The position numbers and the translations under genes are program-made. A stretch of 64,000 nt of DNA from Bacteroidaceae bacterium. Lineage in GTDB: Bacteria > Bacteroidota > Bacteroidia > Bacteroidales > Bacteroidaceae. Every line of letters starts with the position of its first letter. Positions within the stretch are counted from its first letter, which is position 1. Positions 1 to 64,000 of the stretch are shown here, piece by piece. Under the pieces are notes generated by a model, which did no database searches, had not been told where the DNA came from, and saw only the letters and a list, made by a program, of their open reading frames with translations. The stretch lies in the NCBI GenBank assembly GCA_017650105.1, contig JAGCFO010000039.1:2571-66570 (forward strand). The letters are read 5' to 3'.

Positions 1-217
1 CGAGGGCGGCGGTGTAGGGCCACACGTCGGCGGTGCCGCTGCCCTGATGGGTGGAGGTGTCGTAGGTGTCGAACATCCTCATGTCGGAACCGGTGAAGTT
101 CTTCGACATGGTCTCGTCGAGGAGGGTGATGGCACGCTGCAAGTCCTCGACCTGCTGGGCGGTGGTGGCGACTGCCAGGGTGAGCATGACAGCGATGAGG
201 AGGGTGAGTCGGCGCAT
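1..217 (-). CDS. 5' part (72 codons) of a secreted protein running off the left edge; tentatively a GH76-like alpha-mannanase
   Basis: Open-ended, so absent from the ORF track. Reading the reverse complement from the ATG (215-217) gives MRRLTLLIAVMLTLAVATTAQQVEDLQRAITLLDETMSKNFTGSDMRMFDTYDTSTHQGSGTADVWPYTAAL with no stop. It has a clear signal peptide, lies on the same strand as the GH92 gene and starts 91 bp downstream of it. The family call rests only on remembered N-termini of Bacteroidota GH76 proteins. Confidence 0.5.
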   Translation of the reverse strand, partial: MRRLTLLIAVMLTLAVATTAQQVEDLQRAITLLDETMSKNFTGSDMRMFDTYDTSTHQGSGTADVWPYTAAL

Positions 218-308
218 AGTGGGAGGGATGAAATGCTTTTTTTAGATGGTTACACTATCTTTTGCTCCTGGGAAGGGGGCTGCGACGTCGTCAGACGGGG
301 GGGGAACC

Positions 309-2648
309 TTACTTCCTGCGTGAGGGTTTCTTCTTCTCGGCAGCCAGCTCAGTAGAGAAGGAGTATGGTGCGGAGTCGTCGGCGGTGCCTCGGCTGAGGT
401 TGGGCTTCGACGACATGTCGTAGACGATGGTGCCGCCCGCGGTGAGCTCTTCGTGGGTGAAGTAGTTGCGGTCTGTCTCCTGCCCATTGACGGTGATGCG
501 GCTCACGTAGGGGGCGTCGGAGGCGTTGCCGTTGGCCTTCAGCACGAGTGTCTTGCCTCCGGCGAGATGGACGGTGGCCTTGTCGAAGTAGGGCGTGCCG
601 ATGACGTACTGCCCGCTGCCTGGACAGACGGGATAGAAGCCGAGGGCGGAGAAGACATACCACGCGGAGGTCTGCCCGTTGTCCTCGTCGCCGCAGTAGC
701 CGTCGGCGTGGGCGGAGTAGAGCTTATCCATCACCTCGCGGATGTGGAGCTGTGTCTTCCAGGGCTGCCCCGAGAAGCCGTACATGTATATCATGTGCTG
801 GATGGGCTGGTTGCCGTGAGCGTAGTTGCCCATGTTCATAATCTGCATCTCGCGAATCTCGTGGATGACGCCTCCGTAGTAGCTGTCGTCGAAGAGGGGC
901 GGCACGTTGAAGACGCTGTCGAGCATCTGGTTGAAGACATCCTTGCCTCCCATGAGGGTGATGAGCCCCTGGGGGTCGTGGAAGACGCTCCAGCTGTAGT
1001 GCCAGGCGTTGCCCTCGGTGAAAGCGTTACCCCACTGGAGGGGGCTGAAGGGCTCCATCCACGAGCCGTCTTTCATGCGCCCGCGCATGAGGTTGAGCGA
1101 CGGGTCGAAGAGGTTTTTGTAGTTGAGGGCATGCTCGCGGAAGGGCTGCAGCTCTTTCTTGGGCTTGCCGAGGGCGAGGCCGAGCTTGTAGATGCTCCAG
1201 TCGTCGTAGGCATACTCGAGGGTGCGGGCTGCACTCTCGCGTATGTCGTCGCAGGGCACGTAGCCGAGCTTGTTATAGTCTTCCCATCCGAGGCGCCCGG
1301 TGCTGCTGATGTTGGGATGAACGGCATTGGCACCGTGCTTGACAGCTTCCCAGAGGGCTTCGATATCGTAGCCGCGCAGACCCTTGAGGTAGGCATCGGC
1401 GACAACGGAGGCGGAGTTGTTACCCACCATGCAGCCGCGGTGTCCCGGGCTGGCCCACTCGGGGAGGAAGCCGCTCTCCTTGTAACAGTTGACGAGGCCT
1501 TCCTGCATCTTCTCGTTCATCTCGGGATAGGCGAAGTTGAGCAGGGGGAAGAGGCAACGGAAGGTGTCCCAGAAGCCGGTGTCGGTGAAGTAGTATCCAG
1601 GGCATACCTCGCCGGTGTGGGGGCTGTAGTGGACGGGCTTGCCGTCGGCATCAATCTCGTAGAACGAACGGGGGAAGAGTACCGAGCGGTAGAGGCAGGA
1701 GTAGAAGGTGCGCAGATGGTCGACGTTGTCGTCCTCCACCTCGATGCGCCCGAGCACCTCGTTCCACCGCTGACGTCCCTTTTCCTTGACAGTTTCAAAC
1801 GAATCGTCACCCAGTTCCTTCAGGTTCTTCCACGCCTGCTCCTCGCTGATGAACGACGAAGCCACACGAACCACAATCTGCTGTCCCCTCGTGGTGCTGA
1901 AGCCCACCATCGCCATCACATGATTACCTTCCGCTTCGCTGCCCACAAACGTATTGCCGTCCTTTTGTATTCCCCAGTATTGGAATTGCGTATCAAATTG
2001 GAGAACGAAGTAGTTACGGAAGTTGCTAGGCACACCGCCGCTGTTACGTGAGGTATAACCAGTGATCGTGTTTTTGTTTACATCGTACTTGATGGCCGAG
2101 CCTTTGTCAAAGGCATCGACGACAATGCGGGCTATGCCACCCGACGTACTAGATTCGGGGAACGTGAACCGCATGATGGCAGCACGCTCGGTAGGAGCAA
2201 CTTCAGCTGTCACATCGTAATCGGCAAGATAGACACTGTAGTAATAGGGAGTAGCAGTTTCTGCCTTGTGGCTGAACCAGCTTGCACGCTTCTCCTCATC
2301 AAAAATGAGGTCTGATGTTGGTACTGGAACCCTATCGACTTCGGGCATAATGGAGAACTGTCCGTAGTCGTTGATCCAAGGACTGGGCTGATGGGTCTGC
2401 TTGATGCCGCGAATCTTGTCGTGCCAATAGACGTAGGCCCAGCCGTCGCCCATTTTGCCGGTCTGAGGTGTCCAGAAGTTCATGCCCCAGGGGAGGGCTA
2501 CGGCGGGATAAGTGTTGCCTGTGGAGAGGGCTACCTTCGAAGCGGAGCCGACAAGGGTGTTGACGTAGTCGACGGGAGTAGTTGTCTCCTTTGCCACCAT
2601 CAGCACGGGGAGAAGGAGGAGAAGGGAGAGGAAACGGAAATGACGCAT
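309..2648 (-). CDS. GH92 family alpha-mannosidase (secreted)
   Basis: ORF 309..2708. I trimmed the start to MRHFRFLSLLLLLPVLMVAKE (signal peptide, ATG at 2646-2648). GH92-type motifs are present: YAHGNQPIQHMIYMYGFSGQPWKTQ and GDEDNGQTSAWYVFSALGFYPVCPGSGQYVIGTPYFDKATV. Confidence 0.9.
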   Translation of the reverse strand: MRHFRFLSLLLLLPVLMVAKETTTPVDYVNTLVGSASKVALSTGNTYPAVALPWGMNFWTPQTGKMGDGWAYVYWHDKIRGIKQTHQPSPWINDYGQFSIMPEVDRVPVPTSDLIFDEEKRASWFSHKAETATPYYYSVYLADYDVTAEVAPTERAAIMRFTFPESSTSGGIARIVVDAFDKGSAIKYDVNKNTITGYTSRNSGGVPSNFRNYFVLQFDTQFQYWGIQKDGNTFVGSEAEGNHVMAMVGFSTTRGQQIVVRVASSFISEEQAWKNLKELGDDSFETVKEKGRQRWNEVLGRIEVEDDNVDHLRTFYSCLYRSVLFPRSFYEIDADGKPVHYSPHTGEVCPGYYFTDTGFWDTFRCLFPLLNFAYPEMNEKMQEGLVNCYKESGFLPEWASPGHRGCMVGNNSASVVADAYLKGLRGYDIEALWEAVKHGANAVHPNISSTGRLGWEDYNKLGYVPCDDIRESAARTLEYAYDDWSIYKLGLALGKPKKELQPFREHALNYKNLFDPSLNLMRGRMKDGSWMEPFSPLQWGNAFTEGNAWHYSWSVFHDPQGLITLMGGKDVFNQMLDSVFNVPPLFDDSYYGGVIHEIREMQIMNMGNYAHGNQPIQHMIYMYGFSGQPWKTQLHIREVMDKLYSAHADGYCGDEDNGQTSAWYVFSALGFYPVCPGSGQYVIGTPYFDKATVHLAGGKTLVLKANGNASDAPYVSRITVNGQETDRNYFTHEELTAGGTIVYDMSSKPNLSRGTADDSAPYSFSTELAAEKKKPSRRK

Positions 2649-2735
2649 ACTTGGGAATGATGAAATAGTCAAAAAAAAATATGGTTTATTAGATGCTCTG
2701 TTAAGCAAAATAGGAAAGATAATTTAAGCCTAAGA

Positions 2736-2776
2736 ATCCTGAGGCACCCAGGCATGAGCACAAGGTGCCTCAGGAT
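2736..2776 (-). other. Perfect 13-bp stem / 15-nt loop hairpin inside the PUL operon, between the lipoprotein gene and GH92
   Basis: ATCCTGAGGCACC (2736-2748) pairs with GGTGCCTCAGGAT (2764-2776). There is no U-run after it on the transcribed (minus) strand. Confidence 0.6.
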
Positions 2777-2802
2777 CGGTTTTCACGCATGGAGACTGAC
2801 GA

Positions 2803-3825
2803 CTACCACTCGATGGCCTGATCTTCGTTAGGTATCTGAGTGTTGATCTTACGCTCCAGTGTCATCGAGCCCTCTGCCGTGTAGGGCAGCTCGACTCCTA
2901 CCACCGACGTGTAGTCGACGAAGGTGTAGCTGATGTTGTTGAGGATGATGTAGTGGTGAACCAGATAGGGCTGCACCTCATCGACGCGGTCGTAGATGCG
3001 GAACGAAGACTTGCCGTCGGTCCAGAACTGCATGTCGGGATTCTCGGCCCACAGCTCAACGGCGCCCTGATCGCCCTCGCTGAAGCGCGCAAACACCTTA
3101 TAGAGGGCACGGTCGGTGCGGGTCTCGTCGATGTTGCCGGCATAGAAGAACACGGTGTTCTCATCCACTACATAGGCGCGCGACGTCTCCATACCGATGG
3201 CCTCGGAGGTGTCGTAGCCGTTAGCCAGCTTGAGGGTGGTAGCGGCATAGTTGCCCGAGTAGTTGTTGTAGGGATAGATGCGAAGCATAGCCTTCGAGTA
3301 GTGCTTGCGGGGATGGGGTTTGTAGCCGTAGGAGTCGGACTTCTCCACCTCGATGGGGAGCACCCACTTCTTCGACATATCGATGCCCTTGAAGTCGAAG
3401 CGGATATCGAGCAGGCTCACATCCTCGCCCGCCTTGATGGTGGTGGTAGCGGGATACTTGGCATAGTCGCTCATATCGACATAGTAGAGCTCCTGACGAT
3501 TCTGGAAACGCTGGTAGTTGAGGTCGCGCAGCGTGTCGGAATGGGTGACGTGCACCTCGATGTCTTTGGCGTTGGTGGTGGAGCCGCTGACGATGGTGGG
3601 AAGCAGATAGTTGGAGAGCCCTTCGCCATAGAGGTAGGAGCCGTCGTCGGCATGGCGGCTGTAGGGGACATAGACTGCTGTGACACCGTTGTCGTCAAGA
3701 GGAGCCCGAAAACTGATGTAATGCTCATACAATTCCTCTGTCCATTCATCGTTGCAGCTGACGTAGGTGAATGCCAACGCGAGAACGAACACGATAGACA
3801 ATGATTTCAATATATGTTTTTTCAT
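2803..3825 (-). CDS. PUL-associated surface lipoprotein (DUF4973/DUF4361-like, possible glycan-binding protein)
   Basis: ORF 2803..3858. The internal start MKKHILKSLSIVFVLALAFTYVSC gives a lipoprotein signal and avoids overlap with the susD stop. It sits directly downstream of SusD. The domain call is from memory of similar PUL proteins. Confidence 0.75.
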   Translation of the reverse strand: MKKHILKSLSIVFVLALAFTYVSCNDEWTEELYEHYISFRAPLDDNGVTAVYVPYSRHADDGSYLYGEGLSNYLLPTIVSGSTTNAKDIEVHVTHSDTLRDLNYQRFQNRQELYYVDMSDYAKYPATTTIKAGEDVSLLDIRFDFKGIDMSKKWVLPIEVEKSDSYGYKPHPRKHYSKAMLRIYPYNNYSGNYAATTLKLANGYDTSEAIGMETSRAYVVDENTVFFYAGNIDETRTDRALYKVFARFSEGDQGAVELWAENPDMQFWTDGKSSFRIYDRVDEVQPYLVHHYIILNNISYTFVDYTSVVGVELPYTAEGSMTLERKINTQIPNEDQAIEW

Positions 3826-3850
3826 ACGTATCAACTTTTTTCGGTTAACA

Positions 3851-6022
3851 TTAGTCATTGTATGTCCAGCCCGGGTTCTGCACGAGGTTCTTGTTGCGCT
3901 TCAGCTCGGTGTGAGAGATAGGCCAGAAGTACATCTTGTCGGAGAAGATAGACGAGAGGTTAAAGGTGGGGATAACCTGCATGAAGTCGTCCTTGAAGGC
4001 CTTCGTCTGGAACACATTCAAGCCGTAGATGAGAGTGTTCTCCTCGATGGGAGCATCCATCCAGCGGCGGAGGTCGAAGTAGCGCTTGCCCTCGCCCATG
4101 AGCTCGATCATGCGCTCACGCTTGATCTTGGCACGCAGCATGTCGGCACTCGCATAGACTTCGTCGGAGAAATCGGGCAAGCCCGCGCGGATGCGCACGG
4201 GATTGGTGCCGCGCTTGATCTGCTGTATGTCGCGCGACACGGTGTAGGTCTTGCTGCCGTCCCACGATGCTATCTGATAGCTTCCTGTCAGCTCATTCAG
4301 CGACTCGGCATACATGAGCAGGATGTCGGCATAGCGGATAGCAGTCTCGAACTTAGCGCGGAAGTGAGCATAGCCGTTGGAGGTGGACTCGCTATAGTCG
4401 TAGGGATGGTACCACTTCTTGATGCCGATGCCCGTGCGGGGGTAGTTGAAGTTATTGACGTAGCCGTTGCCGCTGCCGCGATAATAGAAGCACTGATACC
4501 AGCGCTGGGAGGTGGTGGTGTTGTTGCCAAGACCTTCCCACACGGCGCCGCTGTAGGCAACGCTGGCGTAGAAACGAGGCTCACGTCCCACATACTGCAG
4601 CGACACGTCGATACCGTCGGTAGGACTCTGGCGAACAGCCAACTCGGGATACTTGCCCTGACGTACCTCGGTGCGAGTGGTCCAACCTGTAGCGCGGGGA
4701 CGGTCGTTACCCTTCTCGGGAGCCCATTCGCGATACATGCCGTCGACGTCGGTACCGTCTTTCATATAATAAGTGTCGACCATCTTCTGAGTCATGCCGT
4801 GAGTGTTCCATCCTCCGCGAAGGGTAGGCATCTCATGCAGCACAAGAGCACCGATGCCGTTGTCGTTGTCGCCGATGGCCATATTGGAAACACGCGAGAA
4901 GATGAGCTCGGGATTCTCAGGAGGTGTGACGTCGCCGTCGAAGAGCTGACGATAGGATTGCATGGGGTCGATGTTGGCATATCCCTCGGGCCAATCCTTG
5001 GTGGAGAAGTTGCCGTCGTCGTAGGGAGGAACGGTAGCAGGATAGCCATCGCTGGCGGATGACGTAGCCTGCACATGATACAAATCGTAAACGCCCAGCT
5101 CCATGACGTCGCGACAGGCAGCAGCAGCACGTGCCCACTTCGACTCATCGTAGGTGAGCCCCAGGAGGGGTGTGCCGTCGAAGTTCTTGAGGGAGCGTGC
5201 GGCATCGTCGGTGACGCCCTCTGGGTGCTGCCCGTTGGCAAGCTGCCCGTTGGCAAGAGGACTGGCGGCATAGGTGAAAGCGATGGCGCGTGTTGCAAGG
5301 CAGCTGCCCTTGGTGGGACGACCTATATTGTTAGCATCGCGCTTGTAATACTGTATCTCCTCGGCTGCCTTTATCATCTCGTCGGAGATGTACTGTGCCA
5401 CCTCCTCATAGGTGCTGCGGGGAACAGCCAGGTTGTCGTAGCTCTCAGTGTAGTCGGCACCCTCATCGGGCATGATGGGCACAGGGCCGAACTTGCGGAG
5501 GAGGAGCCAGTAGTAGTAGGCGCGAACGAAACGTGCCTGCCCACGCATATCGGTGACAGCCTCTTCCGACATATCGTCGTGTCCGACAAGCTGCCCTATC
5601 TTGTGTATGAAGATAGAAGCCTGATAGATGCCCTTGTAGCACTTGATCCAAGCGTTGTAGCCCACCTCCTCGTTGTAGTTACCCTCGCGGAACGAGTTGT
5701 AGGAAGCATAGTCGGCATCCTTGTTGTCGCCATAGGCATTGTCGCGGTCGCCGTAGTAGATATCGTCGGCAAAGCAGAACGGATTCCAGTCGCCTCCGGT
5801 GCCTCCGGTGCCGCCCTTGGAACAAACCTCAAAGTTGCATCCCGTGAGGAAGGAGTAAGCATGGGCAAGCCACTGCTCAGCCTGAGACCTGTCGGTGAAA
5901 ACAAACTCTTCCGTCTTTCTGTCAACAAAGTATTTGTCAGAGTCAAGGTCTAAGCACGATGTCATGAGAGAACCGGCTAAGACTGCGGAAAATATAAAAA
6001 CGTATGATGTTTTCTTTTTCAT
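3851..6022 (-). CDS. SusD/RagB family nutrient-binding outer-membrane lipoprotein (long, about 723 aa)
   Basis: Start MKKKTSYVFIFSAVLAGSLMTSC (lipobox). Contains RAYYYWLLLRKFGPVPIM and the C-terminal FWPISHTELKRNKNLVQNPGW that is typical of SusD. It starts 14 nt after the SusC stop. Confidence 0.92.
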   Translation of the reverse strand: MKKKTSYVFIFSAVLAGSLMTSCLDLDSDKYFVDRKTEEFVFTDRSQAEQWLAHAYSFLTGCNFEVCSKGGTGGTGGDWNPFCFADDIYYGDRDNAYGDNKDADYASYNSFREGNYNEEVGYNAWIKCYKGIYQASIFIHKIGQLVGHDDMSEEAVTDMRGQARFVRAYYYWLLLRKFGPVPIMPDEGADYTESYDNLAVPRSTYEEVAQYISDEMIKAAEEIQYYKRDANNIGRPTKGSCLATRAIAFTYAASPLANGQLANGQHPEGVTDDAARSLKNFDGTPLLGLTYDESKWARAAAACRDVMELGVYDLYHVQATSSASDGYPATVPPYDDGNFSTKDWPEGYANIDPMQSYRQLFDGDVTPPENPELIFSRVSNMAIGDNDNGIGALVLHEMPTLRGGWNTHGMTQKMVDTYYMKDGTDVDGMYREWAPEKGNDRPRATGWTTRTEVRQGKYPELAVRQSPTDGIDVSLQYVGREPRFYASVAYSGAVWEGLGNNTTTSQRWYQCFYYRGSGNGYVNNFNYPRTGIGIKKWYHPYDYSESTSNGYAHFRAKFETAIRYADILLMYAESLNELTGSYQIASWDGSKTYTVSRDIQQIKRGTNPVRIRAGLPDFSDEVYASADMLRAKIKRERMIELMGEGKRYFDLRRWMDAPIEENTLIYGLNVFQTKAFKDDFMQVIPTFNLSSIFSDKMYFWPISHTELKRNKNLVQNPGWTYND
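5227..5256 (-). repeat. Perfect in-frame 15-bp tandem duplication inside susD-like gene (encodes LANGQ-LANGQ)
   Basis: GCTGCCCGTTGGCAA at 5227-5241 is repeated at 5242-5256. The protein reads SPLANGQLANGQHPEG. Confidence 0.9.
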
Positions 6023-6036
6023 AGTCGTATGCATTA

Positions 6037-9000
6037 TTAGAGGTTAAGTTGGAGGCCTACGGTAACAGCCTTTGTAATAGGATAATCCTCGCCTCGCGGC
6101 TGGAGCGACTCAGGATCCCACGTGCTGAACCTCTTGGAGAGGAGCAGCAGGTTGGTGCCCGACAAGTAGAAGCGGAGGCTGTTCATGTGCATCTTGTTCA
6201 CGACACTCTTCGGCACGGTGTAACCGCAGTCGAGATTCTTCAGACGCAGGTAACGTCCGTCGCGCAGCCAGAAGGTGGAAGCGCGATAGTTGTTGCTGCT
6301 GTTGCCGTAATAGAGGCGCGGATAGGAGGCATTGACATCCTCGTTGGCAGGAATGCCCAGCTGAGCTGCTGTGTCGGAGTCAACCCAGCGGTTGTCGAGC
6401 ATCCCCTTGAAGATATTACCCCACTGGCCTTCGCTGAAGGCATAGACGCATTTTCCATAGGTGAGGAAGGTGCTCTTACCTGCACCCTGGAAGTGGAGGT
6501 TGAAGTCGAAGTTCTTCCACTGAACCGAAAGTCCAAGACCATAGATAAGGTTCGGCGTGCTGGTAGCACCGATAGCGCAGACGTCGCCGTCGTTGATGAC
6601 GCCATCGCCGTTGACATCCTTATACTTGATGTCGCCTGGCTGATAGATGCCGAACTGCTGCTTGGGGCTGTTGCGGATATCGTCGTAGTTCTCGAAGAGC
6701 CCGAGGGCGATGAGTCCTCGTACCTGATTGACGCGATATCCACGCAGGTTCTGGTAGGGATAAACGCTGTTTTCCTCGTCGTAGTCTCCTACGCGGTTCT
6801 TGCTATAAGTCATGTTGCCGCGCATGGTGAGGTTTACCTGCCCTATCTGCTGCTCATACTTGAAGTTCCCGTCGAAGCCCTGCGAGAATACAGAGCCTAC
6901 GTTTGCCTTCGGAGTACTTTCCAAACCCACGATGGTAGGCAGGAAGTTACGACTCATATAGATACCCGTACGATGCTCGTTGAAGTAGTCGACGGTGAAA
7001 GAGAAGCGATTGTTGAAGAGTGACATGTCGACACCTATGTCGTTTTTCTCTGCCACTTCCCAAGTGACGCCCATAGAGGCTACCTGAGAGTAGTATGTGC
7101 CGCTATACCGGTAGTTGACATCGTCGAGGCTGAACTGGTAGCCACTGCCTCCATCGGTAATCGTATAGAGGTATGGGAAACGGTCGCTCCCAGTCGTATC
7201 GGAGCCGACCTTTCCGTGCGATGCACGAATCTTGAACATATCAACCCAGTCGATATTGTCGCGGATGAAAGGCTCGTCGCCCACGTTCCATGCAGCAGAA
7301 TAGGATGGGAAGAAGCCCCAGCGGTGACCGTCGGCGAAGTTCTCGGAACCCGTATAACCAAAGTTATAATCGAGGAAGTAACGCCCGAGGAAATTGTATT
7401 TCACCTGTGCAGCCAAGCCTTTGTTCTTACGGCTGATGGAGTTCTTGATGTCGGTACCGAGGTTCTGCGTGGTGATGTTCTCGTCTTGCGTAAACTTCAC
7501 GTTTGCCTCGAAGGTATGCTTCTGTGCGAAGGTACGGTCCCAATGGAGCAAGAGGTCGAGGAACTCGCGACGCGAGCCGCTATTGGCAGACGACTGCCAC
7601 ATGTCGGTAGCGCTGATAACCTTGTCGTAGTCTACCTCGCCCGTCTCGGTGTTGCGCTGACGTGCCGTGTAGAGGGCAGGCATGCGCAGATGTGAGATTC
7701 CGTTGTAGTTATATGTATCGTATCCGAAGCGTCCCGTGAAATTCAAGCCGGGAGTGATGAATCCCAAATCCTGTTCCAAAGTAACGTTCGTCTGTAGATT
7801 GTTGTTCCACTCGGTGTTGTAACCCGTCTGCGTGGACGAAACCCAAGGATTGATATAGTTGGCACGGTCACCTATAAACTGCTGCACATCTTCATACTCG
7901 ATGACGATGCCCGTAAACTTGAAGGGTGCGTAGCCGTTGCTGTAGAGGACGGGTGAATAGAGGGAGTTGTAACCGAAAAGCTGCCCCCATACACGATCGT
8001 CGCCGATACCCGGGCTATTGCGTTTGGTGAGGTCACCGCTGACACCCAGCTTCAACAGGGAAGTCTTGGTAATGTTCATGTCGACATTCATACGGTAGTT
8101 GTAACGCTTGTAGTTGGCGTTGGTGTCGTACTTGTCGCGAAGAGTCTGATCGGTGCGATACATACCTTCGTCCTCGTTGTAAGCAATAGAGGCATAGTAA
8201 CGAGCCGTCTCTCCACCACCGCTCACGTTGAGGTTAGCACGATAGCTGCCTGCCCCGTCCTTGAGCAGAAGATTCTGCCAGTTTACATTGGGGTAGATGT
8301 CAGGATCGAGTCCGTTACGGATAATGTCAAGCTCAACGGGCTGGTAGAGAGTGCCGAGGTTGCGGGTGATGCGCGCCTCGTTGATGTAGTTAGCATAGCT
8401 GAAGCCATCCACGAACTCAGGAGTGATAGTACGCGTGTTGTACGAAGTCTCCAACTTGCCGTTGAAAGTGACTTTACCCGACTTACCGTGCTTGGTAGTA
8501 ATAAGGATTACACCATTTGCACCTTTCGAACCGTAGATGGCGGTAGCGGAAGCATCCTTGAGCACGGAGAAGGTCTCGATATCTTCGATGTTGATATCAT
8601 CGATATTCTCGCGTTCGAAACCGTCGACAAGGATGTAAGCCTTACTGCTGGCACCGAAGGTGGAGATACCGCGAATCCAGAATTCGCTGGTATTCTTTCC
8701 GGGCTGTCCCGATTTCTGGTATGCGATGATGCCCGGAACATTACCGGCAAGGGTGTTGGAGATGTTGGAGGTGTTGTAATGCTTGAGGTCCTCCATTTGC
8801 ACGTTCGTCACAGCACCTGTCACGGATATCTTCTTCTGGGCACCCATACCGGTGATGACGACTTCGTCGACTGCCGAGAATTTCTCTTCCTTCAGCACAA
8901 CGTTGATAACTTTGGTATCGCCCTTCACTAAGATTTCCTGTGGCTGGTAGCCGATATAGGTGAAGATCAGAGTCTGATACTCTTTCATCTTTATCTTATA

Positions 9001-9180
9001 GGCGCCATTGATGTCGGTGATGACACCAAGTCCCGCCACATCTTTCACAACGACGTTGGCACCCAACAGAGGTTCGCCTGTCTCATCGGAGACAGTACCT
9101 GAAACTTCTATTTCATTTTGCGCAAAAGTGGTAGCAGAGAGAGCTAACAGCGCAATCAGTAAAATAAAATATCTTTTCAT
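6037..9180 (-). CDS. SusC/RagA family TonB-dependent outer-membrane transporter
   Basis: 1047 aa with a signal peptide and an N-terminal carboxypeptidase-regulatory-like domain (VSGTVSDETGEPLLGANVVVKD). The plug region contains DEVVITGMGAQKK, and the C-terminal beta-barrel ends ...TVGLQLNL. It has no N-terminal STN/anti-sigma signalling extension. Confidence 0.95.
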   Translation of the reverse strand: MKRYFILLIALLALSATTFAQNEIEVSGTVSDETGEPLLGANVVVKDVAGLGVITDINGAYKIKMKEYQTLIFTYIGYQPQEILVKGDTKVINVVLKEEKFSAVDEVVITGMGAQKKISVTGAVTNVQMEDLKHYNTSNISNTLAGNVPGIIAYQKSGQPGKNTSEFWIRGISTFGASSKAYILVDGFERENIDDINIEDIETFSVLKDASATAIYGSKGANGVILITTKHGKSGKVTFNGKLETSYNTRTITPEFVDGFSYANYINEARITRNLGTLYQPVELDIIRNGLDPDIYPNVNWQNLLLKDGAGSYRANLNVSGGGETARYYASIAYNEDEGMYRTDQTLRDKYDTNANYKRYNYRMNVDMNITKTSLLKLGVSGDLTKRNSPGIGDDRVWGQLFGYNSLYSPVLYSNGYAPFKFTGIVIEYEDVQQFIGDRANYINPWVSSTQTGYNTEWNNNLQTNVTLEQDLGFITPGLNFTGRFGYDTYNYNGISHLRMPALYTARQRNTETGEVDYDKVISATDMWQSSANSGSRREFLDLLLHWDRTFAQKHTFEANVKFTQDENITTQNLGTDIKNSISRKNKGLAAQVKYNFLGRYFLDYNFGYTGSENFADGHRWGFFPSYSAAWNVGDEPFIRDNIDWVDMFKIRASHGKVGSDTTGSDRFPYLYTITDGGSGYQFSLDDVNYRYSGTYYSQVASMGVTWEVAEKNDIGVDMSLFNNRFSFTVDYFNEHRTGIYMSRNFLPTIVGLESTPKANVGSVFSQGFDGNFKYEQQIGQVNLTMRGNMTYSKNRVGDYDEENSVYPYQNLRGYRVNQVRGLIALGLFENYDDIRNSPKQQFGIYQPGDIKYKDVNGDGVINDGDVCAIGATSTPNLIYGLGLSVQWKNFDFNLHFQGAGKSTFLTYGKCVYAFSEGQWGNIFKGMLDNRWVDSDTAAQLGIPANEDVNASYPRLYYGNSSNNYRASTFWLRDGRYLRLKNLDCGYTVPKSVVNKMHMNSLRFYLSGTNLLLLSKRFSTWDPESLQPRGEDYPITKAVTVGLQLNL

Positions 9181-9199
9181 ACGCTAAATCTGTTAAGGG

Positions 9200-10918
9200 T
9201 TACTCTTCGCTATCTGTTCCCGGTTCTTCCTCCTGTTCCTCTTCCTCGTCGTTCTCCTCCATCGTAATGGTACGGATCATGCAGTTGTTGGTATCGAGGA
9301 TGTAGAAGATCAACGTATTCTCGCCCGAGATCTTATCGCGATGCACGTCGTTGACAAGTCCTGTGGGACGGTCGAAACGTGCCACATCACGCAGTTCTCC
9401 GTTTTCGGAGCCGTTGGTTTGTCCGTCAGCATGTGTTGCAGCACTTCCTCCCGCATAGGTTGAGATGATGCCTTCGGGTGTCAGATAGCGGATGGCGTTG
9501 TTCCTACTGTCGCAGAAGTAGAAATCATACACATCGCCATATCCGGCAGCCTCGTAGCTGTCGTTCTTGACAAACGTTCCCTGATAGGGGCGCGACACCT
9601 TTGCACTCTGCCCCACGCCGTCTTCGAATCCTGCAGCGCCGAGCTGTCCTGCAATGACGTACGGTGTGGAGAAGCGATGGGTGTTGTAGTTATAGTCGGT
9701 GCGAAGGATGTACTCTCTGTTGATGACAACTATGTAAGCATAATCTCCCGAAGGATGAATGTCAATCTGGCACTCATAAGCGTTGTCCTGCACCTTGAAG
9801 AGACGCTCGAAGGCAGGATTCTCCAACGCATTGGGCTCCCAGGCGGCATTTGCCTCCTTGTCAGGCAAAGTTGCCCAGTACTGATCCATATCAAGTCGGA
9901 GGATTTCACCCTGAGTGTAGCTGTTGAAATAAAGCTCGCCATTGGGATGCAGGTAAGCACCGTTGCACTGATTGTAAGCGCCTATCAGCTTGTGAGGAGA
10001 GTTGTTGTTGAATTCTGCCGTAGACTTGTCTCTGTCGACAATCCAGATGGCAGGAGCTCGGAACTCGCTGTTCCAGCAGTCAACGGATACGATAAGGTGC
10101 TCGCGCCAGCGGAGCTGCTCGGGAACAGCCGTTGCCAGCCAGGATTCGGTAGCAAAATAAGTAGGATTGCCATCCTCATCCTCACCCGTCTGCATCATTT
10201 CGCCATAGTCGGAGTAGGCGTAAGGATCGACAGCGAAGTCGATGGTACGCATACGCTCGCTATTGAACATGCTGATGTTGATGATGGTCTTCACCTCATG
10301 CTTTTCCAAGTCGATAAGTTGGATACCGTGCTGATTCTCACCCAAACGGGGCTCCTTGTCATAGAGGACAAAAAGCTGGTTGTGGTTGTAGGGCGAGAAC
10401 TGCATCACGCCGTCGTTGCGGAAGCCTGAGCATGTCTCGAACGAGCCGTCGGCCCAACCTTGATCATTACGTTCGTTCTTGTACCCACAAAGCTTTCCGA
10501 CTACCATCTTACGCTGATACTCGAACTTGTCCTTTGCCTGCACCGTTTGTGAACGGAGGCTGTCACCGATGGTGAGGACAATCTCTCCTGTGAAAGCGCC
10601 CGAAGGCACATAGCAGTAAAACACGTCGTTTTTCACACTTGCGATTACGGCGTCTTTACCTCCGATTGTCAAATGAAGCAGACTCTTGTCGTTTCCGAAG
10701 TTGCTTCCGTGGATGACAAGCTGCTGCCCCACGCCGCCTGATGAAGGAGTAAAGCTCGTAATCGTGACGGGTTTCGACGGGTCATAAGGCTCCGTCTCCT
10801 GCACACCCACGTAGTCTTCCGCCGTTGTGGCTCCGTCGCATCCCGCAAGGGAAAGCAATCCCACGCCACATGCCAGACTTACCAGCAGCGAGTGTACGAT
10901 TCTTTTTGTCATTTTCAT
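9200..10918 (-). CDS. IPT/TIG domain lipoprotein with beta-propeller (NHL-like) region and a polyacidic C-terminal tail
   Basis: Lipobox LLSLAGCDG. IPT/TIG signature VTITSFTPSSGGVGQQLVIHGSNFG. C-terminus EENDEEEEQEEEPGTDSEE. Its position directly upstream of SusC is typical of this class. Confidence 0.8.
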   Translation of the reverse strand: MKMTKRIVHSLLVSLACGVGLLSLAGCDGATTAEDYVGVQETEPYDPSKPVTITSFTPSSGGVGQQLVIHGSNFGNDKSLLHLTIGGKDAVIASVKNDVFYCYVPSGAFTGEIVLTIGDSLRSQTVQAKDKFEYQRKMVVGKLCGYKNERNDQGWADGSFETCSGFRNDGVMQFSPYNHNQLFVLYDKEPRLGENQHGIQLIDLEKHEVKTIINISMFNSERMRTIDFAVDPYAYSDYGEMMQTGEDEDGNPTYFATESWLATAVPEQLRWREHLIVSVDCWNSEFRAPAIWIVDRDKSTAEFNNNSPHKLIGAYNQCNGAYLHPNGELYFNSYTQGEILRLDMDQYWATLPDKEANAAWEPNALENPAFERLFKVQDNAYECQIDIHPSGDYAYIVVINREYILRTDYNYNTHRFSTPYVIAGQLGAAGFEDGVGQSAKVSRPYQGTFVKNDSYEAAGYGDVYDFYFCDSRNNAIRYLTPEGIISTYAGGSAATHADGQTNGSENGELRDVARFDRPTGLVNDVHRDKISGENTLIFYILDTNNCMIRTITMEENDEEEEQEEEPGTDSEE

Positions 10919-10949
10919 GAGATTGATTATTTAGTTAGATGTTCCTTAT

Positions 10950-13490
10950 TCATTTCTTGGATTTCTTTGCTGACTCTGCCTGCGGTACGAGCTTGTCAAC
11001 CAAGACGCGCATCCAATATCCTCCGATAACGCTGCGGGCCTTGAAGCCTACCATGCGTGCTGTCTTAGTGTCGCTCCAGTCGCTGATGGGCACGCGTGAA
11101 GGAGTCTCGTTGATGTAGGTATAGAGAGGAGCCACAAACTTGCCGAACTGGCTCATGTCGGATGCCATTCCTGCCGTCCACATTATCCAGTCGCTCTTGG
11201 TGTAGTCTTTGCGGCAGTCGAGAGGAAGTCCGTACTTGTTCTGCTTGGTGAGGTAGTATTTCACCTCACGTTCCATAGCGTCGTTCGGGAAGATGCCGGT
11301 ATCCCACAGCTTATCCCAAATCATGTTGTACTTCTGACTCCAGGTGTCGCTTCTGTCGAAAGCCAGACGGTAATGATCGCCTTCACGTGCGTTGTTTTCC
11401 CAGATGGCGCCCATCTTCTTGGCTATTCCCATATACTCTTCAGCAACCTTGTCGAGTCCCTTCATCTGAGCCATGATGGCATATCCTGTTACGCCCATGA
11501 TAGCTTTCACCGAGAGGTTGGTGTTGTGAGCCCAATGCCCGGCAAAGTCGTCGGTGCAGAGCTGGTTGGCAGGATCCTGCCCGTTTTCGACAAGGTAGTT
11601 TGCCCAAGTGGTGATGATTTCCCAGTATTTGTCGACGTACTGCGTGTTGCCGTCAAGCATGCACAGCATAGCAGCAAGCGTGAGCATGTTGCCAGCTTCC
11701 TCCAGAGGCATGTCGCCCCCGTATACCTGCCCGTTTGCCTTGGGATAGGTGCCCAGGTCGTGTGCGGCAAAGGGTTTGGTCCAGCGCCCGCTGAGGCTGT
11801 AGTCGAAGATGGATGTCATCATTGCCTTCTGCAGCTCGGGATTGTAGCAGAGGAACAGCGGAGCTTCGGGATAGGTGAGGTCAACCGTGTTGACGCAGCC
11901 GTTGGAGTTGTTCTCCTTCGAGAAGAAGAGGAGGTTGCCTTCGTCGTCCTTGAAGAGTTTGTGGGCAGCTATCACGTGGCGATACGAGCCGCTCAGTATC
12001 TCGGCATACTGCACGCCGCCTGATGCAAGTCCGTCGTCGTAGATTTGTCGGTCAAGGGCCTGACAGCGTTCCATTATGGAAGCATACTCACGCTCAAGGC
12101 GCTCCATCATGTCGAAAATGCTTACGTTTCCGTCGTGAGCCCAGTAGGCTTTGTAGTTTTTGTACATATACTGGATGTCCCAAATCTCATCGTAGCCTAT
12201 AAGCATGTGCGACGAGGCTTTGCTGACGCTGCCGAAATCGTGGAGGTATGCCAAAGCGGGCATCTGTGAGGGCATACGGCTCATCACCTTCTCCTGCGAT
12301 TCGGGCAGGCTGCCTGATGAGAGGAACGCTTGCTTCACATCCTGCTCTGTCCCCAGGCATACGCTGCCGTTATAGTCGGGAATATAGAGGTAGCCCCAGT
12401 CGATGCAGATTCCGTCGCCCGTCTTGGCAAGAATGGGCTGCTCGATGGTGCCTGCCTTCACATACTTCACGCTGCCCTTGCTTACCGTCTCGCTCACAGT
12501 CGGCTGAGCCATCTTGTTGAGGGCGAGCTGCGGGGTAGTGCTGATGAGCAGCTGAGTATTGTGCTCTTTTCCGTCGGTGCTGCGTACCTGATAGCTGATG
12601 TAGTTGGCTGGGCTGGAGAGGAGGTCGTAGTCGTCGATGAGCATCGGTGCCGTGAAGACGACATCGAGTTCCACAGGGCCGCAAGCGAAAGTATAATAGG
12701 ATGAGGTTGCCAGCACATCGACGCTTTTCTGCGAGGCTGTCTGGATAGCGCGGGTATCGAGTCCGATGTTGCGGAAGAGGCCGAAGTCGAGGTAAGCTCC
12801 TCCCGTCGTGTTGTGGCAATGAGCGGCAATAACGTTCTTACCCACATGAAGGGAACGCTTCTGTGCCTCGGTAAGCTGCAGCTTGACGCCCTCGCGCCAG
12901 ATCTCCACGTTGCCTGTGTCGTAGATGTTCTCACCGTTGAACCAGATGGCAAACGTGTCGTCGTGACTGAAGACGAGCCAGATGTCGCCCTTCAGGTCAT
13001 CGGCAGTAAGCTCAATCGTTCGGCGCACATAGATGTCGCTGTTGGTGTCGCTCCAGCGGGTGCGCACAAATGAGAGGTCGGGCGAGCCGAAGGCAGCCTG
13101 GCGTGTCTGCCACTGGCTGTCGTCAAATTCGGGAGCTATCCAGTTGCCCTTGGGTGTCTCGCGGGTAAACTGTCCTCTCCAGGCCTCCTCGTCGGCCATC
13201 GGAACAATTGATTCCATCACCTGGCGCTCGGCACCCATCCAGCGGTAGGTGGTGCCGTCGACACGCAGAAGTCCTTCGATGGATTTCTCATCATCGGTCC
13301 AATGACGGGTAGTGCCGTCGGTAAGCTGATCGTAAGGAGACCAGATGGAAAAATAGGGGTCGCTCACCACAAGAGGCACCGAGGGAAGTCGCAGATCGGT
13401 AGCCTGATAGGGTTTGAAGAAGTCGGCTTTCTGCGCGCAGGCAGTCAGCGAAAGGATAACCGCAAGGGCGGCAAGATGTGATTTTTTCAT
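10950..13490 (-). CDS. Glutaminase-A-like (DUF4964/DUF5127/DUF4965/DUF1793 architecture) putative glycoside hydrolase, lipoprotein
   Basis: ORF 10950..13580, trimmed to MKKSHLAALAVILSLTACAQ (ATG at 13488-13490). It shows strong paralogy to the N-terminal 850 aa of the 19175..23602 product, for example LRLPSVPLVVSDPYFSIWSPYDQLTDGTTRHWT and FFSKENNSNGCVNTVDLTYP. The family assignment is from memory of the domain architecture. Confidence 0.8.
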   Translation of the reverse strand: MKKSHLAALAVILSLTACAQKADFFKPYQATDLRLPSVPLVVSDPYFSIWSPYDQLTDGTTRHWTDDEKSIEGLLRVDGTTYRWMGAERQVMESIVPMADEEAWRGQFTRETPKGNWIAPEFDDSQWQTRQAAFGSPDLSFVRTRWSDTNSDIYVRRTIELTADDLKGDIWLVFSHDDTFAIWFNGENIYDTGNVEIWREGVKLQLTEAQKRSLHVGKNVIAAHCHNTTGGAYLDFGLFRNIGLDTRAIQTASQKSVDVLATSSYYTFACGPVELDVVFTAPMLIDDYDLLSSPANYISYQVRSTDGKEHNTQLLISTTPQLALNKMAQPTVSETVSKGSVKYVKAGTIEQPILAKTGDGICIDWGYLYIPDYNGSVCLGTEQDVKQAFLSSGSLPESQEKVMSRMPSQMPALAYLHDFGSVSKASSHMLIGYDEIWDIQYMYKNYKAYWAHDGNVSIFDMMERLEREYASIMERCQALDRQIYDDGLASGGVQYAEILSGSYRHVIAAHKLFKDDEGNLLFFSKENNSNGCVNTVDLTYPEAPLFLCYNPELQKAMMTSIFDYSLSGRWTKPFAAHDLGTYPKANGQVYGGDMPLEEAGNMLTLAAMLCMLDGNTQYVDKYWEIITTWANYLVENGQDPANQLCTDDFAGHWAHNTNLSVKAIMGVTGYAIMAQMKGLDKVAEEYMGIAKKMGAIWENNAREGDHYRLAFDRSDTWSQKYNMIWDKLWDTGIFPNDAMEREVKYYLTKQNKYGLPLDCRKDYTKSDWIMWTAGMASDMSQFGKFVAPLYTYINETPSRVPISDWSDTKTARMVGFKARSVIGGYWMRVLVDKLVPQAESAKKSKK

Positions 13491-13549
13491 ACTGATATGG
13501 TTTGGTTGTCGTTCACGATTGTTTTTGCTGTCGGATGATAATTTACGGG

Positions 13550-13557
13550 CAAAGTTA
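13550..13557 (-). promoter_or_regulatory. Candidate -7 box (TAACTTTG on the minus strand) for the PUL operon
   Basis: The plus strand reads CAAAGTTA, 60 nt upstream of the ATG at 13490. Matches the Bacteroidota sigma-AB consensus TAnnTTTG. Confidence 0.45.
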
Positions 13558-13842
13558 AATAATCTTTTTTTCAACTCCAAACTTTTCTTTCCTCCTTTTA
13601 AATTTTAATTCCCTTTTTCGGAAAACCCGCGATGAAAGCCCTTTTGGCAGAGTCAGCCTCATCCTCTTGCAGAATCTCCCCGGGAGGAGGAGAAAAGTGC
13701 GGATATGTGCCTTTTTTCGGGCGGAAATGGCGAATAGGGAAATGCGCGTTTTGCCACTCTCTCTCGAGTGGGGCATTTGGCTCATTTTGCCCCTTTTCAT
13801 CGGGAAAAATCGCTGCTTTGAGCAAGATGAAATATGCTCAAA

Positions 13843-13927
13843 GAAAAAAAATTTTTCCCTTCTTCATACGGCGATATGAAGAAAGAAAAAATTTTTTTGG
13901 AGAAGGAATAATTTCGGCTCGTTCTCC
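13843..13927. repeat. 21-bp-phased GAAGAAGG-core repeat family, locus A (inverted arrangement) in the divergent PUL / T9SS-cluster control region
   Basis: A8T5-CCCTTCTTC-ATACGGCGATAT-GAAGAAAG-A6T7-GGAGAAGG-AATAATTTCGGCT-CGTTCTCC. Degenerate units (for example CCCTTTTTCGGAAAA, GATGAAAAGGGG on the other strand) continue leftwards to about 13600. Confidence 0.85.
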
Positions 13928-14092
13928 CCACTCTTTCGGCTCTGCGACAATACGCCCGAATTCCTCTCTCCAACCTTAGCGCAACGGGAGTTGAAAGGCA
14001 ATAAAATCCTCTTATTTGCTCTGATAATGCCCTTACCTTATTAAATTAAGGTTTTTTTAGCCTCGCTTTGTGGTAATTCAGATTTTTTGCCG

Positions 14093-14100
14093 TACATTTG
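14093..14100 (+). promoter_or_regulatory. Candidate -7 box TACATTTG for the GH43 gene
   Basis: 30 nt upstream of the ATG at 14131. A TTTG (-33-like) lies at 14067-14070. Confidence 0.5.
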
Positions 14101-14130
14101 CAACAGCAATACAAAAAACTCTAACACTAC

Positions 14131-16263
14131 ATGAAACAGCATCTCACGCTTCTGCTTCTCCTCGTATGCAGCGTTGCCACCCTCTGGGCCGACGACAATC
14201 CTGCCACGTATAGCAACCCCATCATCGGGCGAAGTCTCCCCGACCCTACGGTCATACGCGCTCGCGACGGCATGTTCTACCTCTATGCCACCGAGGACAT
14301 CTATAACACCCCCATCTACCGCTCGCCCGACCTGGTGCATTGGGACTTCGTGGGTACCGCCTTCACAAACAGCACGCGCCCCAAGAAAATCGACGGCAAC
14401 CTTTGGGCTCCCGACATCAACTACATCAACGGCAAATACGTGCTCTACTACAGCAAGTCGAAGTGGGGAGGAGAATGGGAATGCGGCATCGGAGTAGCCA
14501 CGTCGGACTACCCCGAAGGGCCTTTCACCGACGTTGACTCCCTGTTTACCAGCAAAGGCATCGGCGTGCAGAACAGCATCGACCCCTTCTATATCGAGGA
14601 TGAGGGGAAGAAATACCTCTTCTGGGGCAGTTTCCGCGGCATCTACGCCATCGAGCTGAGCGACGACGGACTCAGCATTAAGGAGGGAGCCGAGAAGGTG
14701 AAGATTTCAAGCGGCAGAACCGAAGCCACATACATCATCAAGCACGACGACTACTTCTACCTCATAGGCTCCGCAGGCTCGTGCTGCGAAGGGGCAAAGA
14801 GCACATACAACCTGCTGATGGCGCGCTCGAAAAACATCCTGGGGCCCTATGTGGACCGAACGGGAAAGAAAGCCCTCAACGACGGCTTCTCGCAGCTCCT
14901 GGTAGGCAGCACGAAGGTGATAGGCCCGGGACATAACGCCGAGTTTATGGAGGACGATAACGGCACATTCTTCATCATCTATCACGGCTATGAGGCAAGC
15001 GACCCCGACGGAGGGAGAAAAGTGTTTATGGACCCAATCTCCTGGGACCGAGGCGGTTGGCCTACCGTGCGCAACATGCGCCCTTCGGTTTCGGCCAACG
15101 CGCCTGTGTTCAAGCACAACGTTGAGGGGGAACGGGCTGTAGGCAATCCTGTGCCGCTGGGCGACCCTTTCATCCTCAACGATGAGGGAACCTACTATGC
15201 CTACGGCACTCACGACGAGACAGGCATCGAGGTGTACCGCTCGACAGACCTTGCAAACTGGACTTTCTGCGGGCTGGCAATCGACACCATCGGAAGCAAG
15301 GCATCGGGCAACTTCCGCTCGCCCGAGATACACAAGACGGGCAGCCAGTTTATCCTCTATTACACAGCCGACAACCACATCTACGCTGCCACAGGCTCCA
15401 CCCCTACGGGCCCTTTCGTTGAGCAGGACGGCTACCTGCTCCATCCCGTAATAGCCAACGAAGCTTGCTCCGACGTCACCCGCTTCACAGATGACGACGG
15501 GCTGATGTACCTCTACTTCGTGCGCATCCAAAACGGCATCAGCTCCGTCTGGACCTGCAATCTTGAGGAAGACGGTCTCACGGCAGCTAAACCTCTGCGC
15601 ACCGTCTCTTCTCCTTCCCAAATATGGGAAAGGGAAAAGGGCTCCGTCAACTGCGCACCCTTCGTGCTGAAAAAAGACGACAGATATTTCTTCACTTATA
15701 CTGGAAACGAAGAGTCGAGCCTCAACTGCGGCATCGGATATCTCTATTCCACAACCCTCACGCGCGGCTTGCGCAAATATGGCTACAACCCCATCTGGCA
15801 AAAGCCCGAAGGACTCGGACTAACCGGCACCGCTCACGCCTCGTTCTTCTATAGTCCCGACAGCACTCTCTACTGTGTGTTTGATGCCCACAACAGGGAG
15901 GACAACATCTACCCTCGCCTGATGTACATCAGCACCGCAACTGTTTCTGACGGGGAGCTTCACATCAGCACCGACAACATCATCTCCCCCGTAATCAGCG
16001 GAGACGAGTCGTCGGGAATCTCTCCGATTAAAGCCGACACATATATCATAAGCCCGAAGCGTATTCGCGACTCCTTCACCGTTGAGAGCCTCTCAGGAAA
16101 GCCATTCAGGTGGCAAGTCGTAAGCTTGCACGGGCAAGTAATGAAATCTGGAAACTCTGAAGGAAGCATACGTGTTTCCCTTGCCGACACGCCGCAGGGA
16201 ATGTATATCATCCGACTCACAAACAGCGACGGAGAGTATAGCGAAAAGGTAATCCACATCTAA
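14131..16263 (+). CDS. Tandem GH43-type glycoside hydrolase (two five-bladed-propeller modules) with T9SS C-terminal sorting domain
   Basis: Signal peptide. The first module starts NPIIGRSLPDPTVIRARDGMFYLYATED and the second starts GNPVPLGDPFILNDEGTYYAYGTHDE. The C-terminus QGMYIIRLTNSDGEYSEKVIHI resembles a Por secretion tail. Confidence 0.85.
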   Translation: MKQHLTLLLLLVCSVATLWADDNPATYSNPIIGRSLPDPTVIRARDGMFYLYATEDIYNTPIYRSPDLVHWDFVGTAFTNSTRPKKIDGNLWAPDINYINGKYVLYYSKSKWGGEWECGIGVATSDYPEGPFTDVDSLFTSKGIGVQNSIDPFYIEDEGKKYLFWGSFRGIYAIELSDDGLSIKEGAEKVKISSGRTEATYIIKHDDYFYLIGSAGSCCEGAKSTYNLLMARSKNILGPYVDRTGKKALNDGFSQLLVGSTKVIGPGHNAEFMEDDNGTFFIIYHGYEASDPDGGRKVFMDPISWDRGGWPTVRNMRPSVSANAPVFKHNVEGERAVGNPVPLGDPFILNDEGTYYAYGTHDETGIEVYRSTDLANWTFCGLAIDTIGSKASGNFRSPEIHKTGSQFILYYTADNHIYAATGSTPTGPFVEQDGYLLHPVIANEACSDVTRFTDDDGLMYLYFVRIQNGISSVWTCNLEEDGLTAAKPLRTVSSPSQIWEREKGSVNCAPFVLKKDDRYFFTYTGNEESSLNCGIGYLYSTTLTRGLRKYGYNPIWQKPEGLGLTGTAHASFFYSPDSTLYCVFDAHNREDNIYPRLMYISTATVSDGELHISTDNIISPVISGDESSGISPIKADTYIISPKRIRDSFTVESLSGKPFRWQVVSLHGQVMKSGNSEGSIRVSLADTPQGMYIIRLTNSDGEYSEKVIHI

Positions 16264-16347
16264 AAGAAAGCAAATTCAGAAAAGAAACAGAGAGCACCTA
16301 TTCATAAAATAAAAAAGGAGATTTTTTGCTATTCAAGAAAAATCACC

Positions 16348-16355
16348 TATTTTTG
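16348..16355 (+). promoter_or_regulatory. Candidate -7 box TATTTTTG for the 881-aa protein gene
   Basis: 43 nt upstream of the ATG at 16399. Confidence 0.45.
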
Positions 16356-16398
16356 CCACAAGAAAACAATTTATTCACTCACTTATAAAAAACCGCTT

Positions 16399-19044
16399 AT
16401 GAGAAAAAATTTACTTCTTTTATGTCTGGGAGTAGTTGCCTTGAGTGCAAGCGCCCAGATGATGGATTCTCCTTGGAAGGGTACCGTTCTTCCAGAAACA
16501 GGAGGAACCTATTACCTCTACAATGTTGAATCGGGTTTGTGGCTCCAGAACAACCGCAAGATTCAGGACGACTGGACCACTCGCGCACAGGTAGGCTTAC
16601 ACGGCTTCGACATTAAGGTGATTCCCATAGAGGGCGGCTTCCAACTTGACCCCCGCTTCGGACACAACCACAGTATCAATGCCAATCTTGATCAGGGCTA
16701 CTTAGACACCGAACGTGAAGTTTCCGCTTGGTCTTTCGTTGCTCTGCCTCCTGATGGTTACGATGCTTCTAACATGTACACTATCGAAGCCATCGACGGT
16801 GCCGTGCTGTTGGGTGTTGACCTCGGAGATGATGAAATGACTACTACTCTCTCCTACGATCCCAGCTGCCCCAACGTATCGTGGCAGCTCGTTTCCAAAG
16901 AGGAACGTCTGGCAGCTTTGGCAAACGCCAGCGAAGACAATCCTATGGATGCCACTTGGCTCATCGACGACTGGGACTTTGCTAATCAGAACGAGCGCAA
17001 CGCCAGCTGGAAGAGCACCCTTTCGCACAACGCATATAATCAAGGCTATCCTGCAAACCGCGCTTTTGAAAGCTGGAATGGTTCTGTAGGTGAATTTGCT
17101 CAGACCATCACCGGCTTGCCCGATGGTAGATACGGCCTTACACTGCAGGGATACTATCGCGATGGTAGCACGGGAGGCGTTGGAAGCAAGCACGTTGAAG
17201 GCACTGAGGAAATCCGAGCCTATTATTTCGCTAACTCCGTTAAGCATCCGCTCATGTCGATCTGCGAAAACGGCGTTACCGAGCCTATCGAAGGTGTCTT
17301 CCCTGTTGAGGTAGAAGGCGGATACTTCCTTCCTGGAGATGGAGGTAGCGCTCTTCCGAATGCATCTAACTCTTTCTTCCTCGATTTCTATTGGAACGAG
17401 GAAATCTTCGTTACTGTAGCAGGCGGAACACTCAAGATAGGTGTAGGCAAAGACAGTGGTGTGGGTGACGACTGGACTGTATTCGACAACTTCAAGCTCA
17501 CCTACTACGGCGCATACGTTGACATCGATGAATTGCTTGCCGACCTGGGTGACCTTATCACCGAGGTGGACGACTTCGAGGGCCTCAAGCCTGGATTCCT
17601 CGAGCAAGCTCTGGCTCAGGCCAATGACGCCCTTAACAGCACCGATGCTGCTGTCATCGGCACTGCTTTCAACAACCTCAACGAAAAGTTCACTGTTGTT
17701 AAGGCTGCTCAGAACAACATGAAGAACTTTGTTGCCACCGTAGCCCTCTGCCAGCAAGAAGCAGCCGCAGGCTCAGATCTTGCTAAAGCTATTACCAGCA
17801 CTCAGGCTATCTATGACAACGCTACCACCACCGACGAATATGCTCAAGCCCTCAACACTCTTCAGATTGCCCGCAGGGTTAACGCTGCCGAGCGCGAAGA
17901 GAACTATTGGGCAGGACACGAGCCTGAGCTGGGTCAGAAGTACTATTTCTATAATGTGGGCGAAAAGCGCTATCTCTGCGGAGGTGACGACTGGGGCGCA
18001 CACGCTGCCCTCGGCATCCCAGGCATCGAGATTCAGCTCGAAGAGGGTAACGTTGCCGGATTCCGCCTCAACACCTTCCTCAATAACGGAGGCGACAGCC
18101 AGTATCTGAACTACGGAGGCTATATGGACACCGGAGGCAACGACTGGATGTTCGTTGAAGTAGGCAACGGAGTATACAATATCGTACGTGCCGAAGATCT
18201 TACAATCAGCTTGGGCTATCGTCCCGGCACCTATTGCCGTGTGGACACAGATATGCCCGACCTTGCCGACCCACGCAATCAGTGGATCCTCGTCACCCGC
18301 GAAGACCGTTACGAACACCTCGCAGACGCTACTCCTTCTAACCCGGCTGACGCATCGTTCCTCATCGGAATGCCAAACTTCAGTCAGCGTGAGAACCTCG
18401 AAGAATCCGGTTGGTACTTCGGCGCAGGAAGCATCTGGGGACGCGGCAGCAACTATCCCGATTTCGTATATGAATGCTACAGCACTCCTTACTTCGAAAT
18501 GAACCAACTCGTTACTGATCTCCCGTTGGGCAACTACGAAGTATCCTGTCAGGGTTACTATCGTGAAAGCAATCATGAGGGACAGGCAGCCATCTTGGCT
18601 GAAGGAGGAGAGGCTCTGCGTGCCGCTCTGCTGTATGCTAACGAGGGTGAAGTGGAGATGATGAACATCACCGACGAAGCAGACAAAGCTCCCGGTATGG
18701 GCGAGCTCGGCTCTGCAGAATATCCTCACGACTATCCCAAGTGGGTTTACGAAGCTACCAACTTCTTCCAGTGTGGACTTTACAAGAATGCCGTTAACTG
18801 CACCGTTGACGCCTCCGGCGAATTGTTCCTCGGTGTAGGTAAGGACTACGAATCTGATGCAGACTGGGTTGTTGTCGACAACTTCCGCATCAAGTACTTC
18901 GGCGACGGAACAGGCATCAAGGATGTCATCAATGATAAACCCGTTCAGAACGGAAAGATCTATAACCTCATGGGCGTGGAAGTAACAACTCCAGCTGAAG
19001 GCACCATCTATATCCGCGACGGAAAGAAGTATATGAAGAAGTAA
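16399..19044 (+). CDS. Secreted protein of unknown function: two copies of a roughly 350-aa (trefoil-like + jelly-roll-like) module separated by a helical linker, with a T9SS CTD-like tail
   Basis: Signal peptide MRKNLLLLCLGVVALSASAQ. The internal repeat shows in YYLYNVESGLWL vs YYFYNVGEKRYL, LPDGRYGLTLQGYYRDGS vs LPLGNYEVSCQGYYRESN, and DDWTVFDNFKLTYYG vs ADWVVVDNFRIKYFG. The tail is GKIYNLMGVEVTTPAEGTIYIRDGKKYMKK. Confidence 0.8.
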   Translation: MRKNLLLLCLGVVALSASAQMMDSPWKGTVLPETGGTYYLYNVESGLWLQNNRKIQDDWTTRAQVGLHGFDIKVIPIEGGFQLDPRFGHNHSINANLDQGYLDTEREVSAWSFVALPPDGYDASNMYTIEAIDGAVLLGVDLGDDEMTTTLSYDPSCPNVSWQLVSKEERLAALANASEDNPMDATWLIDDWDFANQNERNASWKSTLSHNAYNQGYPANRAFESWNGSVGEFAQTITGLPDGRYGLTLQGYYRDGSTGGVGSKHVEGTEEIRAYYFANSVKHPLMSICENGVTEPIEGVFPVEVEGGYFLPGDGGSALPNASNSFFLDFYWNEEIFVTVAGGTLKIGVGKDSGVGDDWTVFDNFKLTYYGAYVDIDELLADLGDLITEVDDFEGLKPGFLEQALAQANDALNSTDAAVIGTAFNNLNEKFTVVKAAQNNMKNFVATVALCQQEAAAGSDLAKAITSTQAIYDNATTTDEYAQALNTLQIARRVNAAEREENYWAGHEPELGQKYYFYNVGEKRYLCGGDDWGAHAALGIPGIEIQLEEGNVAGFRLNTFLNNGGDSQYLNYGGYMDTGGNDWMFVEVGNGVYNIVRAEDLTISLGYRPGTYCRVDTDMPDLADPRNQWILVTREDRYEHLADATPSNPADASFLIGMPNFSQRENLEESGWYFGAGSIWGRGSNYPDFVYECYSTPYFEMNQLVTDLPLGNYEVSCQGYYRESNHEGQAAILAEGGEALRAALLYANEGEVEMMNITDEADKAPGMGELGSAEYPHDYPKWVYEATNFFQCGLYKNAVNCTVDASGELFLGVGKDYESDADWVVVDNFRIKYFGDGTGIKDVINDKPVQNGKIYNLMGVEVTTPAEGTIYIRDGKKYMKK

Positions 19045-19070
19045 AAAAACTTTATTCCTTCTACATATGA

Positions 19071-19106
19071 GAATATCGAGGCTCCAAAAGCCCCGATATT
19101 CTTTTT
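19071..19106 (+). terminator. Intrinsic terminator after the 881-aa protein gene
   Basis: GAATATCGAGGC, tccaaaa, GCCCCGATATTC, then TTTTT. 12-bp stem with one mismatch. Confidence 0.7.
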
Positions 19107-19138
19107 ATAATTGACTTGTGAAATCCAAAGATTATCCC

Positions 19139-19146
19139 TACTTTTG
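19139..19146 (+). promoter_or_regulatory. Candidate -7 box TACTTTTG for the 1475-aa fusion gene
   Basis: 28 nt upstream of the ATG at 19175, and downstream of the terminator at 19071-19106. Confidence 0.5.
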
Positions 19147-19174
19147 CAAACCAAAAACATAAACTCAGTTATTC

Positions 19175-22100
19175 ATGAAAGTTCTCCGTTCCCTCGTCTT
19201 GGCGGCAATCGCTTTGTACAGCACTTCCATCATTGCTCAGGATGATGCATTTTTCACTCCTTACCAGCCAACCGACCTCAGGCTACCTTCAGTGCCCCTC
19301 GTAGTCAACGACCCGTATTTTTCCATATGGTCTCCTTATGACAAGCTCACCGACGGAACAACCAAGCACTGGACGAATGCTGAAAAAGCAATGGGAGGAC
19401 TGCTGCGGGTAGACGGCACCACCTACCGCTGGATGGGCACTGAGACAGAAGCCCTTCTGACATCCCTCGCCCCTATGACCAACGAGACTGCCTGGACGGC
19501 ACGCGTCAGCTACAAGCTTGCTAACGGATGGACGAACCCTTCTTTCGACGACAGCAGCTGGGCTATCGAAACTGCAGCGTGGGGTACTGCCAACGAATAC
19601 CCCAACGTGAAGACAAAATGGACTGACACAAACAGCGACATCTACATCCGCCGTACCGTTTCTCTCACAACAGACGACTTGGAAGAAGACCTCTGGATTG
19701 TATTCTCACACGACGATGTCTTCGAGATGTACATCAACGGCACCCGAGTTATTTCTACAGGCGAGACTTGGCTACAGGGTGAGCGGCTTCACCTCAGCGC
19801 CACACAGCGTGCCCTACTCCATGAAGGAGAGAACATCCTCGCTGCTCACTGCCACAACACCAGCGGAGGTGCATACGTTGACTTCGGACTATACAAGAAC
19901 AACCTTGTGAAAAACGGAGAAATAATTCCCGCCACCCAGAAAAGCATCGACGTGCTTGCCACAAACACATACTACACCTTCCAATGCGGGCCTGTGGATC
20001 TCGACGTAGTGTTCACAGCCCCCATGATTATCGACGACCTCGATTTGCTCTCCACTCCCATCAACTACATCTCAGCACGCGTACGCTCTACCGACGGCAA
20101 TTCTCACGAAGTATGTCTACTCTTTGAGACAACACCTCAGCTTACTGTAAACGAAGAGATGCAGCCCACCGTTTCCACTGTTGTCGAAGAAAACGGCATT
20201 CGCTACCTGAAATCGGGCAGCAAGGCACAACCCGTTCTCGGGCGTTCTGGCGACCTCATTTGCATCGACTGGGGATACCTATACCTCCCTTCCGTCAACG
20301 GAGAAGTAGGGATGGCTTCACAGTACGTGATGGAGAATACGTTTGCCCAATCAGGAAACTTCCCCGAGAGTGAGTCATCCGTCAGCAGCACTTGCTTTGC
20401 CGATATGCCCGTGCTTGCTTGGAAGCACGACTTCGGAACCCTTACACAAGGTTCCACTTACATGATGATTGGCTATGACGAAGTGTTCGACATCCAGTAC
20501 ATGAGACAGAACTACAAAGGCTATTGGGCACGCAACGGCAAAACTATATTCCAAGCCTTCGAGGAACTGCGCGACGGATACGACAGCATTATGGAACGTT
20601 GCCGCAAACAAGACAAAATCATCTACGACGATGCCCTGCAATCTGCCAACATTCACTATGCCGAACTGCTCAGCGCCTCCTACCGACAGGTAATAGCTGC
20701 GCACAAGCTCTTCGAGGATAAGGACGGTAACCTCCTCTTCTTTTCGAAGGAAAATAACTCAAACGGTTGCGTCAACACAGTGGACCTTACCTATCCCTCC
20801 GCCCCTCTCTTCCTCTGCTACAATCCTGACTTGGAAAAAGGTATGATTACCTCCATCTACGACTACACACGCTCGGGAAAGTGGAATAAAGACTTTGCCG
20901 CACACGACCTGGGAACCTATCCTCACGCCAACGGACAAGTGTACGGGGGCGATATGCCTCTCGAGGAGAGTGGAAACATACTTATACTTACCGCATACAT
21001 CGTTGAACAAGAGGGTTTCACCACATGGATGCGCAAATACTGGAATATTGCCAAACGTTGGGCCGACTATTTGGTGCAAAACGGACAAGATCCTGCTAAC
21101 CAGCTCTGCACCGACGACTTTGCAGGACACTGGGCTCATAACGCCAACCTCTCTATCAAAGCCATCATGGGAGTTGTTGCCTTCTCAAAGATAGCTCGCG
21201 TGAGAGGAGAGGAGACCGACAGTCCCACCTACATCGCTATGGCCAATGAATATATGGCGAAAGCTGTCGCTATGGCGCGACAGTGGGAAATGGATGCGCG
21301 CGACGGTGACCATTACCGACTGGCTTTCGACAGAGAGAACACCTGGAGTCTGAAATACAATATGGTGTGGGATAAACTTTGGGACACCCATCTCTTTCCT
21401 AACCGAGCTATGCAGCGCGAGATTCGCTTCTATTTAGGTAAGCAGAATAAATATGGAATTCCTCTCGATAATCGTCAGTCGTACACCAAGAGTGACTGGG
21501 TGCTGTGGGCTGCCGCGATGGCTGACGATAACGATACCTTCATACGCCTGATGGAGCCTATGTATAAATACGTCAACGAAACTCGCTCACGCGTGCCCAT
21601 TTGCGACTGGCACTGGACTACCTCGGGTGATATGACAGGTTTCCGTGCACGCAGTGTCATCGGAGGTTACTGGATGAAAGTTCTTATGGACAGACACGTC
21701 ACGCCCAATGAAACCAGCACGTGGGCTCCCGCCGACTCCTCTCTACTCACATCGTGGGGCGCCGAAGTCGACACATCAAGCGTGCTCCCTGCCTATCCCC
21801 GTCCACTTCTGCAGCGTTCCCAGTGGCAAAACCTTAATGGATTGTGGGAGTACTCCATCTCGAAGGTAACATCCACACCCGCCAAATTCGACGGACAGAT
21901 TCTCGTGCCTTTCCCCATTGAAGCCTCTCTCTCAGGAGTAGGCACCTGGCTTGACAACAACTATTACCTTTGGTATCGTAAGGAGTTCACCACTCCAAAG
22001 GAATGGAGCGGGAAAAACATTTTACTCCACTTCGGAGCCATCGATAACCTCTCCTACATCTGGCTCAATGGTAGCATCATCAAGCGTAACAACATAGGCG

Positions 22101-23602
22101 GATATACAGGACTGTCCATCGATGTTACCAACTATCTCAAACACGACGGCACTCCCAACGTGCTGGTTGTACGTGTGAGCGACCCCACCAACGGCGACTC
22201 CCAGGTTGTTGGTCTTCAGCGTTCCACTCCCGGAGGAAACGATGAACAAGGATTCTCCTCCGTCAGCGGCATCTGGCAGACAGTTTGGATGGAACCCGTT
22301 GCCAACACCTACATATCCGACATTCGGACAACACCCGATATTGACTCTGGCACCCTCTCTCTGAAAGTCTCCACCGTTGGCACCTCCGCTTCCGACGAAG
22401 TAAAAGTTGTGCTGAAAGCAGGCTCTGCTATCATAGCCGAAAAGAGAGCTCCAGCAACGACTGACGACATTGTGCTCCCTGTGGCTAATGCCCGTCTGTG
22501 GAGCCCTGCTGATCCGTTCCTTTATGATGTTGAAGTACAGCTCATCTCCAGCGGAACCGTCACCGATGATGTCCGCTCCTATGCCGCGATGCGCAAGATC
22601 AGCAGGAAGCAAGCCGAAGACGGACGCTGGCATTTCCAGCTTAACAATCATGACATATTCCTCTATGGTGTGCTCGACGAAGGCTACTGGCCCGACGGCA
22701 TCTATACAGCACCTTCCGATGAAGCCCTCGCCTATGACATCCAACTCGCTCGCACGCTCGGCTTCAACACTATACGCAAGCACCAAAAGGTAGAACCTGA
22801 AAGATGGTATTATCACTGCGATCGTCTGGGTATGCTCGTCTGGCAGGACATGCCGGCTATCGCTAAGGAGACAGAGATCTGGGAACCCTATGACTGGTAC
22901 TCCGATACCGACGGCACCCTGCCCTCCACTTCTGCTAGCCGTTACAAGAACGAGTGGCGCTCTATTGTGAACACCCTATACAACCATCCCTCCGTCGTTA
23001 TCTGGACTCTCTTTGACGAAGCTGTGGGGCAGCATTCTACATCAGCCTACGTTGACTTCACACGTGACCTTGATACCACGCGCCTTGTCGACGCTGCTTC
23101 CGGTGGCAACCACCATCAAGGGTTGGGAGATATGCTAGATCTCCATAACACGGGTAAAAACCCTTCCATTACCTTCTGCGATGCATCATACCCATTCGTA
23201 CTGGGCAAGTGCGGTAGCTACGCTTCGGACGACATCGAGCAATACACCACCCTTGTCAACAAACTGCAGACACTCGCTAAAGGCACCACCGTCTCACGTG
23301 TCAACACTGCACTAGCAGCTGCTGTTTATGCACGCCTCGTGGATGTGGAAATGCAAAACGACGGACTCGTTACAGCCGACAGGAGCACTGTCAAGATGGA
23401 TGCTGCTGCCATCGCTGCTCTTAACGACGCTCTCTGCCGTACCTATGGCGATGGACTATCGTCGGTATCATTCCCTACAAGCGACGCGCAACCCATCTAT
23501 TTTGACATGCTCGGACGGCCCCTCACAGGTCCCCTCCCCGTAGGCTCCATCGTTATCTTGCACAATGCCGACGGCACCGTTTCAAAGATGTACGTGAAGT
23601 AG
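19175..23602 (+). CDS. 1475-aa fusion: glutaminase-A-like putative glycosidase (aa 1-~850) + GH2-like module (aa ~860-1400) + T9SS CTD-like tail
   Basis: Signal peptide. The N-terminal part is paralogous to the 10950..13490 product. The GH2-like part contains LWEYSISKV...[50 protein letters not shown] and [17 protein letters not shown]. The tail is [36 protein letters not shown]. Confidence 0.85.
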   Translation: [1475 protein letters not shown]

Positions 23603-23627
23603 CTTACCCTTCATATCACATAAGAAA

Positions 23628-23657
23628 AGCAGCACCTCATCGGAGTGCTGCTTTTTT
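23628..23657 (+). terminator. Intrinsic terminator after the 1475-aa fusion gene (A-tract upstream, so possibly bidirectional)
   Basis: AGCAGCAC, ctcatcgga, GTGCTGCT, then TTTTT, preceded by AAAA. Lies between convergent stops at 23602 and 23719. Confidence 0.75.
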
Positions 23658-23718
23658 AGTTGAAAAAATGGATGGAAATGTTAGAGGCGGAAACTATTCT
23701 CTATTCTTATCTAATGTA

Positions 23719-25869
23719 TCAGCGTATCACATACTTCTTTCTGTCTTTGATATAGAAGCCTTTTGAGGGCAGTTCAACACGACGTCCTGAGAGATCATAC
23801 ACAGTCTCGCTGTGAGGGAACTCATCAAGGTTGTTGACGGTAGGCGAAATGATACCCAGCGAGGGGTTCAGTATGTTGCGTATCACACTTTCATCGGGTG
23901 TCATAGCATAGTTGTCGCAGATGATGAATGGACCCTGCTTGTATGCTCCGCTGCGGATAAGGAAGCCCTCGTTGCTTGCCGACACACGCACCACTTTTGC
24001 ATCGTCTGCCAACGTCAACGACACAGTCAGGTACTTCTTGGCTCCGGGATTGTATATCTTGAATTCACTGCTGCCGTCATCGTGCATGATATACCAGTTG
24101 TGGTTCAGGTCACACACGTTCAGTTTCTCCTCGCTCACCGTCTTCACTTTGCCGTCGTCTACCACCAAATATTTGCCGCTCGTGGCATCTTGCAGCACGT
24201 ATGAGTGGAATGAGTTCAGATGGATGGTCTTAGCAATGATGCCGTACTTCAGAGGAGTGCTGTTCTGCGCAAGTCGCATGAGAGCAGTTCTCCACTCGGA
24301 CACTCCCAGTGGCTCCTCAGAGTGGAACATTGCCTCTAGCGGTGCCAGGTCTGCACTACTATAGCTGCCGAAGTGGTTGGCATTGGAGAGGAAGTGCTGT
24401 GCAACGTTCTTGAGGTGCTCCACACTGTTCTTTTGACACATCGACTCCATCTCCGTCATCATGCTTGTGCGGTACGATTCCTCCACCCTTTTGCGCAAAG
24501 CGTCCATGTCGATAGTGTCTACCCACGGAGTCTCCGTCACCAGCGGCAACGTGTTAGAGCTGTCACAAGGCGCCACGTAACCTCCTGTCTGCATATAGTA
24601 GCAATTGTCGTACATAGCCGTAGCCCCATGCCCGTAGTCGGTACGCGAACTGCGTCCTCCCGAGCCTTGCGTGTGACCGAAGTCCACCTTGTTCATCGGA
24701 TACCACTTACCGCCTACCGATGAGCGCATGGTGGGATTGCGGAAGTATGCACGGCGGAAAATCTCGCCTCCCACGTGATAGAAGTTCTCAATGAACGAAT
24801 AAAAGCTGTCGTACAGATGATTGATGCCGCTCTGCCGCAGCGTGGCTATATATCGCCATTCCGTCTCATCATCTTGCTTGTACCACATTGTCTGCAGCGT
24901 GTTTTGATAGGTCACCATCGTCCCATCATCGAGTGTTACGTCGACTGCCTCAGGGCGCGCATACACCAAAAACTGCATCCAGTGATCGGGATTCCACCAG
25001 TTTCCATCGGGATAGCGAGCGCTAATGCCCGTTCCCTCACCGCCGAAACGCGTGGTGTAGACATCGGGACCCTTGTCCAGTTCGCCCGAGCGTAAGTAGT
25101 CGGGCAGGTTAGGATCACTGTCGGTATCGCCGTGATCCCATATGCTGAAGAGCACCTGGCGGTTATATCCACCCGCTTTCGCTATCGACTGTATACCGCC
25201 GTACTGCCCGTCGGAGCCTATAGACATCACATACGTACTCAGCACCTCGTAGATGGAGGGATACATCACTTCCAGATACACCCAGTCGAAGGCGTCGCTT
25301 GTGGGAGTCGACTTGTCGGTCGAGCGGTAGCCGAAAAGGTGTACTGACGGAGCCATAAATATCTCCGAGTCTACAACTGGCAGATTTCCCTCGCGCTGGA
25401 ACCGCAAACCGTAGAACTGAGATATGCCGCTTGCAGCACCCTCGCCGGTCAGCTCCAGACGGTACCACTTGTCTTCGGGCACCACCACATCAGGCAGTAC
25501 CTCCACGGTGTCACGGCGCATCGACGTGTTAACGAACGATGCCTCGCCCGTCTGCAGCACGGTACCGTCTTGAGGGTCAACGAGGCGCGCATGCACCTTG
25601 AACGTCTTGCCGTTCTTGGGCATCAACACCATATCGGCGCGCACGTGCCCAGCTGGCATATGGAGCCCGAACACCACGCACACTCCGCTCTTCGTTGGCC
25701 ATGAGAGCGAGGTCTCCTGAAACGACGTCCCGTAGTAGGCGCCGTCAAGTTCCTGATAGCATTTGCCGGCATAGATGAAATCAACCGTAGGATTATAGTC
25801 AACTGCCGAAACCGACAGACAAGCTATGCTTGTTAACAGGCACATTAGTTTTCGCAAATAGTCTTTCAT
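23719..25869 (-). CDS. DUF5077/DUF3472-like secreted protein with C-terminal ricin-like region and T9SS CTD-like tail
   Basis: ORF 23719..25953, trimmed to MKDYLRKLMCLLTSIACLSVSA (ATG at 25867-25869). Central segment: YGGIQSIAKAGGYNRQVLFSIWDHGDTDSDPNLPDYLRSG...RFGGEGTGISARY. The tail is TVYDLSGRRVELPSKGFYIKDRKKYVIR. The domain names are recalled, not searched. Confidence 0.75.
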   Translation of the reverse strand: MKDYLRKLMCLLTSIACLSVSAVDYNPTVDFIYAGKCYQELDGAYYGTSFQETSLSWPTKSGVCVVFGLHMPAGHVRADMVLMPKNGKTFKVHARLVDPQDGTVLQTGEASFVNTSMRRDTVEVLPDVVVPEDKWYRLELTGEGAASGISQFYGLRFQREGNLPVVDSEIFMAPSVHLFGYRSTDKSTPTSDAFDWVYLEVMYPSIYEVLSTYVMSIGSDGQYGGIQSIAKAGGYNRQVLFSIWDHGDTDSDPNLPDYLRSGELDKGPDVYTTRFGGEGTGISARYPDGNWWNPDHWMQFLVYARPEAVDVTLDDGTMVTYQNTLQTMWYKQDDETEWRYIATLRQSGINHLYDSFYSFIENFYHVGGEIFRRAYFRNPTMRSSVGGKWYPMNKVDFGHTQGSGGRSSRTDYGHGATAMYDNCYYMQTGGYVAPCDSSNTLPLVTETPWVDTIDMDALRKRVEESYRTSMMTEMESMCQKNSVEHLKNVAQHFLSNANHFGSYSSADLAPLEAMFHSEEPLGVSEWRTALMRLAQNSTPLKYGIIAKTIHLNSFHSYVLQDATSGKYLVVDDGKVKTVSEEKLNVCDLNHNWYIMHDDGSSEFKIYNPGAKKYLTVSLTLADDAKVVRVSASNEGFLIRSGAYKQGPFIICDNYAMTPDESVIRNILNPSLGIISPTVNNLDEFPHSETVYDLSGRRVELPSKGFYIKDRKKYVIR

Positions 25870-25892
25870 AGTCGTTATCCGATAAAACAAGG

Positions 25893-25900
25893 CAAAAATA
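25893..25900 (-). promoter_or_regulatory. Candidate -7 box (TATTTTTG on the minus strand) for the DUF3472-like gene
   Basis: The plus strand reads CAAAAATA, 24 nt upstream of the ATG at 25869. Confidence 0.45.
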
Positions 25901-25953
25901 ACGGAATCGGCAAAAAAAAACAATTCAATTGCGTTTTTTTTCAGATATTGCAT

Positions 25954-25961
25954 TACTTTTG
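25954..25961 (+). promoter_or_regulatory. Candidate -7 box TACTTTTG for the calpain-like protease gene
   Basis: 76 nt upstream of the ATG at 26038. Confidence 0.4.
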
Positions 25962-26037
25962 CACTGCAAGGCGCATAACGCGTTGTGCCCGCACTTACAA
26001 CATGATTATCTACAACACCACTATCATCCTAAGAGAA

Positions 26038-27201
26038 ATGAGACGCATCCTCCCGCTACTGCTGCTGTTCATCACCGCCCTTCCCCTCGTGGCACAGACT
26101 GACGAAGAGTACAACACCCTTATCATCGAACTCAACGACGGCTCGCGGCAGGTCGTACCCCTAAGCAAAATATCCTGCCTACTGTTCGAGAACACTCCCG
26201 ACGAGCAACTCTACGAGTTTGTAGGCACATGGCCACAGTCGGCACTCTTCCCCGTGCGTACCTTCTGCAACGGACAACTCAACAGCCAGCTCAAGTATCT
26301 GGATAGCAACTCCTATTCGTCGCGCTCCAACATGGGCACCCACTTCCTCAACTGCGAGAAGGCCACCGACGAGCAGAAGGAGTGGCTCCGCAACCCCGAC
26401 ACCTACCCCGCTAAAGTTGAGGGATTCACACGCTGGGTGCGCAAACGCGTCGTCCTCTACCCCTTCGAAAAACCTATGCCCGCTGACTGTAACCAGCACT
26501 CCATCGGTGACTGCAACACTGTCTCCACTCTCGCTGACATCGCATACCTCTACCCCGACTTCATCATGAGCCTCATCACCAAGGTCGACAATTACAACTA
26601 CATCATCAAGATGTTCGACCCCGACGGCAAACGCATCGAAGTGGGCGTCAACAACTACGTGCTCTGCGACAATAATAGCAGCGTCGTTCAGATGACGGGC
26701 AAGAATGGCGTCGTTACTTGGGCCACACTCCTCGAGAAGGCCATCGCCAAATGGCTCTACGTCTATAAGCCCAACACCGGGCTTGGAGGCTTCGGAGCCG
26801 AAGGTATGACACCTATGTTCACAGGTGACGGACGCAGCGTAGCCATCAGCCCAGGCAAGTGCAGCGCACAGGAGCTTGCACTCGTTGTCACCACATGCCT
26901 CAAGCACGGGCTCATTGTCAATGGTGGTTTTAATAAGCAGGGCATTAAGATAGGCTCGCACGAAACCATCACCGCCCACGGCCATTCGCTGCTCATGCCT
27001 AACACCGAGATTGAGCCCAACGCCCTCTTTGCTATGCGAAACCCCTGGGGACAAGGTAAAGACGACCACGTAATGCAAATCGTTGAGGGAGAAGTACCCC
27101 CCACCATTGACATACGCATCATCAGTCCCGGTATCGCCTCACTCTACTTCCGCCACACCCTTGAAGACCCCATTGGACCCTACATCGTGCCCAAGTGGTA
27201 A
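26038..27201 (+). CDS. Calpain-like (peptidase family C2-type) cysteine protease, secreted
   Basis: ORF 25948..27201, trimmed to MRRILPLLLLFITALPLVAQ. Candidate catalytic Cys in NQHSIGDCNTVSTLADIAYLYPDFI, His in ITAHGHSLLMP and Asn in FAMRNPWGQG. This order and spacing match the calpain/Tpr family. Confidence 0.7.
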   Translation: MRRILPLLLLFITALPLVAQTDEEYNTLIIELNDGSRQVVPLSKISCLLFENTPDEQLYEFVGTWPQSALFPVRTFCNGQLNSQLKYLDSNSYSSRSNMGTHFLNCEKATDEQKEWLRNPDTYPAKVEGFTRWVRKRVVLYPFEKPMPADCNQHSIGDCNTVSTLADIAYLYPDFIMSLITKVDNYNYIIKMFDPDGKRIEVGVNNYVLCDNNSSVVQMTGKNGVVTWATLLEKAIAKWLYVYKPNTGLGGFGAEGMTPMFTGDGRSVAISPGKCSAQELALVVTTCLKHGLIVNGGFNKQGIKIGSHETITAHGHSLLMPNTEIEPNALFAMRNPWGQGKDDHVMQIVEGEVPPTIDIRIISPGIASLYFRHTLEDPIGPYIVPKW

Positions 27202-27278
27202 AACCCCACGCACAATCCAAATCATCTTTTTAACCCAATTAATCTGCAAGAATCGCTTGCACCCATAGAGCAGACAAC

Positions 27279-28049
27279 ATGATGAAAAGACTATTCATGA
27301 CGATGGCCGTCGTGATGAGCGCAGCCATAGCCCTCGCTGAGGGAGATGTTACGAAAGAGAAGTTCAAACCCTTCTATACCCGCGAAGAGGCTCCTCACCT
27401 CGAAAACGTGATACCCGCACCTCCTACGCTCGTCGACCCTCTATTCTTCAACGACTGGGCACAGTTCCAATGGGGTCTTTCCGTGCGTGACAGCGAACGT
27501 GGCAAACAAGCTGTGGAAGACGCACACATCAACGCTACCTACTTCATGAAGCGCTATAGCGAGGCTACTGACATCGAGTTGACACCAGAAACCCATCCCG
27601 AGCTGTTCCGCCTCTTCTCTCGCCTTCATCTCACCGAGCAACAGGCAGGCGCTAGCGCCAAACTCTATTTCCAACGCGTACGCCCCTACCAGCAGTACAA
27701 GGAGCCTTCTGCGGTACCTGACCATGAGAATCCCACCGATTTTACGAGCTACCCCTCGGGGCATACCCACGCCTCCTGGTTAGTGGGACTGACACTTGTC
27801 ACCCTTGAACCCGAACACACCGAGCAGATTATGAAGATTGCCTACGAGTTGGGGCAGAGCCGAGTCATCGTGGGCTTCCACTATCAAAGCGACGTCGATA
27901 TGGGACGCATTGCCGGCAGCATTACTTTCGCACGTGTGATGGCAGAGCCTGAGTTCCAGAAGCAATACGAAAAGGCAAAGAAAGAGTACGAAAAAGTCAG
28001 AAAGGAACACGAGAAAGCCAAAAAGGAGTTCGGTAGGAAAAAGCGGTAA
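27279..28049 (+). CDS. Class A (PAP2 family) acid phosphatase with lysine/glutamate-rich C-terminal tail
   Basis: Signal peptide. PAP2 motifs KLYFQRVRPY, SYPSGHTHASW and SRVIVGFHYQSDVDMGR. Tail KAKKEYEKVRKEHEKAKKEFGRKKR. Confidence 0.85.
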   Translation: MMKRLFMTMAVVMSAAIALAEGDVTKEKFKPFYTREEAPHLENVIPAPPTLVDPLFFNDWAQFQWGLSVRDSERGKQAVEDAHINATYFMKRYSEATDIELTPETHPELFRLFSRLHLTEQQAGASAKLYFQRVRPYQQYKEPSAVPDHENPTDFTSYPSGHTHASWLVGLTLVTLEPEHTEQIMKIAYELGQSRVIVGFHYQSDVDMGRIAGSITFARVMAEPEFQKQYEKAKKEYEKVRKEHEKAKKEFGRKKR

Positions 28050-28217
28050 GAATCTGCCCAGCCCACCCTCGTGAATCACTAGCGCACTCATATTCATCGC
28101 CTCACACTAATTCCTTGTTACATCTTCATACGACTCCACTCAGCATATCCATTCAAGGAAATTCCATCTTTTCGTCCAACGCGTCACTTGATGTAATCAG
28201 CTTAACACAATTGAGTG

Positions 28218-28595
28218 ATGAAACACATCGTTTTTTCATTTCTTCTAATCGGTTTGCTTCTATGCTCTTGCAGTAGAAACAAAGCGAATCCGAATCAGTC
28301 AACTCACATTTCGGCAGAAATGGCATACGAAGGAGTAAAAAAATATTGTCATAGCACTTACGACTGGGGTATAGCAGAAAACAATCCTTCCATCATGTAT
28401 GTAGAGATGGGAGATGAAACCGAATCTGAGTACAAGGTGATGTTCCGCAGTTATACGGGTACCTTCGTGTATTTCTATGTAGACAAGTCAAGTGGTGTGA
28501 CAAGAATGGTAGAATGTGTTCCAGCACTAGGCATTAAAAGCGACGCCGGAACCATTAATATCTTTGATTTCCTGGAAAACAGACAACCAAACTAA
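28218..28595 (+). CDS. Small lipoprotein, unknown function
   Basis: MKHIVFSFLLIGLLLCSCSRNK lipobox (ATG at 28218; the track start at 28215 is a GTG). No family recognised. Confidence 0.6.
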   Translation: MKHIVFSFLLIGLLLCSCSRNKANPNQSTHISAEMAYEGVKKYCHSTYDWGIAENNPSIMYVEMGDETESEYKVMFRSYTGTFVYFYVDKSSGVTRMVECVPALGIKSDAGTINIFDFLENRQPN

Positions 28596-28602
28596 CGGGC
28601 AG

Positions 28603-28685
28603 TTTTTTCCTTCTCGAAAAAATTTTTTTCCTTCTCCAGCGCGCGAGATGAAGAAAGAAAAAATTTTTTTGGAGAAGGGAAAAAA
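28603..28685. repeat. Repeat family locus B: two reverse units + AGCGCGCGAGAT + two forward units, forming an imperfect inverted repeat with about 35-bp arms
   Basis: T6CCTTCTCGA6T7CCTTCTCC AGCGCGCGAGAT GAAGAAAGA6T7GGAGAAGGGA6. Lies between convergent stops at 28595 (+) and 28805 (-). Confidence 0.9.
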
Positions 28686-28804
28686 CCGAGAGGAGCCAAC
28701 CTTATAATTTTGGCACCCTATATCATCATTTCCGATATACCAAATATCCGCAGAGAGTCTCTGCGGATATTTGGTTTTCCTCTGTCGTAGCCGTATAAAA
28801 AAGA

Positions 28805-31048
28805 CTACATCTCCGGAGCCGAAGGAGGTTCGTTCCCTACGGCAGCACCCCACTCCTTATTGGGGCGATTTCCCATTTTCAGAACAAGCGTAGCCCCATT
28901 CTTAACATCCTCGTGACTAATCCACGGACAATCAAGCGGTTTGCCGTTGAGAGTTGCACTCTGAATGTATTTGTTCTCCTCGCTACAATCCTGAGCAATG
29001 ATGTGGAAAATCTTTCCGTTGCCGACTTTCAGTTTGACATCGGAGAACAAAGGGCTTCCGATGTTGTAAACAGGGAACCCGGGGGTAACAGGATAAAAAC
29101 CAAGGCTGGAGAATACGACGAAAGAAGTCAAACCTCCCCCGTCCTCATCGCCTGGAATACCCATCAAGTCGTTTCGAAACCAAGTCTTCAGACATTGTCG
29201 AATGCGCTTCTGAGTCTTCCAAGGAGCTCCTGCGTAATTATAAATGTAGGGTATGTGCAGCGAAGGCTCATTCGCCATAGTGAACTGGCCTATGTTGCCC
29301 GTCTGGTCAGGAAGCTGAGTGTAGAACTCACGCTTGCCGCGCCCCATGCTCTCCGTGAACGTCTGATCCAGATTGCGCACCAGTTCCTCACGTCCTCCCA
29401 TCAAACGCGCAAGATCGGCAAAGTTATGCTGAACATCCCAGCGGTAGGTCCATCCATTATTCTCGTCATAGGCATCACGGGCACCGATACCGCCTCCGAA
29501 GCGATAATCGAAATTCTCCAGGAAATTACCATCCTTATCTTTCGGATGGAAGAACTTGGTTTCGGGGTTCCAGACATTGCGGTAGTTATAGGACAACTTC
29601 AGGTATTTCTGCTGCAGTTCCTTATCACCCATGAACTCGGCTATACGCGAGAGGCACCACTCGTCGTACGACGTTCCCAGCGTAACGGCAATAGGCTGGC
29701 GCTTCTCGAAGTCTGACACATTAGGATCGGTCTCTTCCTCACCTTCTCGCAAAGCGGGAATATAGCCGTTTTCCTTATAGAATTCATCGATGTATCCGGC
29801 AGGTCCCCCGCTCCAGGGAGCCAAAGTCTTTTCCTCAATACCCTTCCGGCAGTATTCAAAGGCACGCTTGGCATCCACCTTCAAACCCTTATAGAGAGCA
29901 TCGGCTACCATCGAAACGCCGTGATTGGAGTTCATGCGACGCGTGTCGCCCGTCATTTCCGGAAAAGTTGGCATCCACTTGGTACCCATCTGCTCTGCCA
30001 TACGAAGATAGCTTTCGATAATGTTTTCCTGTTTCTCGGGCTGAATAAGTGCACGCAGAGGATGAGCTGCGCGATAGGTGTCCCAAATCCAATCGTCGGT
30101 ATAGAAAGGCTGCCCATTGTCATCATGCACCTTACCGTCGAAAGCTGAGAAATAGCGCCCATCTTCACTCAGGCAGACGGGACGCTCGAAGGTACGATAA
30201 TAAGAGGTATAGAGAACCGTCTTCTCATCTTCCGTTCCACCCTTCACCATGATGTTACTGAGCGTTTCGTTCCATTCCTTACGTCCATCCTCAGCTACTT
30301 TCGCAAGGTTGAAGCCCTCCCCCTGCTCGCGCGAAAGGTTCTTCTGAGCCTGCTCAGCGCTGATGAGGGAGATACCGTAACGGAAGCATACTTTCTTTGT
30401 GCCTGCGGGGAAACGGATAGCAGCAGAAACACGGCGCCCTACGGCTTCGTTCATGTCTGAGATGTGCCCGTCGCTGAGAATGCCTGCTTGCTCCGGCTGA
30501 ATGTCGAATTCGCCCGCAAAGTAAATCTTCATGTTTCTGCTCAAGCCCTGACTGGCAGACACATCCTTTCCTTCTGTCTGCATACGCCCATTATCAGTAT
30601 AGAGCAGAATAGTAGCAGGCTTGGAGGTATCTTGGAACGAAATCTCATAGATGGCACTCTGGTGACTGACTGCCAGATGAACGTCGATGCTGTTGTCGGC
30701 AATCTGCACGCGGTAATCATAGGGAGTTATCTTCTCCTGATCCCAATTGGTGCTGATGATGGGCCGCAATTCACTTCCCTGCGTAACACTCAGACGGAAA
30801 GCGCTGCGCTCACGGTGGTTGGTAACCACCATTGGCAAACCGTCCAACAACTCATGGGTGTACTCCCCGCGTGTGGGATAGATTCGCATCAGGCTGTTGG
30901 GTAACTGAATGGTAGGAAAACAAGGAACCAACAAGTGGCTGATGCTGCCAATGTATGGATTCACATAATCTACAGGCTCTGCCTCTGGAGCGGAACAGCA
31001 GACAAGAGGAAACACCAAAAGGGCAACCAGAATACTTTTCAATTTCAT
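28805..31048 (-). CDS. GH92 family alpha-mannosidase (secreted/lipoprotein)
   Basis: Signal peptide with Cys (PLVCCSAPE). VNPYIGSISHLLVPCFPTIQLPNS at the N-terminus. Canonical MANEPSLHIPYIYNYAGAPWKTQKRIRQ and GIPGDEDGGGLTSFVVFSSLGFYPVTPG. Confidence 0.92.
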   Translation of the reverse strand: MKLKSILVALLVFPLVCCSAPEAEPVDYVNPYIGSISHLLVPCFPTIQLPNSLMRIYPTRGEYTHELLDGLPMVVTNHRERSAFRLSVTQGSELRPIISTNWDQEKITPYDYRVQIADNSIDVHLAVSHQSAIYEISFQDTSKPATILLYTDNGRMQTEGKDVSASQGLSRNMKIYFAGEFDIQPEQAGILSDGHISDMNEAVGRRVSAAIRFPAGTKKVCFRYGISLISAEQAQKNLSREQGEGFNLAKVAEDGRKEWNETLSNIMVKGGTEDEKTVLYTSYYRTFERPVCLSEDGRYFSAFDGKVHDDNGQPFYTDDWIWDTYRAAHPLRALIQPEKQENIIESYLRMAEQMGTKWMPTFPEMTGDTRRMNSNHGVSMVADALYKGLKVDAKRAFEYCRKGIEEKTLAPWSGGPAGYIDEFYKENGYIPALREGEEETDPNVSDFEKRQPIAVTLGTSYDEWCLSRIAEFMGDKELQQKYLKLSYNYRNVWNPETKFFHPKDKDGNFLENFDYRFGGGIGARDAYDENNGWTYRWDVQHNFADLARLMGGREELVRNLDQTFTESMGRGKREFYTQLPDQTGNIGQFTMANEPSLHIPYIYNYAGAPWKTQKRIRQCLKTWFRNDLMGIPGDEDGGGLTSFVVFSSLGFYPVTPGFPVYNIGSPLFSDVKLKVGNGKIFHIIAQDCSEENKYIQSATLNGKPLDCPWISHEDVKNGATLVLKMGNRPNKEWGAAVGNEPPSAPEM

Positions 31049-31077
31049 ATTTATTCGTCTTTATTGTTTCTGCTATG

Positions 31078-31085
31078 CAAATATA
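31078..31085 (-). promoter_or_regulatory. Candidate -7 box (TATATTTG on the minus strand) for the second GH92 gene
   Basis: The plus strand reads CAAATATA, 30 nt upstream of the ATG at 31048. Confidence 0.5.
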
Positions 31086-31222
31086 CGAATAAAGAAGTGA
31101 ATAACAAAATTAAACCACTTATTTTTCTTCTGAAAGATAGTATTCTTGAGATAATGTCTCAAGCGCAGTTCCGGCTCAAGATAGCGTCACAGAAAAGAGC
31201 CTATCGGCTTGCGGGAGAGGAT

Positions 31223-32509
31223 TCAACGCACGTCTAAGCGCACAAGAGTTATCTTGTTGCTGACTGCCTTGAGGATGCGGAACTGGAAGTTGGGCGGCAC
31301 GTTAATGGTCTGCCCGACTGTAGGGATGCTGTGACAAGTATTGAGGATAAGCCCCCCGACGGTGTAGTAGTCGTCGCTTGTGGGGAGCCCGATATCGAAC
31401 ATGTCTTCCACTTTCTCTATCTCGAGGCGGGCAGAGAGAATGTAGCTGTTCTTGCCTATAGCTTTTGCCACGTAGGATGTGGTGTCGTGCTCGTCCTCGA
31501 TGTCGCCCGTAAGCTCTTCCATAATGTCTTCGAGGGCAACGATGCCGGCTGTGCCTCCAAATTCGTCCACAACGACAGCGAGCGACAGTTTCTGCTGCAT
31601 GAGGGTTTTCATCAGCTTCTGCGCGCTGGCTGTCTCGGGCACGATGGGCATCTTGCGCAGCTGAAGGTTGGCGACTGCCTGCTGGGGGAAGTCTTCCTGC
31701 TCGATGCGGAACAGCTCGGAGGAGTGGATGTAACCGATGATGTTGTCGATGGAGTCTTCAAAGACGACAACCTTCGAGTAGCCGGTTTCAACGAATTTAT
31801 GTATCAGCTCCTCGGTGGTGCTCTCTTTGTCAATAGCGGCAATCTCGTTGCGGGGAATCATGCAGTCGCGCACTCGCAGATTGGAGAAATCGAGTGCATT
31901 CTGGAAAATCTGCACTTCGGTTGAGGCAGGCTCATCAGCCGAAGCTATGCTGCTCTCAATCAAGTCGTCAAGGTCGGTTTTCGAGAAGGCATGCTTGGTG
32001 ATCTCCTTTCCGATTTTCACTCCGAAGATGCGCAGGATGAACCTTGCGCACCACGAGCTGAAAATGGAGATAGGATAGAGCAGGATATAGAAGAACCAGG
32101 AGAGGGCCGAGAGGGTGCGGAGGCTACCGTTGGGGTTGTAACGGAAGATAGTCTTGGGCAGGAACTCTCCGAAGATGATGACGAAGAACGTGGAGACGAG
32201 GGTGTCGAGAAGGAGCATAGCAAACTCCGACTGGAAGAGGGGCACCGTCTGCCACACGGGATCGAGCAGCTTTGCCATCAGGATGCTGTACATCACCAGC
32301 ACAATATTGTTGCCCACAAGCATGGTGGAGATAAAGTTGCTGGGATGCCGATAGAAGATGCCCAGTATGCGCGAAGAAAGACTCCTGTCGGCCTTGTCCA
32401 TCTCGTAGCGCAGCTTGCTGCTCGACACGAAGGCTATCTCCATCCCTGAGAAATAGGCAGAGAGAAGAAGCACGAGTAGGATTACCACTATTTGAAGGGA
32501 GACGGACAT
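31223..32509 (-). CDS. CorC/HlyC (CNNM, DUF21-CBS-CorC_HlyC) family transporter, GldE-like
   Basis: Four N-terminal TM helices, a CBS pair region (RVRDCMIPRNEIAAID...) and a C-terminal CorC_HlyC domain (YYTVGGLILNTCHSIPTVGQ). Confidence 0.9.
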   Translation of the reverse strand: MSVSLQIVVILLVLLLSAYFSGMEIAFVSSSKLRYEMDKADRSLSSRILGIFYRHPSNFISTMLVGNNIVLVMYSILMAKLLDPVWQTVPLFQSEFAMLLLDTLVSTFFVIIFGEFLPKTIFRYNPNGSLRTLSALSWFFYILLYPISIFSSWCARFILRIFGVKIGKEITKHAFSKTDLDDLIESSIASADEPASTEVQIFQNALDFSNLRVRDCMIPRNEIAAIDKESTTEELIHKFVETGYSKVVVFEDSIDNIIGYIHSSELFRIEQEDFPQQAVANLQLRKMPIVPETASAQKLMKTLMQQKLSLAVVVDEFGGTAGIVALEDIMEELTGDIEDEHDTTSYVAKAIGKNSYILSARLEIEKVEDMFDIGLPTSDDYYTVGGLILNTCHSIPTVGQTINVPPNFQFRILKAVSNKITLVRLDVR

Positions 32510-32535
32510 ATCTGATGGGTAGGCTTGAGGGGAAT

Positions 32536-32634
32536 TAATTATGAGTTAAGAAAAAAGATTTTTGGAGAACAAATATCGCGATATGAAGAAGGGAAAAAAT
32601 TTTTTCGAGAAGGGAAAAATAATTATGAGTTAAG
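32536..32634 (+). repeat. Repeat family locus C (3 units) bounded by a perfect 15-bp direct repeat TAATTATGAGTTAAG
   Basis: TAATTATGAGTTAAG (32536-32550), then AAAAAAGATTTTT GGAGAAC AAATATCGCGATAT GAAGAAGG GAAAAAATTTTTT CGAGAAGG GAAAAA, then TAATTATGAGTTAAG (32620-32634). Lies between the lptC stop and the CorC-family start. Confidence 0.9.
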
Positions 32635-32643
32635 CAAAAGGAA

Positions 32644-33336
32644 TCATTCGTTCTTCTTATTAACAGGGATGTCAGCCGGCTCGGGTGCCGCGATAGGCGC
32701 TCCGCTCGTTTCATCAGGAACCACGATGTTGGAGTCGGCAGGGATTTCGTTTATCTCAGGCTCCTTGTTGAGGTCTTCAATGGGGAATGTTCCCTGCGTG
32801 CGACGGATGATGTAGTTGGTAAACTGCTGGTTGCTCTCGAAGCCTATTCCTGTGATGATACGGTCTTTCTGCTGGATGCGGATGAACAGATCAGACCAAA
32901 CGCGCTCGGTGTTCTGGTTCCAGAAGAGCAGCTCAGTGTCGAAGATTTCTCCCTGCAGGTTCTCGATGTGCACGTTGTGGCGCAGTTCCCATAGTTTAGT
33001 CCTCTCAAAATAGTATGCCGTATCGGCTTTTACCGTAGCGTCGATGTGAAGGCTGTCGCTGAAGCGCTCAAGGTAGATGCCGTGCTCGAATTTCCACTGG
33101 GGAGGATCGAGTTGGTCAAAGATTTCCCACTCTTCAGTTACAATCCTGTAGCGCACTACCCCCGAGTCGGAGATAGCCGTATTCACGTTGTAGGTTATCA
33201 TTCCGGGCACGGAGTCTCGATTGTGGATAGCATCGGTGTACTGCTTCTTGTCGCGGCTACAGGAACAAAAGAGCATAGCAATCACGCTTACCGTGACTGC
33301 TATGCAATGAAGACTGTATGTTCTGTTAAGACTCAA
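32644..33336 (-). CDS. lptC: LptC-like LPS export periplasmic protein (lipoprotein-anchored)
   Basis: Lipobox LFCSCSRD. The size and the beta-jellyroll-like repeat pattern (KADTAYYFERTKLWELRHNVHIENLQGEIFDTELLFWNQ) fit LptC. Its position upstream of a CorC-family gene is typical of Bacteroidales. Confidence 0.7.
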   Translation of the reverse strand: MSLNRTYSLHCIAVTVSVIAMLFCSCSRDKKQYTDAIHNRDSVPGMITYNVNTAISDSGVVRYRIVTEEWEIFDQLDPPQWKFEHGIYLERFSDSLHIDATVKADTAYYFERTKLWELRHNVHIENLQGEIFDTELLFWNQNTERVWSDLFIRIQQKDRIITGIGFESNQQFTNYIIRRTQGTFPIEDLNKEPEINEIPADSNIVVPDETSGAPIAAPEPADIPVNKKNE

Positions 33337-33339
33337 CGT

Positions 33340-34722
33340 TTAGCGGATGGTTGTGTTCTCATCGATGAGACCACCTACGTGCACGTTGTCGCCTTGCTTG
33401 TATCCCAGGAAGAAGAGCTGTGCAACGTCGGGCGTATGTCCGCTGTAGAGTCCGATGAGACGGTTGGCGTCGGCAGCCACACTCTCGTCTACACTCTTTG
33501 CGCGAGCCAGCTTGTCGAGGACTACGTAGTATTTGCAGGCATTGAGCTCGGGTTTGTCGCTCCAGTTAGGTGCTGCTGCGTAGATGTTGGCAAGCAGGAT
33601 GTAGAATGCGCCCTTACGTCCGTTGAGGCTGATAGCACGCTGGCAGTAGGTCTTGGCGAGGCTCAGGCGCTTGTCGCTGTTGGCGATGACGGCAGCCTTG
33701 TAGTTGTAGTCGGCCTTCTTGGCGTTGTCGCTCTCGAGTTCGATTGCCTGGTTGAAGAAGTCAAGTGACTTGGCTACGTCGCCACGCTTGAAGTAGCTGT
33801 AAGCGCAACCTGCGGCACTACCTGCGGTAGGATTGAGATGATGTGCATACTCAGAAGCAGTGTAGTACACGTCGCTCTCGGTGCAGTTGAGCAGAGACAT
33901 CACGGCGATGACTTTCGTCAGATACTCGATATCGTCTTTGTTCTCCTCTACCTTGGGAGCATAGATAGCCTGCAGCTGGTCACAGTCGGCAGCGCCGCTG
34001 TTGATGAAGTAGGCATCTACGTTATCCTTCGTCTTCGTTACGGCATTCACCATTTCGGCTGCCTTCTCCTCGTCGGGGAATTCGGTGTCGATAGTCTTGC
34101 TGTATATCTGGGCAATCAGGTCGGAGGCAGACAGATAGTCCTGGATGAAGTCCTCGCGGAAACTCTCGTCAGCCTTGAAGATGGAGGATGAAGTCTTCAT
34201 AAGGTCTCCCAGCAGGTAATACTCGCTGTCGATTCCGCCTTTCTCAAGCGACTCGAGCAACATCTTGCGTGCTTCCTTGGGATCCATCTTGGGATAGTAG
34301 GTCAGGTAGTCGTGAGCCTTCTGCCCGAGAACGCGATAGTCCTTCAGCTGAGTCTTTACCAGCAGGTCGAGCTGGGGCAGATACTTGATTTCCTGATCGT
34401 AGACGGCCATCAGCTCGTCTGCATAAGCCTTGCGGGGCTCATACTCCTTTGTCTTGGAGATAAGGTTCTTCAATATAACAACACCTTTGGTGTAAGTGGC
34501 TACTTGAGCAACAGGAGCCTCTTCAAACACCTTCTTCCAAGGTTCGTAAGCCTCCTGGAAGTTGTTTGTCTTCACATACTCCGAGTAGATGCTGATGTTG
34601 TTGAGGGCATTGATGCTGTCCTGACCGTGTCCGAAGCGGGAACCGTCTTCAACGCCTTTCTGTGCAAATGCTGCGGAAGCGATAAGAGCCATCAGGCTGA
34701 TCATCATGAGATTTCTTTTCAT
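33340..34722 (-). CDS. Secreted TPR-repeat protein, unknown function
   Basis: Signal peptide MKRNLMMISLMALIASAAFAQ. Helical repeat composition with TPR-like AxxYxxA periodicity. The stop is 4 nt from the lptC start. Confidence 0.7.
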   Translation of the reverse strand: MKRNLMMISLMALIASAAFAQKGVEDGSRFGHGQDSINALNNISIYSEYVKTNNFQEAYEPWKKVFEEAPVAQVATYTKGVVILKNLISKTKEYEPRKAYADELMAVYDQEIKYLPQLDLLVKTQLKDYRVLGQKAHDYLTYYPKMDPKEARKMLLESLEKGGIDSEYYLLGDLMKTSSSIFKADESFREDFIQDYLSASDLIAQIYSKTIDTEFPDEEKAAEMVNAVTKTKDNVDAYFINSGAADCDQLQAIYAPKVEENKDDIEYLTKVIAVMSLLNCTESDVYYTASEYAHHLNPTAGSAAGCAYSYFKRGDVAKSLDFFNQAIELESDNAKKADYNYKAAVIANSDKRLSLAKTYCQRAISLNGRKGAFYILLANIYAAAPNWSDKPELNACKYYVVLDKLARAKSVDESVAADANRLIGLYSGHTPDVAQLFFLGYKQGDNVHVGGLIDENTTIR

Positions 34723-34833
34723 CTTTGTAGGGTCTTATTGTTAGTTAAAATTCTTTTTCAAACTCTCTTTTGTCTTTTTGACCTTTTTTTGCGGGTTGGG
34801 TTTAAATATCGTGTATTACTTTTTGTTTCCTGC

Positions 34834-36114
34834 TTAGTTTACCTTCCACTTGGTGAACCAGTTTTCGATGAACGATACGCTGATGTTCAGCCTCATATAG
34901 TTTTCGGTAATCATGCCTGGAGCATTGGGTCTCAGGTGGATGAACTGCCCTGAGATGTTCACAGTCGTGCGGTTGTTCCATCCGTTTATCACGGGTATGC
35001 CCACTCCGATGCTTGCTCCGTATTCGTTGGGACCCTTCAAGCCGTTGATGGTGTAGCTCGGCGTGTTGGCATAGATTCCTGCGCGGTAGCGCCAGCGGCG
35101 TAAGGGCTTGCGGGTGATGAGTTCGGGGATGTATTCCACTCCGAGCGAGGCGTGATAACGGTCGATGCCGGGCTCGTTGAAGAAGTATACCGAGCCGTAT
35201 TGGCTCAAGCCGAAGTCGGCAGTCACCGTCAGCCTTCCGTCGTAGTTGTATGCCAATCCGGCTCCCAGGCTCGAGGGCACAGCGAAGGGTTTGCAGAGGG
35301 CTGTGTCGGACGAGAGGGCGCTGGTGCTGCTGTTCACGACGTAGTCGACAACGTATGCATCGTCCTTGAACTTCGTCCCCAGCGAGTAGGTGGCTCCCAG
35401 CGTCACCTTGTGCTTGCCTTTGCCGAACTGTAGTTGCCCTCCGAAGTCGAAGTTCACTCCCGACAGTTCGGTGGTGTACTGCTTGGTGCGGGTGTTTATG
35501 GTGTTCTCGCTGTACTGATTATAGATGTAATGGTCGAAGCTGCCATAGATGTAGCTTGCGTTGGCACCCATCGACAACCACTTGAAGGGCATCCAGCCGA
35601 GTCCGACGATAGCGCTATGCAATCCGCCTTCTCCTTTATACTTATTAGTAATGGTGACGGCTTCGTCATCCTGGTAAAGGGGGTTATCGTCGAAATAGAC
35701 TTTTTCGCTCTGGCTGTAGCTGTATCCCACGTTGGAGTAAGGCATAAAAGCAAGTGTCATACCCAGTCCCTTGTGGAGCCGGTATTGGAAAGCCAGATAG
35801 TCGAACGATGCGTTGCGGGCGTTTTTCTTCACGCCGTTTTCAGCGAAGTTGGTGTTCTGCAGGCTGGCGCCGATATCCATGATGAACGTAAGGGTGTCGA
35901 CCGACGAGTAGCTTGCCGGGTTCAGCAGGTTTATCTGGTTAGCGTTGCGCAGGGCTATTCCTGCCCCGCCCATCGCTTTGTTCACTCCCAGCTCATACGA
36001 CGCCAGCTGCCCGAATCCGAAGCGGGTGTAGGGCGAGTTGATGCCGTTCTCAGCTGCTGCAGGAAGCAGCGTCATGAGCGTGAAGAGCGTCAAAAGGCTG
36101 ATTTTCTTTCTCAT
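34834..36114 (-). CDS. Outer-membrane beta-barrel protein (porin/FadL-like), unknown function
   Basis: ORF 34834..36195, trimmed to MRKKISLLTLFTLMTLLPAAAENG. Alternating amphipathic beta-strand pattern and an aromatic C-terminal strand (...WFTKWKVN). Confidence 0.65.
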   Translation of the reverse strand: MRKKISLLTLFTLMTLLPAAAENGINSPYTRFGFGQLASYELGVNKAMGGAGIALRNANQINLLNPASYSSVDTLTFIMDIGASLQNTNFAENGVKKNARNASFDYLAFQYRLHKGLGMTLAFMPYSNVGYSYSQSEKVYFDDNPLYQDDEAVTITNKYKGEGGLHSAIVGLGWMPFKWLSMGANASYIYGSFDHYIYNQYSENTINTRTKQYTTELSGVNFDFGGQLQFGKGKHKVTLGATYSLGTKFKDDAYVVDYVVNSSTSALSSDTALCKPFAVPSSLGAGLAYNYDGRLTVTADFGLSQYGSVYFFNEPGIDRYHASLGVEYIPELITRKPLRRWRYRAGIYANTPSYTINGLKGPNEYGASIGVGIPVINGWNNRTTVNISGQFIHLRPNAPGMITENYMRLNISVSFIENWFTKWKVN

Positions 36115-36330
36115 TAGTTGTCTGAAACCTGTTTCCTTCGTTTGTACAAACGCGAAAATTTTTGCAAAGATGATACTTTTTGCTGAATTGAGCAAAAGAA
36201 GATGTTTAAAAAACCTATAAAGAGATTGAAAACTTTTTAATTTCCGCTCCTTTTCTGTCCGTCGGATGCGGAAGAAGCGTCAAAAAAGAGGGATATTTTG
36301 CCGTACGGGATTGGCTGTTTGTCCACACGA

Positions 36331-36412
36331 TTTTTTTCGTTCTCCAGAAAAAATTATTTGTTCTCCAAAAAAATTTTTCCCTTCTTCATATCGCCGTATT
36401 TGTTCTCCAAAA
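36331..36412 (-). repeat. Repeat family locus D (4 units, reverse orientation)
   Basis: T7 CGTTCTCC AGAAAAAATTATTT GTTCTCC A7T5 CCCTTCTTC ATATCGCCGTATTT GTTCTCC AAAA. Its reverse complement closely matches locus C (GGAGAACAAATAYSGCGATATGAAGAAGGGAAAAA..TTTTT). Lies in a divergent intergenic region (36115-36576). Confidence 0.9.
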
Positions 36413-36548
36413 TGAGCGTTTCCCAAAGCAAAATCCAGGCTGCCCGAGGGGGCGTTCTGGATAGCTTCTGATGGAGGAGCAAAAGACGACAAAAGGGTGA
36501 GAAAGAAAAAAGTGGATAGTCTTTTTTCGAAATGTCAATACATTTTCC

Positions 36549-36556
36549 TACATTTG
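36549..36556 (+). promoter_or_regulatory. Candidate -7 box TACATTTG for the DUF4105 / alkaline phosphatase operon
   Basis: 20 nt upstream of the ATG at 36577. This also supports the trimmed start. Confidence 0.5.
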
Positions 36557-36576
36557 CGCAAAATTTCATAATCTGC

Positions 36577-38001
36577 ATGAGAAGGCTTTTATTTTTCCTG
36601 TTACTCGGCGCCTGCCTGCCGTTGTCGGCAACGAGGCAAAGTGCTGCCCAGAAGGACTCGTTAGCGGCATCTGCCGACTCCGCCGTTGTTGCCCCCGACA
36701 CTCTGAAGGCCGATTCGTTGCCTTCGGAAGAGTCTCTCCTTCCCGACAGCACGAAGGGAAAGGGCGTGAGTGCCGACTCGCTGTGGGCTATGAGCGATCG
36801 TTCACTCTTCGTGTTGCCCGACAGCCTTCCGCGCGAAGGTTTTCCGCGTGTGAGCCTGCTCACGTGCAGCCCTGCGGCAGAAGTGTGGCAGCAGTACGGG
36901 CATACAGCCCTGCGCTACGAAGATCCTTTGTCGAACATCGACATCGTGTTCAACTACGGGCTCTTCAGCTTCGGCGCGCCGCATTTCATCTGGCGTTTCT
37001 GCATGGGAAAGACCGACTATCTGCTTGGCGCAGAGGAATTTCCGTCGTTTGAGCAGGAATACATGGAGCGCGGGTCATCCATCGAGATGCAAGTGCTCAA
37101 CATGAGCCCCTCTGAGGTTGCCCGATTCTGGGCACTCATCACCGAAAACTGCCGCCCTGCAAATCGCGTCTATCGCTACAATTTCCTCTATAAGAACTGC
37201 AGTACGATGGCGCGCGACATCGCTCTGCAGAGCATCGACGGGCGAATCATCCCTCCTGCCGACGATAGCCTCACGCTGCGAGAGGTGATGCACGAGTTCA
37301 ACTCGTCATACCCCTGGGCTTCGTTCGGGATAGACCTGCTGCTGGGATATGAGGTGGACCGTCGTGTGGGCAACGAACAGTTGGAGTTTGCCCCCGAATA
37401 CGTGATGCGGCATTGGGCTCGCTCTGCGCGCACTTTCATGCCCGACAGCCTTTCGCAGGACTCCCTTCAGCGAGGCGAAACCATCCAGCCTTGGGTAAAG
37501 GCCTATACGGAGATATTGCCCGAGACGCCGATGCGGAAGTCTTCCCGTTTCCCGCTGACGCCTATGCAGATGATGATATTGGTGCTGCTGCTCACAGCCA
37601 TCATAGGTACCCTCGAGCTGCTTACCGACAGGGTTCAATGGTGGTACGACGTCTTCCTCTACGGCATTCAGGGCATCGCCGGCATCATCATCTCATTCCT
37701 GTTCTTCTTCTCGGCCCATCCGGCAGTAGGAACCAACATGCTTGTGTTCCTCTTCAACCCTATAGCGTTGATTCTGCTGCCCATCATAGTCATCCGTTCC
37801 ATCAAGCACAAGCCCATCCATAAGATTTGCTGGATAGAACTGGCACTCATTGCTGCTGTGGTGATAGCTGTGATTGTGACGAAACAATCGGTTCCCGCCG
37901 CCCTCTGGGTGTTTGTGGGAGCCCTTCTGCTGCGCACGCTGCATCATCTTGTGCTGCGCAGCCTTATCTACGAACGTATGAGCAGGAAAAAAAAGAAATA
38001 A
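36577..38001 (+). CDS. DUF4105 (Lnb N-terminal periplasmic domain) membrane protein
   Basis: Trimmed to MRRLLFFLLLGACLPLSA. Contains LLTCSPAAEVWQQYGHTALRYED...VFNYGLFSF and YRYNFLYKNCSTMARDI, followed by a C-terminal block of TM helices. Confidence 0.75.
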   Translation: MRRLLFFLLLGACLPLSATRQSAAQKDSLAASADSAVVAPDTLKADSLPSEESLLPDSTKGKGVSADSLWAMSDRSLFVLPDSLPREGFPRVSLLTCSPAAEVWQQYGHTALRYEDPLSNIDIVFNYGLFSFGAPHFIWRFCMGKTDYLLGAEEFPSFEQEYMERGSSIEMQVLNMSPSEVARFWALITENCRPANRVYRYNFLYKNCSTMARDIALQSIDGRIIPPADDSLTLREVMHEFNSSYPWASFGIDLLLGYEVDRRVGNEQLEFAPEYVMRHWARSARTFMPDSLSQDSLQRGETIQPWVKAYTEILPETPMRKSSRFPLTPMQMMILVLLLTAIIGTLELLTDRVQWWYDVFLYGIQGIAGIIISFLFFFSAHPAVGTNMLVFLFNPIALILLPIIVIRSIKHKPIHKICWIELALIAAVVIAVIVTKQSVPAALWVFVGALLLRTLHHLVLRSLIYERMSRKKKK

Positions 38002-38005
38002 CAGC

Positions 38006-39571
38006 ATGAAACGCTTCCCTACCCTTCTCACTTGCGGCGCTTTAGCCCTATATATATTAATAGGAGGAAACCTCACCGTTCAGGCACAGCCGAAAATCGT
38101 TGTGGGCATAATGGTCGACCAGCTACGCTCCGACTATATGGAGAAATACAAGTCGCTCTTCGGAAACGGAGGATTCAGAAAACTGCTCGACGAAGGGCTG
38201 GTGTATACCAACGGAACCTATAACTTCGTATCCCCAGACCGTTCGTCGGCAACGGCAACCCTCTATAGCGGCACCGAGCCAGCCTATCACGGCATCATTG
38301 GAAACCGTTTCATGGAGAGAAACTCTCTGAAGGTGCGCTCTTGCGTCGACGACAGCGATTGCTCGGGAGTGAATACGTTCGACGGCTCCTCACCGGCTAA
38401 TCTGCTGGTTACCACTATAGCCGATGAACTGAAAATTGCCTCTCGTGGGCAAAGCCTCGTGTTTTCCGTTGCACCCGACAGAGATATGGCTGTGTTGGCA
38501 GGAGGGCATGCTGCCGACGCCGTGATATGGATGAACGATATGGACGGGCGCTGGGCTTCTTCTTCCTTCTACGGAGAGATGCCGCGCTGGCTGAACACAT
38601 CCTACATGCGCGAGAGAATGCGTATGACGACTTTCGCAGCAGACAAGTGGACACCTTACTTTCCCATCAGCTCTTATGTCTATCCCCTCTCGGAGGGCAA
38701 GCCGCAGTCGTTCGGGTACTCTTTCTCTACGCGAGACGCAAAGCTTTTCAAAACTTCGGGGCTTGTCAACGAGCAGATTACGGATATGGCGAAGGTGTGC
38801 CTTGCTTCTTCATCTTTCGGGCGCGACAATACCCCAGACCTGCTGTGCGTGGGCTACTATGCGGGAAACTACGATCATCGCTCCGAAAGTGAGGCTCCCA
38901 TAGAGCTGCAGGACATTTACTGCCGTCTCGACCGTACGATAGCAGACTTAATCCAAGCTGTCGAGACTCGCGTGGGAGCAGGCAATGCGTTGTTTTTCGT
39001 TGCTTCTACAGGATATTCCGACGTGCACCAGCCTTCGGTGGGAGACTATCATCTGCCAACGGGAGAGGTGCGAATGGAGCGATACAATGTGCTGCTCAAT
39101 ATGTATCTGAGCGCCATCTACGGAAAAAGTGAGTATGTGGATGCTTCTTATCTGAATCAGATTTATCTGAATCATTCTTCTTTGGAACGTTTCCAAATCA
39201 AGATGTCCGACGTACAGGAGCGCTGCGTAGAGTTCCTCACACAGGTGAAAGGAATCAAGCATGTTTACGGCTCAATGGACTTGATGGGGAACAAGAGCGA
39301 CAACGCGATGCGAAATGCCTATCACAACGAGCGCTCGGGAGACATCATTCTGGAGATTGCCCCAGGATGGTCTCTCATCGACACTCGCTGGGGAGAACAG
39401 GCTTACTACTGCCGTTCTTTAGTTCCTGTGCCGATTCTTTTCTTCGGCAAGGGAATCACACCAGGAGTGCACAGCGCGCCTGCTGCCATTGAGTCCGTAG
39501 CTCCTACTGTGGCAACGCTTCTCAACATAAGTATTCCTAATGCTTGTGCGGTGCCTCCTCTTTCTTATTAA
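38006..39571 (+). CDS. Alkaline phosphatase / nucleotide pyrophosphatase (type I phosphodiesterase) family protein
   Basis: Signal peptide and VVGIMVDQLRSDYMEKY near the N-terminus. Starts 4 nt after the DUF4105 gene, and this pairing is common. Confidence 0.8.
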   Translation: MKRFPTLLTCGALALYILIGGNLTVQAQPKIVVGIMVDQLRSDYMEKYKSLFGNGGFRKLLDEGLVYTNGTYNFVSPDRSSATATLYSGTEPAYHGIIGNRFMERNSLKVRSCVDDSDCSGVNTFDGSSPANLLVTTIADELKIASRGQSLVFSVAPDRDMAVLAGGHAADAVIWMNDMDGRWASSSFYGEMPRWLNTSYMRERMRMTTFAADKWTPYFPISSYVYPLSEGKPQSFGYSFSTRDAKLFKTSGLVNEQITDMAKVCLASSSFGRDNTPDLLCVGYYAGNYDHRSESEAPIELQDIYCRLDRTIADLIQAVETRVGAGNALFFVASTGYSDVHQPSVGDYHLPTGEVRMERYNVLLNMYLSAIYGKSEYVDASYLNQIYLNHSSLERFQIKMSDVQERCVEFLTQVKGIKHVYGSMDLMGNKSDNAMRNAYHNERSGDIILEIAPGWSLIDTRWGEQAYYCRSLVPVPILFFGKGITPGVHSAPAAIESVAPTVATLLNISIPNACAVPPLSY

Positions 39572-39682
39572 GGAAGGCATACGACATAATCAAAAATAGT
39601 TTTTTTCGGAGACTGCATTTGTATGCCAGTTTGGCACACCGATGCTGTCATTTGTCTGACATGAGGCAGAGGAGTTAATGCG

Positions 39683-40141
39683 TCATTTGTCAATGTTGAT
39701 GAGACGCATAGCTCGGTTGAAGGTAAGCTCTGTATTGTCCTCAAGCCGCACTTCGTAGAGTCTGTCTTCATGCTCGTATTTGATGATGACAGGATTCGGA
39801 TATCTCTGCTTTACCTGCTGCAAGATGGCTTCGGGAATTATCGCCTCAGGCACGGAGCCTTTGGTGCAATTCACTTCAGTGCAGTTACCGTTTCGGTCGA
39901 AATGCAAGTCGGTGCCGCCCTTGAGGTCTACTTCATATTCGATAAGGCTGGCACGATGCTGAAGAATGACCTCTTTGATGCGCACTCCACTATAGTGTGT
40001 TTCGAGAAAAACCTTTGCTTTGTCAGGAAGCTGCGCTGTGCTGATGGGCTTTTCACCCGAGAAGGAACCTCCGTTGCATGACAGCATAATTGTCAGAATG
40101 ATGGTAGCAAGAATGCTTTGTGTGAAAAAATGTCGTTTCAT
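39683..40141 (-). CDS. PepSY-like (putative beta-lactamase-inhibitor-like) periplasmic lipoprotein
   Basis: MKRHFFTQSILATIILTIMLSCNGG. Two repeats of the LP..A..FL...YP...I..V....YEV.L..G..L.F pattern. Confidence 0.7.
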   Translation of the reverse strand: MKRHFFTQSILATIILTIMLSCNGGSFSGEKPISTAQLPDKAKVFLETHYSGVRIKEVILQHRASLIEYEVDLKGGTDLHFDRNGNCTEVNCTKGSVPEAIIPEAILQQVKQRYPNPVIIKYEHEDRLYEVRLEDNTELTFNRAMRLINIDK

Positions 40142-40248
40142 TGCGGTAGGCATGTTTTTTGCGTGAACAAAGATAGTGCTTTTTTCACAATAGACGATTA
40201 TTTTGTGTGAAAAAGTGAAAAAAGAATGGCTGAGTGAGAAAAAAGTGC

Positions 40249-40256
40249 TATTTTTG
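40249..40256 (+). promoter_or_regulatory. Candidate -7 box TATTTTTG for secA
   Basis: 84 nt upstream of the ATG at 40341. Confidence 0.4.
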
Positions 40257-40340
40257 CACGATAATGAGTGGATGTGGCCTTTTTATAGGGAAGCGTCTCA
40301 TTCATTTTGGACTGAATAAATAACAAATTTTGCAATTATA

Positions 40341-43300
40341 ATGGGATTTAACGACATCATTAGTAAACTGTTTGGCAACAAGAGTACTCGCGATATGCGA
40401 GAGATTCAGCCTTGGGTTGAGAAGGTAAAGGCTGCGTATGTGGAGATAGAAAAACTCTCCAACGACGACCTTCGTGCCCGCACCAAGGAGCTGAAAGCGC
40501 GCATTCTTGCTTCTGCCGAGCAGGAAAGGGCAGAGATTGCCGCCCTCCGCGCCAAAGTGGAAGAGACGGAGCTGGAGGATCGCGAGGCCCTTTTTGACCA
40601 AATCGATAAAAAGGAGAAGGAAGTTCTGGAAATTTATGAGAAAGCGATGGATGAGGCTTTGCCCGAAGCGTTTTCTATTGTGAAAGAGACGGCTCGCCGT
40701 TTTGCTGAGAACGAGGAAGTCGTCGTCACAGCAACTGACTTTGACCGAAATATGGCTGCCACGAAGGATTTTGTCCGTGTCGAAGGAGACAAGGCTATCT
40801 ACGTCAATCATTGGCAGGCAGGAGGCAACGAAACCGTCTGGAACATGATTCATTACGACGTGCAGCTCTTCGGCGGAGTAGTGCTCCACAAGGGTAAGAT
40901 TGCCGAAATGGCTACGGGTGAAGGTAAGACTTTGGTTGCCACCCTCCCCGTATTCCTCAATGCACTCACAGGCAACGGAGTACACGTCGTTACGGTAAAC
41001 GACTACCTTGCCAAGCGCGACTCCGAATGGATGGGACCTCTTTACATCTTCCACGGGCTGTCGGTAGACTGCATCGATAAGCACCAGCCCAACAGCGAGG
41101 CTCGGCGCCAGGCTTATCTTGCTGACATCACCTTCGGAACGAACAACGAATTCGGTTTCGACTATCTGCGCGACAACATGGCTTCCTCGCCCGAAGATCT
41201 TGTTCAGCGCTCACACAACTATGCTATTGTCGACGAGGTTGACTCTGTGCTTATCGATGACGCGCGTACTCCTCTTATTATTAGCGGACCTGTTCCGAAG
41301 AGCGAGGACCAGATGTTTGAGGAGCTCCGTCCCTATGTGGAGCGTCTGGTTGAAGCACAGAAGAAACTTGCCACACAGTATCTAGTAGAGGCAAAGAAGC
41401 TTATCCCCAGCGACAAGCCCGAAGAGGTGGAGGCAGGTTTCCTGGCACTCTTCCGCGCCTTCAAGGCTCTGCCCAAGAACAACGCACTCATCAAATACTT
41501 GAGCGAGCCGGGAATCAAGACAGGTCTGCTCAAGACGGAAGCTATCTACATAGAGCAGAACAACCGTCGTATGCCTGAGGCAACTGACCCTCTTTACTTC
41601 GTGATTGACGAAAAGCTCAATTCCGTTGACATGACGGATAAGGGTACCGACCTTATCACGGGCAATATGTCCGACAGTACCTTCTTTGTGCTTCCCGACA
41701 TTGCCGCACAGCTCTCCGAGCTGGAAACGCATACGGAACTTACCGAGGAGGAGCGCCTTGAGCAAAAAGACAAACTGCTTACCGACTACGCAGTTAAAAG
41801 TGAGCGCATCCACACCATCAACCAGCTGCTGAAGGCCTACACCATGTTCGAAAAGGATGTGGAGTACATCGTCGACGAGGAAGGGCACGTCAAGATTGTT
41901 GACGAGCAGACAGGACGTATCATGGAAGGGCGCCGCTACAGCGATGGTCTGCATCAGGCCATTGAGGCAAAAGAGCGTGTGAAGGTTGAAGCTGCCACGC
42001 AGACTTTCGCAACTATCACGCTTCAGAACTACTTCCGCATGTACCACAAGCTGGCTGGTATGACGGGTACTGCAGAAACGGAGGCAGGCGAATTCTGGGA
42101 TATCTACAAGCTGGATGTAGTGGTTATTCCCACTAACAAGCCCGTTATCCGCAACGATATGAACGACCGAGTCTATAAGACTAAGCGCGAGAAGTACAAA
42201 GCCGTTATCGACGAGATTGTGAAGATGCGCGAAGAAGGGCGTCCCGTGCTGGTAGGTACCACATCGGTGGAAATCAGCGAAATGCTGAGCCGTATGCTCA
42301 CTATGCGCAAGATAGACCACAACGTCCTCAACGCCAAGTTGCACCAACGCGAGGCTGAGATTGTTGCCCAGGCTGGTAAGAGCACTCTCGGCAAGGTTAT
42401 GGTGACGAAGCCCGACGGCACGAGTCAGCTCGAGGAGCGTCTGCTGGGTGCTGTAACTATCGCCACGAATATGGCAGGACGTGGTACCGACATCAAGTTG
42501 ACTCCCGAAGTACGTGCTGCCGGAGGTCTTGCAATCATCGGCACCGAGCGTCACGAGAGCCGGCGCGTAGATCGTCAGTTGCGCGGACGTTCAGGACGAC
42601 AGGGTGACCCGGGTTCTTCTGTGTTCTACGTTTCACTCGAAGATAACCTTATGCGTCTGTTTGCAAGCGACAAGATTGCAAGCGTGATGGACCGCATGGG
42701 ATTCAAGGAGGGCGAGATGCTGGAGCACAGCATGATAAACAAGTCTATCGAAAATGCACAGAAGAAAGTCGAGGAGAACAACTTCGGCATCCGAAAGCGT
42801 CTGCTCGAGTACGACGACGTGATGAACAAGCAGCGCCAGGTGGTTTACACCAAGCGCCGTCACGCCCTTGTGGGAGAGCGCCTGGGTATGGATATCACTA
42901 ACATGATTTGGGACCGTTGCGCCGAAGCCATCGAGAACTCAGCCGACTACGAAGACCTGAAGATGAAGATCTTCCGCACGCTGGCGATGGAGACTCCTTT
43001 CTCCGAAGCAGATTATCGTGAGAAAGACAAGCAGGAACTGGTTCAGCAGGCCTTCAACGCAGGAATGGAGCACTTCAAGCGCAAGACAGACATGTTGGCA
43101 CAGATAGCCAATCCTGTCATCCAGAAAGTGTATGAGGAGCAGGGCGACCGTTACGAAAACATCCTCATTCCCATCACCGACGGAAAGCGACTCTATCAGA
43201 TTCCCGTGAACCTGAAGGCTGCTGCCGAAAGCGACGGTAAAGAGGTTGTGAAGTCGTTCGAGAAGGCCATCATGCTTCATGTCATCGACGAAGCCTGGAA

Positions 43301-43721
43301 GGTGAACCTGCGTGAGCTGGACGAACTGCGCCATTCGGTGCAGAACGCCTCGTACGAGCAGAAAGACCCGCTGTTGATATTCAAGCTCGAGTCGGTGAAC
43401 CTCTTCGACGCTATGGTCGACAAGATTAACAACCAGACAGTCAGCATCCTGATGCGCGGGCAGATTCCGATGCGCGATCCTGAGCAGGTTCGCGAGGCTC
43501 CCCCGATGAATCGCGCGCAGCGACGTCAGCAATACCAGGAGAGCAAGAGCAGCGCCGAGGAGCGTCTGGTGGATCGCAACCAGCAGAATGCCGCAGCGCA
43601 GGATACCCGCGAGCGACAAGTGCGCCAGCCTATCCGAAAGGAAGTAACGGTAGGAAGAAACGATCCCTGTCCTTGCGGTTCGGGCAAGAAGTTCAAGAAC
43701 TGTCACGGAAGAGGAGTCTGA
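40341..43721 (+). CDS. secA: Preprotein translocase ATPase SecA
   Basis: 1126 aa. Walker [19 protein letters not shown]-like [19 protein letters not shown], and [16 protein letters not shown]-terminal zinc finger [19 protein letters not shown]. Confidence 0.98.
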
Positions 43722-43732
43722 CGCAGCAGTTT

Positions 43733-43815
43733 GAAGAAACCATCCGGCAATATGAAGAAGGAATATCCCAATATGAAGAAAGAAACGCGCGAGATGAAGA
43801 AGGGAAAAAAATTTA
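43733..43815 (+). repeat. Repeat family locus E (4 units), beginning 12 nt after the secA stop
   Basis: Cores GAAGAAAC (43733), GAAGAAGG (43754), GAAGAAAG (43775) and GAAGAAGG (43796) are spaced exactly 21 bp apart. Spacers: CATCCGGCAATAT, AATATCCCAATAT, AAACGCGCGAGAT, GAAAAAAATTTAT. Confidence 0.9.
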
Positions 43816-43910
43816 TGCTTTCTACATATTGCCGTATGCTCAAAGCATATTGAGAAACGAAAAGCAAACTATACAGCATCGGGCAATAAACAACTGAAAA
43901 GAGCAAGACG

Positions 43911-44957
43911 ATGAGAAAAAATGCCATCCTGAAAACCATTATCGTTTCGGCAGCACTGCTGCTGACGGGGGGCTGCATTGGCGTGAAATACGTCTCCATC
44001 GAGCAGTATGCCCCTCCGCGCTACCTGCTCCCGCCCGACGCTACCCGCATCGCCGTTCTCAACAATGTCGACTCGGCAAACATCTATGTGATAAACCCCA
44101 ACATCGAGGTGTGGCTTGCCGAAGGCGACAGCATTATGGAATACGTCGCACAGGCACTTGCCGACTCTGAGCTCTTCTCCGAAGTGATAGTGCTCGACAG
44201 CTGCATCTTCCCCAAAGGCAACACGGTAGCGCACTTCCTCACCCAGCAGGAAGTGCAGGAATACTGCAACATGCTGGGAGTCGACATCATCATGACGTGC
44301 GAATTCGGAGGCATCTCCACCTTTCGCAACTACAATTACGCAGGCCCTGTCACGTGGTTCAACCTTGAGTCAGACGAATACTTCCTCTTTGCCCACATCT
44401 ATGCGCCCACACGCAAAGATCCCTTCTACTCCCTCAAACTAGAGGAATCTTGGAGCAAGATGGTGGAGAGGAGAGAGAAAATACCAGAAGCCGTCCACGA
44501 AGCCCTGCCGCTGATAGGAGAAGCCAGCGTGAAGTACTTTTTGCCCTACTGGGATTTGCGTGAGCGCTCCTTCTACTGGAGCACCAATTACAACTTGCGC
44601 GAGGCTACCATCAGCGTCAAGGAGGGCGACTGGGATACCGCCTATTCATATTGGCAGAAATACGGAAAAAGCAGGAAAGCGCGGCGCCGACTCATCTCGT
44701 GCTACAACCAAGCGCTCTACTACGAGATGCAGGACAGCCTCGATCAGGCTTTCAACATGCTGCGCGAAGCAAAGAGCTACGTTACCGACACAACGTCTCT
44801 CGACAGTGCGCAAATCAAGGCTTGGGGTACGATGGGCTTAGATTACACTGGTGCCGACGACGATATGCTCACCGACTACCAGCGCATCCGCAAATACGAG
44901 CAAATACTTACCGAACGAAAAGCTGAAATAACGAAACTAAATCTTCTGGAACCATGA
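43911..44957 (+). CDS. Hypothetical lipoprotein with C-terminal TPR-like helical region
   Basis: MRKNAILKTIIVSAALLLTGGC lipobox. No family recognised. Its stop overlaps the next start (ATGA). Confidence 0.65.
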   Translation: MRKNAILKTIIVSAALLLTGGCIGVKYVSIEQYAPPRYLLPPDATRIAVLNNVDSANIYVINPNIEVWLAEGDSIMEYVAQALADSELFSEVIVLDSCIFPKGNTVAHFLTQQEVQEYCNMLGVDIIMTCEFGGISTFRNYNYAGPVTWFNLESDEYFLFAHIYAPTRKDPFYSLKLEESWSKMVERREKIPEAVHEALPLIGEASVKYFLPYWDLRERSFYWSTNYNLREATISVKEGDWDTAYSYWQKYGKSRKARRRLISCYNQALYYEMQDSLDQAFNMLREAKSYVTDTTSLDSAQIKAWGTMGLDYTGADDDMLTDYQRIRKYEQILTERKAEITKLNLLEP

Positions 44958-45424
44958 AACTCAGTCTTCAATCAGAGTCGATTCTCGACAGCCTTTTCCA
45001 AAACTTGGCAGACAAGTTTTCTTCCTCACAGTCCGAGCCAGCCCTCACCGACTTTCATCTGCAGCCTTTGCGCGAAACGGGCGAGCTGAATGTCTACGAC
45101 GATGACGACAACCTGCTGTGCCACACGACTATAGTTGAGTGGGCCGACGAATCGTCCGACGCGGATGAGGATGATGCCGACGCTTTCTACGACGATGCCG
45201 CGCGGCATCTACGCCAATCCCTCGCGCGGGTGGATGCCGAAGGTGCGCTTCAGCAGCTCAACGTGTGGAAACCCTACTCTTTCGTGCTGGTCGACGACGA
45301 ACGCGAGGTGGTGTGCGAGCTTCTTCTTGTCGACGACGACACACTGCTTGTCAACGACACCCTTCTGCAAGGACTCGACGAAGAACTGAACGATTTCTTC
45401 GAGCAACTGCTGGGGGAAGATTGA
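44954..45424 (+). CDS. Hypothetical, very acidic cytoplasmic protein (156 aa)
   Basis: Start translationally coupled to the upstream gene. Rich in D/E (DESSDADEDDADAFYDDA) with no signal peptide. A hairpin terminator follows at 45524-45558. Confidence 0.55.
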   Translation: MKLSLQSESILDSLFQNLADKFSSSQSEPALTDFHLQPLRETGELNVYDDDDNLLCHTTIVEWADESSDADEDDADAFYDDAARHLRQSLARVDAEGALQQLNVWKPYSFVLVDDEREVVCELLLVDDDTLLVNDTLLQGLDEELNDFFEQLLGED

Positions 45425-45523
45425 ACCCGTTCGGAGGAGAGTTCTTCTACAGAGAAGAAAGTTACGCTAGCGAGAGGCTTGCAGAAGGCAGACAATGCAT
45501 TTAGTTTCAGAATAATAGAGGAA

Positions 45524-45558
45524 GTGCCCCTACCCACAAAGGAGGGGCACTTTGCTTT
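45524..45558 (+). terminator. Intrinsic terminator after the lipoprotein / acidic-protein operon
   Basis: GTGCCCCT, acccacaaagg, AGGGGCAC, then TTTGCTTT. Confidence 0.6.
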
Positions 45559-45690
45559 CGCGGAGATTCCCTGTTTGCTCCAAAAGAAGCGTTGCCTCAA
45601 ACTGATTCTCCGTTAACGACAAAACGGAAATAACTCTTTGAGAAAAGCATTCAGCACAAAGATAAGCAAGCTTTGTCAACAAAGACGTAT

Positions 45691-45803
45691 GTAGAGAGGA
45701 AAACGAATTATGAAGAAGGGAAAAAAATTTTTCGAGAAGGAAAAAAAATTTTTGGAGAAGGAAACGCGCGAGATGAAGAAGGGAAAAAATTTTTTGGACA
45801 AAG
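45691..45803 (+). repeat. Repeat family locus F (5-6 units)
   Basis: Cores at 45712, 45733, 45754, 45775 and 45796 (exact 21-bp steps), with a degenerate GAGAGGAA at 45694. Spacers are A7T5, A8T5, AAACGCGCGAGAT and A6T6. Lies in the 632-bp intergenic region upstream of the TetR-RND operon. Confidence 0.9.
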
Positions 45804-45947
45804 CATATCAGATTTTGCCTTACACATATTGCAGAAAAGGCTGAGGAAAACTGATGGTAAAAGCCTCTGAGTGCGTAATTGAGAAAGCACCCTCGCACGC
45901 GAACTGTAAACATATCTTAAATATGCGCGTCGGGCGCAACAAACAAA

Positions 45948-45977
45948 GGGAAACTTTTTGCTATTAAAAAGTTTCCC
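45948..45977 (+). promoter_or_regulatory. Perfect 12-bp inverted repeat overlapping the -33 region of the TetR-RND operon promoter: candidate TetR operator
   Basis: GGGAAACTTTTT (45948-45959), gctatt, AAAAAGTTTCCC (45966-45977). TTTG at 45957-45960 and TAATTTTG at 45980-45987 form a Bacteroidota -33/-7 pair with a 19-nt spacer. Confidence 0.55.
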
Positions 45978-45979
45978 TG

Positions 45980-45987
45980 TAATTTTG
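45980..45987 (+). promoter_or_regulatory. Candidate -7 box TAATTTTG for the TetR-TolC-MFP-RND operon
   Basis: 69 nt upstream of the ATG at 46057 and immediately after the 12-bp inverted repeat. Confidence 0.5.
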
Positions 45988-46056
45988 CAGTCGTTTTAAA
46001 AAACGGCGATTTTCAATCGCACAATCTGCCTTCGGGGCAGAACGCAAATCGGAAAA

Positions 46057-46707
46057 ATGAGCAGAGAAAACAGAAAGGCCGAGAAAGAAGAGCTGCGTGA
46101 GCGGATTCTGAACGTGAGCACCCGTCTTTTTTTCAGCCGAGGCATACGTCAGATGAAAATGAACGACTTAGCCTCCGAACTGTCTGTGTCGAAGAAGACA
46201 CTCTATGAGTTCTTCGCCGACAAGCGTGCGCTGCTCATCGAGGTGCTCAGGCATCAAGGTAAGAAAGCATCGAAAGTGAGAGAGGAAGCTATGTCGGTTT
46301 CCGACAACTTCATGGTGCAGTTGCTCCACTATTATCGGAAGGTTTTCTGCGAATTCGGCGAGCCCGTAGGGGTGCAGTTCAAGGAAGACATGCAGCGCTA
46401 TCCCGAAATCAAAGAACTGGTTGAACAGGAAAAAGAGGAATACATGAAGAGCCTTGTGGCTTGGTTCCACGAAGGCGTAGCCAAAGGGGCGCTCAGAGAC
46501 GACGTCGACTACGAGATTTACTGCCGCTGGAGTCCTTTCCAGCTGTTTTCGGTAATAGTGAGCGGCATCGTAACGCGATACAGAATAGAGGAGGTCTATC
46601 AGTCGATTTTCTACGTTCAGTTGCGCGGGATAGCCACAGAACAAGGTTTGAAGGATGCCGACGAAGCCGTGAAACAGTATCGCGAGAGTTTGAAAAAGAA
46701 ACAATAA
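46057..46707 (+). CDS. TetR/AcrR family transcriptional regulator
   Basis: N-terminal HTH: RILNVSTRLFFSRGIRQMKMNDLASELSVSKKTLYEFF. First gene of the efflux operon. Confidence 0.85.
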   Translation: MSRENRKAEKEELRERILNVSTRLFFSRGIRQMKMNDLASELSVSKKTLYEFFADKRALLIEVLRHQGKKASKVREEAMSVSDNFMVQLLHYYRKVFCEFGEPVGVQFKEDMQRYPEIKELVEQEKEEYMKSLVAWFHEGVAKGALRDDVDYEIYCRWSPFQLFSVIVSGIVTRYRIEEVYQSIFYVQLRGIATEQGLKDADEAVKQYRESLKKKQ

Positions 46708-46720
46708 GATAACTACAAAT

Positions 46721-48070
46721 ATGATGAAAAAAGGAAACGTGATGTTGGCTGTTGGGCTGTTCTGCCTCATAGCTTCCGCAAGGATGATGGCTCAGACGGA
46801 TGTTGTGCCTGCCTATTCAGGTACGCTACGTCTGACGCTCGATCGTGCTATAGAGATAGCTCTCGATGAGAATCCCACCATACGGATTGCAGAGGAAGAC
46901 ATACGGCTCAAGGAGATGACCAAACTGGAGACAACGTTAGGGCTGCTGCCTGAAGCAAACCTCTCCGGCTCGTATCAGCGAACCATCGAGAAGCAAACGA
47001 TGGTAATGAACAACATGCAGTTCAAGGTGGGTGTTAACAATATGTACTCAGGCGGACTGAGCATCAGCCTTCCTGTTTTTGCGCCAGCTCTCTACAAGAG
47101 CATGAACCTCACCCGCACCGACGTAGAGTTGGCTGTGGAGTCTGCACGCGCCTCTAAGCAGGATTTGGTTTGTCAAGTGACAAAGGCATTCTATCAACTG
47201 ATGTTGGCACAAGACAGCTACGAAGTGTTGCAGAAAGCGCTTGCCCAGAGCGAGGAGAACTATCGCATCGTGTCTGCCAAATATGACGAGGGACGCGTTA
47301 GCGAGTACGACAAGATTAGCGCTGAAGTGCAGATGCGCAATCTTCAACCCTCCGTCATCAGTGCCCGCAACGCTGTGGACCTGAGCAAATTGCAGCTGAA
47401 GGTGCTGATGGGAGTTACGGCAGATGTCGACATTGAGGTTGAAGGCAATCTGAAGGACTATGAGGAAGGGATGTACGCTACGATGATAGGCTCCGACAGC
47501 CTCTCGCTGCGCAACAACAGCTCTCTGCTCCAGTTGGACCTGAACAGTCGCTTGTTGAAAAACACGCTTGACATCCAAAATCAGAGTTTCTTGCCGAACG
47601 TAGCACTGCAGTTTAACTATATGTACACATGTATGGCTGACAATTTCGATTTTCAGAGCTACAACTGGAATCCCTACGCCAATGTTGCACTCAGCGTAAG
47701 CATTCCTCTCTTTAAATATAGCAATTTCAGCACTGTCAAGAAGACACGCGTGCAGATGAATCAGCTGCAGATGAATCGCGACTATGCAGAACGTCAGCTC
47801 GAAATGCAGAAAAATACATATCTCAAAAACATGACAGCTTGCGCTGAGCAAGTCAGCTCTAACAAGGAAGCCATTATCCAGGCACAGAAAGGGCGCGACA
47901 TTGCTCAAACGCTCTATGATGTTGGGCGAGGAACAGTGCTCGAACTGAATAGCGCCGAGGTTGCCCTCACACAAAGCGAGCTCACCTATAGTCAGTCCGT
48001 CTATGACTGGCTGACAGCGAAAGCAGACTTAGACAAGCTGCTCGGAAGAGATTACATCACCGAAAAATGA
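46721..48070 (+). CDS. TolC family outer-membrane efflux channel
   Basis: Signal peptide. Duplicated coiled-coil/beta-barrel repeat pattern (LTLDRAIEIALDENPTIR...; AEVALTQSELTYSQSVYDWLTAKADLDKLLG). Confidence 0.9.
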   Translation: MMKKGNVMLAVGLFCLIASARMMAQTDVVPAYSGTLRLTLDRAIEIALDENPTIRIAEEDIRLKEMTKLETTLGLLPEANLSGSYQRTIEKQTMVMNNMQFKVGVNNMYSGGLSISLPVFAPALYKSMNLTRTDVELAVESARASKQDLVCQVTKAFYQLMLAQDSYEVLQKALAQSEENYRIVSAKYDEGRVSEYDKISAEVQMRNLQPSVISARNAVDLSKLQLKVLMGVTADVDIEVEGNLKDYEEGMYATMIGSDSLSLRNNSSLLQLDLNSRLLKNTLDIQNQSFLPNVALQFNYMYTCMADNFDFQSYNWNPYANVALSVSIPLFKYSNFSTVKKTRVQMNQLQMNRDYAERQLEMQKNTYLKNMTACAEQVSSNKEAIIQAQKGRDIAQTLYDVGRGTVLELNSAEVALTQSELTYSQSVYDWLTAKADLDKLLGRDYITEK

Positions 48071-49107
48071 AAAAACAGAATAAAATGAAGAAACATTCTT
48101 GCTTAGTTTTGGCTGCAGTTGCCGTAGTGCTGCTTGCCGCTTGTACAAATGAGCAGAAGGCGCAGGACGCCGCTGCCCAACAGAATGCCAAACCAAAAGT
48201 TCGTTTGGCTACCGTCCATCAGAAAGCTGTCGATCAGGTGCGTGACTACACATGTACCGTAGAGGCAGAAGTAAAGAACAACATCGCTCCTCAAACTCCC
48301 GGGCGCATCAACAAAATCTATGTGGAAGTAGGCGATCATGTCGTCAGGGGGCAGCGTCTGGTGCAGATGGATGCTTCTTCCCTTCGACAGCTGGAGTTGC
48401 AGATAGCCAATCAGAAGACCGACTTCGAACGCATCGAAAAACTGTATAAGATTGGTGGAGTAAGCAAGGCAGAGTATGATAACGCCAAGATGTCACTTGA
48501 CGTCAACGAAACCAGCTATTCAAATTTGAAGGAGAACACTCAACTTCTGAGTCCTATCACGGGTATCGTCACGGCCCGTAACTATGACAGCGGAGACCTT
48601 TATTCGGGAAATCCCGTGCTGACGATTCAGCAGATTCGACCTGTGAAGTTGCTCATCAATGTGAGTGAACAATATTTCAGCCGCGTGCAGAAAGGAGACA
48701 AAGCCGTGATTCGTCTTGATGCCCTTCCCGACAAAGAGTACGAGGCATCTGTTACGCTTGTCTATCCCACTATCAATGCATCCACGCATACTTTCCCCGT
48801 AGAGCTTAGTCTTCCTAATACCGATGAGGCTGTGCGCCCGGGAATGTTTGCGCGTGCTACATTAAACTTCGGAACGGAGCAGCACGTTGTGGTTCCCGAT
48901 CAAGCTATCGTGAAGCAGCCTGGAAGTGGAGAGCGCTTTATCTATATCTATAATGCCGACGGAACTGTAAGCTATATGAAAGTAGAACTCGGGCAGCGTC
49001 TTGATGAAAGCTACGAGCTTCTCAGCGGTGTGCCAGATGGTGCAAGCATCGTTATTGCCGGGCAGAGCAAACTGGTGGATGGCGCAGATGTGCAGGTTAT
49101 AGAGTAA
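48067..49107 (+). CDS. Efflux RND periplasmic adaptor (membrane fusion protein), lipoprotein
   Basis: Lipobox LLAACTNE. Biotinyl-lipoyl-like hairpin (GRINKIYVEVGDHVVRGQRLVQMD ... LLSPITGIVTARN). The start overlaps the TolC stop (ATGA). Confidence 0.9.
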   Translation: MKKQNKMKKHSCLVLAAVAVVLLAACTNEQKAQDAAAQQNAKPKVRLATVHQKAVDQVRDYTCTVEAEVKNNIAPQTPGRINKIYVEVGDHVVRGQRLVQMDASSLRQLELQIANQKTDFERIEKLYKIGGVSKAEYDNAKMSLDVNETSYSNLKENTQLLSPITGIVTARNYDSGDLYSGNPVLTIQQIRPVKLLINVSEQYFSRVQKGDKAVIRLDALPDKEYEASVTLVYPTINASTHTFPVELSLPNTDEAVRPGMFARATLNFGTEQHVVVPDQAIVKQPGSGERFIYIYNADGTVSYMKVELGQRLDESYELLSGVPDGASIVIAGQSKLVDGADVQVIE

Positions 49108-49144
49108 GAATCAGAATGTGTTAATTGTCAAATAGTAAATCCAG

Positions 49145-52100
49145 ATGAGTCTATATGAAGGTTCGGTCAAAAGGCCGATTATGACCTCGCTGATATTTAC
49201 AGCAATCGTGGTGCTTGGTATCTTCTCACTCACCAAGCTGCCTGTGAACCTGTTTCCCGATGTCGACACCACCAACATTATGGTGATGACATCGTATAGC
49301 GGCGCATCTGCCGAAGACATCGAGCAGAATGTTACACGCCCGCTGGAAAACACGCTCAACACCGTCGGCAACCTTAAACACATCACGAGCCGTTCGTCTG
49401 AAAACATATCCATAATCACTCTTCAGTTTGAGTACGGATTCGACATCGACGACCTTACCAACGATGTGCGCGACAAACTCGATATGGTGAAACGCGCACT
49501 ACCCGACGGGGCTTCTGATCCTATCATCTTCAAGTTCGATGCCGACATGATGCCTGTGATGATTCTCTCAGTGCAGGCAGATCAGAGCGTTAACGGCCTC
49601 TATAAAATTTTGGACGAAAACGTTGCCAACCCGCTTGCCCGTATTGCCGGAGTGGGTAGTGTCAGCATAGGAGGAGCACCCGAGCGCGAGATTTACGTCT
49701 ATTGCGATCCTGTCAAGTTGGAAGCATACAACTTGACGGTGGAGGCTATCTCCAACATTATCACGCAAGAAAACCGCAACATTCCTGGAGGTTCCTTCGA
49801 CGTGGGCAACGAGACCTACCCCCTTCGTGTGGAAGGTGAGTTCAACGATCCTCGGGAGATGGAAAACATTGTTGTGGCTTCTCTCGGAGGAAGTGACATC
49901 TATCTCCGTGATGTAGCTGAGGTTGTCGACACCCTTCAGGAGCGCGGGCAGATGTCGTTCACTAATGGTGTACGAGGCGCTACCATTATTGTTCAGAAAC
50001 AGTCGGGTGCCAACTCTGTTGAGATTTGTAACAAGGTGAAGAAGATGCTTCCTGAGTTGCAGCGTAATCTCCCCAGCGACATACGCATCGGAATGATTAA
50101 CGATACTTCCGAAAGTATTATGAATTCCATCGGGAGCCTTGAGGAAACGGTATTTTTCGCTCTTCTCTTCGTGGTGCTCGTAGTGCTTTTCTTCTTAGGA
50201 CGTTGGAGAGCGACATTTGTTGTTGCTATCACTATTCCGCTCTCGCTTATCGCCTCGTTTATCTACTTGTTGCTGAGCGACGGCTCGCTCAACATCATCT
50301 CGCTCTCGTGCCTATCTATAGCGATTGGACTTGTGGTGGATGATGCAATAGTGGTGCTGGAGAATACCACTACGCACATCGAGCGAGGAGCCGATCCCAA
50401 ACAGGCAGCCATTCATGCTACGAACGAAGTTGCTATCTCCGTTATCGCCTCCACCCTCACAATGTTAGCAGTATTCCTACCGCTTACGATGGTGAAGGGT
50501 ATGGCTGGTATGATGTTCAAGCAACTCGGTTGGATGATGTGCATTATTCTCACTGTCTCTACCACCAGCGCCCTCTCCTTCACTCCTATGCTCTGCTCGC
50601 AGATGCTGAAGCTGAAGAAGAAACGCACAAAGATAATGGATAAGCTGTATGGTCCCATTGAGCGTTTTCTCGACCGATTCGATGCTTGGTATCAGGGCAA
50701 ACTGAATTGGTGTGTACGACATCGTCCTGTCATCATCTGGACGTGTGTGGCAGTCTTTGCCCTTAGCCTGTTTACCATCAAGTCCATTGGAACGGAGTTC
50801 TTCCCATCAAGTGACGATAGTCGCCTTTCTATCAAAGTGTGGATGCCCATCGGCACACGCACCGAACGGAGCCAAGTGGTAGCAGAGGAATTGGCAGAGA
50901 AGTGGCGCAAAGATTTCGGTGCCGAATGCCGCGTAATCAACTATACCGTAGGGCAAGCATCTGAAGACAACACCTTTGCCTCGATGCAGAGCAACGGCAC
51001 CCACATCATCTCCTACAATGTGCGCCTCAAGAACCCCAGCGAGCGTAAGATGACTGCTTTTGATGTAGCAAGCATCATACGTACCGATTTGGGCAATCGC
51101 CCCGAAATAGAGCGCTTCACTGTGGGTGCCGGAGGTAGTTCGGGTATGGGAGGACAATCTACTGTGGCATTCGAAATCTACGGATGGGATTTCACCGAGA
51201 CCGACAACGTTGCCAAGATGCTGCGCACGGAGCTGAAGAAAGAGCCCGGAGTAGCTGAGGTACGAATCAGCCGCGATGAGTATCAGCCCGAGTATCATGT
51301 AGAGTTCGACCGCGAGAAGTTAGCCCGTCACGGGCTCAATGTGGCAACGGCTGCCACCTATTTGCGCAACCGCATCAATGGTTCCACCGCTTCGTATTAT
51401 CGTGAGGACGGTGAGGAATATGACATCAAGGTACGTTTTGCTCCCGAGTTCAGGACCTCCACTCAGGATATCGAGAATATTCTCCTTTATGGAACGTCTG
51501 GCAACACCGTCAGAGTGAAGGATGTGGGTGCTGTCGTTGAGCGTTTCACCCCTCCCACTATCGAGCGCAAAGACCGCCAGCGCATCAATACAGTTACCGC
51601 TATAGTTGAGAGTGGAACTCCCATGAGCAAAGTGGTGGAAGCAGGTCAACGCATCATTGCCGAAAACGACATACCGCTTGGCATCTCCGTAGGTATCGCC
51701 GGCGACGTGGAGGAGCAACAGGACTCCTTCTCCGACATGCTTATGCTGGGTTTGCTCATCCTCATGCTCGTTTACATCGTGATGGCGGCGCAGTTTGAGA
51801 GCTTCTCCGACCCGTTCATCATCATGCTGAGCGTACCCTTCGGAGTGAGCGGCGTGCTCATCGCCCTGTGGCTGACACACACCACCCTCAACCTGATGAG
51901 CGCCCTCGGCATCGTGTTGCTGCTGGGTATAGTGGTGAAGAACGGTATCGTACTCATCGACTACATACGCCTCTGCCGCGAACGTGGGCAGGGAGTGCTG
52001 AAGGCTGTCGTCACTGCGGGCAGGAGCCGTCTGCGCCCTGTGCTGATGACGACGCTCACCACCATCCTGGGTATGGTGCCGATGGCTATCGGAAGGGGCG

Positions 52101-52312
52101 AGGGCTCGGAACTGTGGCGTCCGCTGGGCGTCAGCGTCATCGGCGGATTGACCCTCTCCACCATCCTCACGCTCATTCTGGTGCCCGTCGTTTACAGCAC
52201 ATTCGCCGGAGGACAAATCAAGAGAAACCGCAAAAGGCATGCTCGCCAACTGGAGCTGGATGCCTATTGGCAGCAGAACAAAGACAAGCACATCAAAAAG
52301 GCAAAAAAGTGA
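49145..52312 (+). CDS. RND family efflux permease (AcrB/HAE1-like)
   Basis: 1055 aa with 12-TM topology and two large periplasmic loops. Conserved SIAIGLVVDDAIVVLEN and LGIVLLLGIVVKNGIVLIDY. Confidence 0.95.
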   Translation: MSLYEGSVKRPIMTSLIFTAIVVLGIFSLTKLPVNLFPDVDTTNIMVMTSYSGASAEDIEQNVTRPLENTLNTVGNLKHITSRSSENISIITLQFEYGFDIDDLTNDVRDKLDMVKRALPDGASDPIIFKFDADMMPVMILSVQADQSVNGLYKILDENVANPLARIAGVGSVSIGGAPEREIYVYCDPVKLEAYNLTVEAISNIITQENRNIPGGSFDVGNETYPLRVEGEFNDPREMENIVVASLGGSDIYLRDVAEVVDTLQERGQMSFTNGVRGATIIVQKQSGANSVEICNKVKKMLPELQRNLPSDIRIGMINDTSESIMNSIGSLEETVFFALLFVVLVVLFFLGRWRATFVVAITIPLSLIASFIYLLLSDGSLNIISLSCLSIAIGLVVDDAIVVLENTTTHIERGADPKQAAIHATNEVAISVIASTLTMLAVFLPLTMVKGMAGMMFKQLGWMMCIILTVSTTSALSFTPMLCSQMLKLKKKRTKIMDKLYGPIERFLDRFDAWYQGKLNWCVRHRPVIIWTCVAVFALSLFTIKSIGTEFFPSSDDSRLSIKVWMPIGTRTERSQVVAEELAEKWRKDFGAECRVINYTVGQASEDNTFASMQSNGTHIISYNVRLKNPSERKMTAFDVASIIRTDLGNRPEIERFTVGAGGSSGMGGQSTVAFEIYGWDFTETDNVAKMLRTELKKEPGVAEVRISRDEYQPEYHVEFDREKLARHGLNVATAATYLRNRINGSTASYYREDGEEYDIKVRFAPEFRTSTQDIENILLYGTSGNTVRVKDVGAVVERFTPPTIERKDRQRINTVTAIVESGTPMSKVVEAGQRIIAENDIPLGISVGIAGDVEEQQDSFSDMLMLGLLILMLVYIVMAAQFESFSDPFIIMLSVPFGVSGVLIALWLTHTTLNLMSALGIVLLLGIVVKNGIVLIDYIRLCRERGQGVLKAVVTAGRSRLRPVLMTTLTTILGMVPMAIGRGEGSELWRPLGVSVIGGLTLSTILTLILVPVVYSTFAGGQIKRNRKRHARQLELDAYWQQNKDKHIKKAKK

Positions 52313-52399
52313 TTGACGCTTCGCCGACGTGCCGACAGATGATATGTAAAAATCCGCATTAATTAACGCATCAAAAACACCATAGCCGACTTTACAGAG

Positions 52400-52693
52400 A
52401 TGAAAGCGATATTTATTGTTTACGACCAAGCATACAAGGAGCGCATGCTGGCGCTTCTCGACCAAAACGGCTGTCGCGGCTTCAGCATGTTCCCTCAAGT
52501 GCAGGGACGGGGCAGCAAGAGCGGTGAGCCGCACTACGGCAGCCACGCGTGGCCCTCGATGTGCAGCGCCATCATCACCATTGTCGACGACGAGAAGGTT
52601 GACACTATTCTCGACACCCTTCATGCCCTCGACTTACAGACAGAGAAACTCGGGCTCCGCGCCTTCGTTTGGGATATTGAAAAAACTATCTGA
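52400..52693 (+). CDS. Small PII/GlnB-like fold protein (97 aa) downstream of the RND pump
   Basis: MKAIFIVYDQAYKERMLALLDQNGCRGFSMFPQVQGRGSKSGEPHYGS...AIITIVDDEKVDTILDTLHAL follows the beta-alpha-beta, T-loop (GRG..G), beta-alpha-beta layout of PII proteins. It occupies the region that the spurious N-terminal extension of ORF 52416..54686 covers in another frame. Confidence 0.6.
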   Translation: MKAIFIVYDQAYKERMLALLDQNGCRGFSMFPQVQGRGSKSGEPHYGSHAWPSMCSAIITIVDDEKVDTILDTLHALDLQTEKLGLRAFVWDIEKTI

Positions 52694-52694
52694 T

Positions 52695-54686
52695 ATGAAA
52701 CACAACATTCTCACTCTCCATTTCCTTTGCCTCTTCGGGGCTGCATTGTGCACTCTATCCAGCTGCGAGAAGAGCAACTCTCCTGCCAGCAGCAGCGAAA
52801 GAGCAACAGACTCATTCGTTTCCTCAGGCGACTATGCTATCCCTTCTGACTTGCCTGCCTACGGAACCGTAGCAGACGGTGTGTACTTGGAACCCCTTTG
52901 CTGGTGGACCGGGATGAATACCCCTTTGCAGATTATGGCACACGCCGACAGCATCGGCGCCTGCGATGTTCGCATTGAGGGAAATCGCCAAGTAAAAGTG
53001 AAAGCGGTACATACCGCTGACAGCCCTAACTACCTCTTCATCGATGTGGAGATAGCACCTAAGGCCAAGCCCGGCACTGTCGAACTTGTCTTCTCGAAAG
53101 AAGGAAAAGAGGTTGTCCGTCAGCCTTACAGCATCTATGCTCGTGCTGAGGGGTCTGCCTACCGTCAGGGGTTCACGACGGCTGATATGATTTATCTCAT
53201 CATGCCCGATCGTTTTGCCAACGGTGACACCTCGAATGACAACACCTCCCTTGCCGAAGAGAAGAGCAACCGCTCCGACTCCTTCGGGCGTCACGGAGGC
53301 GATCTTCAGGGTATCATCAACCATCTCGACTATCTCGACACGCTGGGTGTTACGGCTATCTGGTGCACGCCCCTCACCTTCGACAACGAGCGTCATGCAT
53401 CCTTTCACGGATATGCTGCTTCCGACTACGTTCACATCGATCCCCGATACGGCACCAACAGTCTCTTCAAGACTTACGTGAAAGAGTGTCACGACAAAGG
53501 CATCAAGGTTGTGATGGACTTCGTGCCCAATCACTGCGGTGCCCGTCATTGGTGGATGCGTGATCTCCCCTTCAACGACTGGATACACCAGTTCCCGCAC
53601 TACACGAAGAGCAACTTCTGCTTCTCGCCCAATATGGATGTCAATGCCTCCAAAAAAGATCTCTTCTATCAGGAGAGCGGATGGTTCGCCAACTCGATGC
53701 CCGACATGAATCTCGACAACCCCTTCGTGCTCCGCTACTTCCAGCAGGTAGCTGTGTGGTGGGTTGAGTGGAGCGGGCTCGACGGCATACGCATCGACAC
53801 CTACCCCTACAACGAGAAGGTTCCCGCTTCGATGCTCTGTAAGGCTATCACCGACGAATATCCCCGACTCAACATCGTGGGAGAGTGCTGGACTCTCAGC
53901 GTGCCGCAGCTCGCCTATTGGCAGGGGGGGAACCCGAACGCTGACGGCTTCGACAGCCATCTGCCTTCCATCATGGACTTTCCTCTTCGCGATGCTATCG
54001 TTCGTGGCCTTCCTGAGGAGCGTCCTGGATGGGGCGAGGGGCTCACACGCATCTACGATGCCCTCTCGCACGATTTCGCCTATCACGATCTCTCGCACAT
54101 GCTCATCTTCGCTGCCAATCACGACACCGAACGTCTGGGCAGCATCGTTCGCGGGAATGTCGATAGGATGAAGATGATAACCGTGCTGCTGGCTACGCTG
54201 CGCGGCATTCCGCAGACCTATTACGGCGACGAGTTGATGTTCCTCAATTCCGACGACAGAGGCGACAGCGCCTGGCGCCGTGAGTTCAGCGGAGGCTGGG
54301 AAGGCGACGAGGTCAACCTCTTCACAGCTGAAGGACGCACACCCGAGCAGGAGGACCTCTATCGTTTCAACAGCCGTCTGTGGCAATGGCGCAAGAGTGC
54401 CCAAGTGGTTCAAAAGGGCAAAACTCTCCATTTCCTCACTCGCGACAATACCTATGCCTACTTCCGCTACCTCCCTGCTGAGGAGGGCAAGACGATAGAG
54501 AAAGCCGTCTTTGTTTACCTCAACAACAGCAACGAGGACAAGCATGTTCCCTGGAGCTACTACGACGAAATCACCCCTCGTCTCGGTTCCTCCGCCACAG
54601 ATGTCCTCACAGGTGCTCCCGCATCCGTCTCCGACGCCACAGTCGTCCCTGCTGGCAAATTGTTGGTAGTAGAGTTTTCTAAGTGA
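52695..54686 (+). CDS. GH13 alpha-amylase family enzyme (cyclomaltodextrinase/neopullulanase-like), lipoprotein
   Basis: True start MKHNILTLHFLCLFGAALCTLSSC (ATG at 52695, 1 nt after the PII-like stop). The four GH13 regions are present: VMDFVPNHCG, DGIRIDTYPY, IVGECW and FAANHDTER. DRFANGDTSND and GGDLQGIINHLDYLDTLGVTAIW are also present. Confidence 0.92.
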   Translation: MKHNILTLHFLCLFGAALCTLSSCEKSNSPASSSERATDSFVSSGDYAIPSDLPAYGTVADGVYLEPLCWWTGMNTPLQIMAHADSIGACDVRIEGNRQVKVKAVHTADSPNYLFIDVEIAPKAKPGTVELVFSKEGKEVVRQPYSIYARAEGSAYRQGFTTADMIYLIMPDRFANGDTSNDNTSLAEEKSNRSDSFGRHGGDLQGIINHLDYLDTLGVTAIWCTPLTFDNERHASFHGYAASDYVHIDPRYGTNSLFKTYVKECHDKGIKVVMDFVPNHCGARHWWMRDLPFNDWIHQFPHYTKSNFCFSPNMDVNASKKDLFYQESGWFANSMPDMNLDNPFVLRYFQQVAVWWVEWSGLDGIRIDTYPYNEKVPASMLCKAITDEYPRLNIVGECWTLSVPQLAYWQGGNPNADGFDSHLPSIMDFPLRDAIVRGLPEERPGWGEGLTRIYDALSHDFAYHDLSHMLIFAANHDTERLGSIVRGNVDRMKMITVLLATLRGIPQTYYGDELMFLNSDDRGDSAWRREFSGGWEGDEVNLFTAEGRTPEQEDLYRFNSRLWQWRKSAQVVQKGKTLHFLTRDNTYAYFRYLPAEEGKTIEKAVFVYLNNSNEDKHVPWSYYDEITPRLGSSATDVLTGAPASVSDATVVPAGKLLVVEFSK

Positions 54687-54688
54687 AA

Positions 54689-57600
54689 ATGAAAAAGAAA
54701 AAATTCTTTTTCCTTCTTCTTAGCGCGATATTCCTTCTTCTCGCACTCTGTTTTGTTCTCCACACGCGTACGGTGAAGCTCAGCAAGAGCGAGCTGATGG
54801 ATAAGATTAAAGGAGGTTGGGCAGGACAGACGATAGGCTGTGCCTACGGAGGTCCTACCGAGTTCTGCTATCGCGGCGTGATGATTCCCGACGAGACACC
54901 CATTGTCTATCCCGAGCATCACCTGCAGCATTTCTTCGACCGTTCTCCCGGGCTCTACGACGACATCTATATGGACCTAACCTTCGTCAACGTCCTGTCC
55001 CGTCTGGGACTTGATGCGCCCGTCGACTCCGTTGCACACGCCTACGCTTATGCCCCCTATCCCCTCTGGCACGCCAACCAAGCTGCGCGATACAACATCC
55101 AGCACGGCATCCTTCCTCCCGCCTCGGGGCATTGGCGCAACAATCCTCATGCCGACTGCATCGACTATCAGATCGAGGCCGACTACGCAGGACTCATGTC
55201 GCCCGCTATGCCCAACGCTGCATCGGCTCTCAGCAACCGCATTGGGCACATCATGAACTATGGTGACGGCTGGTACGGAGGCGTCTTCGTGGGAGCGATG
55301 TATGCGCTTGCCTTCGTCGAGAACGATGTGGAAGCCATCGTCACAAAAGCGCTGAAGACAATTCCCCGCAACACTAAGTTCCACAGTTGCCTGAGCGACG
55401 TCATCAGATGGTACAAGGAAGACCCTACCGACTGGAAGCGTGCCTGGCAGCTCTACAACGAGCGTTGGAGCGACGATGTGGGCTGTCCCGAGCTGGTGCT
55501 TGCACCGGGCAACATCGACGCCACTATGAACTCCGCCTACGTAGCAATAGGCTTGCTCTTCGGTCAGGGCGACTTCGGGCGTACGCTTGAGATATCCACC
55601 CGCTGCGGGCAAGACTCCGACTGCAACCCCTCGACGGCAGGAGGCGTGCTCGCTACGATGCTTGGCTACAGCCACATCCCCGAGGAGTGGATGCCCAACG
55701 TGCGCGAAGTGGAAAATCGCCCCTTTGCCTACACTGACATCTCGCTCAACAGCGCCTACAGCATGACTTACGAGCTTGCCCTCCAGCAGATTATCCGCAA
55801 CGGGGGACGTGTGAGCGAAGACGCCGTACGCATCAAGGCGCAGAAACCTCGTGCCGTTCAGTGGGAGCAGGGCTTCCCCGACATGCACCCCGTGCTGCTT
55901 ACCGAAAATGTCCTCCTCTCCGACACCACACAGGCTGAACCCCTGACGCTCTCCTTCGAGGGAAAGGGAATCGCTGTCTATGGCCAGCTGAGTTGTCCCG
56001 ACAAAGACTACTCCGCAGAGTTGGAAGTCAGCGTCGACGGAAAGACCGACCGAGTTGTCAACCTCCCTGCCGACTTCCTTCAGCGCACGGCCGACTGCCT
56101 CTACTGGAACTACGACCTCCCCGAGGGCTCGCACACCGTCTCCTTCCGGCTTCTCAATCCCCGCTCTGGCGCTGAAGTAAGAGCCTACAAGGTTATCCGA
56201 TATCTGTCTGGTTCTTCCGTGCAGGAAGCGAATAAGGAGGATGTGCTGCAGCACGTCAACCTCTTCATCGGCACCGCTAACGACTATGGGCAGATGGCTC
56301 CCGGGGCATGCATGCCCTACAGTCAGATACAAGTGTCGCCCGACAGCAAGCCGCGTCAGCATCCCGGCTACGACTATGAGGTTGCCCGCATCTCGGGCTT
56401 CAGCATCAACCGCCTCTCTGGCGTGGGCGGCAGCGGCTGTGGAGGCAACGTGTCGCTGATGCCCGATGCGACAGGTAACGATGTGCAGCTGCTGAAATCA
56501 ACCGAGCAGGCCTCTCCCGGCTACTATGGTGTGCAGCTTACAAACGGTGTGTCGTTTGCCGCTACTGCCGACCGACGTATGGCAATCGAGCGTTTCACGT
56601 TCCCCTCACCTGCAAGCGCCGTTCTGCTGCTCAACCCCTCCTCTGCCTTCGATCGAGTACACAGCGCTTCATTCCGTCAGACGGACGACTGCGTAGGGCA
56701 AGGGTACATCGATTGTGCCAACACCTGTGGGCGGGGAAGCTATCATCTCCATTACCGGCTCTTCTCTTCGGCGCCTTTCGCCTTGGAAGAGCAAGCCGAC
56801 GGCATGAAGAAACTGTCGTTCCCCGCGCTCACCGACAATACAGTCGAAATACGCATCGTGGTTTCTACGGGATTGGCACAGGAGCTGGATGCCCTCCCCG
56901 AGTCCGACGTCTGGCGCACGACCTTCGACGAGAAAGTCGTACAGGCCCGTGAAGCTTGGCGCCAGCTGCTCTCTGCCGTTGAGGTGGAGGGAGGCTCTGC
57001 CGATGAGCGCACACTCTTCTACACCTCGCTCTACCGCACCTTCCACAGCCCCTTCCAGGTTACCGACAGCACTATGCGCCACTATCTGGGCACCGACGGC
57101 AGTGTGCACGAGGCACGCGACTTTACCTACTACAGCTCTTGGTCGTTGTGGGACACCTATCGCACCAAGTTCCCCCTGATAACGCTGCTCGACGCACAGC
57201 GCTCGGCCGACATTATGCAGTCGCTCGCGACCCTCTATATGACGGGGAAGAAAGACTGGAGCACAGCCTTCGAGTGTGTGCCTACCGTGCGCACCGAGCA
57301 TGCTGTCGCCACTCTTCTCGATGCTTACCGGCAGGGTGTCTCTATCCCCAACCTACGCGAAGCCTATCCCGGGATGACGAAGGAGGTTGAAGGACTCTCG
57401 CTGAAGAGCCCCGACCAGTGTCTTGAGGCTGCAGGCGACTTCTGGGCGCTGGGGCAGCTGGCACAGGAACTGGGCATCAAGGACGATGCTGCGCGATGGG
57501 CACGCCGCGGGGAGGAAATCTTCGACAGCATCTGGCCTCAGGAGTTTCAGACCATCGACAGCTCATTTGTCAAGATGCGCGGAAACGGACTCTATCAGGG

Positions 57601-58186
57601 CACCCGTTGGCAGTATCGATGGGGAGCACCCATGTATCTCAACCGCATGACAGCCCTTGTGGGCAAGAAAGAGCTGGCACACGAGTTGCTGACATTCTTC
57701 GAGCAGCAGCTTTACAATCAGGGCAACGAGCCCGACATCCACGTACCCTTCCTCTTCGGGCGACTGGGCATGCCTGCGCAGACAGGCCTCACCGTGCGTC
57801 CGCTGGCAACCGAGGTGGTTACCCACCGCTACGGGGGAAACGATGCCTATCCCGTTCCCTGGGAGGGATGCGCCTTCGTGAACGCTCCTCGCGGCTATGC
57901 ACCCGAGATGGATGAGGACGACGGAGCTATGAGCGCGTGGTATGTGTTTGCCAGCATGGGACTCTATCCCTTAGTGGTGGGCGAGGCACAGTATGAGGTT
58001 TTCTCACCCCTCTTCGACAAAGTGACGCTTCATCTCAACGGCAACGACGTCGTCATCAGCACTCAGGGACGCAAGGATGTCAACCAGCCGCTGAAGAGCG
58101 TCACATGGAACGGGAAGCGTCTGCGCCATTTCCAGATATCCGTCTCGGAGCTCAAGAAGGGCGGCAAGCTTGTGATGCACTATTAA
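54689..58186 (+). CDS. Fusion protein: N-terminal ADP-ribosylglycohydrolase-family domain + beta-sandwich + C-terminal GH92-like alpha-mannosidase module
   Basis: TM/signal anchor MKKKKFFFLLLSAIFLLLALCF. ARH-like KIKGGWAGQTIGCAYGGPTEF ... GQDSDCNPSTAGGVLATMLGY. GH92-like VNLFIGTANDYGQMAPGACMPYSQIQVSPDS, GNEPDIHVPFLFGRLGMPAQT and EMDEDDGAMSAWYVFASMGLYPLVVGEAQYEVFSPLFDKVTLHL. The track start at 54683 is a GTG; an ATG lies at 54689. Confidence 0.85.
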   Translation: MKKKKFFFLLLSAIFLLLALCFVLHTRTVKLSKSELMDKIKGGWAGQTIGCAYGGPTEFCYRGVMIPDETPIVYPEHHLQHFFDRSPGLYDDIYMDLTFVNVLSRLGLDAPVDSVAHAYAYAPYPLWHANQAARYNIQHGILPPASGHWRNNPHADCIDYQIEADYAGLMSPAMPNAASALSNRIGHIMNYGDGWYGGVFVGAMYALAFVENDVEAIVTKALKTIPRNTKFHSCLSDVIRWYKEDPTDWKRAWQLYNERWSDDVGCPELVLAPGNIDATMNSAYVAIGLLFGQGDFGRTLEISTRCGQDSDCNPSTAGGVLATMLGYSHIPEEWMPNVREVENRPFAYTDISLNSAYSMTYELALQQIIRNGGRVSEDAVRIKAQKPRAVQWEQGFPDMHPVLLTENVLLSDTTQAEPLTLSFEGKGIAVYGQLSCPDKDYSAELEVSVDGKTDRVVNLPADFLQRTADCLYWNYDLPEGSHTVSFRLLNPRSGAEVRAYKVIRYLSGSSVQEANKEDVLQHVNLFIGTANDYGQMAPGACMPYSQIQVSPDSKPRQHPGYDYEVARISGFSINRLSGVGGSGCGGNVSLMPDATGNDVQLLKSTEQASPGYYGVQLTNGVSFAATADRRMAIERFTFPSPASAVLLLNPSSAFDRVHSASFRQTDDCVGQGYIDCANTCGRGSYHLHYRLFSSAPFALEEQADGMKKLSFPALTDNTVEIRIVVSTGLAQELDALPESDVWRTTFDEKVVQAREAWRQLLSAVEVEGGSADERTLFYTSLYRTFHSPFQVTDSTMRHYLGTDGSVHEARDFTYYSSWSLWDTYRTKFPLITLLDAQRSADIMQSLATLYMTGKKDWSTAFECVPTVRTEHAVATLLDAYRQGVSIPNLREAYPGMTKEVEGLSLKSPDQCLEAAGDFWALGQLAQELGIKDDAARWARRGEEIFDSIWPQEFQTIDSSFVKMRGNGLYQGTRWQYRWGAPMYLNRMTALVGKKELAHELLTFFEQQLYNQGNEPDIHVPFLFGRLGMPAQTGLTVRPLATEVVTHRYGGNDAYPVPWEGCAFVNAPRGYAPEMDEDDGAMSAWYVFASMGLYPLVVGEAQYEVFSPLFDKVTLHLNGNDVVISTQGRKDVNQPLKSVTWNGKRLRHFQISVSELKKGGKLVMHY

Positions 58187-58248
58187 CACTCTTCCTATCC
58201 GAAAGACGCTGTGCGCTGTGCACCTTGATGCTTCGCTCCGCCGTCCAT

Positions 58249-59133
58249 CTACTGCCGGCGGAAGTGTGTGCTGGCGCGCTGCAGCACGTCGCCCAGCTGG
58301 CCGTTTACCCACTCGTCGTTGTGGGCCCCGTCGTTTGAATAGAACGCGTAGGGGATGTCCCTCTCACGCATCACCCTCACAAGGTCCATATTCGCCTCCA
58401 GCGTGAAGTCATGATCGCCTACGGCAATCTTCCAATCCACCTGGCGCCAAGCTGCCACCTCCTCGTCGGAGCCTTGCCGTATGCGCTCCACGGGATTATT
58501 CCTTTCTATCAGCTGCTGCCTCCACTCTGCCGAGGGGTCGAACCTCAGAAACTCGAGCGGCTGTCGGCGCAAGTAGCCGCTGATGTCGTACACCATACAG
58601 AACATCTCGGGATGATGCACTCCGTACACCGTTGCCGCTCCTCCTCCCATTGAGAAGCCCGCAACGGCACGTCCTCCCCTGTCGGTGCGCGTGCGATAGC
58701 TCCGCTCGATGAACGGAATCATTTCGTTGAAGAAGTAGTCCTCGTACCTCCAGTCGGGCGCCCCTTCAGCCAGATCGGGCATGGCGTTGAAATACATCAT
58801 GTTCTGCAGGTTCGCTTCCGGGCACACCACTATCATCTCCTCCGCTACGCCGCTCTGCACCAGGCTGTTCATCACCTGCGACAGGTGGTTGCGCTGCTCC
58901 CACGCCGTATGGGCGTCACCGCCTCCGTGAAGCAGGTACAGCACGGGGTAGCGTCGTTGATTGTCGGTGTAATAGCTGGGAGGCAGATACAGCGAGTAGT
59001 CCCGCTCGCTGATGCCGCTGAGTAGTCTGCACGGCATCTTCAGCGCTACAGTGGAGCCCGCGCTCTGCGCCAACGCTCCTCCTGCCAGCAACCACAGTCC
59101 TAAAAAGATGAAGAAAAGTTTTTTCATATGCAA
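58249..59133 (-). CDS. Secreted esterase (esterase D / CE1-like alpha/beta hydrolase)
   Basis: Signal peptide. YPVLYLLHGGGDAHTAW. Nucleophile elbow GFSMGGGAA. Confidence 0.85.
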   Translation of the reverse strand: MHMKKLFFIFLGLWLLAGGALAQSAGSTVALKMPCRLLSGISERDYSLYLPPSYYTDNQRRYPVLYLLHGGGDAHTAWEQRNHLSQVMNSLVQSGVAEEMIVVCPEANLQNMMYFNAMPDLAEGAPDWRYEDYFFNEMIPFIERSYRTRTDRGGRAVAGFSMGGGAATVYGVHHPEMFCMVYDISGYLRRQPLEFLRFDPSAEWRQQLIERNNPVERIRQGSDEEVAAWRQVDWKIAVGDHDFTLEANMDLVRVMRERDIPYAFYSNDGAHNDEWVNGQLGDVLQRASTHFRRQ

Positions 59134-59431
59134 TAAGCAAAAAACGTGACATCGTACATAAATCTACCCACCCCCCCAAAGCCTGTATGACAAATTCCCG
59201 TAAGAAAAGACTTTTGCGCTTAAGTTCTGTTCCAGGATGAGTCAGCGCAGTCTATGCCCTTGCTGCCCTATCGTTTGTTTGCGTTCTTTCTCCTTCGTGG
59301 GATAAAGGAGGGGAAGTGCCCGAGGGGGAGATGTCCCATCAGAGGGATTTAGCACCCCGATCGGCACAATTCAGTCAAGTTTGGCAAAATTGCTGCATTG
59401 CGCTGCAAAGTGCGCCTGGAGCTTGGGCTCC

Positions 59432-59497
59432 AACAAACCTGATAAAAGCTTACAAACCTGACAAGAGTTTACAAACCTGATGAAAGTTTAGAAACCC
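59432..59497. repeat. 19-bp tandem direct repeat, 3 full units + partial: (A/T)ACAAACCTGAYRARAGYT
   Basis: AACAAACCTGATAAAAGCT (59432-59450), TACAAACCTGACAAGAGTT (59451-59469), TACAAACCTGATGAAAGTT (59470-59488), TAGAAACCC (partial). The last units overlap the stop and final codons of the C69 dipeptidase gene. Confidence 0.85.
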
Positions 59498-61065
59498 ATA
59501 CCGAACTGCCGCCAGAACCTTGCCTCCAGCCCTTGCCAACGGCTGGCGGCATCGCGATATACATCTGTGGTGAAGGCGTTAATCATGGCTAAAGCACGCG
59601 CGTTGCCCTCTTCGCCCAAGGCCAGGGCGTCCTTCACACGCGTCTCGAGGGATGGCAGGCGGTCGGATACCACTTTCTCGACTGCAAGGACCTCACCGAA
59701 CACGGTGCCCTTCGTCTGCTGCCAAGCGACGGTAGCCAACTTGTTAGCGCGGCGGAACGTCCACAGCGCACAGTCGGGCTCATAGCTGTTCTGTCCGCAA
59801 CGGTCGTACGCCTCAGGCAACCTGGTGGTGCCGCAGAAGACAGGGATGCGAGGGCTCTCTCCTGGATTGTCGAGCGAGAGCCAGCACACGCCGCCCACCT
59901 CGTCAGGCAGCCAGTTGCGCAGCTGTGTGACGTGGGAATAGGAGCACCACGCCACAGCCACCGTACGGCGGAACTCAATCGTGTTAGGGTTCAGAAAATT
60001 GAGTGTGCGCTGCATGTTTCCGCCCAGCCAGGGGTTGGCGATGGGGCTGACGATGGTATCGGCTCTTGTGGTGCCGTCTTTGTCGCGTCGGTTGACTACC
60101 ACGTTCACGTTCTGACACATATCCATGAAGGTCCCCTCAAAGGTGCTGCGAAACAGCTCCATCACGCGGTGTACGTCGACCAGCGTGTCGGGTTTCACCG
60201 AGAAGGGCAGCTCGTCCATATCGTAAGTGAGGCCGAGGGAGGGTGCTAGCGCGTTGAGGATGAAGTACTCCCTGTCGTGGAAGTTGCGTCCTTTGGCATA
60301 GTCGCAGTTGAAGACGCGCCAAAAGACGAACTCGCCCTTGCCGTCCCAGAGTCCGTACTTCAGAGCCACCTTTTCTACATTGTCGGAGGCCATAAAGAAG
60401 TCTTTGTTCTTGCGATCCATCTTACCTATGCGGGGGATATTTGCCGACACAGCCACATGGTCGTCGGGCACGCGCTGGGCAGCCCACACGCCTCCAATGG
60501 CATCTGGCCCTTCGCCCAGAATCTCCATCTGCCACACTTCGTTCTTGTCGGCAATGGTGATGCACTCGCCGCTGTCGCCGTAGCCGTACTTCTTCACCAG
60601 CTGTCCGATGAGCCGGATGGCGTCGCGCGCATTGTCGCAGCGCTGCAGTGCCACGCGCTCCAGCTCCTCGATGGTAAACATCCCATTCTCATTCATCAGT
60701 GTGTCGGGACCTCCGAAGGTTGTCTCGCCGATAGCCAATTGGCGCTCGTTGAGGCAGGGATAGGCGGTATTGAGATAGGCGAATGTGTGCTGTGCCTCAG
60801 GGATTTGTCCCATCAGGCGCACGCCTGTCGTATCCTCGCGGAACGAGGTGTGCATAGTACCGCGCAGCACATCGTGCAGCGCCCCACGAGTATAGTCAGC
60901 AGCGGGCTCTATGAAAGCCCACGTGCGATAGCGCCCGTCGCAGGTGTGAGAGGTGATGACTGAGCCGTCGGTGCTTGCAAGGCGCCCCACCATGATGGAG
61001 GTGCAGCACCACGCGGGTATCCACGCGGTTAATAGTAAGAGGAGGGAAAAGGCGTATTTCTTCAT
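59488..61065 (-). CDS. Peptidase family C69 dipeptidase
   Basis: The signal peptide ends ...WIPAWC and is followed by CTSIMVGRLASTDGSVITSHTCD, the N-terminal nucleophile Cys typical of C69. Confidence 0.9.
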   Translation of the reverse strand: MKKYAFSLLLLLTAWIPAWCCTSIMVGRLASTDGSVITSHTCDGRYRTWAFIEPAADYTRGALHDVLRGTMHTSFREDTTGVRLMGQIPEAQHTFAYLNTAYPCLNERQLAIGETTFGGPDTLMNENGMFTIEELERVALQRCDNARDAIRLIGQLVKKYGYGDSGECITIADKNEVWQMEILGEGPDAIGGVWAAQRVPDDHVAVSANIPRIGKMDRKNKDFFMASDNVEKVALKYGLWDGKGEFVFWRVFNCDYAKGRNFHDREYFILNALAPSLGLTYDMDELPFSVKPDTLVDVHRVMELFRSTFEGTFMDMCQNVNVVVNRRDKDGTTRADTIVSPIANPWLGGNMQRTLNFLNPNTIEFRRTVAVAWCSYSHVTQLRNWLPDEVGGVCWLSLDNPGESPRIPVFCGTTRLPEAYDRCGQNSYEPDCALWTFRRANKLATVAWQQTKGTVFGEVLAVEKVVSDRLPSLETRVKDALALGEEGNARALAMINAFTTDVYRDAASRWQGLEARFWRQFGMGF

Positions 61066-61077
61066 ATTTAAGAAGGA

Positions 61078-61938
61078 TTATTTTGCTGAGATGCTGAATT
61101 GGAGGACTACTGGATAATGGTCTGATATGAAGGGCACTCCGTACGTCTTGTCACGCAGCACGCTGAAGCTGAGCGCCTTGCAGTCGCGGATGTAGATGTG
61201 GTCTATCATGTGCGCGGGCACGTTCTCATCCTTAAAGGCGTTGTAGGTGGAGCGGTTGTCGGTGACGGGGGCAATGTCGCGCGACGAGAGCAGGCCTGCC
61301 TCCTTCAGGGGGGCGAAGAAGGGCTCTGACGAATGGCTGTTCATATCGCCGCTGAGCACAACGGGTGTGCCTGCTGGCACTATCTGGCTGATGCGCTGAC
61401 AGATGAGCTTGATGGACTCCTGCCGTGCTGTGACGCCCACGTGGTCGAGATGGGTGTTGAAGTAGAAGATTTCCTTGCCCGACTTCTTATGCCTGAGGCG
61501 CACCCAGGTCACCGTGCGCTTGCAGGCGGCATCCCACCCCAGCGTAGGCTCTTCAGGAGTCTCGCTGAGCCAGAAAGTGCCGCTATCAAGAAGCTTGAAG
61601 GCTCGCTTACGGTAGTATATGGCCATACACTCGCCCTCGCTCTTGCCGTCGTCACGTCCCACGCCCACGTGCCCGAAGGTGCGGCGCGTGTGCTTGTTGA
61701 AGAAGGCCATCTGATCGGGCAACGCTTCCTGGAGGCCCAGCAAGTCGGGCTTCTCCACCTTCAGCAACGTCAGAGATGCCTTCTTGCGGTGCTCCCAGTC
61801 GTTCACGCCGTCTTTGGCTCCGCTATTGCGGACATTGAAACTCATCACACTCAGCTCCTGCGCAAAGGACGGCACAGCGATGCAAGCCAAGAGCACCGCG
61901 AGGAGCAGTTTACGTATACAGTCACTCAGATTTCTCAT
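61078..61938 (-). CDS. Endonuclease/exonuclease/phosphatase (EEP) family protein, secreted
   Basis: LSVMSFNVRNSG..., LLGLQEA, SGDMNS and ISDHYPVVLQF motifs. Its stop is 12 nt from the C69 gene start. Confidence 0.85.
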   Translation of the reverse strand: MRNLSDCIRKLLLAVLLACIAVPSFAQELSVMSFNVRNSGAKDGVNDWEHRKKASLTLLKVEKPDLLGLQEALPDQMAFFNKHTRRTFGHVGVGRDDGKSEGECMAIYYRKRAFKLLDSGTFWLSETPEEPTLGWDAACKRTVTWVRLRHKKSGKEIFYFNTHLDHVGVTARQESIKLICQRISQIVPAGTPVVLSGDMNSHSSEPFFAPLKEAGLLSSRDIAPVTDNRSTYNAFKDENVPAHMIDHIYIRDCKALSFSVLRDKTYGVPFISDHYPVVLQFSISAK

Positions 61939-62132
61939 AGCATTCGTTCTTTAATGATTCGGTTCAGCAAAGGTAAGCCGATTCTCCTACAGATGCAACA
62001 GAAAAGGAGGAAAAAAGCACCCTTCGAGCGATTTTTTCACGCGCATCGAGGCAGACAACCCACTATCCTACCCCATCCTGACGATTGAGCGGCAAAAGAT
62101 CTTCGCAAAACGGAGAGACTTTGCAGTTCTGT

Positions 62133-62279
62133 GAAGAAGGAAACGCGCGAGATGAAGAAAGAAGCGCGCGAGATGAAGAAGGAAACGCGCGAGATGAAGA
62201 AGGAAGCGCGCGGGATGAAGAAGGAAACACGCGGGATGAAGAAGGAAACACGCGGGATGAAAAAGGGAACGTTCGTAAA
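62133..62279 (+). repeat. Repeat family locus G: seven head-to-tail 21-bp units (147 bp)
   Basis: GAAGAAGGAAACGCGCGAGAT / GAAGAAAGAAGCGCGCGAGAT / GAAGAAGGAAACGCGCGAGAT / GAAGAAGGAAGCGCGCGGGAT / GAAGAAGGAAACACGCGGGAT (x2, identical) / GAAAAAGGGAACGTTCGTAAA. Lies in the divergent region between the EEP gene start (61938) and the ppiD start (62480). Confidence 0.95.
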
Positions 62280-62397
62280 GAGGAGATTTTTGCCTTACGA
62301 CTCCCATTTTGCCAACTTCCACACATATAAAAAAGGAGAAAAAAGCTCAATTTTTGATTTTTTTTGCCAATTATGATGAAGTATGTGTTTTTTTGTG

Positions 62398-62405
62398 TAC
62401 TTTTG
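62398..62405 (+). promoter_or_regulatory. Candidate -7 box TACTTTTG for ppiD
   Basis: 74 nt upstream of the ATG at 62480. Confidence 0.45.
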
Positions 62406-62479
62406 CACGCTAAAATATTCAGCACGTCTGAAGATAGCACTTTTTTACGGATAAACAATAAACTAAATAACTGTTACAA

Positions 62480-64000
62480 ATGGCAACATTAGGAAAGATT
62501 AGAAAGCACGGGTGGTTGCTGCTTGTCGTCATCGGCATCGCCCTTCTCGCCTTCATCGTCGGTGACGGAATCAAGGCTATCCGCCCTACCCAGAACCAGC
62601 GCTTCATAGGTGAAATCAATGGCGACAAAGTCTCCGTACAAGAATATCAGGAGGCACTCGACGAATACACCGACGTGGTGAAATTCGCACGCGGCACACA
62701 GTCACTCACCGACGCCCAGATGAACCAGATCAAGGACGAGGTGTGGAACCAGATCGTAACCAAGAAGCTCATCAACGAAGAAGTGGGCAAGATGGGCGTT
62801 ACCGTAACTCCCGCCGAGATCGAGGCCGCCCTCACCGAAGGCACCAACCAACTGCTCACCCAGTCGATGTTCGTCAACCAGCAGGGCAAGTTTGACAAGG
62901 ACCTCCTCTACAACTTCCTCAACGAATACAAGGAGATGGATCTCAACACGATGCCCGCACAGTATGTAGACTACTATCAGAGCGTGTACAACTACTGGAA
63001 GTTCATTGAGAAGAACCTGACCCAGGAACTGCTTCTGAACAAATATGAGGCTCTCGTCACCAACGCACAGATGAGCAACCCCGTGAGCGCACAGAGCGCA
63101 TACGACGGACGCAACAACTACTGCAAGCTGGCCTATGCCGTGATTCCCTTCACAAGCATCGCCGACTCCACCGTCACCGTTTCCGACGCTGACATCAAGG
63201 CCCTCTACAACAGCCGCAAGGAGAGCTATCGCCAGTATGCCGAGACTCGCGACCTTCAGTACATCGACATCGCAGTCGTTCCCAGCGACGAGGACCGCGC
63301 TGCCCTTCAGGCAGAGATGGCCGAGAGAGCACAGGAGCTGGCTGAGGCAACACCCGAAAATATGGCATCGGTGATTCGCCTTTCTGAATCGACCGAGACC
63401 TTCAGCGAAGTGCCCCGCACCGCTGCCGGCCTGCCCGCCGACATCGCCGAGCGCATCGCTACGGCTGCCATCGACGCCGTAGAGCCCGTTTACTATAACG
63501 AGGAGGACGACTCCTACAACACCTTCCGCCTGTTGGCCAAGACCGTAGGCCCCGACTCTATCCAGTATCGTCAGATTCAGGTTGCTGAAGAAGAGGCCGC
63601 ACGCACAGCCGAACTGGCCGACAGCATCTACGACGCACTCGTGCACGGTGCCGACTTCGCAGAGCTCGCACAGCGCTACGGACAGCAGGCTGAGCCCCAG
63701 TGGGTGAACTCCGCAAGCTATGAGGGTGGAGCTATCACGGGCGAGAACGCTACTTATATCAACACGCTCAACGGTATGAAGGCCGGCGAGCTGAAAAAAC
63801 TGGAGTTCAGCGGAGCAACCCTCATCGTGAACGTTACCGCAACGAAGAACCCCGTTGAGAAGTATCAGGTGGCTATGATCAAGCGTCCCGCTTACTTCAG
63901 CAAGGAGACCTACAACAATGCCTACAACAAGCTGAGCCAGTTTGTCGCTTCAAACCAAACAAGCGAGGAATTTGAGGCTAACGCCGAAGAGGCCGGCTTC
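62480..64000 (+). CDS. ppiD: PpiD-like periplasmic chaperone / peptidyl-prolyl isomerase (SurA N-terminal domain protein), 5' 507 codons, runs off the right edge
   Basis: Open-ended, so absent from the ORF track. The ATG at 62480 gives MATLGKIRKHGWLLLVVIGIALLAFIVGDGIKAIRPTQNQRFIGEINGDKVSVQEYQEALDEY..., with no stop to position 64000 (exactly 507 codons). The N-terminal TM anchor plus SurA_N-like region fit PpiD. The listed minus ORF 62702..63646 is its antisense shadow. Confidence 0.8.
   Translation, partial: MATLGKIRKHGWLLLVVIGIALLAFIVGDGIKAIRPTQNQRFIGEINGDKVSVQEYQEALDEYTDVVKFARGTQSLTDAQMNQIKDEVWNQIVTKKLINEEVGKMGVTVTPAEIEAALTEGTNQLLTQSMFVNQQGKFDKDLLYNFLNEYKEMDLNTMPAQYVDYYQSVYNYWKFIEKNLTQELLLNKYEALVTNAQMSNPVSAQSAYDGRNNYCKLAYAVIPFTSIADSTVTVSDADIKALYNSRKESYRQYAETRDLQYIDIAVVPSDEDRAALQAEMAERAQELAEATPENMASVIRLSESTETFSEVPRTAAGLPADIAERIATAAIDAVEPVYYNEEDDSYNTFRLLAKTVGPDSIQYRQIQVAEEEAARTAELADSIYDALVHGADFAELAQRYGQQAEPQWVNSASYEGGAITGENATYINTLNGMKAGELKKLEFSGATLIVNVTATKNPVEKYQVAMIKRPAYFSKETYNNAYNKLSQFVASNQTSEEFEANAEEAGF

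Follow-up and report, generated by a model that had tools for sequence, protein, structure and literature searches.

A rumen Prevotella-like polysaccharide utilisation locus with adjoining genes for putative T9SS cargo, three of them carrying short C-terminal tails

Introduction

In 2025 Ye et al. reported on short C-terminal domains (CTDs) in Prevotella intermedia, an organism with 80 predicted T9SS cargo proteins. Mass spectrometry showed cleavage and glycosylation for this class, and five of the proteins had their cleavage sites determined in this way and were C-terminally glycosylated (Ye et al., 2025, Open Biol 15:240335). The short CTDs span 40–55 aa, with an x/GI site, an invariant glycine in each of the motifs B and D, a motif E that contains a basic residue, and 1–6 aa between motifs B and D (Ye et al., 2025).

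The coupling of a polysaccharide utilisation locus (PUL) to the T9SS is not new in kind. In ChiUL of Flavobacterium johnsoniae, a SusC/D locus, the key extracellular enzyme ChiA leaves the cell by the T9SS and not as a lipoprotein. Glycoside hydrolases tied to the T9SS have also been described in a rumen member of the Bacteroidales, ‘Candidatus Paraporphyromonas polyenzymogenes’ (Naas et al., 2018).

Here we describe a locus in a window of 64,000 nucleotides, the whole stretch of DNA that was analysed. With a probability of roughly 0.7, we read it as a conserved PUL of a rumen Prevotella-like member of the Bacteroidales, in which an import unit of lipoproteins and SusC/D adjoins genes for T9SS cargo (g1 to g4). 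It offers a useful illustration of a design already known, and three of its tails are of the recently described short form, which standard annotation models miss.

The SusC/D unit

The minus-strand unit begins with a lipoprotein gene for a GtaA-like putative glycoside hydrolase (10950..13490; DUF4964, DUF5127 and GtaA six-hairpin domains, Pfam E = 1e-137; lipobox LTAC). This is followed by genes for an IPT/TIG-domain lipoprotein (9200..10918; Pfam TIG E = 3e-13; lipobox LAGC, read from the sequence), a SusC-like TonB-dependent transporter (6037..9180; CarboxypepD_reg and Plug domains), a SusD-like lipoprotein (3851..6034; SusD_RagB E = 2.5e-58), a DUF4973 or BT_3044-like lipoprotein (2803..3858; Pfam E = 1e-43), and an enzyme of the GH92 alpha-mannosidase family (309..2648; Glyco_hydro_92 E = 1e-167; TIGR01180, 824 bits). 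Neighbouring genes of the unit are separated by −8 to about 150 bp. The first-pass annotation had recognized this unit, running it from 13490 down to position 1; it stops at 309.

The IPT/TIG protein, whose homologues adjoin SusC in related loci, is probably a surface glycan-binding protein, and the DUF4973 lipoprotein probably a second one. The true start of the DUF4973 gene may be an internal ATG at 3825; a database search found no gene on record for the long-start product. The GH92 enzyme has a leader of the signal peptidase I type and is probably periplasmic. A search of PDB by sequence gave no homologue for the GtaA-like lipoprotein, which shares its Pfam architecture with the fungal and bacterial glutaminase A-like proteins (DUF4964-DUF5127-DUF4965-DUF1793). 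A fungal member of that family was labelled by a probe for retaining beta-glycosidases, and a Streptomyces homologue displayed weak beta-galactosidase activity and no glutaminase activity.

The four divergent genes

The four open reading frames proposed on the other side of the divergent intergenic region (13491..14130, between the SusC/D unit and g1) were recovered as identical genes by an independent gene caller on the metagenome contig of origin, scaffold_268 (108.7 kb) of ENA ERZ28653423, where the matching products, beginning with the GtaA-like lipoprotein, have 846, 710, 881, 1475 and 716 aa. All four have the basic-then-hydrophobic N-terminus of a signal peptide, read from the sequence, and their C-terminal strings had been quoted exactly.

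The first gene, g1 (14131..16263, plus strand), encodes two GH43 domains (Pfam E = 2e-100), the N-terminal of which resembles endo-1,5-alpha-L-arabinanases among PDB matches. The product of g2 (16399..19044, plus strand) has no match in Pfam or NCBIfam. Its structure model contains two units, each of a beta-trefoil-like and a CBM-like jelly-roll domain, with a helical bundle between them, and the only folds matched are those of CBMs and beta-trefoil lectins. From this model g2 is probably a non-catalytic glycan-binding protein, a lectin/CBM array. The largest gene, g3 (19175..23602, plus strand), joins a GtaA-like module (aa 16–840) to a GH2 module (about aa 880–1420). As had been noticed at the outset, it is a paralogue of the gene that opens the SusC/D unit, the GtaA-like lipoprotein being 59% identical over 845 aa to the N-terminal 848 aa of g3. 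The last gene, g4 (23719..25869, minus strand), encodes an N-terminal beta-sandwich, DUF3472, a helical linker and a beta-trefoil, as judged from Pfam and a structure model. Its start at 25869 is favoured over that of a longer open reading frame (25953) by the gene caller, by the L001 orthologue and by a TAnnTTTG motif at 25893–25900. In Pfam and NCBIfam g4 matches only DUF3472 and, weakly, ricin-B, so that, as first proposed, two of the four genes, g2 and g4, lack an assignable catalytic function.

The C-terminal tails

The tail of g1 (aa 647–710, nt 16069–16260, plus strand) is a canonical long type A CTD. It scores 33–37 bits with TIGR04183, for which the cut-off is 23, and 27.7 with PF18962 (cut-off 27), and g1 is the only one of the window proteins scanned with a curated type A match. 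The tails of g2, g3 and g4 failed the same check, giving no match to TIGR04183, TIGR04131 or PF18962 even at E values up to 10. The check was judged inadequate, and the idea not refuted, because none of 59 unrelated short-tail proteins tested matches TIGR04183 or PF18962.

[quoted passage not shown] Here 5–6 residues separate motifs B and D, and the tails are about 43–49 aa long. As in P. intermedia, a flexible linker precedes each tail, which forms the very end of the protein and is predicted to fold as a small beta-sheet. The AlphaFold2 model of g2 has a disordered linker at 839–850 followed by short strands, and that of g4 a disordered stretch at 670–685 followed by two terminal strands. 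The tail of g3 (about aa 1427–1475, nt 23453–23599, plus strand) deviates: it has a G/LS linker in place of the x/GI site, and its motif D is GxI, in the string GSIVI. The tail profile and the g3 orthologues place it among the short CTDs, as a divergent member of the GxN subgroup, which is also found in P. intermedia. Unlike the P. intermedia domains, the putative short CTDs of g2 to g4 belong to carbohydrate-active and glycan-binding proteins encoded next to a PUL, and the bacterium is from the rumen.

A hidden Markov model built only from tails of the g2 family found the tail of g4 at E = 3.6e-7 and, after iteration, that of g3 at E = 1.3e-4. Its local matches ended within 6 aa of the C-terminus in 149 of 157 cases; N-termini resembling signal peptides were present in 138 of 150 tailed open reading frames, and a lipobox in one. 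Among the window's open reading frames of 100 aa or more, g2, g3 and g4 alone bear short tails. The occurrence of four tailed genes in succession is not due to chance, if such tails are present on only a few percent of the proteome, as we estimate.

It is improbable that the short tails belong to some other C-terminal module, such as a small binding or anchoring hairpin that another pathway handles, or are long CTDs that have decayed and no longer work. The failure of the curated models to recognize any of them would fit such a view, as would their weak likeness to long CTDs (hhalign of the two profiles, P = 0.005, probability 7%). Dockerin-type repeats replace the tail in two g2 homologues, indicating that the position accepts other modules. 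A search of the window and of the 10 kb past its right end gave no T9SS component, so that the presence of the core genes in the genome is inferred. Complete T9SS gene sets are present in Muribaculaceae, a family in which the same cluster occurs. Against another function stand the cleavage and the glycosylation at the mature C-terminus of P. intermedia CTDs with the same motifs, and decay is opposed by the retention of the tail at the very C-terminus across body identities of 36–96%, in 118 of 120 homologues for each of g2 and g4.

The short-tail profile matched 62,242 protein clusters, and among the best 150 of these the match lay at the extreme C-terminus in 146. Among the carriers are BspA-type LRR, DUF285 and beta-helix proteins, classes that P. 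intermedia also has among its cargo. Another carrier is a member of an endonuclease family that depends on the T9SS, which also speaks for a T9SS signal. So do the orthologous GH43 genes, in which bona fide long CTDs and short tails replace one another: the GH43 homologues in the fetched loci have a long CTD in 10 cases, a short one in 13 and neither in five. Of the GtaA-like homologues, those nearest g3 have a short CTD (28) or none (seven), and those nearest the lipoprotein paralogue have a lipobox (six) or neither (seven). Long CTD, short CTD, lipobox and the absence of a tail are thus interchanged among orthologues at one position of the locus. Taken as T9SS sorting signals, as in the first-pass annotation, the tails stand on different footings: that of g1 is supported by curated models, those of g2 and g4 by agreement with the published short-CTD class and by comparative evidence, and that of g3 likewise but less firmly.

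Conservation of the linkage

Homologues of g2 are linked to genes for GtaA-like, GH43 and TIG-SusC-SusD-DUF4973-GH92 proteins in Prevotellaceae and Muribaculaceae. Of the loci that contain a complete g2 homologue, 73 in all, a GtaA-like gene is present in 39, a GH43 gene in 25, and one or more partners of PUL type in 47. By tblastn, TIG, SusC or both were located within 10 kb in 15 loci, among them those of the cultured Segatella maculosa and Prevotella conceptionensis. The linkage has been kept despite reordering and reorientation of the genes in Prevotellaceae, Muribaculaceae and Barnesiella-like genomes, at protein identities of 32–40%. The association of the genes across families, together with the paralogy, speaks for a functional link of the two divergent units.

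It could be argued that g1 to g4 encode T9SS cargo that came to lie beside the PUL by accident and serves another purpose, such as adhesion or the scavenging of a different glycan, with no coupling to SusC/D. We consider this rather unlikely, although it is the alternative to which we give most weight. Each gene has a separate promoter-like TAnnTTTG motif. In the divergent region these Bacteroidota-type −7 motifs are found at 13550–13557 on the minus strand and 14093–14100 on the plus strand, along with an AT-rich hairpin (13848–13895), and co-expression of g1 to g4 with SusC/D is therefore not implied. No regulator gene adjoins the locus in the window. The linkage of g4 is confined to the closest relative, which places it outside the conserved gene set, and in a transcriptome study of rumen Prevotella the T9SS (TIGR04183) genes lay outside PULs and were mostly uninduced by polysaccharides. 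Moreover, 26 of the 73 g2 loci have no PUL-type partner among the complete open reading frames of the fetched flank, a figure that is an upper bound because contig ends clip many flanks. An accidental neighbourhood is at odds with the persistence of the g2, GtaA-like, GH43 and TIG-SusC-SusD association through changes of order and orientation across families, and with the use of one enzyme module both as a PUL lipoprotein and as T9SS cargo.

Possible function and substrate

In the coupled PUL that we favour, T9SS dependence, surface anchoring, the division of labour and the substrate are all inferred. The products of g1 to g4 would cross the inner membrane by the Sec route and be recognized by the T9SS through their C-terminal domains, a seven-strand long type A domain in g1 and a minimal three-strand short one in g2, g3 and g4. 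The PorU sortase would then cut in the flexible linker, at the predicted sites in g2 and g4, and the new C-terminus would be linked to a surface glycolipid, displaying the proteins on cells and vesicles. The label A-LPS, which had been suggested for this anchor, denotes the anchor of Porphyromonas gingivalis; the linking sugar of P. intermedia differs.

Release of the proteins in soluble form, leading to public digestion of a particulate substrate, has a precedent in ChiA, which is fully secreted and soluble, and the sequence is neutral between anchoring and release. We regard soluble release as very improbable, since P. intermedia cargo bearing short and long type A CTDs has a glycosylated C-terminus and occurs in membrane and vesicle fractions, and a lectin-like g2 would be of most use to the cell if attached. 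With probable surface anchoring by long type A and short CTDs, the locus differs from ChiUL, in which ChiA is a single enzyme, released in soluble form; here three or four cargo genes, including one for a non-catalytic binder, are divergently placed. Beside the multi-modular cellulases of ‘Candidatus Paraporphyromonas polyenzymogenes’, what marks the present locus is that its cargo genes are tied to SusC/D both in position and in evolution and are mostly short-tailed.

At the surface, the g2 array would hold the polymer while g1, with its two GH43 domains, and g3, with its GtaA-like and GH2 modules, trim or cut it. The TIG, DUF4973 and SusD lipoproteins would pass the fragments to SusC, and the GH92 enzyme and the GtaA-like lipoprotein would complete the degradation. 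T9SS proteins had been proposed as the outer layer of the locus. Since lipoboxes are found on TIG, SusD, DUF4973 and the GtaA-like enzyme, the T9SS proteins would supplement the surface layer and not constitute all of it. Compared with other glutaminase A-like proteins, the family is represented here by one PUL lipoprotein and one T9SS cargo protein.

In searches of PDB, the GH2 module of g3 matched an uncharacterised GH2 protein (7sf2, E = 7e-140) and the beta-D-galactofuranosidases 9j6n and 9j6m (E = 1e-110) along the full length of these structures. It differs from them in its position behind a GtaA-like six-hairpin module and in its putative T9SS tail. The likeness to the galactofuranosidases hints at a glycan containing galactofuranose and mannose. 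We tentatively suggest, from the homology of this one module, that the substrate could be a glycan with beta-D-galactofuranose and alpha-mannose, for example a galactomannan of the fungal type. The possible GH76 enzyme mentioned in the first-pass annotation found no match in a Pfam scan of the real-looking open reading frames of at least 240 aa in the window, which omitted SecA (40341–43721) and two RND efflux genes (48067–49107 and 49145–52312). The three GH92 modules reported with it are indeed present, at 309–2648, 28805–31048 and 54683–58186. Only the first lies within the SusC/D unit, and the third is fused to an ADP-ribosylglycohydrolase domain.

Layout of the locus

Two divergent units make up the region. 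Genes of the minus-strand unit are closely spaced (gaps of -8 to about 150 bp) and encode a GtaA-like protein with DUF4964, DUF5127 and GtaA six-hairpin domains (10950-13490), an IPT/TIG protein (9200-10918), SusC with CarboxypepD_reg and Plug domains in Pfam (6037-9180), SusD (3851-6034), a DUF4973/BT_3044-like protein (2803-3858) and a GH92 enzyme (309-2648). SusC and SusD lie 2 bp apart and, with the TIG and DUF4973 lipoproteins, GH92 and the GtaA-like enzyme alongside, form a Sus-like polysaccharide utilization locus (PUL). A lipobox was read from the sequence in the GtaA-like, TIG, SusD and DUF4973 proteins, and a leader of the signal-peptidase-I type in the GH92 protein. The Pfam scan found no STN domain in SusC. 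Among the ORFs adjoining the locus in the window, which itself starts about 2.5 kb inside the left end of the contig, there was no hybrid two-component, SusR-like or ECF sigma/anti-sigma regulator. No database record was found for the DUF4973 gene product as read from its long start, and the possible GH76 of the first-pass annotation was dropped, there being no Pfam matches to that family.

The opposite side consists of genes for four secreted proteins: g1 (14131-16263), g2 (16399-19044) and g3 (19175-23602) on the plus strand, and the convergent g4 (23719-25869). An independent gene caller reproduced all four products exactly on the source contig (ENA metagenome ERZ28653423, scaffold_268, 108.7 kb), which bears out the gene coordinates first proposed. 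The Bacteroidota -7 promoter motif, TAnnTTTG, is found 24-60 nt upstream of the starts of the minus-strand unit and of each of g1, g2, g3 and g4; it occurs 30 times in the window compared to 20.5 expected by chance, and five of the 30 are located in the relevant intergenic DNA, which amounts to about 1 kb. Because each start has an upstream motif, g1-g4 look individually promoted rather than transcribed as a single operon. Midway between the SusC/D unit and g1, in the intergenic region from which the two diverge, is an AT-rich inverted repeat whose stem is 20 bp long (AAAATTTTTTCTTTCTTCATA...TATGAAGAAGGGAAAAATTTT, 13848-13895); this repeat could be a regulator site or the terminator of an unannotated small transcript.

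Proteins encoded by g1 to g4

The product of g1 is a double GH43 protein, in which the first domain is nearest to endo-1,5-alpha-L-arabinanases (E about 1e-35) and the second to an uncharacterized structure, 3kst. The g2 protein has no Pfam or NCBIfam family matches, and its hundreds of homologues carry no source name beyond "hypothetical protein." An AlphaFold2 model of g2 built with 17 homologues (mean pLDDT 86) has two pairs of a beta-trefoil-like and a jelly-roll domain with a helical bundle between them. Foldseek matched this model only to carbohydrate-binding modules (CBM61 and a porphyran-binding CBM) and to beta-trefoil lectins or lectin-rich toxins, with no catalytic fold among the matches, and the modeled g2 protein is read as a putative non-catalytic glycan binder.

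The g3 protein is a fusion of a GtaA-like module with GH2. That its GtaA-like module is a paralogue of the lipoprotein in the SusC/D unit, as first proposed, was confirmed at 59% identity over 845 aa. The GH2 part is similar to beta-D-galactofuranosidase structures 9j6n/9j6m over their full length (E 1e-110; query 1-573, chain 26-599) and to 7sf2 (E 7e-140), and is a candidate GH2 beta-D-galactofuranosidase. The GtaA-like protein has no relatives in the PDB by sequence search. Its family has long been annotated as glutaminase; a retaining beta-glycosidase probe labeled a fungal member, and a bacterial homologue acted weakly as a beta-galactosidase and not at all as a glutaminase.

The g4 protein combines DUF3472 with a beta-trefoil. 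The sole solved relative found by PDB sequence search is 4qhw, an uncharacterized "putative two-domain sugar hydrolase." The AlphaFold2 model of g4 is of low quality in its DUF3472 core (mean pLDDT 66). Fold matches other than 4qhw and beta-trefoil lectins were disregarded. Directly after g4 is a gene for a calpain-like (Peptidase_C2) secreted protein (25948-27201, plus strand) that lacks a T9SS C-terminal sorting domain (CTD); it has the same position in the nearest relative's locus (L001, 81% identity).

Long and short C-terminal tails

The first-pass annotation took all four tails to be of the T9SS type, and held that failure of the curated CTD models to match them would refute this. The assignment stands by these models for g1, which has a long, type A CTD: TIGR04183 gives 33.1 bits for the whole protein and 36.6 bits for the tail (cut-off 23), and PF18962 gives the tail 27.7 bits (cut-off 27). 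For g2, g3 and g4, the terminal 70-75 aa yielded no matches to TIGR04183, TIGR04131 (type B) or PF18962 at E up to 10. Taken alone, these misses would dispose of the T9SS idea for three of the four tails. They were re-read because a short class of CTDs has been described by Ye et al. (2025; PMC11969387).

In Prevotella intermedia, that study reported 48 short CTDs, which extend 40-55 residues beyond the cleavage site and are predicted to form a single three-stranded sheet. The cleavage consensus is PT/GI, Ile being the most conserved residue; motifs B and D each have an invariant Gly and motif E an invariant basic residue. Motif D reads GxY (GxN in one subgroup) with Ile next, and is separated from motif B by only 1-6 residues. 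Five of the cleavage sites were determined by mass spectrometry, and the mature C-terminus of short-CTD cargo is glycosylated (PMC11969387).

The g2-g4 tails were set against this published motif description rather than against the P. intermedia sequences. All three are at the extreme C-terminus of proteins with putative N-terminal signal peptides, which were judged by reading the sequence and by a simple rule. The g2 protein ends in GDGT/GIKDVINDKPVQNGKIYNLMGVEVTTPAEGTIYIRDGKKYMKK and has the B, D and E motifs as IYNLMG-5-GTIYI-KKYMKK; its GT/GI, a predicted cleavage motif, is 43 aa from the C-terminus, inside a disordered stretch (839-850). Similarly, g4 ends in SL/GIISPTVNNLDEFPHSETVYDLSGRRVELPSKGFYIKDRKKYVIR with the motifs VYDLSG..-5-GFYI-KKYVIR, and its SL/GI is 45 aa from the C-terminus within disordered residues 670-685. 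In the models, short strands are seen in the g2 tail at 854-855, 861-862, 870-873 and 876-879 (pLDDT 60-79), and strands in the g4 tail at 703-707 and 710-714. The g3 tail is, by its motifs, more divergent than those of g2 and g4: motif D is GSIVI (GxI), with GINIV of the GxN subgroup in orthologues, and the x/GI motif, present in most orthologues, is absent from the tail in the window, which has DG/LS instead.

An HMM made from g2-family tails only found the g4 tail at E 3.6e-7. After iteration on all ORF tails of 76 related loci it found the g3 tail at E 1.3e-4; since iteration can drift, g3 is the weakest of the three short-CTD assignments. Of 157 domain matches on full-length ORFs, 149 stop no more than 6 residues short of the C-terminus, and the remaining eight no more than about 15. 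Signal-peptide-like N-termini are present in 138 of 150 tailed ORFs, and a lipobox in one. Of the 120 best homologues of g2 (36-96% identity), 118 retain the tail, as do 118 of the 120 best for g4, and in an alignment of 31 diverse tails two Gly and a Lys are the sole invariant columns. With hhalign, the short-tail profile and a long-CTD profile from the GH43 orthologues aligned with motifs B and D in register, the long form having 13 residues inserted. This agrees with the published description but is too weak for proof (P 0.005, probability 7%).

Run against 1.84 billion cluster representatives, the short-tail profile returned 62,242 proteins at E up to 0.001, of which 1,833 remain with the limit set at 1e-10; among the best 150 matches, 146 end within 3 residues of the C-terminus. 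Not one of 59 of these proteins (at least 300 aa) matches PF18962 (E up to 1e-5) or TIGR04183 (E up to 0.01). Their other domains include BspA-type LRR, DUF285, beta-helix, Fn3-associated, choice-of-anchor J, GH5, GH26 and CBM26, and one belongs to a T9SS-dependent endonuclease family. [quoted passage not shown] A typical short CTD is also found at residues 641-682 (STGIRDAKAGIQQAERIYDLSGRLVTTPLQKGIYIRNGKKYV) of PDB 4KCA chain A, a solved GH43 endo-arabinanase from a rumen metagenome. Two small predicted proteins among the global matches, P0242 and P0244, have two short-tail units in tandem (…SGQKVNASYKGIIIQNGKKAVK…IYNLAGQKVDSSYKGIVIKNGKKYINNFDK); judged from these, the unit is evidently able to duplicate.

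Tail exchange among orthologues

In the loci fetched with g2 homologues, the tails of GH43 homologues are long CTDs in 10, short CTDs in 13, and neither in 5, one of which has a lipobox and four none of these features. GtaA-like homologues nearest to g3 have a short CTD of the GxY or GxN kind in 28 cases and are tail-less in 7; those nearest to the lipoprotein paralogue have a lipobox in 6 and neither feature in 7. Of the comparative evidence, such swapping at one position is taken to argue most strongly that the long and the short tail share one job. As read from these homologues, it also shows that the same enzymes apparently reach the surface by either of two means, lipoprotein tethering or the T9SS. 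In two g2 homologues from Prevotella MAGs, P0058 and P0062, dockerin-type repeats (PF00404; GDVNGDGAVDVADIS...) stand at the end in place of the short CTD, and the same binding protein may be mounted through cohesin-dockerin in some lineages.

Linkage to the PUL

When 185,579 species genomes were scanned with the g2 family, 214 relatives were found. The nearest, in the water-buffalo rumen MAG RGIG8271, is 84% identical and has the identical g1-g2-g3-g4-peptidase order. Among the other carriers are rumen Prevotella and "Bacteroidaceae" MAGs, Hoylesella loescheii, Segatella maculosa, Prevotella conceptionensis, Leyella lascolaii, Lepagella muris, other Muribaculaceae and Barnesiella-like MAGs; the names Staphylococcus, Oscillospiraceae and Bacteroides on several MAG records were plainly unreliable and were disregarded. 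Among 73 loci with a complete g2 homologue, a GtaA-like gene is present in 39, GH43 in 25, and at least one PUL-type partner among complete ORFs in 47. By tblastn, TIG and/or SusC are at most 10 kb away in 15 g2 loci, and the full g2-TIG-SusC-SusD-DUF4973 run is found in S. maculosa and P. conceptionensis.

Cargo and SusC/D are linked both physically and evolutionarily, and the locus is a candidate T9SS-coupled PUL of the ChiUL type, in which the cargo enzyme would be required for growth on the glycan. The linkage persists despite changes of order and orientation between lineages, which points to selection for co-inheritance of the g2 cluster with PUL genes. The linkage of g4 is confined to the nearest relative, and g4 is therefore probably an add-on to the conserved set. 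In the literature on DUF4965 in PULs, or on galactofuranosidase together with GH92 in PULs, no description of such a locus was found.

Secretion machinery

None of porK/L/M/N, sov, porU or porV was found among the scanned window proteins or in the 10 kb past its right end, where the genes are ClpX/ClpP, trigger factor, SurA-like and Mla. The core genes are nevertheless likely to be present in the host genome, because g1 has a bona fide long CTD and related Prevotella and Muribaculaceae have the T9SS. Complete T9SS gene sets have been reported in Muribaculaceae, which fits with their tailed orthologues. By analogy, T9SS-dependent removal of these tails by PorU and glycosylation of the new C-terminus are predicted.

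The search for T9SS genes turned up BamG, Lnb and a GldE-like CNNM protein in the window. An envelope gene run on the minus strand (31223-36195) encodes the GldE-like CNNM/CBS/CorC protein (TIGR03520, 205 bits, below the cut-off of 376), a TPR protein and a BamG-family outer-membrane protein (296 bits, above the cut-off of 250); it is followed on the opposite strand by the Bacteroidota lipoprotein N-acyltransferase Lnb (36532-38001). These genes are consistent with a Bacteroidota origin and none is part of the T9SS core.

Candidate substrate and significance

A glycan containing galactofuranose and mannose, such as fungal galactomannan, is a tentative and rather doubtful candidate substrate, suggested by three features: the similarity of GH2 to galactofuranosidases, an enzyme of the alpha-mannosidase family GH92, and a GH43 that resembles arabinanases; beta-D-galactofuranose and alpha-L-arabinofuranose are similar in shape. 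Co-expression, substrate, and anchoring as opposed to release are what we infer for this locus. A more far-reaching reading, given a probability of roughly one in three, is that the short CTD marks a very large, unannotated class of Bacteroidales T9SS proteins and that the locus represents a conserved, undescribed class of PUL acting on a galactofuranose- and mannose-containing glycan. A T9SS-anchored array of lectin and CBM domains, g2, would take the role of surface glycan-binding protein, and the T9SS-anchored GH43 and GtaA-like-GH2 enzymes would attack a glycan such as fungal galactomannan. If so, the short CTD spans gut, rumen and oral Bacteroidales and at least 62,000 protein clusters unseen by current annotation, and surveys with TIGR04183 alone strongly undercount T9SS-linked carbohydrate-active enzymes.

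In its design the locus resembles the chitin locus of F. johnsoniae, a PUL with its key extracellular enzyme as T9SS cargo, and this arrangement is therefore already known. T9SS-linked cellulases are also known in a rumen Bacteroidales lineage (Naas et al. 2018). P. intermedia has been called the sole species reported with both long and short CTDs (PMC11969387); here, in contrast, the two kinds adjoin on PUL-linked carbohydrate-active and glycan-binding proteins. By these comparisons, three aspects are modestly new: adjoining long and short CTDs on PUL-linked proteins outside P. intermedia, a short class that is very large and invisible to standard models, and a conserved, undescribed type of PUL with a lectin-like T9SS cargo protein. 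This type also includes two copies of a "glutaminase-like" enzyme.

Prevotella of the rumen and gut are major fiber degraders, and their use of the T9SS in glycan breakdown is still debated, on the basis of TIGR04183 searches alone. A recent study using TIGR04183 alone placed the T9SS proteins of rumen Prevotella outside PULs. The size of the short class bears on that conclusion, as TIGR04183 misses three of the four PUL-linked cargo proteins here and all 59 of the unrelated short-tail proteins tested. A short-CTD model in annotation would alter the predicted secretomes and PUL gene content of Prevotellaceae and Muribaculaceae. The cultured carriers Segatella maculosa, Hoylesella loescheii, Prevotella conceptionensis and Lepagella muris make the locus tractable, and it offers a route to two questions, the substrate of the GtaA-like "glutaminase" family and the feeding of gut Bacteroidales on galactofuranose-bearing glycans.

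Other features of the window

A gene at 54683-58186 (plus strand) encodes a 1167-aa fusion of an ADP-ribosylglycohydrolase domain with GH92, an unusual pairing for GH92; it overlaps the stop of a GH13 cyclomaltodextrinase-like gene (52416-54686) by 4 bp. At 62132-62271, in apparently non-coding DNA after an endonuclease/exonuclease/phosphatase gene, there is a tandem repeat of a 21-bp unit (TGAAGAAGGAAACGCGCGAGA) in 6.7 copies with 90% match.

Follow-up and report, generated by a model that had tools for sequence, protein, structure and literature searches.

Dispersed 21-bp arrays in an uncultured gut Bacteroidaceae species probably form a mosaic interspersed minisatellite family

Short tandem arrays of a 21-bp unit are scattered, mostly between genes, over the window (the whole stretch of Bacteroidaceae DNA that was analysed, 64,000 nucleotides in length). 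The first-pass annotation listed seven of them, named A to G here, to which loci H and I and a minimal member are added. The members of the family are the following, with scores from a PWM trained on 29 units:

13845..13865, minus strand: left unit of locus A (GAAGAAGG GAAAAATTTTTTT), inverted with respect to the right part, PWM score 27.2 bits
13878..13927, plus strand: right part of locus A, two forward units and an inverted degenerate core as tail (CGTTCTCC)
19035..19064, no strand assigned: minimal member, a forward unit paired with an inverted one, over the stop codon of ORF 16399-19044
28603..28637, minus strand: left part of locus B, two reverse-orientation units, 8 nt past the stop of ORF 28215-28595
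28650..28691, plus strand: right part of locus B, two forward units
32543..32655, plus strand: locus C, five in-register units (GAGTTAAG variant, GGAGAACA, GAAGAAGG, CGAGAAGG, GAGTTAAG)
36325..36408, minus strand: locus D, four units, with the BamG and Lnb genes diverging on either side
43733..43837, plus strand: locus E, four forward units and an inverted degenerate unit (CTTTCTAC ATATTGCCG)
45691..45837, plus strand: locus F, 5-6 units and an inverted degenerate core (GCCTTAC)
54699..54761, minus strand: locus H, three in-phase units (GGAGAACA, GAAGAAGG+AATATCGCGCTAA, GAAGAAGG+AAAAAGAATTTTT)
62133..62279, plus strand: locus G, seven units with spacers exclusively of the CGCGCG class (TRF period 21, 6.7 copies, score 210)
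about 5 kb past the right end of the window: locus I, a family member beyond the seven first listed

Inspection of the sequence at each coordinate range found 21-bp units at all seven loci first listed, and when the loci are written in rows of 21 nt the cores keep exact register, which bears out the building block originally described. The period of 21 was also called independently by TRF at loci D, F, and G. A purine core is present as proposed, but the conserved stretch is 12 nt long (T|GRAGAAGGRAA) instead of 8 nt and, as seen in the information profile, is better kept than the spacer. The spacer measures 13 nt and falls into a few palindromic classes (A6T6, ATATCGCGATAT, and CGCGCG-centred) that are mixed between loci, as had been claimed. 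The number of units per locus ranges from 1 to 7, always in strict 21-bp register, and A, B, E, F, and I have an inverted unit or degenerate core as their end or midpoint. The same blocks of core and spacer class recur between loci, including L121 and locus I, and this common possession argues for common descent instead of convergent binding sites.

Within the window the pattern is commoner than in shuffled sequence: GARGAAGG-N13-GARGAARG has six matches versus none in 100 dinucleotide shuffles, and the 29-nt two-unit pattern ATGAAGAARGRAAAAAWWTTTNNSGAGAA has five (loci A, B, C, D, and F) versus none in shuffles. With a cut-off of at least 18 bits, the PWM finds 27 matches in 64 kb, 25 of which are intergenic although the intergenic share of the window is 7.6% (binomial P ~3e-26); 843 kb of unrelated genomes contain seven matches at the same cut-off. 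Arrays are present in about one third of the longer intergenic gaps. Across the material covered, ~72 kb from the host and ~60 kb from relatives, the density in the host is ~10 loci in 72 kb, or about one per 7 kb.

The gene contexts agree with those first assigned. Loci A, D, and G are divergent (A between glutaminase-like and arabinanase/T9SS genes), B is convergent, C and E are in tandem contexts, and F lies upstream of a TetR/OEP/MFP/RND efflux operon. Locus G, ~200 nt upstream of a PpiD-like gene (62480, + strand), is divergent only after this gene is put in place of the shadow ORF 62702-63646(-). Locus E begins 12 nt past the secA stop, and locus C, which has an additional inverted core over the LptC stop, is antisense to both neighbour genes. 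The direct repeat TAATTATGAGTTAAG flanking C was considered as a target-site duplication and rejected, given that it is in the 21-bp register and is a variant unit. Loci A, D, E, F, and G are sense to the downstream gene, C, I, and H are antisense, and B is convergent; among the loci examined there is no orientation rule relative to genes. In this small sample the neighbours are often envelope or secretion genes (secA, bamG, lnb, lptC, ppiD, tig), an observation usable for a regulon reading.

The statement that no locus lies within a gene holds for the seven listed loci but is untrue of the family as a whole, given the minimal member over a stop codon (PWM scores 23.8 and 21.8 bits) and locus H in signal-peptide codons. 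Locus H, which was outside the PWM training set, scores 24.4 and 17.6 bits, and its reverse strand supplies the signal-peptide codons of the ADP-ribosyl-GH/GH92 protein 54689-58186(+). It is kept in L118; the signal peptide of the ~80% ortholog is unrelated, and the protein length is unchanged versus this ortholog.

The arrays were compared with those of conspecific contigs (94-96% identical) and of ~80%-identical relative(s) from ENA and Logan assemblies. ENA and Logan assemblies from different samples carry the arrays at the same positions, with 84/84 identity at locus D in L118 and L119. The k=31 Logan contigs end within arrays (L147 and L148 within locus C), indicating that the family is multicopy. 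Unit-number polymorphism, which had been looked for at orthologous loci, does occur: an exact 21-bp unit of locus F is missing in L118, L119, L120, and L114, locus G has one unit (21 bp) fewer in L123, and locus E has one unit and the tail in the ~80% relative L115 versus four units in the window, a difference of 63 bp or three units. At E, F, and G the differences are all multiples of 21 bp. Arrays therefore gain and lose complete units in place, as is characteristic of replication slippage or of unequal recombination among tandem units. At 96% identity the unit number is unchanged at four of the five comparable loci, indicating slow turnover.

Substitutions between the window and L118 amount to 19/378 in arrays and 64/1277 in other intergenic DNA (5.0% each), and to 621/18459 in CDS. 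This neutral intergenic rate, together with the lack of a fixed gene orientation, means that the family behaves as selfish or neutral DNA and not as a conserved regulatory site. In the ~80%-identical sister species the family is ~8-fold rarer, with two matches of at least 18 bits in 39 kb, and another repeat is dominant. Searched with the two-unit patterns, JGI metagenomes gave no true match, and IMG/VR gave none with the A-type pattern.

The loci probably constitute one lineage-specific, non-coding, mosaic interspersed minisatellite family of an uncultured gut Bacteroidaceae species. This family is a junk-like repeat of a familiar bacterial kind and no new regulatory system, and it is best read as comparable to MIRU, BOX, BIME, and BrickBuilt. 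The first-pass annotation had offered a self-expanding non-autonomous minisatellite or mobile element as one of its two interpretations, and this is supported by the 21-bp indels at F and G, the 63-bp difference at E, the shared units, the lineage restriction, and the neutral rate. Expansion would proceed by slippage or unequal recombination between units, and blocks may be copied between loci via ectopic recombination, gene conversion, or a trans-acting enzyme; given that the relatives compared contain no pair of filled and empty sites, movement between loci is something that we infer. The palindromic spacers would be natural axes for inverted arrangements through template switching. As a possible side effect, the hairpins of inverted units just past stops (B, E, and 19035) may resemble REP/BIME transcript-end structures, and one array (H) appears to have become the signal-peptide part of a coding region.

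The known systems were compared by their defining features, and the initial view that the arrays are not CRISPR, iterons, REP/BIME, or BrickBuilt stands. Unlike CRISPR, in which repeats of 23-50 nt alternate with unique spacers of about the same length, they have a period of 21 bp and 13-nt spacers that recur between loci, and there are no cas genes among the annotated window genes. BIME/REP of enterobacteria and BOX of Streptococcus pneumoniae are species-specific, with hundreds of copies per genome. The family resembles BIME and BOX in being a mosaic of few modules of variable number and in both orientations, intergenic, often just past stops, and with hairpins. REP units are imperfect palindromes of 20-40 nt with a GTAG head, able to fold by themselves and linked to RAYT (IS200/IS605-like) transposases, and in BOX the modules always follow the order A-(B)n-C, whereas the unit described here joins an asymmetric purine core to a palindromic linker and keeps strictly to a 21-bp register; no RAYT transposase is found among the annotated window genes. 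Rickettsia palindromic elements (RPE) are 100-150-bp palindromes inserted in many ORFs. Locus H is likewise a dispersed repeat in frame inside a protein-coding gene, but it is the single coding case here, lies at a signal peptide, and leaves the length unchanged versus the ortholog.

Like the present family, MIRU, some copies of which touch gene ends, are one interspersed intergenic minisatellite family with whole-unit copy-number variation between strains. They are mycobacterial tandem repeats of 46-101 bp at 41 loci, 12 of which are variable (PMC3914561). Their units are 2-5 times longer than those found here and lack palindromic spacer classes and inverted units, the host phylum differs (Bacteroidota here), and there is no sequence similarity. 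BrickBuilt of Porphyromonas gingivalis (Klein et al. 2015) has a 23-nt tandem unit at 19 dispersed, always intergenic loci in 2.35 Mb, with 1 to ~23 units and a copy number that varies by locus and strain, is confined to one species and its sister, and contains spurious predicted ORFs; its leader and tail segments end in IS5-like TIRs (GAGACCTTTGCA / TGCAAAGGTCTC) (PMC4596501). It shares with the present family the host order Bacteroidales, the absence of unique spacers, the dispersed intergenic placement, the variable unit number, the restriction to a species and its sister, and the spurious ORFs. Nonetheless, the unit is 21 nt at every locus here versus 23 nt, BrickBuilt is homogeneous and without inverted units whereas the arrays here have mosaic spacer classes and inverted units, and its density is ~15-fold lower. 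A scan of the window for BrickBuilt-type TIRs gave a single match, with one mismatch; it falls within a gene, at 9594, distant from every locus, and is at chance level.

It is unlikely that the arrays are instead binding platforms on which a protein (a nucleoid-associated protein, a winged-helix or LytTR-type regulator, or the repeat-spreading enzyme) would sit on each asymmetric core and cooperate on one helix face. The strict 21-bp register and the much better conservation of the 12-nt core than of the spacer are in line with this reading, and promoter-containing regions hold six of the ~10 loci (A, D, F, G, L121, and E). In L114, array F is ~93% conserved beside a strongly diverged flank (~60-65% for the 150-280 bp directly upstream), and this could reflect selection on the array or its homogenisation. 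The geometry equals that of LytTR sites as these are generally described, paired 9-bp direct repeats [TA][AC][CA]GTTN[AG][TG] with a spacing of 12-13 bp, and the direct-repeat period of ~21-22 bp, which places proteins on one helix face, is shared with both LytTR sites and plasmid iterons. However, the core GRAGAAGG lacks the GTT signature of that general consensus and does not fit it. LytTR sites and iterons occur at one or few promoters or at one origin with the recognised bases alone conserved, whereas here every kind of context is occupied and discrete spacer classes are common to loci, indicating that whole units were copied; unlike iterons, which form one cluster next to a rep/dnaA gene and an AT-rich region, none of the ~10 clusters in 72 kb is beside a replication gene, and there is no rep gene.

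A binding array also fits poorly with loci between convergent stops (B), past operon stops (C and E), over a stop (19035), and inside a CDS (H), with the lack of an orientation rule, the neutral substitution rate, and the freely varying unit number, and with a sister species that has the same genes but few units. The annotation had proposed sites for a dimeric or nucleoid protein. Given that the three palindromic spacers are mutually unrelated, one dimer could not read all of them, and the wedge model predicts no consistent curvature at the arrays, where the predicted curvature is unremarkable; helical phasing, the single-dimer reading, and a fixed orientation or position are thus not upheld, and a protein-binding function is conceivable but has no support. 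It is rather unlikely that the arrays are docking platforms for a lineage-specific protein, maybe a domesticated spreading enzyme, that would tune envelope, secretion, and efflux genes with unit number as a slow rheostat.

Classical MITEs, with unit-built terminal inverted repeats, a transposase encoded elsewhere, and the minisatellite as cargo as in BrickBuilt, are quite improbable. Inverted units do lie terminally or centrally in A, B, E, F, I, and L115:14318, and the family is dispersed and intergenic, with BrickBuilt as a Bacteroidales precedent (PMC4596501). Nonetheless, C, D, and G are without an inverted end, conserved leader or tail segments are lacking, A and B lack flanking target-site duplications and what looks like one at C is a unit belonging to the array, no IS5-type TIR (GAGACCTTTGCA) is near any locus, and no transposase is among the annotated window genes. 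No filled/empty pair was found, and E differs from the sister species by unit number, not by insertion.

Very stable hairpins are formed at three loci. The left and right parts of A form a perfect 25-bp hairpin round the centre ATACGGCGATAT (z = -3.7 on the minus strand), the halves of B form a near-perfect ~85-nt palindrome between convergent genes (-36.4 kcal/mol on the plus and -39.1 kcal/mol on the minus strand; z -3.1 and -5.1; equally stable shuffles 0/200), and unit 2 of E folds with the tail (z -3.1). The hairpin at 19035-19064 is weak (z -1.9). A role at the RNA level, as transcript-end hairpins (terminator or 3' stabiliser, REP/BIME-like) or as purine-rich 5'-UTR elements, would suit these structures and the fact that B, C, E, I, 19035, and L115:14318 begin 0-75 nt past a stop codon. 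It is nonetheless very unlikely: folding at C, D, and F does not exceed that of shuffled controls (z -0.7, -0.9, and +0.1), the hairpins are without a trailing U-tract, both orientations to transcription occur, and Rfam gave no match at gathering threshold over the whole window. At best it would be a by-product in the subset with inverted units.

That the units encode heptad-repeat peptides, (MKKETRE)n or MKKGKNFFEKE..., with 21 bp as seven codons, is highly improbable and close to refuted, because the ORFs of 33-74 aa called at E, F, and G in several assemblies keep their frame across strains automatically with 21-bp units, the tail of the F ORF has 5/5 non-synonymous substitutions between 96%-identical strains and peptide tails vary radically, no such ORF exists at A, B, C, D, or I, which carry units on both strands, and only six database "proteins" match, all at orthologous loci; the possibility raised at first, that the units are pieces of a conserved gene for a heptad-repeat protein, was tested and is not borne out.

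A signal-peptide start can be read from either strand of the A/T-class unit, ATG-AAG-AAG (MKK) from the forward and KKFF.FF/FLLL from the reverse, and the minisatellite family could repeatedly give rise to new N-terminal signal peptides like that of locus H.

The repeat units described in the first-pass annotation are present at all seven of the following intergenic sites, as read directly from the sequence.

Locus A, 13843-13927
Locus B, 28603-28685
Locus C, 32536-32634
Locus D, 36331-36412
Locus E, 43733-43815
Locus F, 45691-45803
Locus G, 62133-62279

When these loci are printed in rows of 21 nt from the start of a core, all cores fall in the same column, which bears out the exact 21-nt register. 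The proposed 8-nt purine core stands as the core, but the conserved part is longer. In a profile of 29 units, most of the information sits in the T that closes the preceding spacer, in G[A/G]AGAAGG as the core, and in the [G/A]AA that follows it, with little in the middle of the spacer. This is because the spacers fall into discrete classes, namely A5-8T5-8, AAACGCGCGAGAT, AATATCGCGATAT with its variants, and a few odd A/T-rich ones. The two-unit pattern GARGAAGG-N13-GARGAARG gives six matches in the window versus none in 100 shuffles, and a 29-nt two-unit pattern matches A, B, C, D, and F, and nothing in the shuffles. Of 27 PWM matches of at least 18 bits in the window, 25 are intergenic, although intergenic DNA makes up 7.6% of it (P ~3e-26); the same PWM gives 7 such matches in 843 kb of unrelated genomes. 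TRF independently calls a period of 21 at D, F, and G.

The PWM also located members outside its training set:

Locus H, 54699-54761, minus strand, three in-phase cores (GGAGAACA, GAAGAAGG, GAAGAAGG) with spacers AATATCGCGCTAA and AAAAAGAATTTTT
Pair at 19035-19064, a forward unit plus an inverted unit, overlapping the stop codon of ORF 16399-19044
Locus I, L124:2646-2708, outside the window, about 5 kb to its right, flanked by trigger-factor and peptidase M6 genes
Locus on L121, from another sample, adjoining a gene with an N-terminus resembling that of a TonB-dependent receptor

An inverted unit is present in many of the arrays. A and B are head-to-head pairs centred on a palindromic spacer, and an inverted degenerate core is found at the end of E (CTTTCTAC), F (GCCTTAC), the right part of A (CGTTCTCC), C (CGTTCTTC), and I (CCTTTCTC). 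The 15-bp direct repeat that brackets C is not a target-site duplication but a variant unit, given that it lies in the 21-bp register with GAGTTAAG at the core position.

The gene contexts reported for the seven sites are correct once the 314-aa ORF at 62702-63646 on the minus strand, a shadow ORF, is replaced to the right of G by the real gene, a PpiD/SurA_N-like gene on the plus strand that starts at 62480 and runs off the window (62480-64000). At A (on both sides), D, E, F, and G, the purine strand has the sense orientation of the downstream gene; at C, I, and H it is antisense, and B is located between convergent stops. Some arrays lie in promoter regions, others 0-75 nt after stop codons, and one inside a gene, and there is no rule of orientation or position relative to genes.

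Affiliation with the Bacteroidota follows from a T9SS sorting domain, GldE, BamG, Lnb, and SusC/SusD encoded in the window. Its SecA is identical to NCBI MBO7468212.1 ('MAG: Bacteroidaceae bacterium'), and scaffold_204 of the ENA assembly ERZ28653882 holds the same DNA, with no differences across 13.3 kb. MAGs of the same species are represented in NCBI by MBO4590481.1, MBR5962956.1, and MBO4445181.1. Relatives were found through the flanking proteins and through spurious peptides derived from the repeats:

L118, L119, and L120, conspecific contigs of about 96% identity
L114, conspecific contig of about 94% identity
L123, L147, and L148, short conspecific contigs
L115-L117, syntenic contigs of about 80% nucleotide identity
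L145, contig with an ortholog (80% identical) of the protein encoded at locus H, presumably of the same or a close species as L115-L117

Within the species, D, E, and H keep their sites and unit numbers. Unit-number polymorphism, which the first-pass annotation proposed to look for, is observed at F, where exactly one 21-bp unit of the window is absent from L118, L119, L120, and L114, and at G, where L123 differs by exactly one unit and the middle units are different spacer variants. Unit numbers at G may be affected by collapse of short reads. Whole units are gained and lost in place, and units, including their spacers, are common to several loci. Over 20 kb aligned between L118 and the window, substitutions affect 3.4% of coding DNA and 5.0% of intergenic DNA, whether outside or inside the arrays; the rate of the arrays is neutral. 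Between sister species, the abundance of the family shifts rapidly, being high in the host and low in the sister. The array after secA (E) consists in the ~80% relative of one unit and the inverted tail, a difference of 63 bp (three units); a single reverse-plus-forward pair is found at L115:14318-14370, and the 18 kb of L145 contain no PWM match of at least 15 bits.

Intergenic DNA in L115:9859-14526 carries an unrelated, potentially hairpin-forming repeat (CCGACGGAGCAGCGAGCGGAAAG...CTTTCCCGAGTCGCGACGGAGG; about 86 bp), in 4-6 copies in 5 kb. This repeat is absent from the window, even allowing 3 mismatches, which indicates that the sister species carry different dominant intergenic repeats.

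These data speak for a mosaic minisatellite that is interspersed, non-coding, and lineage-specific. The first-pass annotation had offered a minisatellite as one of two alternatives, and it is favored by the gain and loss of units in place, by the units shared between loci, and by the neutral rate. Replication slippage or unequal recombination could drive the turnover of units; for their spread between loci, ectopic recombination, conversion, and a trans-acting enzyme are candidates. The palindromic spacers would generate the inverted arrangements, and the hairpins that follow stop codons may be incidental structures at transcript ends.

The other alternative, a functional array of binding sites for a protein, is unsupported and less likely. 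It would account for a conserved 12-nt core repeated at a spacing of two helical turns and for the envelope and secretion genes among the neighbors, and it could also draw on the conservation of F beside a diverged flank in L114. Upstream of F, 45425-45704 is only ~60-65% identical to L114:1652-1912, while the array and everything downstream are ~93-94% identical, a contrast that may reflect either a recombination patch with its edge at the array or homogenisation of the repeats themselves.

A terminator-like hairpin is found at ~45525-45553 (GTGCCCCT...AGGGGCAC followed by TTT); in L114, both sides have changed (GTGTCCCC...GGGGACAC) and the pairing is kept.

A coding role as a heptad-repeat peptide is rejected. 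Gene callers predict ORFs of 33-74 aa at E, F, and G (MKKETREMKK...) because 21 bp correspond to seven codons, so that retention of the frame is automatic, and the only database 'homologs' of these ORFs are translations of the arrays. Outside the repeat, the tail of the F ORF shows five substitutions relative to L118, all of them non-synonymous, and A-D and I, where units lie on both strands, lack an ORF of this type. The database entries P0010-P0015 in public protein collections are spurious 'proteins' translated from arrays (MKKETREMKKEAREMKK..., MKKGKNFFEKE...).

At the RNA level, there is no match in Rfam. Folding is better than that of shuffles only where inverted units occur (z of -3.1/-5.1 for B, -3.7 for A, and -3.1 for E) and no better for the direct arrays C, D, and F, and none of the hairpins is followed by a U-tract. 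A Bacteroidetes promoter (-7 TAnnTTTG) in the array tails finds no backing in L118, where the TTTTGCC motif close to D, F, and G is not conserved. Phased A-tracts or bent DNA gain no support: in a dinucleotide wedge model with Bolshoy parameters, the arrays show no consistent curvature, falling anywhere between the 66th and the 99.8th percentile, and their means lie close to the median of the window. The strongest curvature peaks predicted in the window with these parameters adjoin G, A, and F (62335-62370, 13784, and 45850-45985) and lie outside the arrays, in promoter-proximal DNA rich in A/T runs.

Locus H is the array found inside a gene. The reverse strand of its three in-phase units (54689-54770, plus strand) translates to MKKKKFFFLLLSAIFLLLALCFVLH, the signal peptide of an 1165-aa ADP-ribosylglycohydrolase/GH92 protein; the gene calls of three assemblies and an alignment with homologs support its start. 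In the 80%-identical ortholog (P0017, L145:9365), the signal peptide is similar in length and unrelated in sequence (MKKKSLLLIILGVAAGMAALILA), and one core-like CCCTTCTCC is all that its DNA contains. The codons usual in signal peptides (AAA/AAG, then TTY/CTY) look like reverse units, and scores of 15-17 bits are reached at other gene starts. H exceeds this resemblance, with three in-phase cores and a 10/13 match to the spacer ATATCGCGATAT. We infer that H began as an array, or as a tract converted from one, and now functions as coding sequence. Use of an array as a working signal peptide would be an example of repeat exaptation, and a weightier one if it recurs genome-wide.

Among published repeats, BrickBuilt of P. 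gingivalis comes closest; it is a dispersed intergenic minisatellite of the Bacteroidales with variable copy number (PMC4596501). BrickBuilt is defined by a 23-nt unit and by leader and tail segments with IS5-like TIRs (PMC4596501), which the 21-bp family lacks. In another phylum, MIRUs form a repeat of this kind, with units of 46-101 bp and 41 loci, of which 12 are variable (PMC3914561). BIME and BOX elements share with the family a mosaic make-up, two orientations, hairpin formation, and locations after stop codons. The 21-bp family belongs to none of these four and is new within the bacterial interspersed repeats and minisatellites.

Searches beyond the relatives agree with a narrow lineage. 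In the JGI metagenomes (241 million records), the 29-nt A-type two-unit pattern gave no match and the 24-nt B-type pattern gave one, a coding look-alike; these data do include proteins of the sister species, yet no genuine repeat match. The A-type pattern has no match in IMG/VR, and among the matches listed for the 18-nt pattern CGCGCGAGATGAAGAARG in genome contigs there are only chance coding ones in high-GC genomes. The literature searched for the core sequence and for intergenic repeats of Prevotella or Bacteroidetes contains nothing describing the 21-bp family.

The Logan contigs (k=31) L114, L147, and L148 end (position 1) exactly inside arrays E and C. Breaks of this kind would be expected if sequences of 31 nt or more were repeated at other places in the genome, and they mean that the repeat fragments short-k assemblies of the host organism. 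In MAGs from rumen and gut, the arrays interrupt such assemblies; they also give rise to spurious small ORFs (MKKETRE...) in protein databases and offer VNTR-type strain markers for an uncultured lineage. If the minisatellite reading is right, this is ordinary biology, with one more species-specific interspersed repeat beside REP/BIME, BOX, MIRU, and BrickBuilt, and with a different dominant intergenic repeat in each of the sister Bacteroidaceae species.

Other tandem repeats of the window are unrelated in sequence to the 21-bp family. Period-21 repeats at 27960-28027 (C-terminus of a PAP2 protein) and 45320-45368 (hypothetical ORF 44954-45424) are of the heptad coding type. A 19-bp tandem repeat at 59433-59496 (ACAAACCTGATAAAAGTTT, 3.4 copies, 84% matches) spans and directly follows the stop codon (59488) of a peptidase C69 gene.

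Follow-up and report, generated by a model that had tools for sequence, protein, structure and literature searches.

A 21-bp tandem array between divergent EEP and ppiD-like genes is a probable intergenic VNTR within a lineage-specific family of dispersed short repeats

The analysis concerned the intergenic region between two divergently transcribed genes in a 64-kb stretch of DNA, referred to here as the window. The minus-strand gene (61078..61938) encodes an endonuclease/exonuclease/phosphatase (EEP) protein of 286 aa, an identical copy of which carries the Exo_endo_phos domain (PF03372); relatives of this protein among the GTDB species representatives were found only at 47-49%. On the plus strand, a gene for a PpiD-like periplasmic chaperone (62481..64000) with SurA_N_2/3 and Rotamase_2 domains is truncated by the end of the window, the full-length SurA_N/Rotamase protein having 713 aa. 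Seven head-to-tail units of 21 bp lie between these genes at 62133-62279 on the plus strand. A regular-expression scan for Bacteroidetes-type −7 boxes (TAnnTTTG) in the region 61900-62520 detected just two exact matches, one belonging to the EEP gene (TACCTTTG, 61968..61975, minus strand) and located 158 bp from the array and the other belonging to the ppiD-like gene (TACTTTTG, 62398..62405, plus strand) and located 119 bp from the array. As each of these boxes points outward, the array sits in the spacer between two divergent core promoters. The EEP start codon (61938) is 195 bp from the array; this distance and that to the ppiD −7 box were both given correctly in the original prediction. A scan for sigma-70-type promoters and terminators produced background levels of matches with a model that is not relevant to Bacteroidetes promoters.

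The array was reported by TRF at 62132-62271 with a period of 21, 6.7 copies, 90% matches, no indels and a score of 210, the top TRF score anywhere in the window. A repeat search placed seven in-register copies at a spacing of exactly 21 nt, in agreement with the description from which this work started, namely, a seven-unit array that is the longest of the window. With up to three mismatches allowed, the array unit matched the window eight times, as against 0.00 matches expected from 100 shuffles, so that the tandem repetition of a unit of at least 10 bp, as in a VNTR or minisatellite, was beyond chance. Units 1 to 6 (62133..62258, plus strand), as delimited by TRF and by the in-register copies, are of a CG type in which a purine core, GAAGAAGGAAA, is followed by the spacer CGCGCGAGAT or variants of it. 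Units 1 and 3 are identical (GAAGAAGGAAACGCGCGAGAT), units 2 and 4 are A/G variants of the same sequence, and units 5 and 6 are identical to each other and contain CACGCGGG. Unit 7 (GAAAAAGGGAACGTTCGTAAA, 62259..62279, plus strand) has 7-9 mismatches to the other units, and there are thus five distinct sequences among the seven units, all of which had been read exactly in the original prediction. A left-to-right gradient, with neighboring units more alike than distant ones, had also been proposed. Mismatches did increase with separation along the array (r = 0.41), but the trend was marginal, being equaled by 240 of the 5040 possible unit orders and, when units 1 to 6 were considered alone, by 64 of 720 orders. 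The repeat search detected no inverted repeat within the array itself. A structured RNA was considered as a candidate and rejected: the sole pairing in the predicted fold, on both strands, was between self-complementary CGCGCG hexamers of different units, and a comparison of the whole window with Rfam 15 was empty at the gathering score, as was one of the region 61900-62520 at an E value of ≤1.

Contigs of relatives were retrieved via the identical EEP protein, the products of the repeat ORFs and homologues of PpiD (98, 98, 97, 91, 85, 71 and 58% identity). The nearest named relatives were metagenome-assembled genomes (MAGs) designated 'Bacteroidaceae bacterium'; sample labels of the relatives (XIEF21) resemble those of a ruminant gastro-intestinal MAG set, which, going by the label, is presumably their source. 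The same seven units were present in the window and in contigs L001, L002 and L010, whose flanks are 99.3-100% identical to those of the window. Six units were detected in L009 (flanks 93.5-95% identical to the window), six in L015 and five in L016 (flanks 86-93% identical in both cases) and five in L023, whose PpiD is 98% identical to that of the window. Five haplotypes from short-read assemblies, therefore, carry 7, 6, 6, 5 and 5 units at one locus, the unit number differing between relatives at the same site as it does in a VNTR, and neither the number nor the sequence of the units was identical in all lineages. These counts bore out the expectation that copy number would vary, here across related lineages. 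As the four near-identical assemblies, representing at least three samples, all had the same seven units, the locus is not hypermutable on short time scales. Changes in unit number were seen solely between lineages differing by at least 5% in the flanks, a restriction that counts against an explanation based on instability of the array. Fourfold degenerate sites of ppiD in L015, L016 and L023 were ~87% identical to those of the window type.

The units had also turned over in sequence. Array-wide fixed variants distinguished the window and L009 (...GCGAGAT) from L015, L016 and L023 (...GCAGGAT), no unit type was common to these two sets of lineages and units were more alike within than between arrays. 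Nearly all of the variation among haplotypes consisted of A<->G changes, positions 3, 5, 6 and 8 of the core being invariant in the 29 units of the five haplotypes. In L009, unit 7 was unchanged while other units had turned over. The fixation of unit variants throughout a lineage is indicative of concerted evolution, the outcome that slippage or unequal exchange would produce, and lent support to the dynamics that had been suggested from the window alone. Unit counts obtained from short-read assemblies are possible lower bounds where identical units collapse, and differences in array length or between contigs could in principle be artefacts of assembly, a suspicion fed by three Logan contigs that end inside the array, in unit 2, and by the 1.4x coverage of the L009 contig with its three identical units. 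However, L001, L002 and L010, derived from other samples and assemblers, agreed base for base with the window, long k-mers are unique in an array in which five of seven units are distinct, and the lineages differed by array-wide substitutions and not by length alone, making such an artefact extremely improbable. The short-read origin of the counts and the marginal nature of the gradient, which would otherwise suggest stepwise expansion, are nevertheless points against local amplification as the explanation of the array.

Sequences on either side of the array were compared among the same relatives. Only one position differed within 90 nt surrounding the EEP −7 box among the five haplotypes covering this segment. 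The ~180 nt from ~62300 to the ATG of ppiD were conserved in all haplotypes but for a few positions, and the ppiD −7 box region was still recognizable in the more distant contigs L017, L018 and L020. The distance from box to box was 430, 429, 407, 385 and 385 bp in the five haplotypes, and the helical phase between the two −7 boxes was not preserved (7-10 mod 10.5).

The array had been described as a minisatellite specific to this locus; it instead represents the expansion of a single module belonging to a dispersed family with six further loci in the window. The 21-bp module of this family consists of a purine core, GARGAAGGRAA, and a 10-nt spacer, for which three mutually unrelated sequences were found (CGCGCGAGAT, AAAAATTTTT(C/G) or TATCGCGATA). 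The core ATGAAGAAGGRAA had 18 matches in the window, as against 0.12 expected. Family loci were defined by BLAST searches with the element and by a scan for cores recurring in phase every 20-23 nt, which yielded seven intergenic loci in the window (the array and six others), three in 22 kb of L018, a sister species, and none in shuffled sequences. No loci were detected in ~80 kb from L020 (71% PpiD identity), L021 and L022 (58%) and L006-L008. A family locus consists of 2-8 units of 21 (-22) bp in either orientation. Within the window, locus A (13825..13915) is a palindromic unit pair in a divergent intergenic region, and locus B (28598..28692) has 2+2 inverted units forming a long palindrome in a convergent intergenic region. 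Locus C (32548..32628, plus strand) contains ~3 units between LptC-like and CNNM-like genes, locus D (36330..36420, minus strand) contains ~4 units and locus E (43745..43838, plus strand) contains three units downstream of secA, including GAAGAAAGAAACGCGCGAGAT at 43775. Locus F (45705..45800, plus strand) has four units, one of which, at 45754, is a CG-type unit (GGAGAAGGAAACGCGCGAGAT) differing by 1 nt from an array unit. Long palindromes are present at loci A and B and at L018-I, and the palindromic members are AT-rich.

Comparison of these loci altered the interpretation of unit 7, which had been regarded as decayed. A junction between CGCG..(G)AT and GAAGAAGGGAA recurs at 43794, 45773 and 32583 and, on the minus strand, at 36389 and 13867. 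At loci A, C, D, E and F, a CG-rich spacer precedes the module ATGAAGAAGGGAAAAAATTTTTT, which closes the run of units at C, E and F. The position of this terminal module is taken in the array by unit 7 (ATGAAAAAGGGAAC...), which matches the terminal 'GGG' module (ATGAAGAAGGGAAAAAA...) found after the CG-rich spacer at other loci. The placement of ATGAAGAAGGGAAAAAATTTTTT elsewhere indicates that unit 7 is the usual terminal module of the family and that units 1 to 6 are the amplified CG-type module.

The family loci occupy divergent, convergent and tandem intergenic regions. No fixed distance or orientation relative to exact −7 boxes was apparent, the distances being 98-268 bp and several loci being without an exact box, and no functional theme was evident among the neighboring genes, which include glycoside hydrolases, SecA, a TetR-family regulator, PAP2 and Lnb. 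A search of JGI metagenome contigs and IMG/VR with the pattern CGCGCGAGATGAAGAARGRAA gave three and one single matches, respectively, in unrelated coding sequence, consistent with chance, and literature string searches for the unit sequences produced no match. The dispersal of a strictly intergenic, high-copy-number family in one lineage could be due to transposition, with the array serving as the minisatellite inside a non-autonomous transposable element (MITE) of the BrickBuilt kind and a transposase encoded elsewhere. Locus D is compatible with mobility, the shorter matching intergenic region of L018 and L019 having no family element, as are two features in the window, an 11-nt sequence, GAGACTTTGCA, that adjoins the left side of the array (62115) and resembles the IS5-type TIR of BrickBuilt (GAGACCTTTGCA) and a 14-nt direct repeat that flanks locus C and no other locus. 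However, in an all-versus-all BLAST of 10 loci with ±200 nt, no leader, tail or TIR was shared between copies, the likeness ending at the units, and blastn of the locus against plasmid and phage collections gave no match. The direct repeat at locus C resembles a degenerate unit start (AATTATGA...) also present at locus F and at L018-H. A MITE was, on this evidence, judged to be distinctly unlikely. The TIR-like sequence was rejected, as it occurs singly in the window, at chance level (1.5 expected with up to one mismatch), and is not conserved in L015, L016 and L023. The possible target-site duplication at locus C is probably a degenerate unit.

Four ORFs extend through the array (62063..62458, 62068..62322, 62085..62330 and 62131..62376), and these are exactly the four that the original prediction had listed and had attributed to the repeat rather than to genes. 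The last of them, on the plus strand, comprises 81 aa with the repeated heptad (MKKETRE)n, an ATG beginning every unit. Genes of 74, 67, 60 and 59 aa were called through the array in several assemblies, and, in the C-terminal tail of an LptB-like ATPase encoded ~5 kb from the array, a close 21-bp relative of the unit is translated in that frame, giving EKKESRE/EKKESCE. The plus-strand ORF (62131/62152-62376) might, on these grounds, be a real small protein with heptad repeats, but it did not behave as such among the relatives. In L015, unit 5 contains an in-frame TAA that leaves a call of only 33 aa; in L002, a 1-nt indel in a T run alters the C terminus and changes the length from 74 to 86 aa; and in L009, the tail of the ORF departs from that of the window at seven codons, every one by a nonsynonymous change and with no third-position excess, as read from the alignment. 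Of 5.8 billion proteins searched, just two were homologous, and both came from this locus; neither a conserved ORF nor purifying selection was, thus, detected. As the TAnnTTTG scan found no plus-strand −7 box upstream of the array, the repeat ORFs are without a visible promoter, and other members of the family are palindromic or have 22-nt units, arrangements that are incompatible with a conserved frame. A small protein is very unlikely, and the attribution of the ORFs to the repeat was upheld. Judged from these sequence comparisons, the 81-aa ORF is an artefact of a 21-nt period that equals seven codons and not a conserved gene.

More-distant relatives provided information on the history of the locus. 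The contig of L017 (91% PpiD identity) begins inside a GAAGAAGGAAAAAAATTTTTTCCCTTCTC module ~225 nt upstream of ppiD, and in L018 and L019 (85%) a palindromic AT-type element ends ~230 nt upstream of ppiD within an intergenic region of 1236 bp. No family element was present in the 227-bp intergenic region upstream of ppiD in L020 (71%). As the elements of L017 and L018 are at the same position, relatives with a PpiD at least 85% identical evidently descend from an ancestor that already had a family element ~200-230 nt 5′ of ppiD; only the lineage of the window shows the CG-type amplification. Unit number also differs at the LptC/CNNM locus, with ~3 units in the window and ~7-8 in L018 (4591-4727). 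Fourfold degenerate sites were saturated relative to the window, with identities of 0.53 for L017, 0.51 for L018 and 0.50 for L020. Since an element is recognizable at the same site in spite of this saturation, simple neutral decay does not readily account for its persistence, which hints at selection or at ongoing homogenization between copies. Retention of the element at fourfold-site identities (0.51-0.53) like that of the 71% relative is an observation that runs counter to a purely neutral VNTR.

An alternative in which the units themselves have a function is that the array and its family are phased, iteron-like putative binding sites at which GARGAAGGRAA would be recognized by a DNA-binding or nucleoid-associated protein specific to this lineage. 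A spacing of 21 bp amounts to two helical turns and would place the sites on one face of the helix, and unit number would tune occupancy or DNA architecture between the EEP and ppiD promoters. The core does have a constant helical-repeat spacing, as in iterons, the period of 21 (-22) bp being maintained across loci despite the unrelated spacers (CGCGCGAGAT, AAAAATTTTT and TATCGCGATA). The four invariant core positions in 29 units, the predominance of A<->G changes, the location of the array outside both transcription units and the survival of elements 5′ of ppiD and in the lptC-CNNM intergenic region despite the saturation of synonymous sites would also be consistent with binding sites. Conservation of the core across loci is, however, partly circular, as members were found by a core search. 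Moreover, the elements occur in every intergenic context at 98-268 bp from −7 boxes with no theme among neighboring genes, the helical phase of the box-to-box distance drifts (7-10 mod 10.5) and a related unit is tolerated within coding sequence. Phased binding sites were, hence, considered to be a fairly unlikely explanation. The constancy of the 21-bp period with interchangeable spacers is a further observation that fits poorly with a neutral VNTR. A broader and more doubtful proposal is that the 21-bp module serves as the basic element of a hitherto undescribed genome-architecture system confined to this clade. The purine core, recurring at intervals of two helical turns, would be bound by a dedicated DNA-binding or nucleoid protein, and the sites, among them that in the EEP/ppiD spacer, would be actively maintained at fixed intergenic positions in the face of saturated neutral divergence. 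Unit number would then be a tunable regulatory parameter and not neutral length variation, and, with 21 bp being equal to seven codons, the module could also spread into the ends of genes and be translated there as heptads, in the manner of the LptB-like tail.

The array is probably a non-coding VNTR that arose when one module of a dispersed repeat family, itself specific to this lineage, was amplified locally. We infer that replication slippage or unequal recombination amplified a single 21-bp family module, such that the CG-type module (GAAGAAGGAAA + CGCGCGAGAT) would have been multiplied to 5-7 copies ahead of the terminal 'GGG' module, with the copies of the array being continually homogenized. 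The array occupies a presumably untranscribed spacer between two strongly conserved divergent core promoters, where it alters the separation of the promoters (385-430 bp) and leaves the promoter sequences intact. The array itself may be largely neutral 'spacer' DNA, and any function would rest with the conserved purine core of the family, acting at the DNA level.

As a VNTR, the array provides a ready marker for distinguishing strains of an uncultured Bacteroidales lineage, presumably from the ruminant gut. The locus is also a warning for annotation, as gene callers repeatedly predict a 'protein' of 59-86 aa here and short-read assemblies break. The lineage contains a dense family of small repeats, with approximately one locus per 7-9 kb sampled, for which no description was found in the literature. 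If the family were bound by a protein or modulated divergent promoters, it would constitute an element of a new regulatory or architectural type in Bacteroidales; otherwise, it would join STAR, BrickBuilt, BOX and the like as repeats of unknown function. The traits most worthy of attention are the fixed 21-bp period, the persistence across saturated divergence and the translated related unit.

Several known systems resemble the array or its family. Like a classical VNTR of the type used in MLVA typing, the array has head-to-tail units of more than 9 bp, an intergenic location, lineage-variable copy number and concerted evolution; classical VNTRs are, however, typically locus specific, whereas this unit is dispersed and can also be found alone, in inverted orientation and inside coding sequence. 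The BIME/REP elements of enterobacteria are built in modular fashion from short motifs whose orientation alternates and resemble the mosaic and inverted layout of the family, the BOX elements of pneumococcus contain a variable number of an internal boxB module, and Rickettsia palindromic elements (RPE) lie in frame inside protein-coding genes, as does the unit in the LptB-like tail. None of these three is known to have sequence similarity to the family, in which the units are shorter and the array is purely direct and lacks a hairpin. REP/REPIN sequences are GC-rich palindromes of 20-40 nt that accompany a RAYT transposase; the palindromic family members in the 64 kb of this genome that were covered are AT-rich. 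The STAR elements of Staphylococcus aureus are interspersed intergenic direct repeats whose function and mechanism of propagation are not known, with a 14-bp GC-rich core, T(G/A/T)TGTTG(G/T)GGCCC(C/A), and spacers that measure 40 bp or more, the host being a Firmicute (PMC3532100). The family shares with STAR a short conserved core with recurring spacers at many intergenic loci, restriction to a lineage and stable positions at which individual loci expand and contract, unit number having differed at two orthologous loci. It differs in having an 11-nt purine core, a fixed 10-nt spacer and both orientations, including palindromes, and in belonging to the Bacteroidales; the core does not correspond to the STAR consensus, and the sequences are unrelated. 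In Porphyromonas gingivalis, the BrickBuilt MITE has an internal 23-nt minisatellite, is dispersed and intergenic and is defined by its leader, tail and TIR architecture (PMC4596501). Both families occur in Bacteroidales as dispersed intergenic tandem units that are free of spacers and span about two helical turns, with strain-variable unit number at conserved loci, spurious ORF calls and assembly gaps, although one related array in the present case is coding. The unit examined here is, however, 21 nt (GAAGAAGGAAACGCGCGAGAT) and unrelated to the 23-nt BrickBuilt unit (AGAYCATARTATCCTCTCRTRTG), and no leader, tail or TIR was common to the 10 loci within ±200 nt. The array family, thus, works like STAR and BrickBuilt but belongs to neither, and the array is a bacterial intergenic VNTR, an element of a kind that is already known, within a lineage-specific family of dispersed short repeats.

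Approximately five tandem 21-bp units, GAGAAGAAAGAATCC(C/T)GCGAG, lie in the C-terminal tail of this lineage's LptB-like ABC ATPase, in which they encode the heptads EKKESRE and EKKESCE. This tail repeat was located at 9529-9623 of L010, a contig near-identical to the window, placing it just beyond the window and ~5 kb from the intergenic array of 21-bp units; the gene was found at 5020-6066 of L015 and 5810-6856 of L016, both from a related lineage, and on the minus strand of L001 (477-1517), also near-identical to the window. One tail unit matched an array unit at 17 of 21 positions and shared its reading frame with MKKETRE, the heptad of the array's artefactual ORF. Unit content of the tail differed between L010 and L015, and the orthologue in the sister-species contig L018 had an unrelated, acidic P/E/T tail instead.

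Within the window, TRF detected 3.2 copies of a 21-bp period at 27960-28027, the C-terminus of a PAP2-family ORF (27279-28049), encoding the heptads YEKAKKE, YEKVRKE and HEKAKKE; this tail may be a further translated relative of the 21-bp family, or a coiled-coil-like tail of independent origin. The 5′ end of a plus-strand ORF (54683-58186) resembles a signal peptide (MKKKKFFFLLLSAIFLLLALC) and, at 54697-54740, gave a reverse-orientation match to family units (GAGAAGAAGGAATATCGCGCTAAGAAGAAGGAAAAAGAATTTTTTC), which may reflect either exaptation or low-complexity convergence. A separate 19-bp tandem repeat (3.4 copies of ACAAACCTGATAAAAGTTT, 59433-59496), in the intergenic DNA that separates the esterase gene from the 3′ end of the gene for peptidase C69, was unrelated to the family.

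Locus B, a palindromic family member, lies in a 'convergent' intergenic region of 755 bp (28050-28804) together with two exact plus-strand TAnnTTTG boxes (28559 and 28705), and this region may contain an unannotated small gene or sRNA.

Each of three independent Logan short-read contigs (L003, L004 and L005) ended within unit 2 of the array, with position 1 of each corresponding to approximately 62160 of the window, suggesting that the repeat fragments assemblies of this species. The array also shared k-mers with family loci E and F.

In the otherwise near-identical L010 strain, the EEP start codon ATG (61936-61938 of the window) reads ATC at about 4205-4210, and EEP was called as a protein of 255 aa, 31 aa shorter. 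The 542-bp EEP/ppiD intergenic region of the window lacked the perfect 27-nt inverted repeats (TGTGACAGTTGTGACAGATGACAGTTA) present in this region of the sister species (L018, 9168-9318, and also L019), where they enclose a 97-nt AT-rich segment. This sister-species layout is that of an invertible promoter (inverton) as seen in Bacteroidales.
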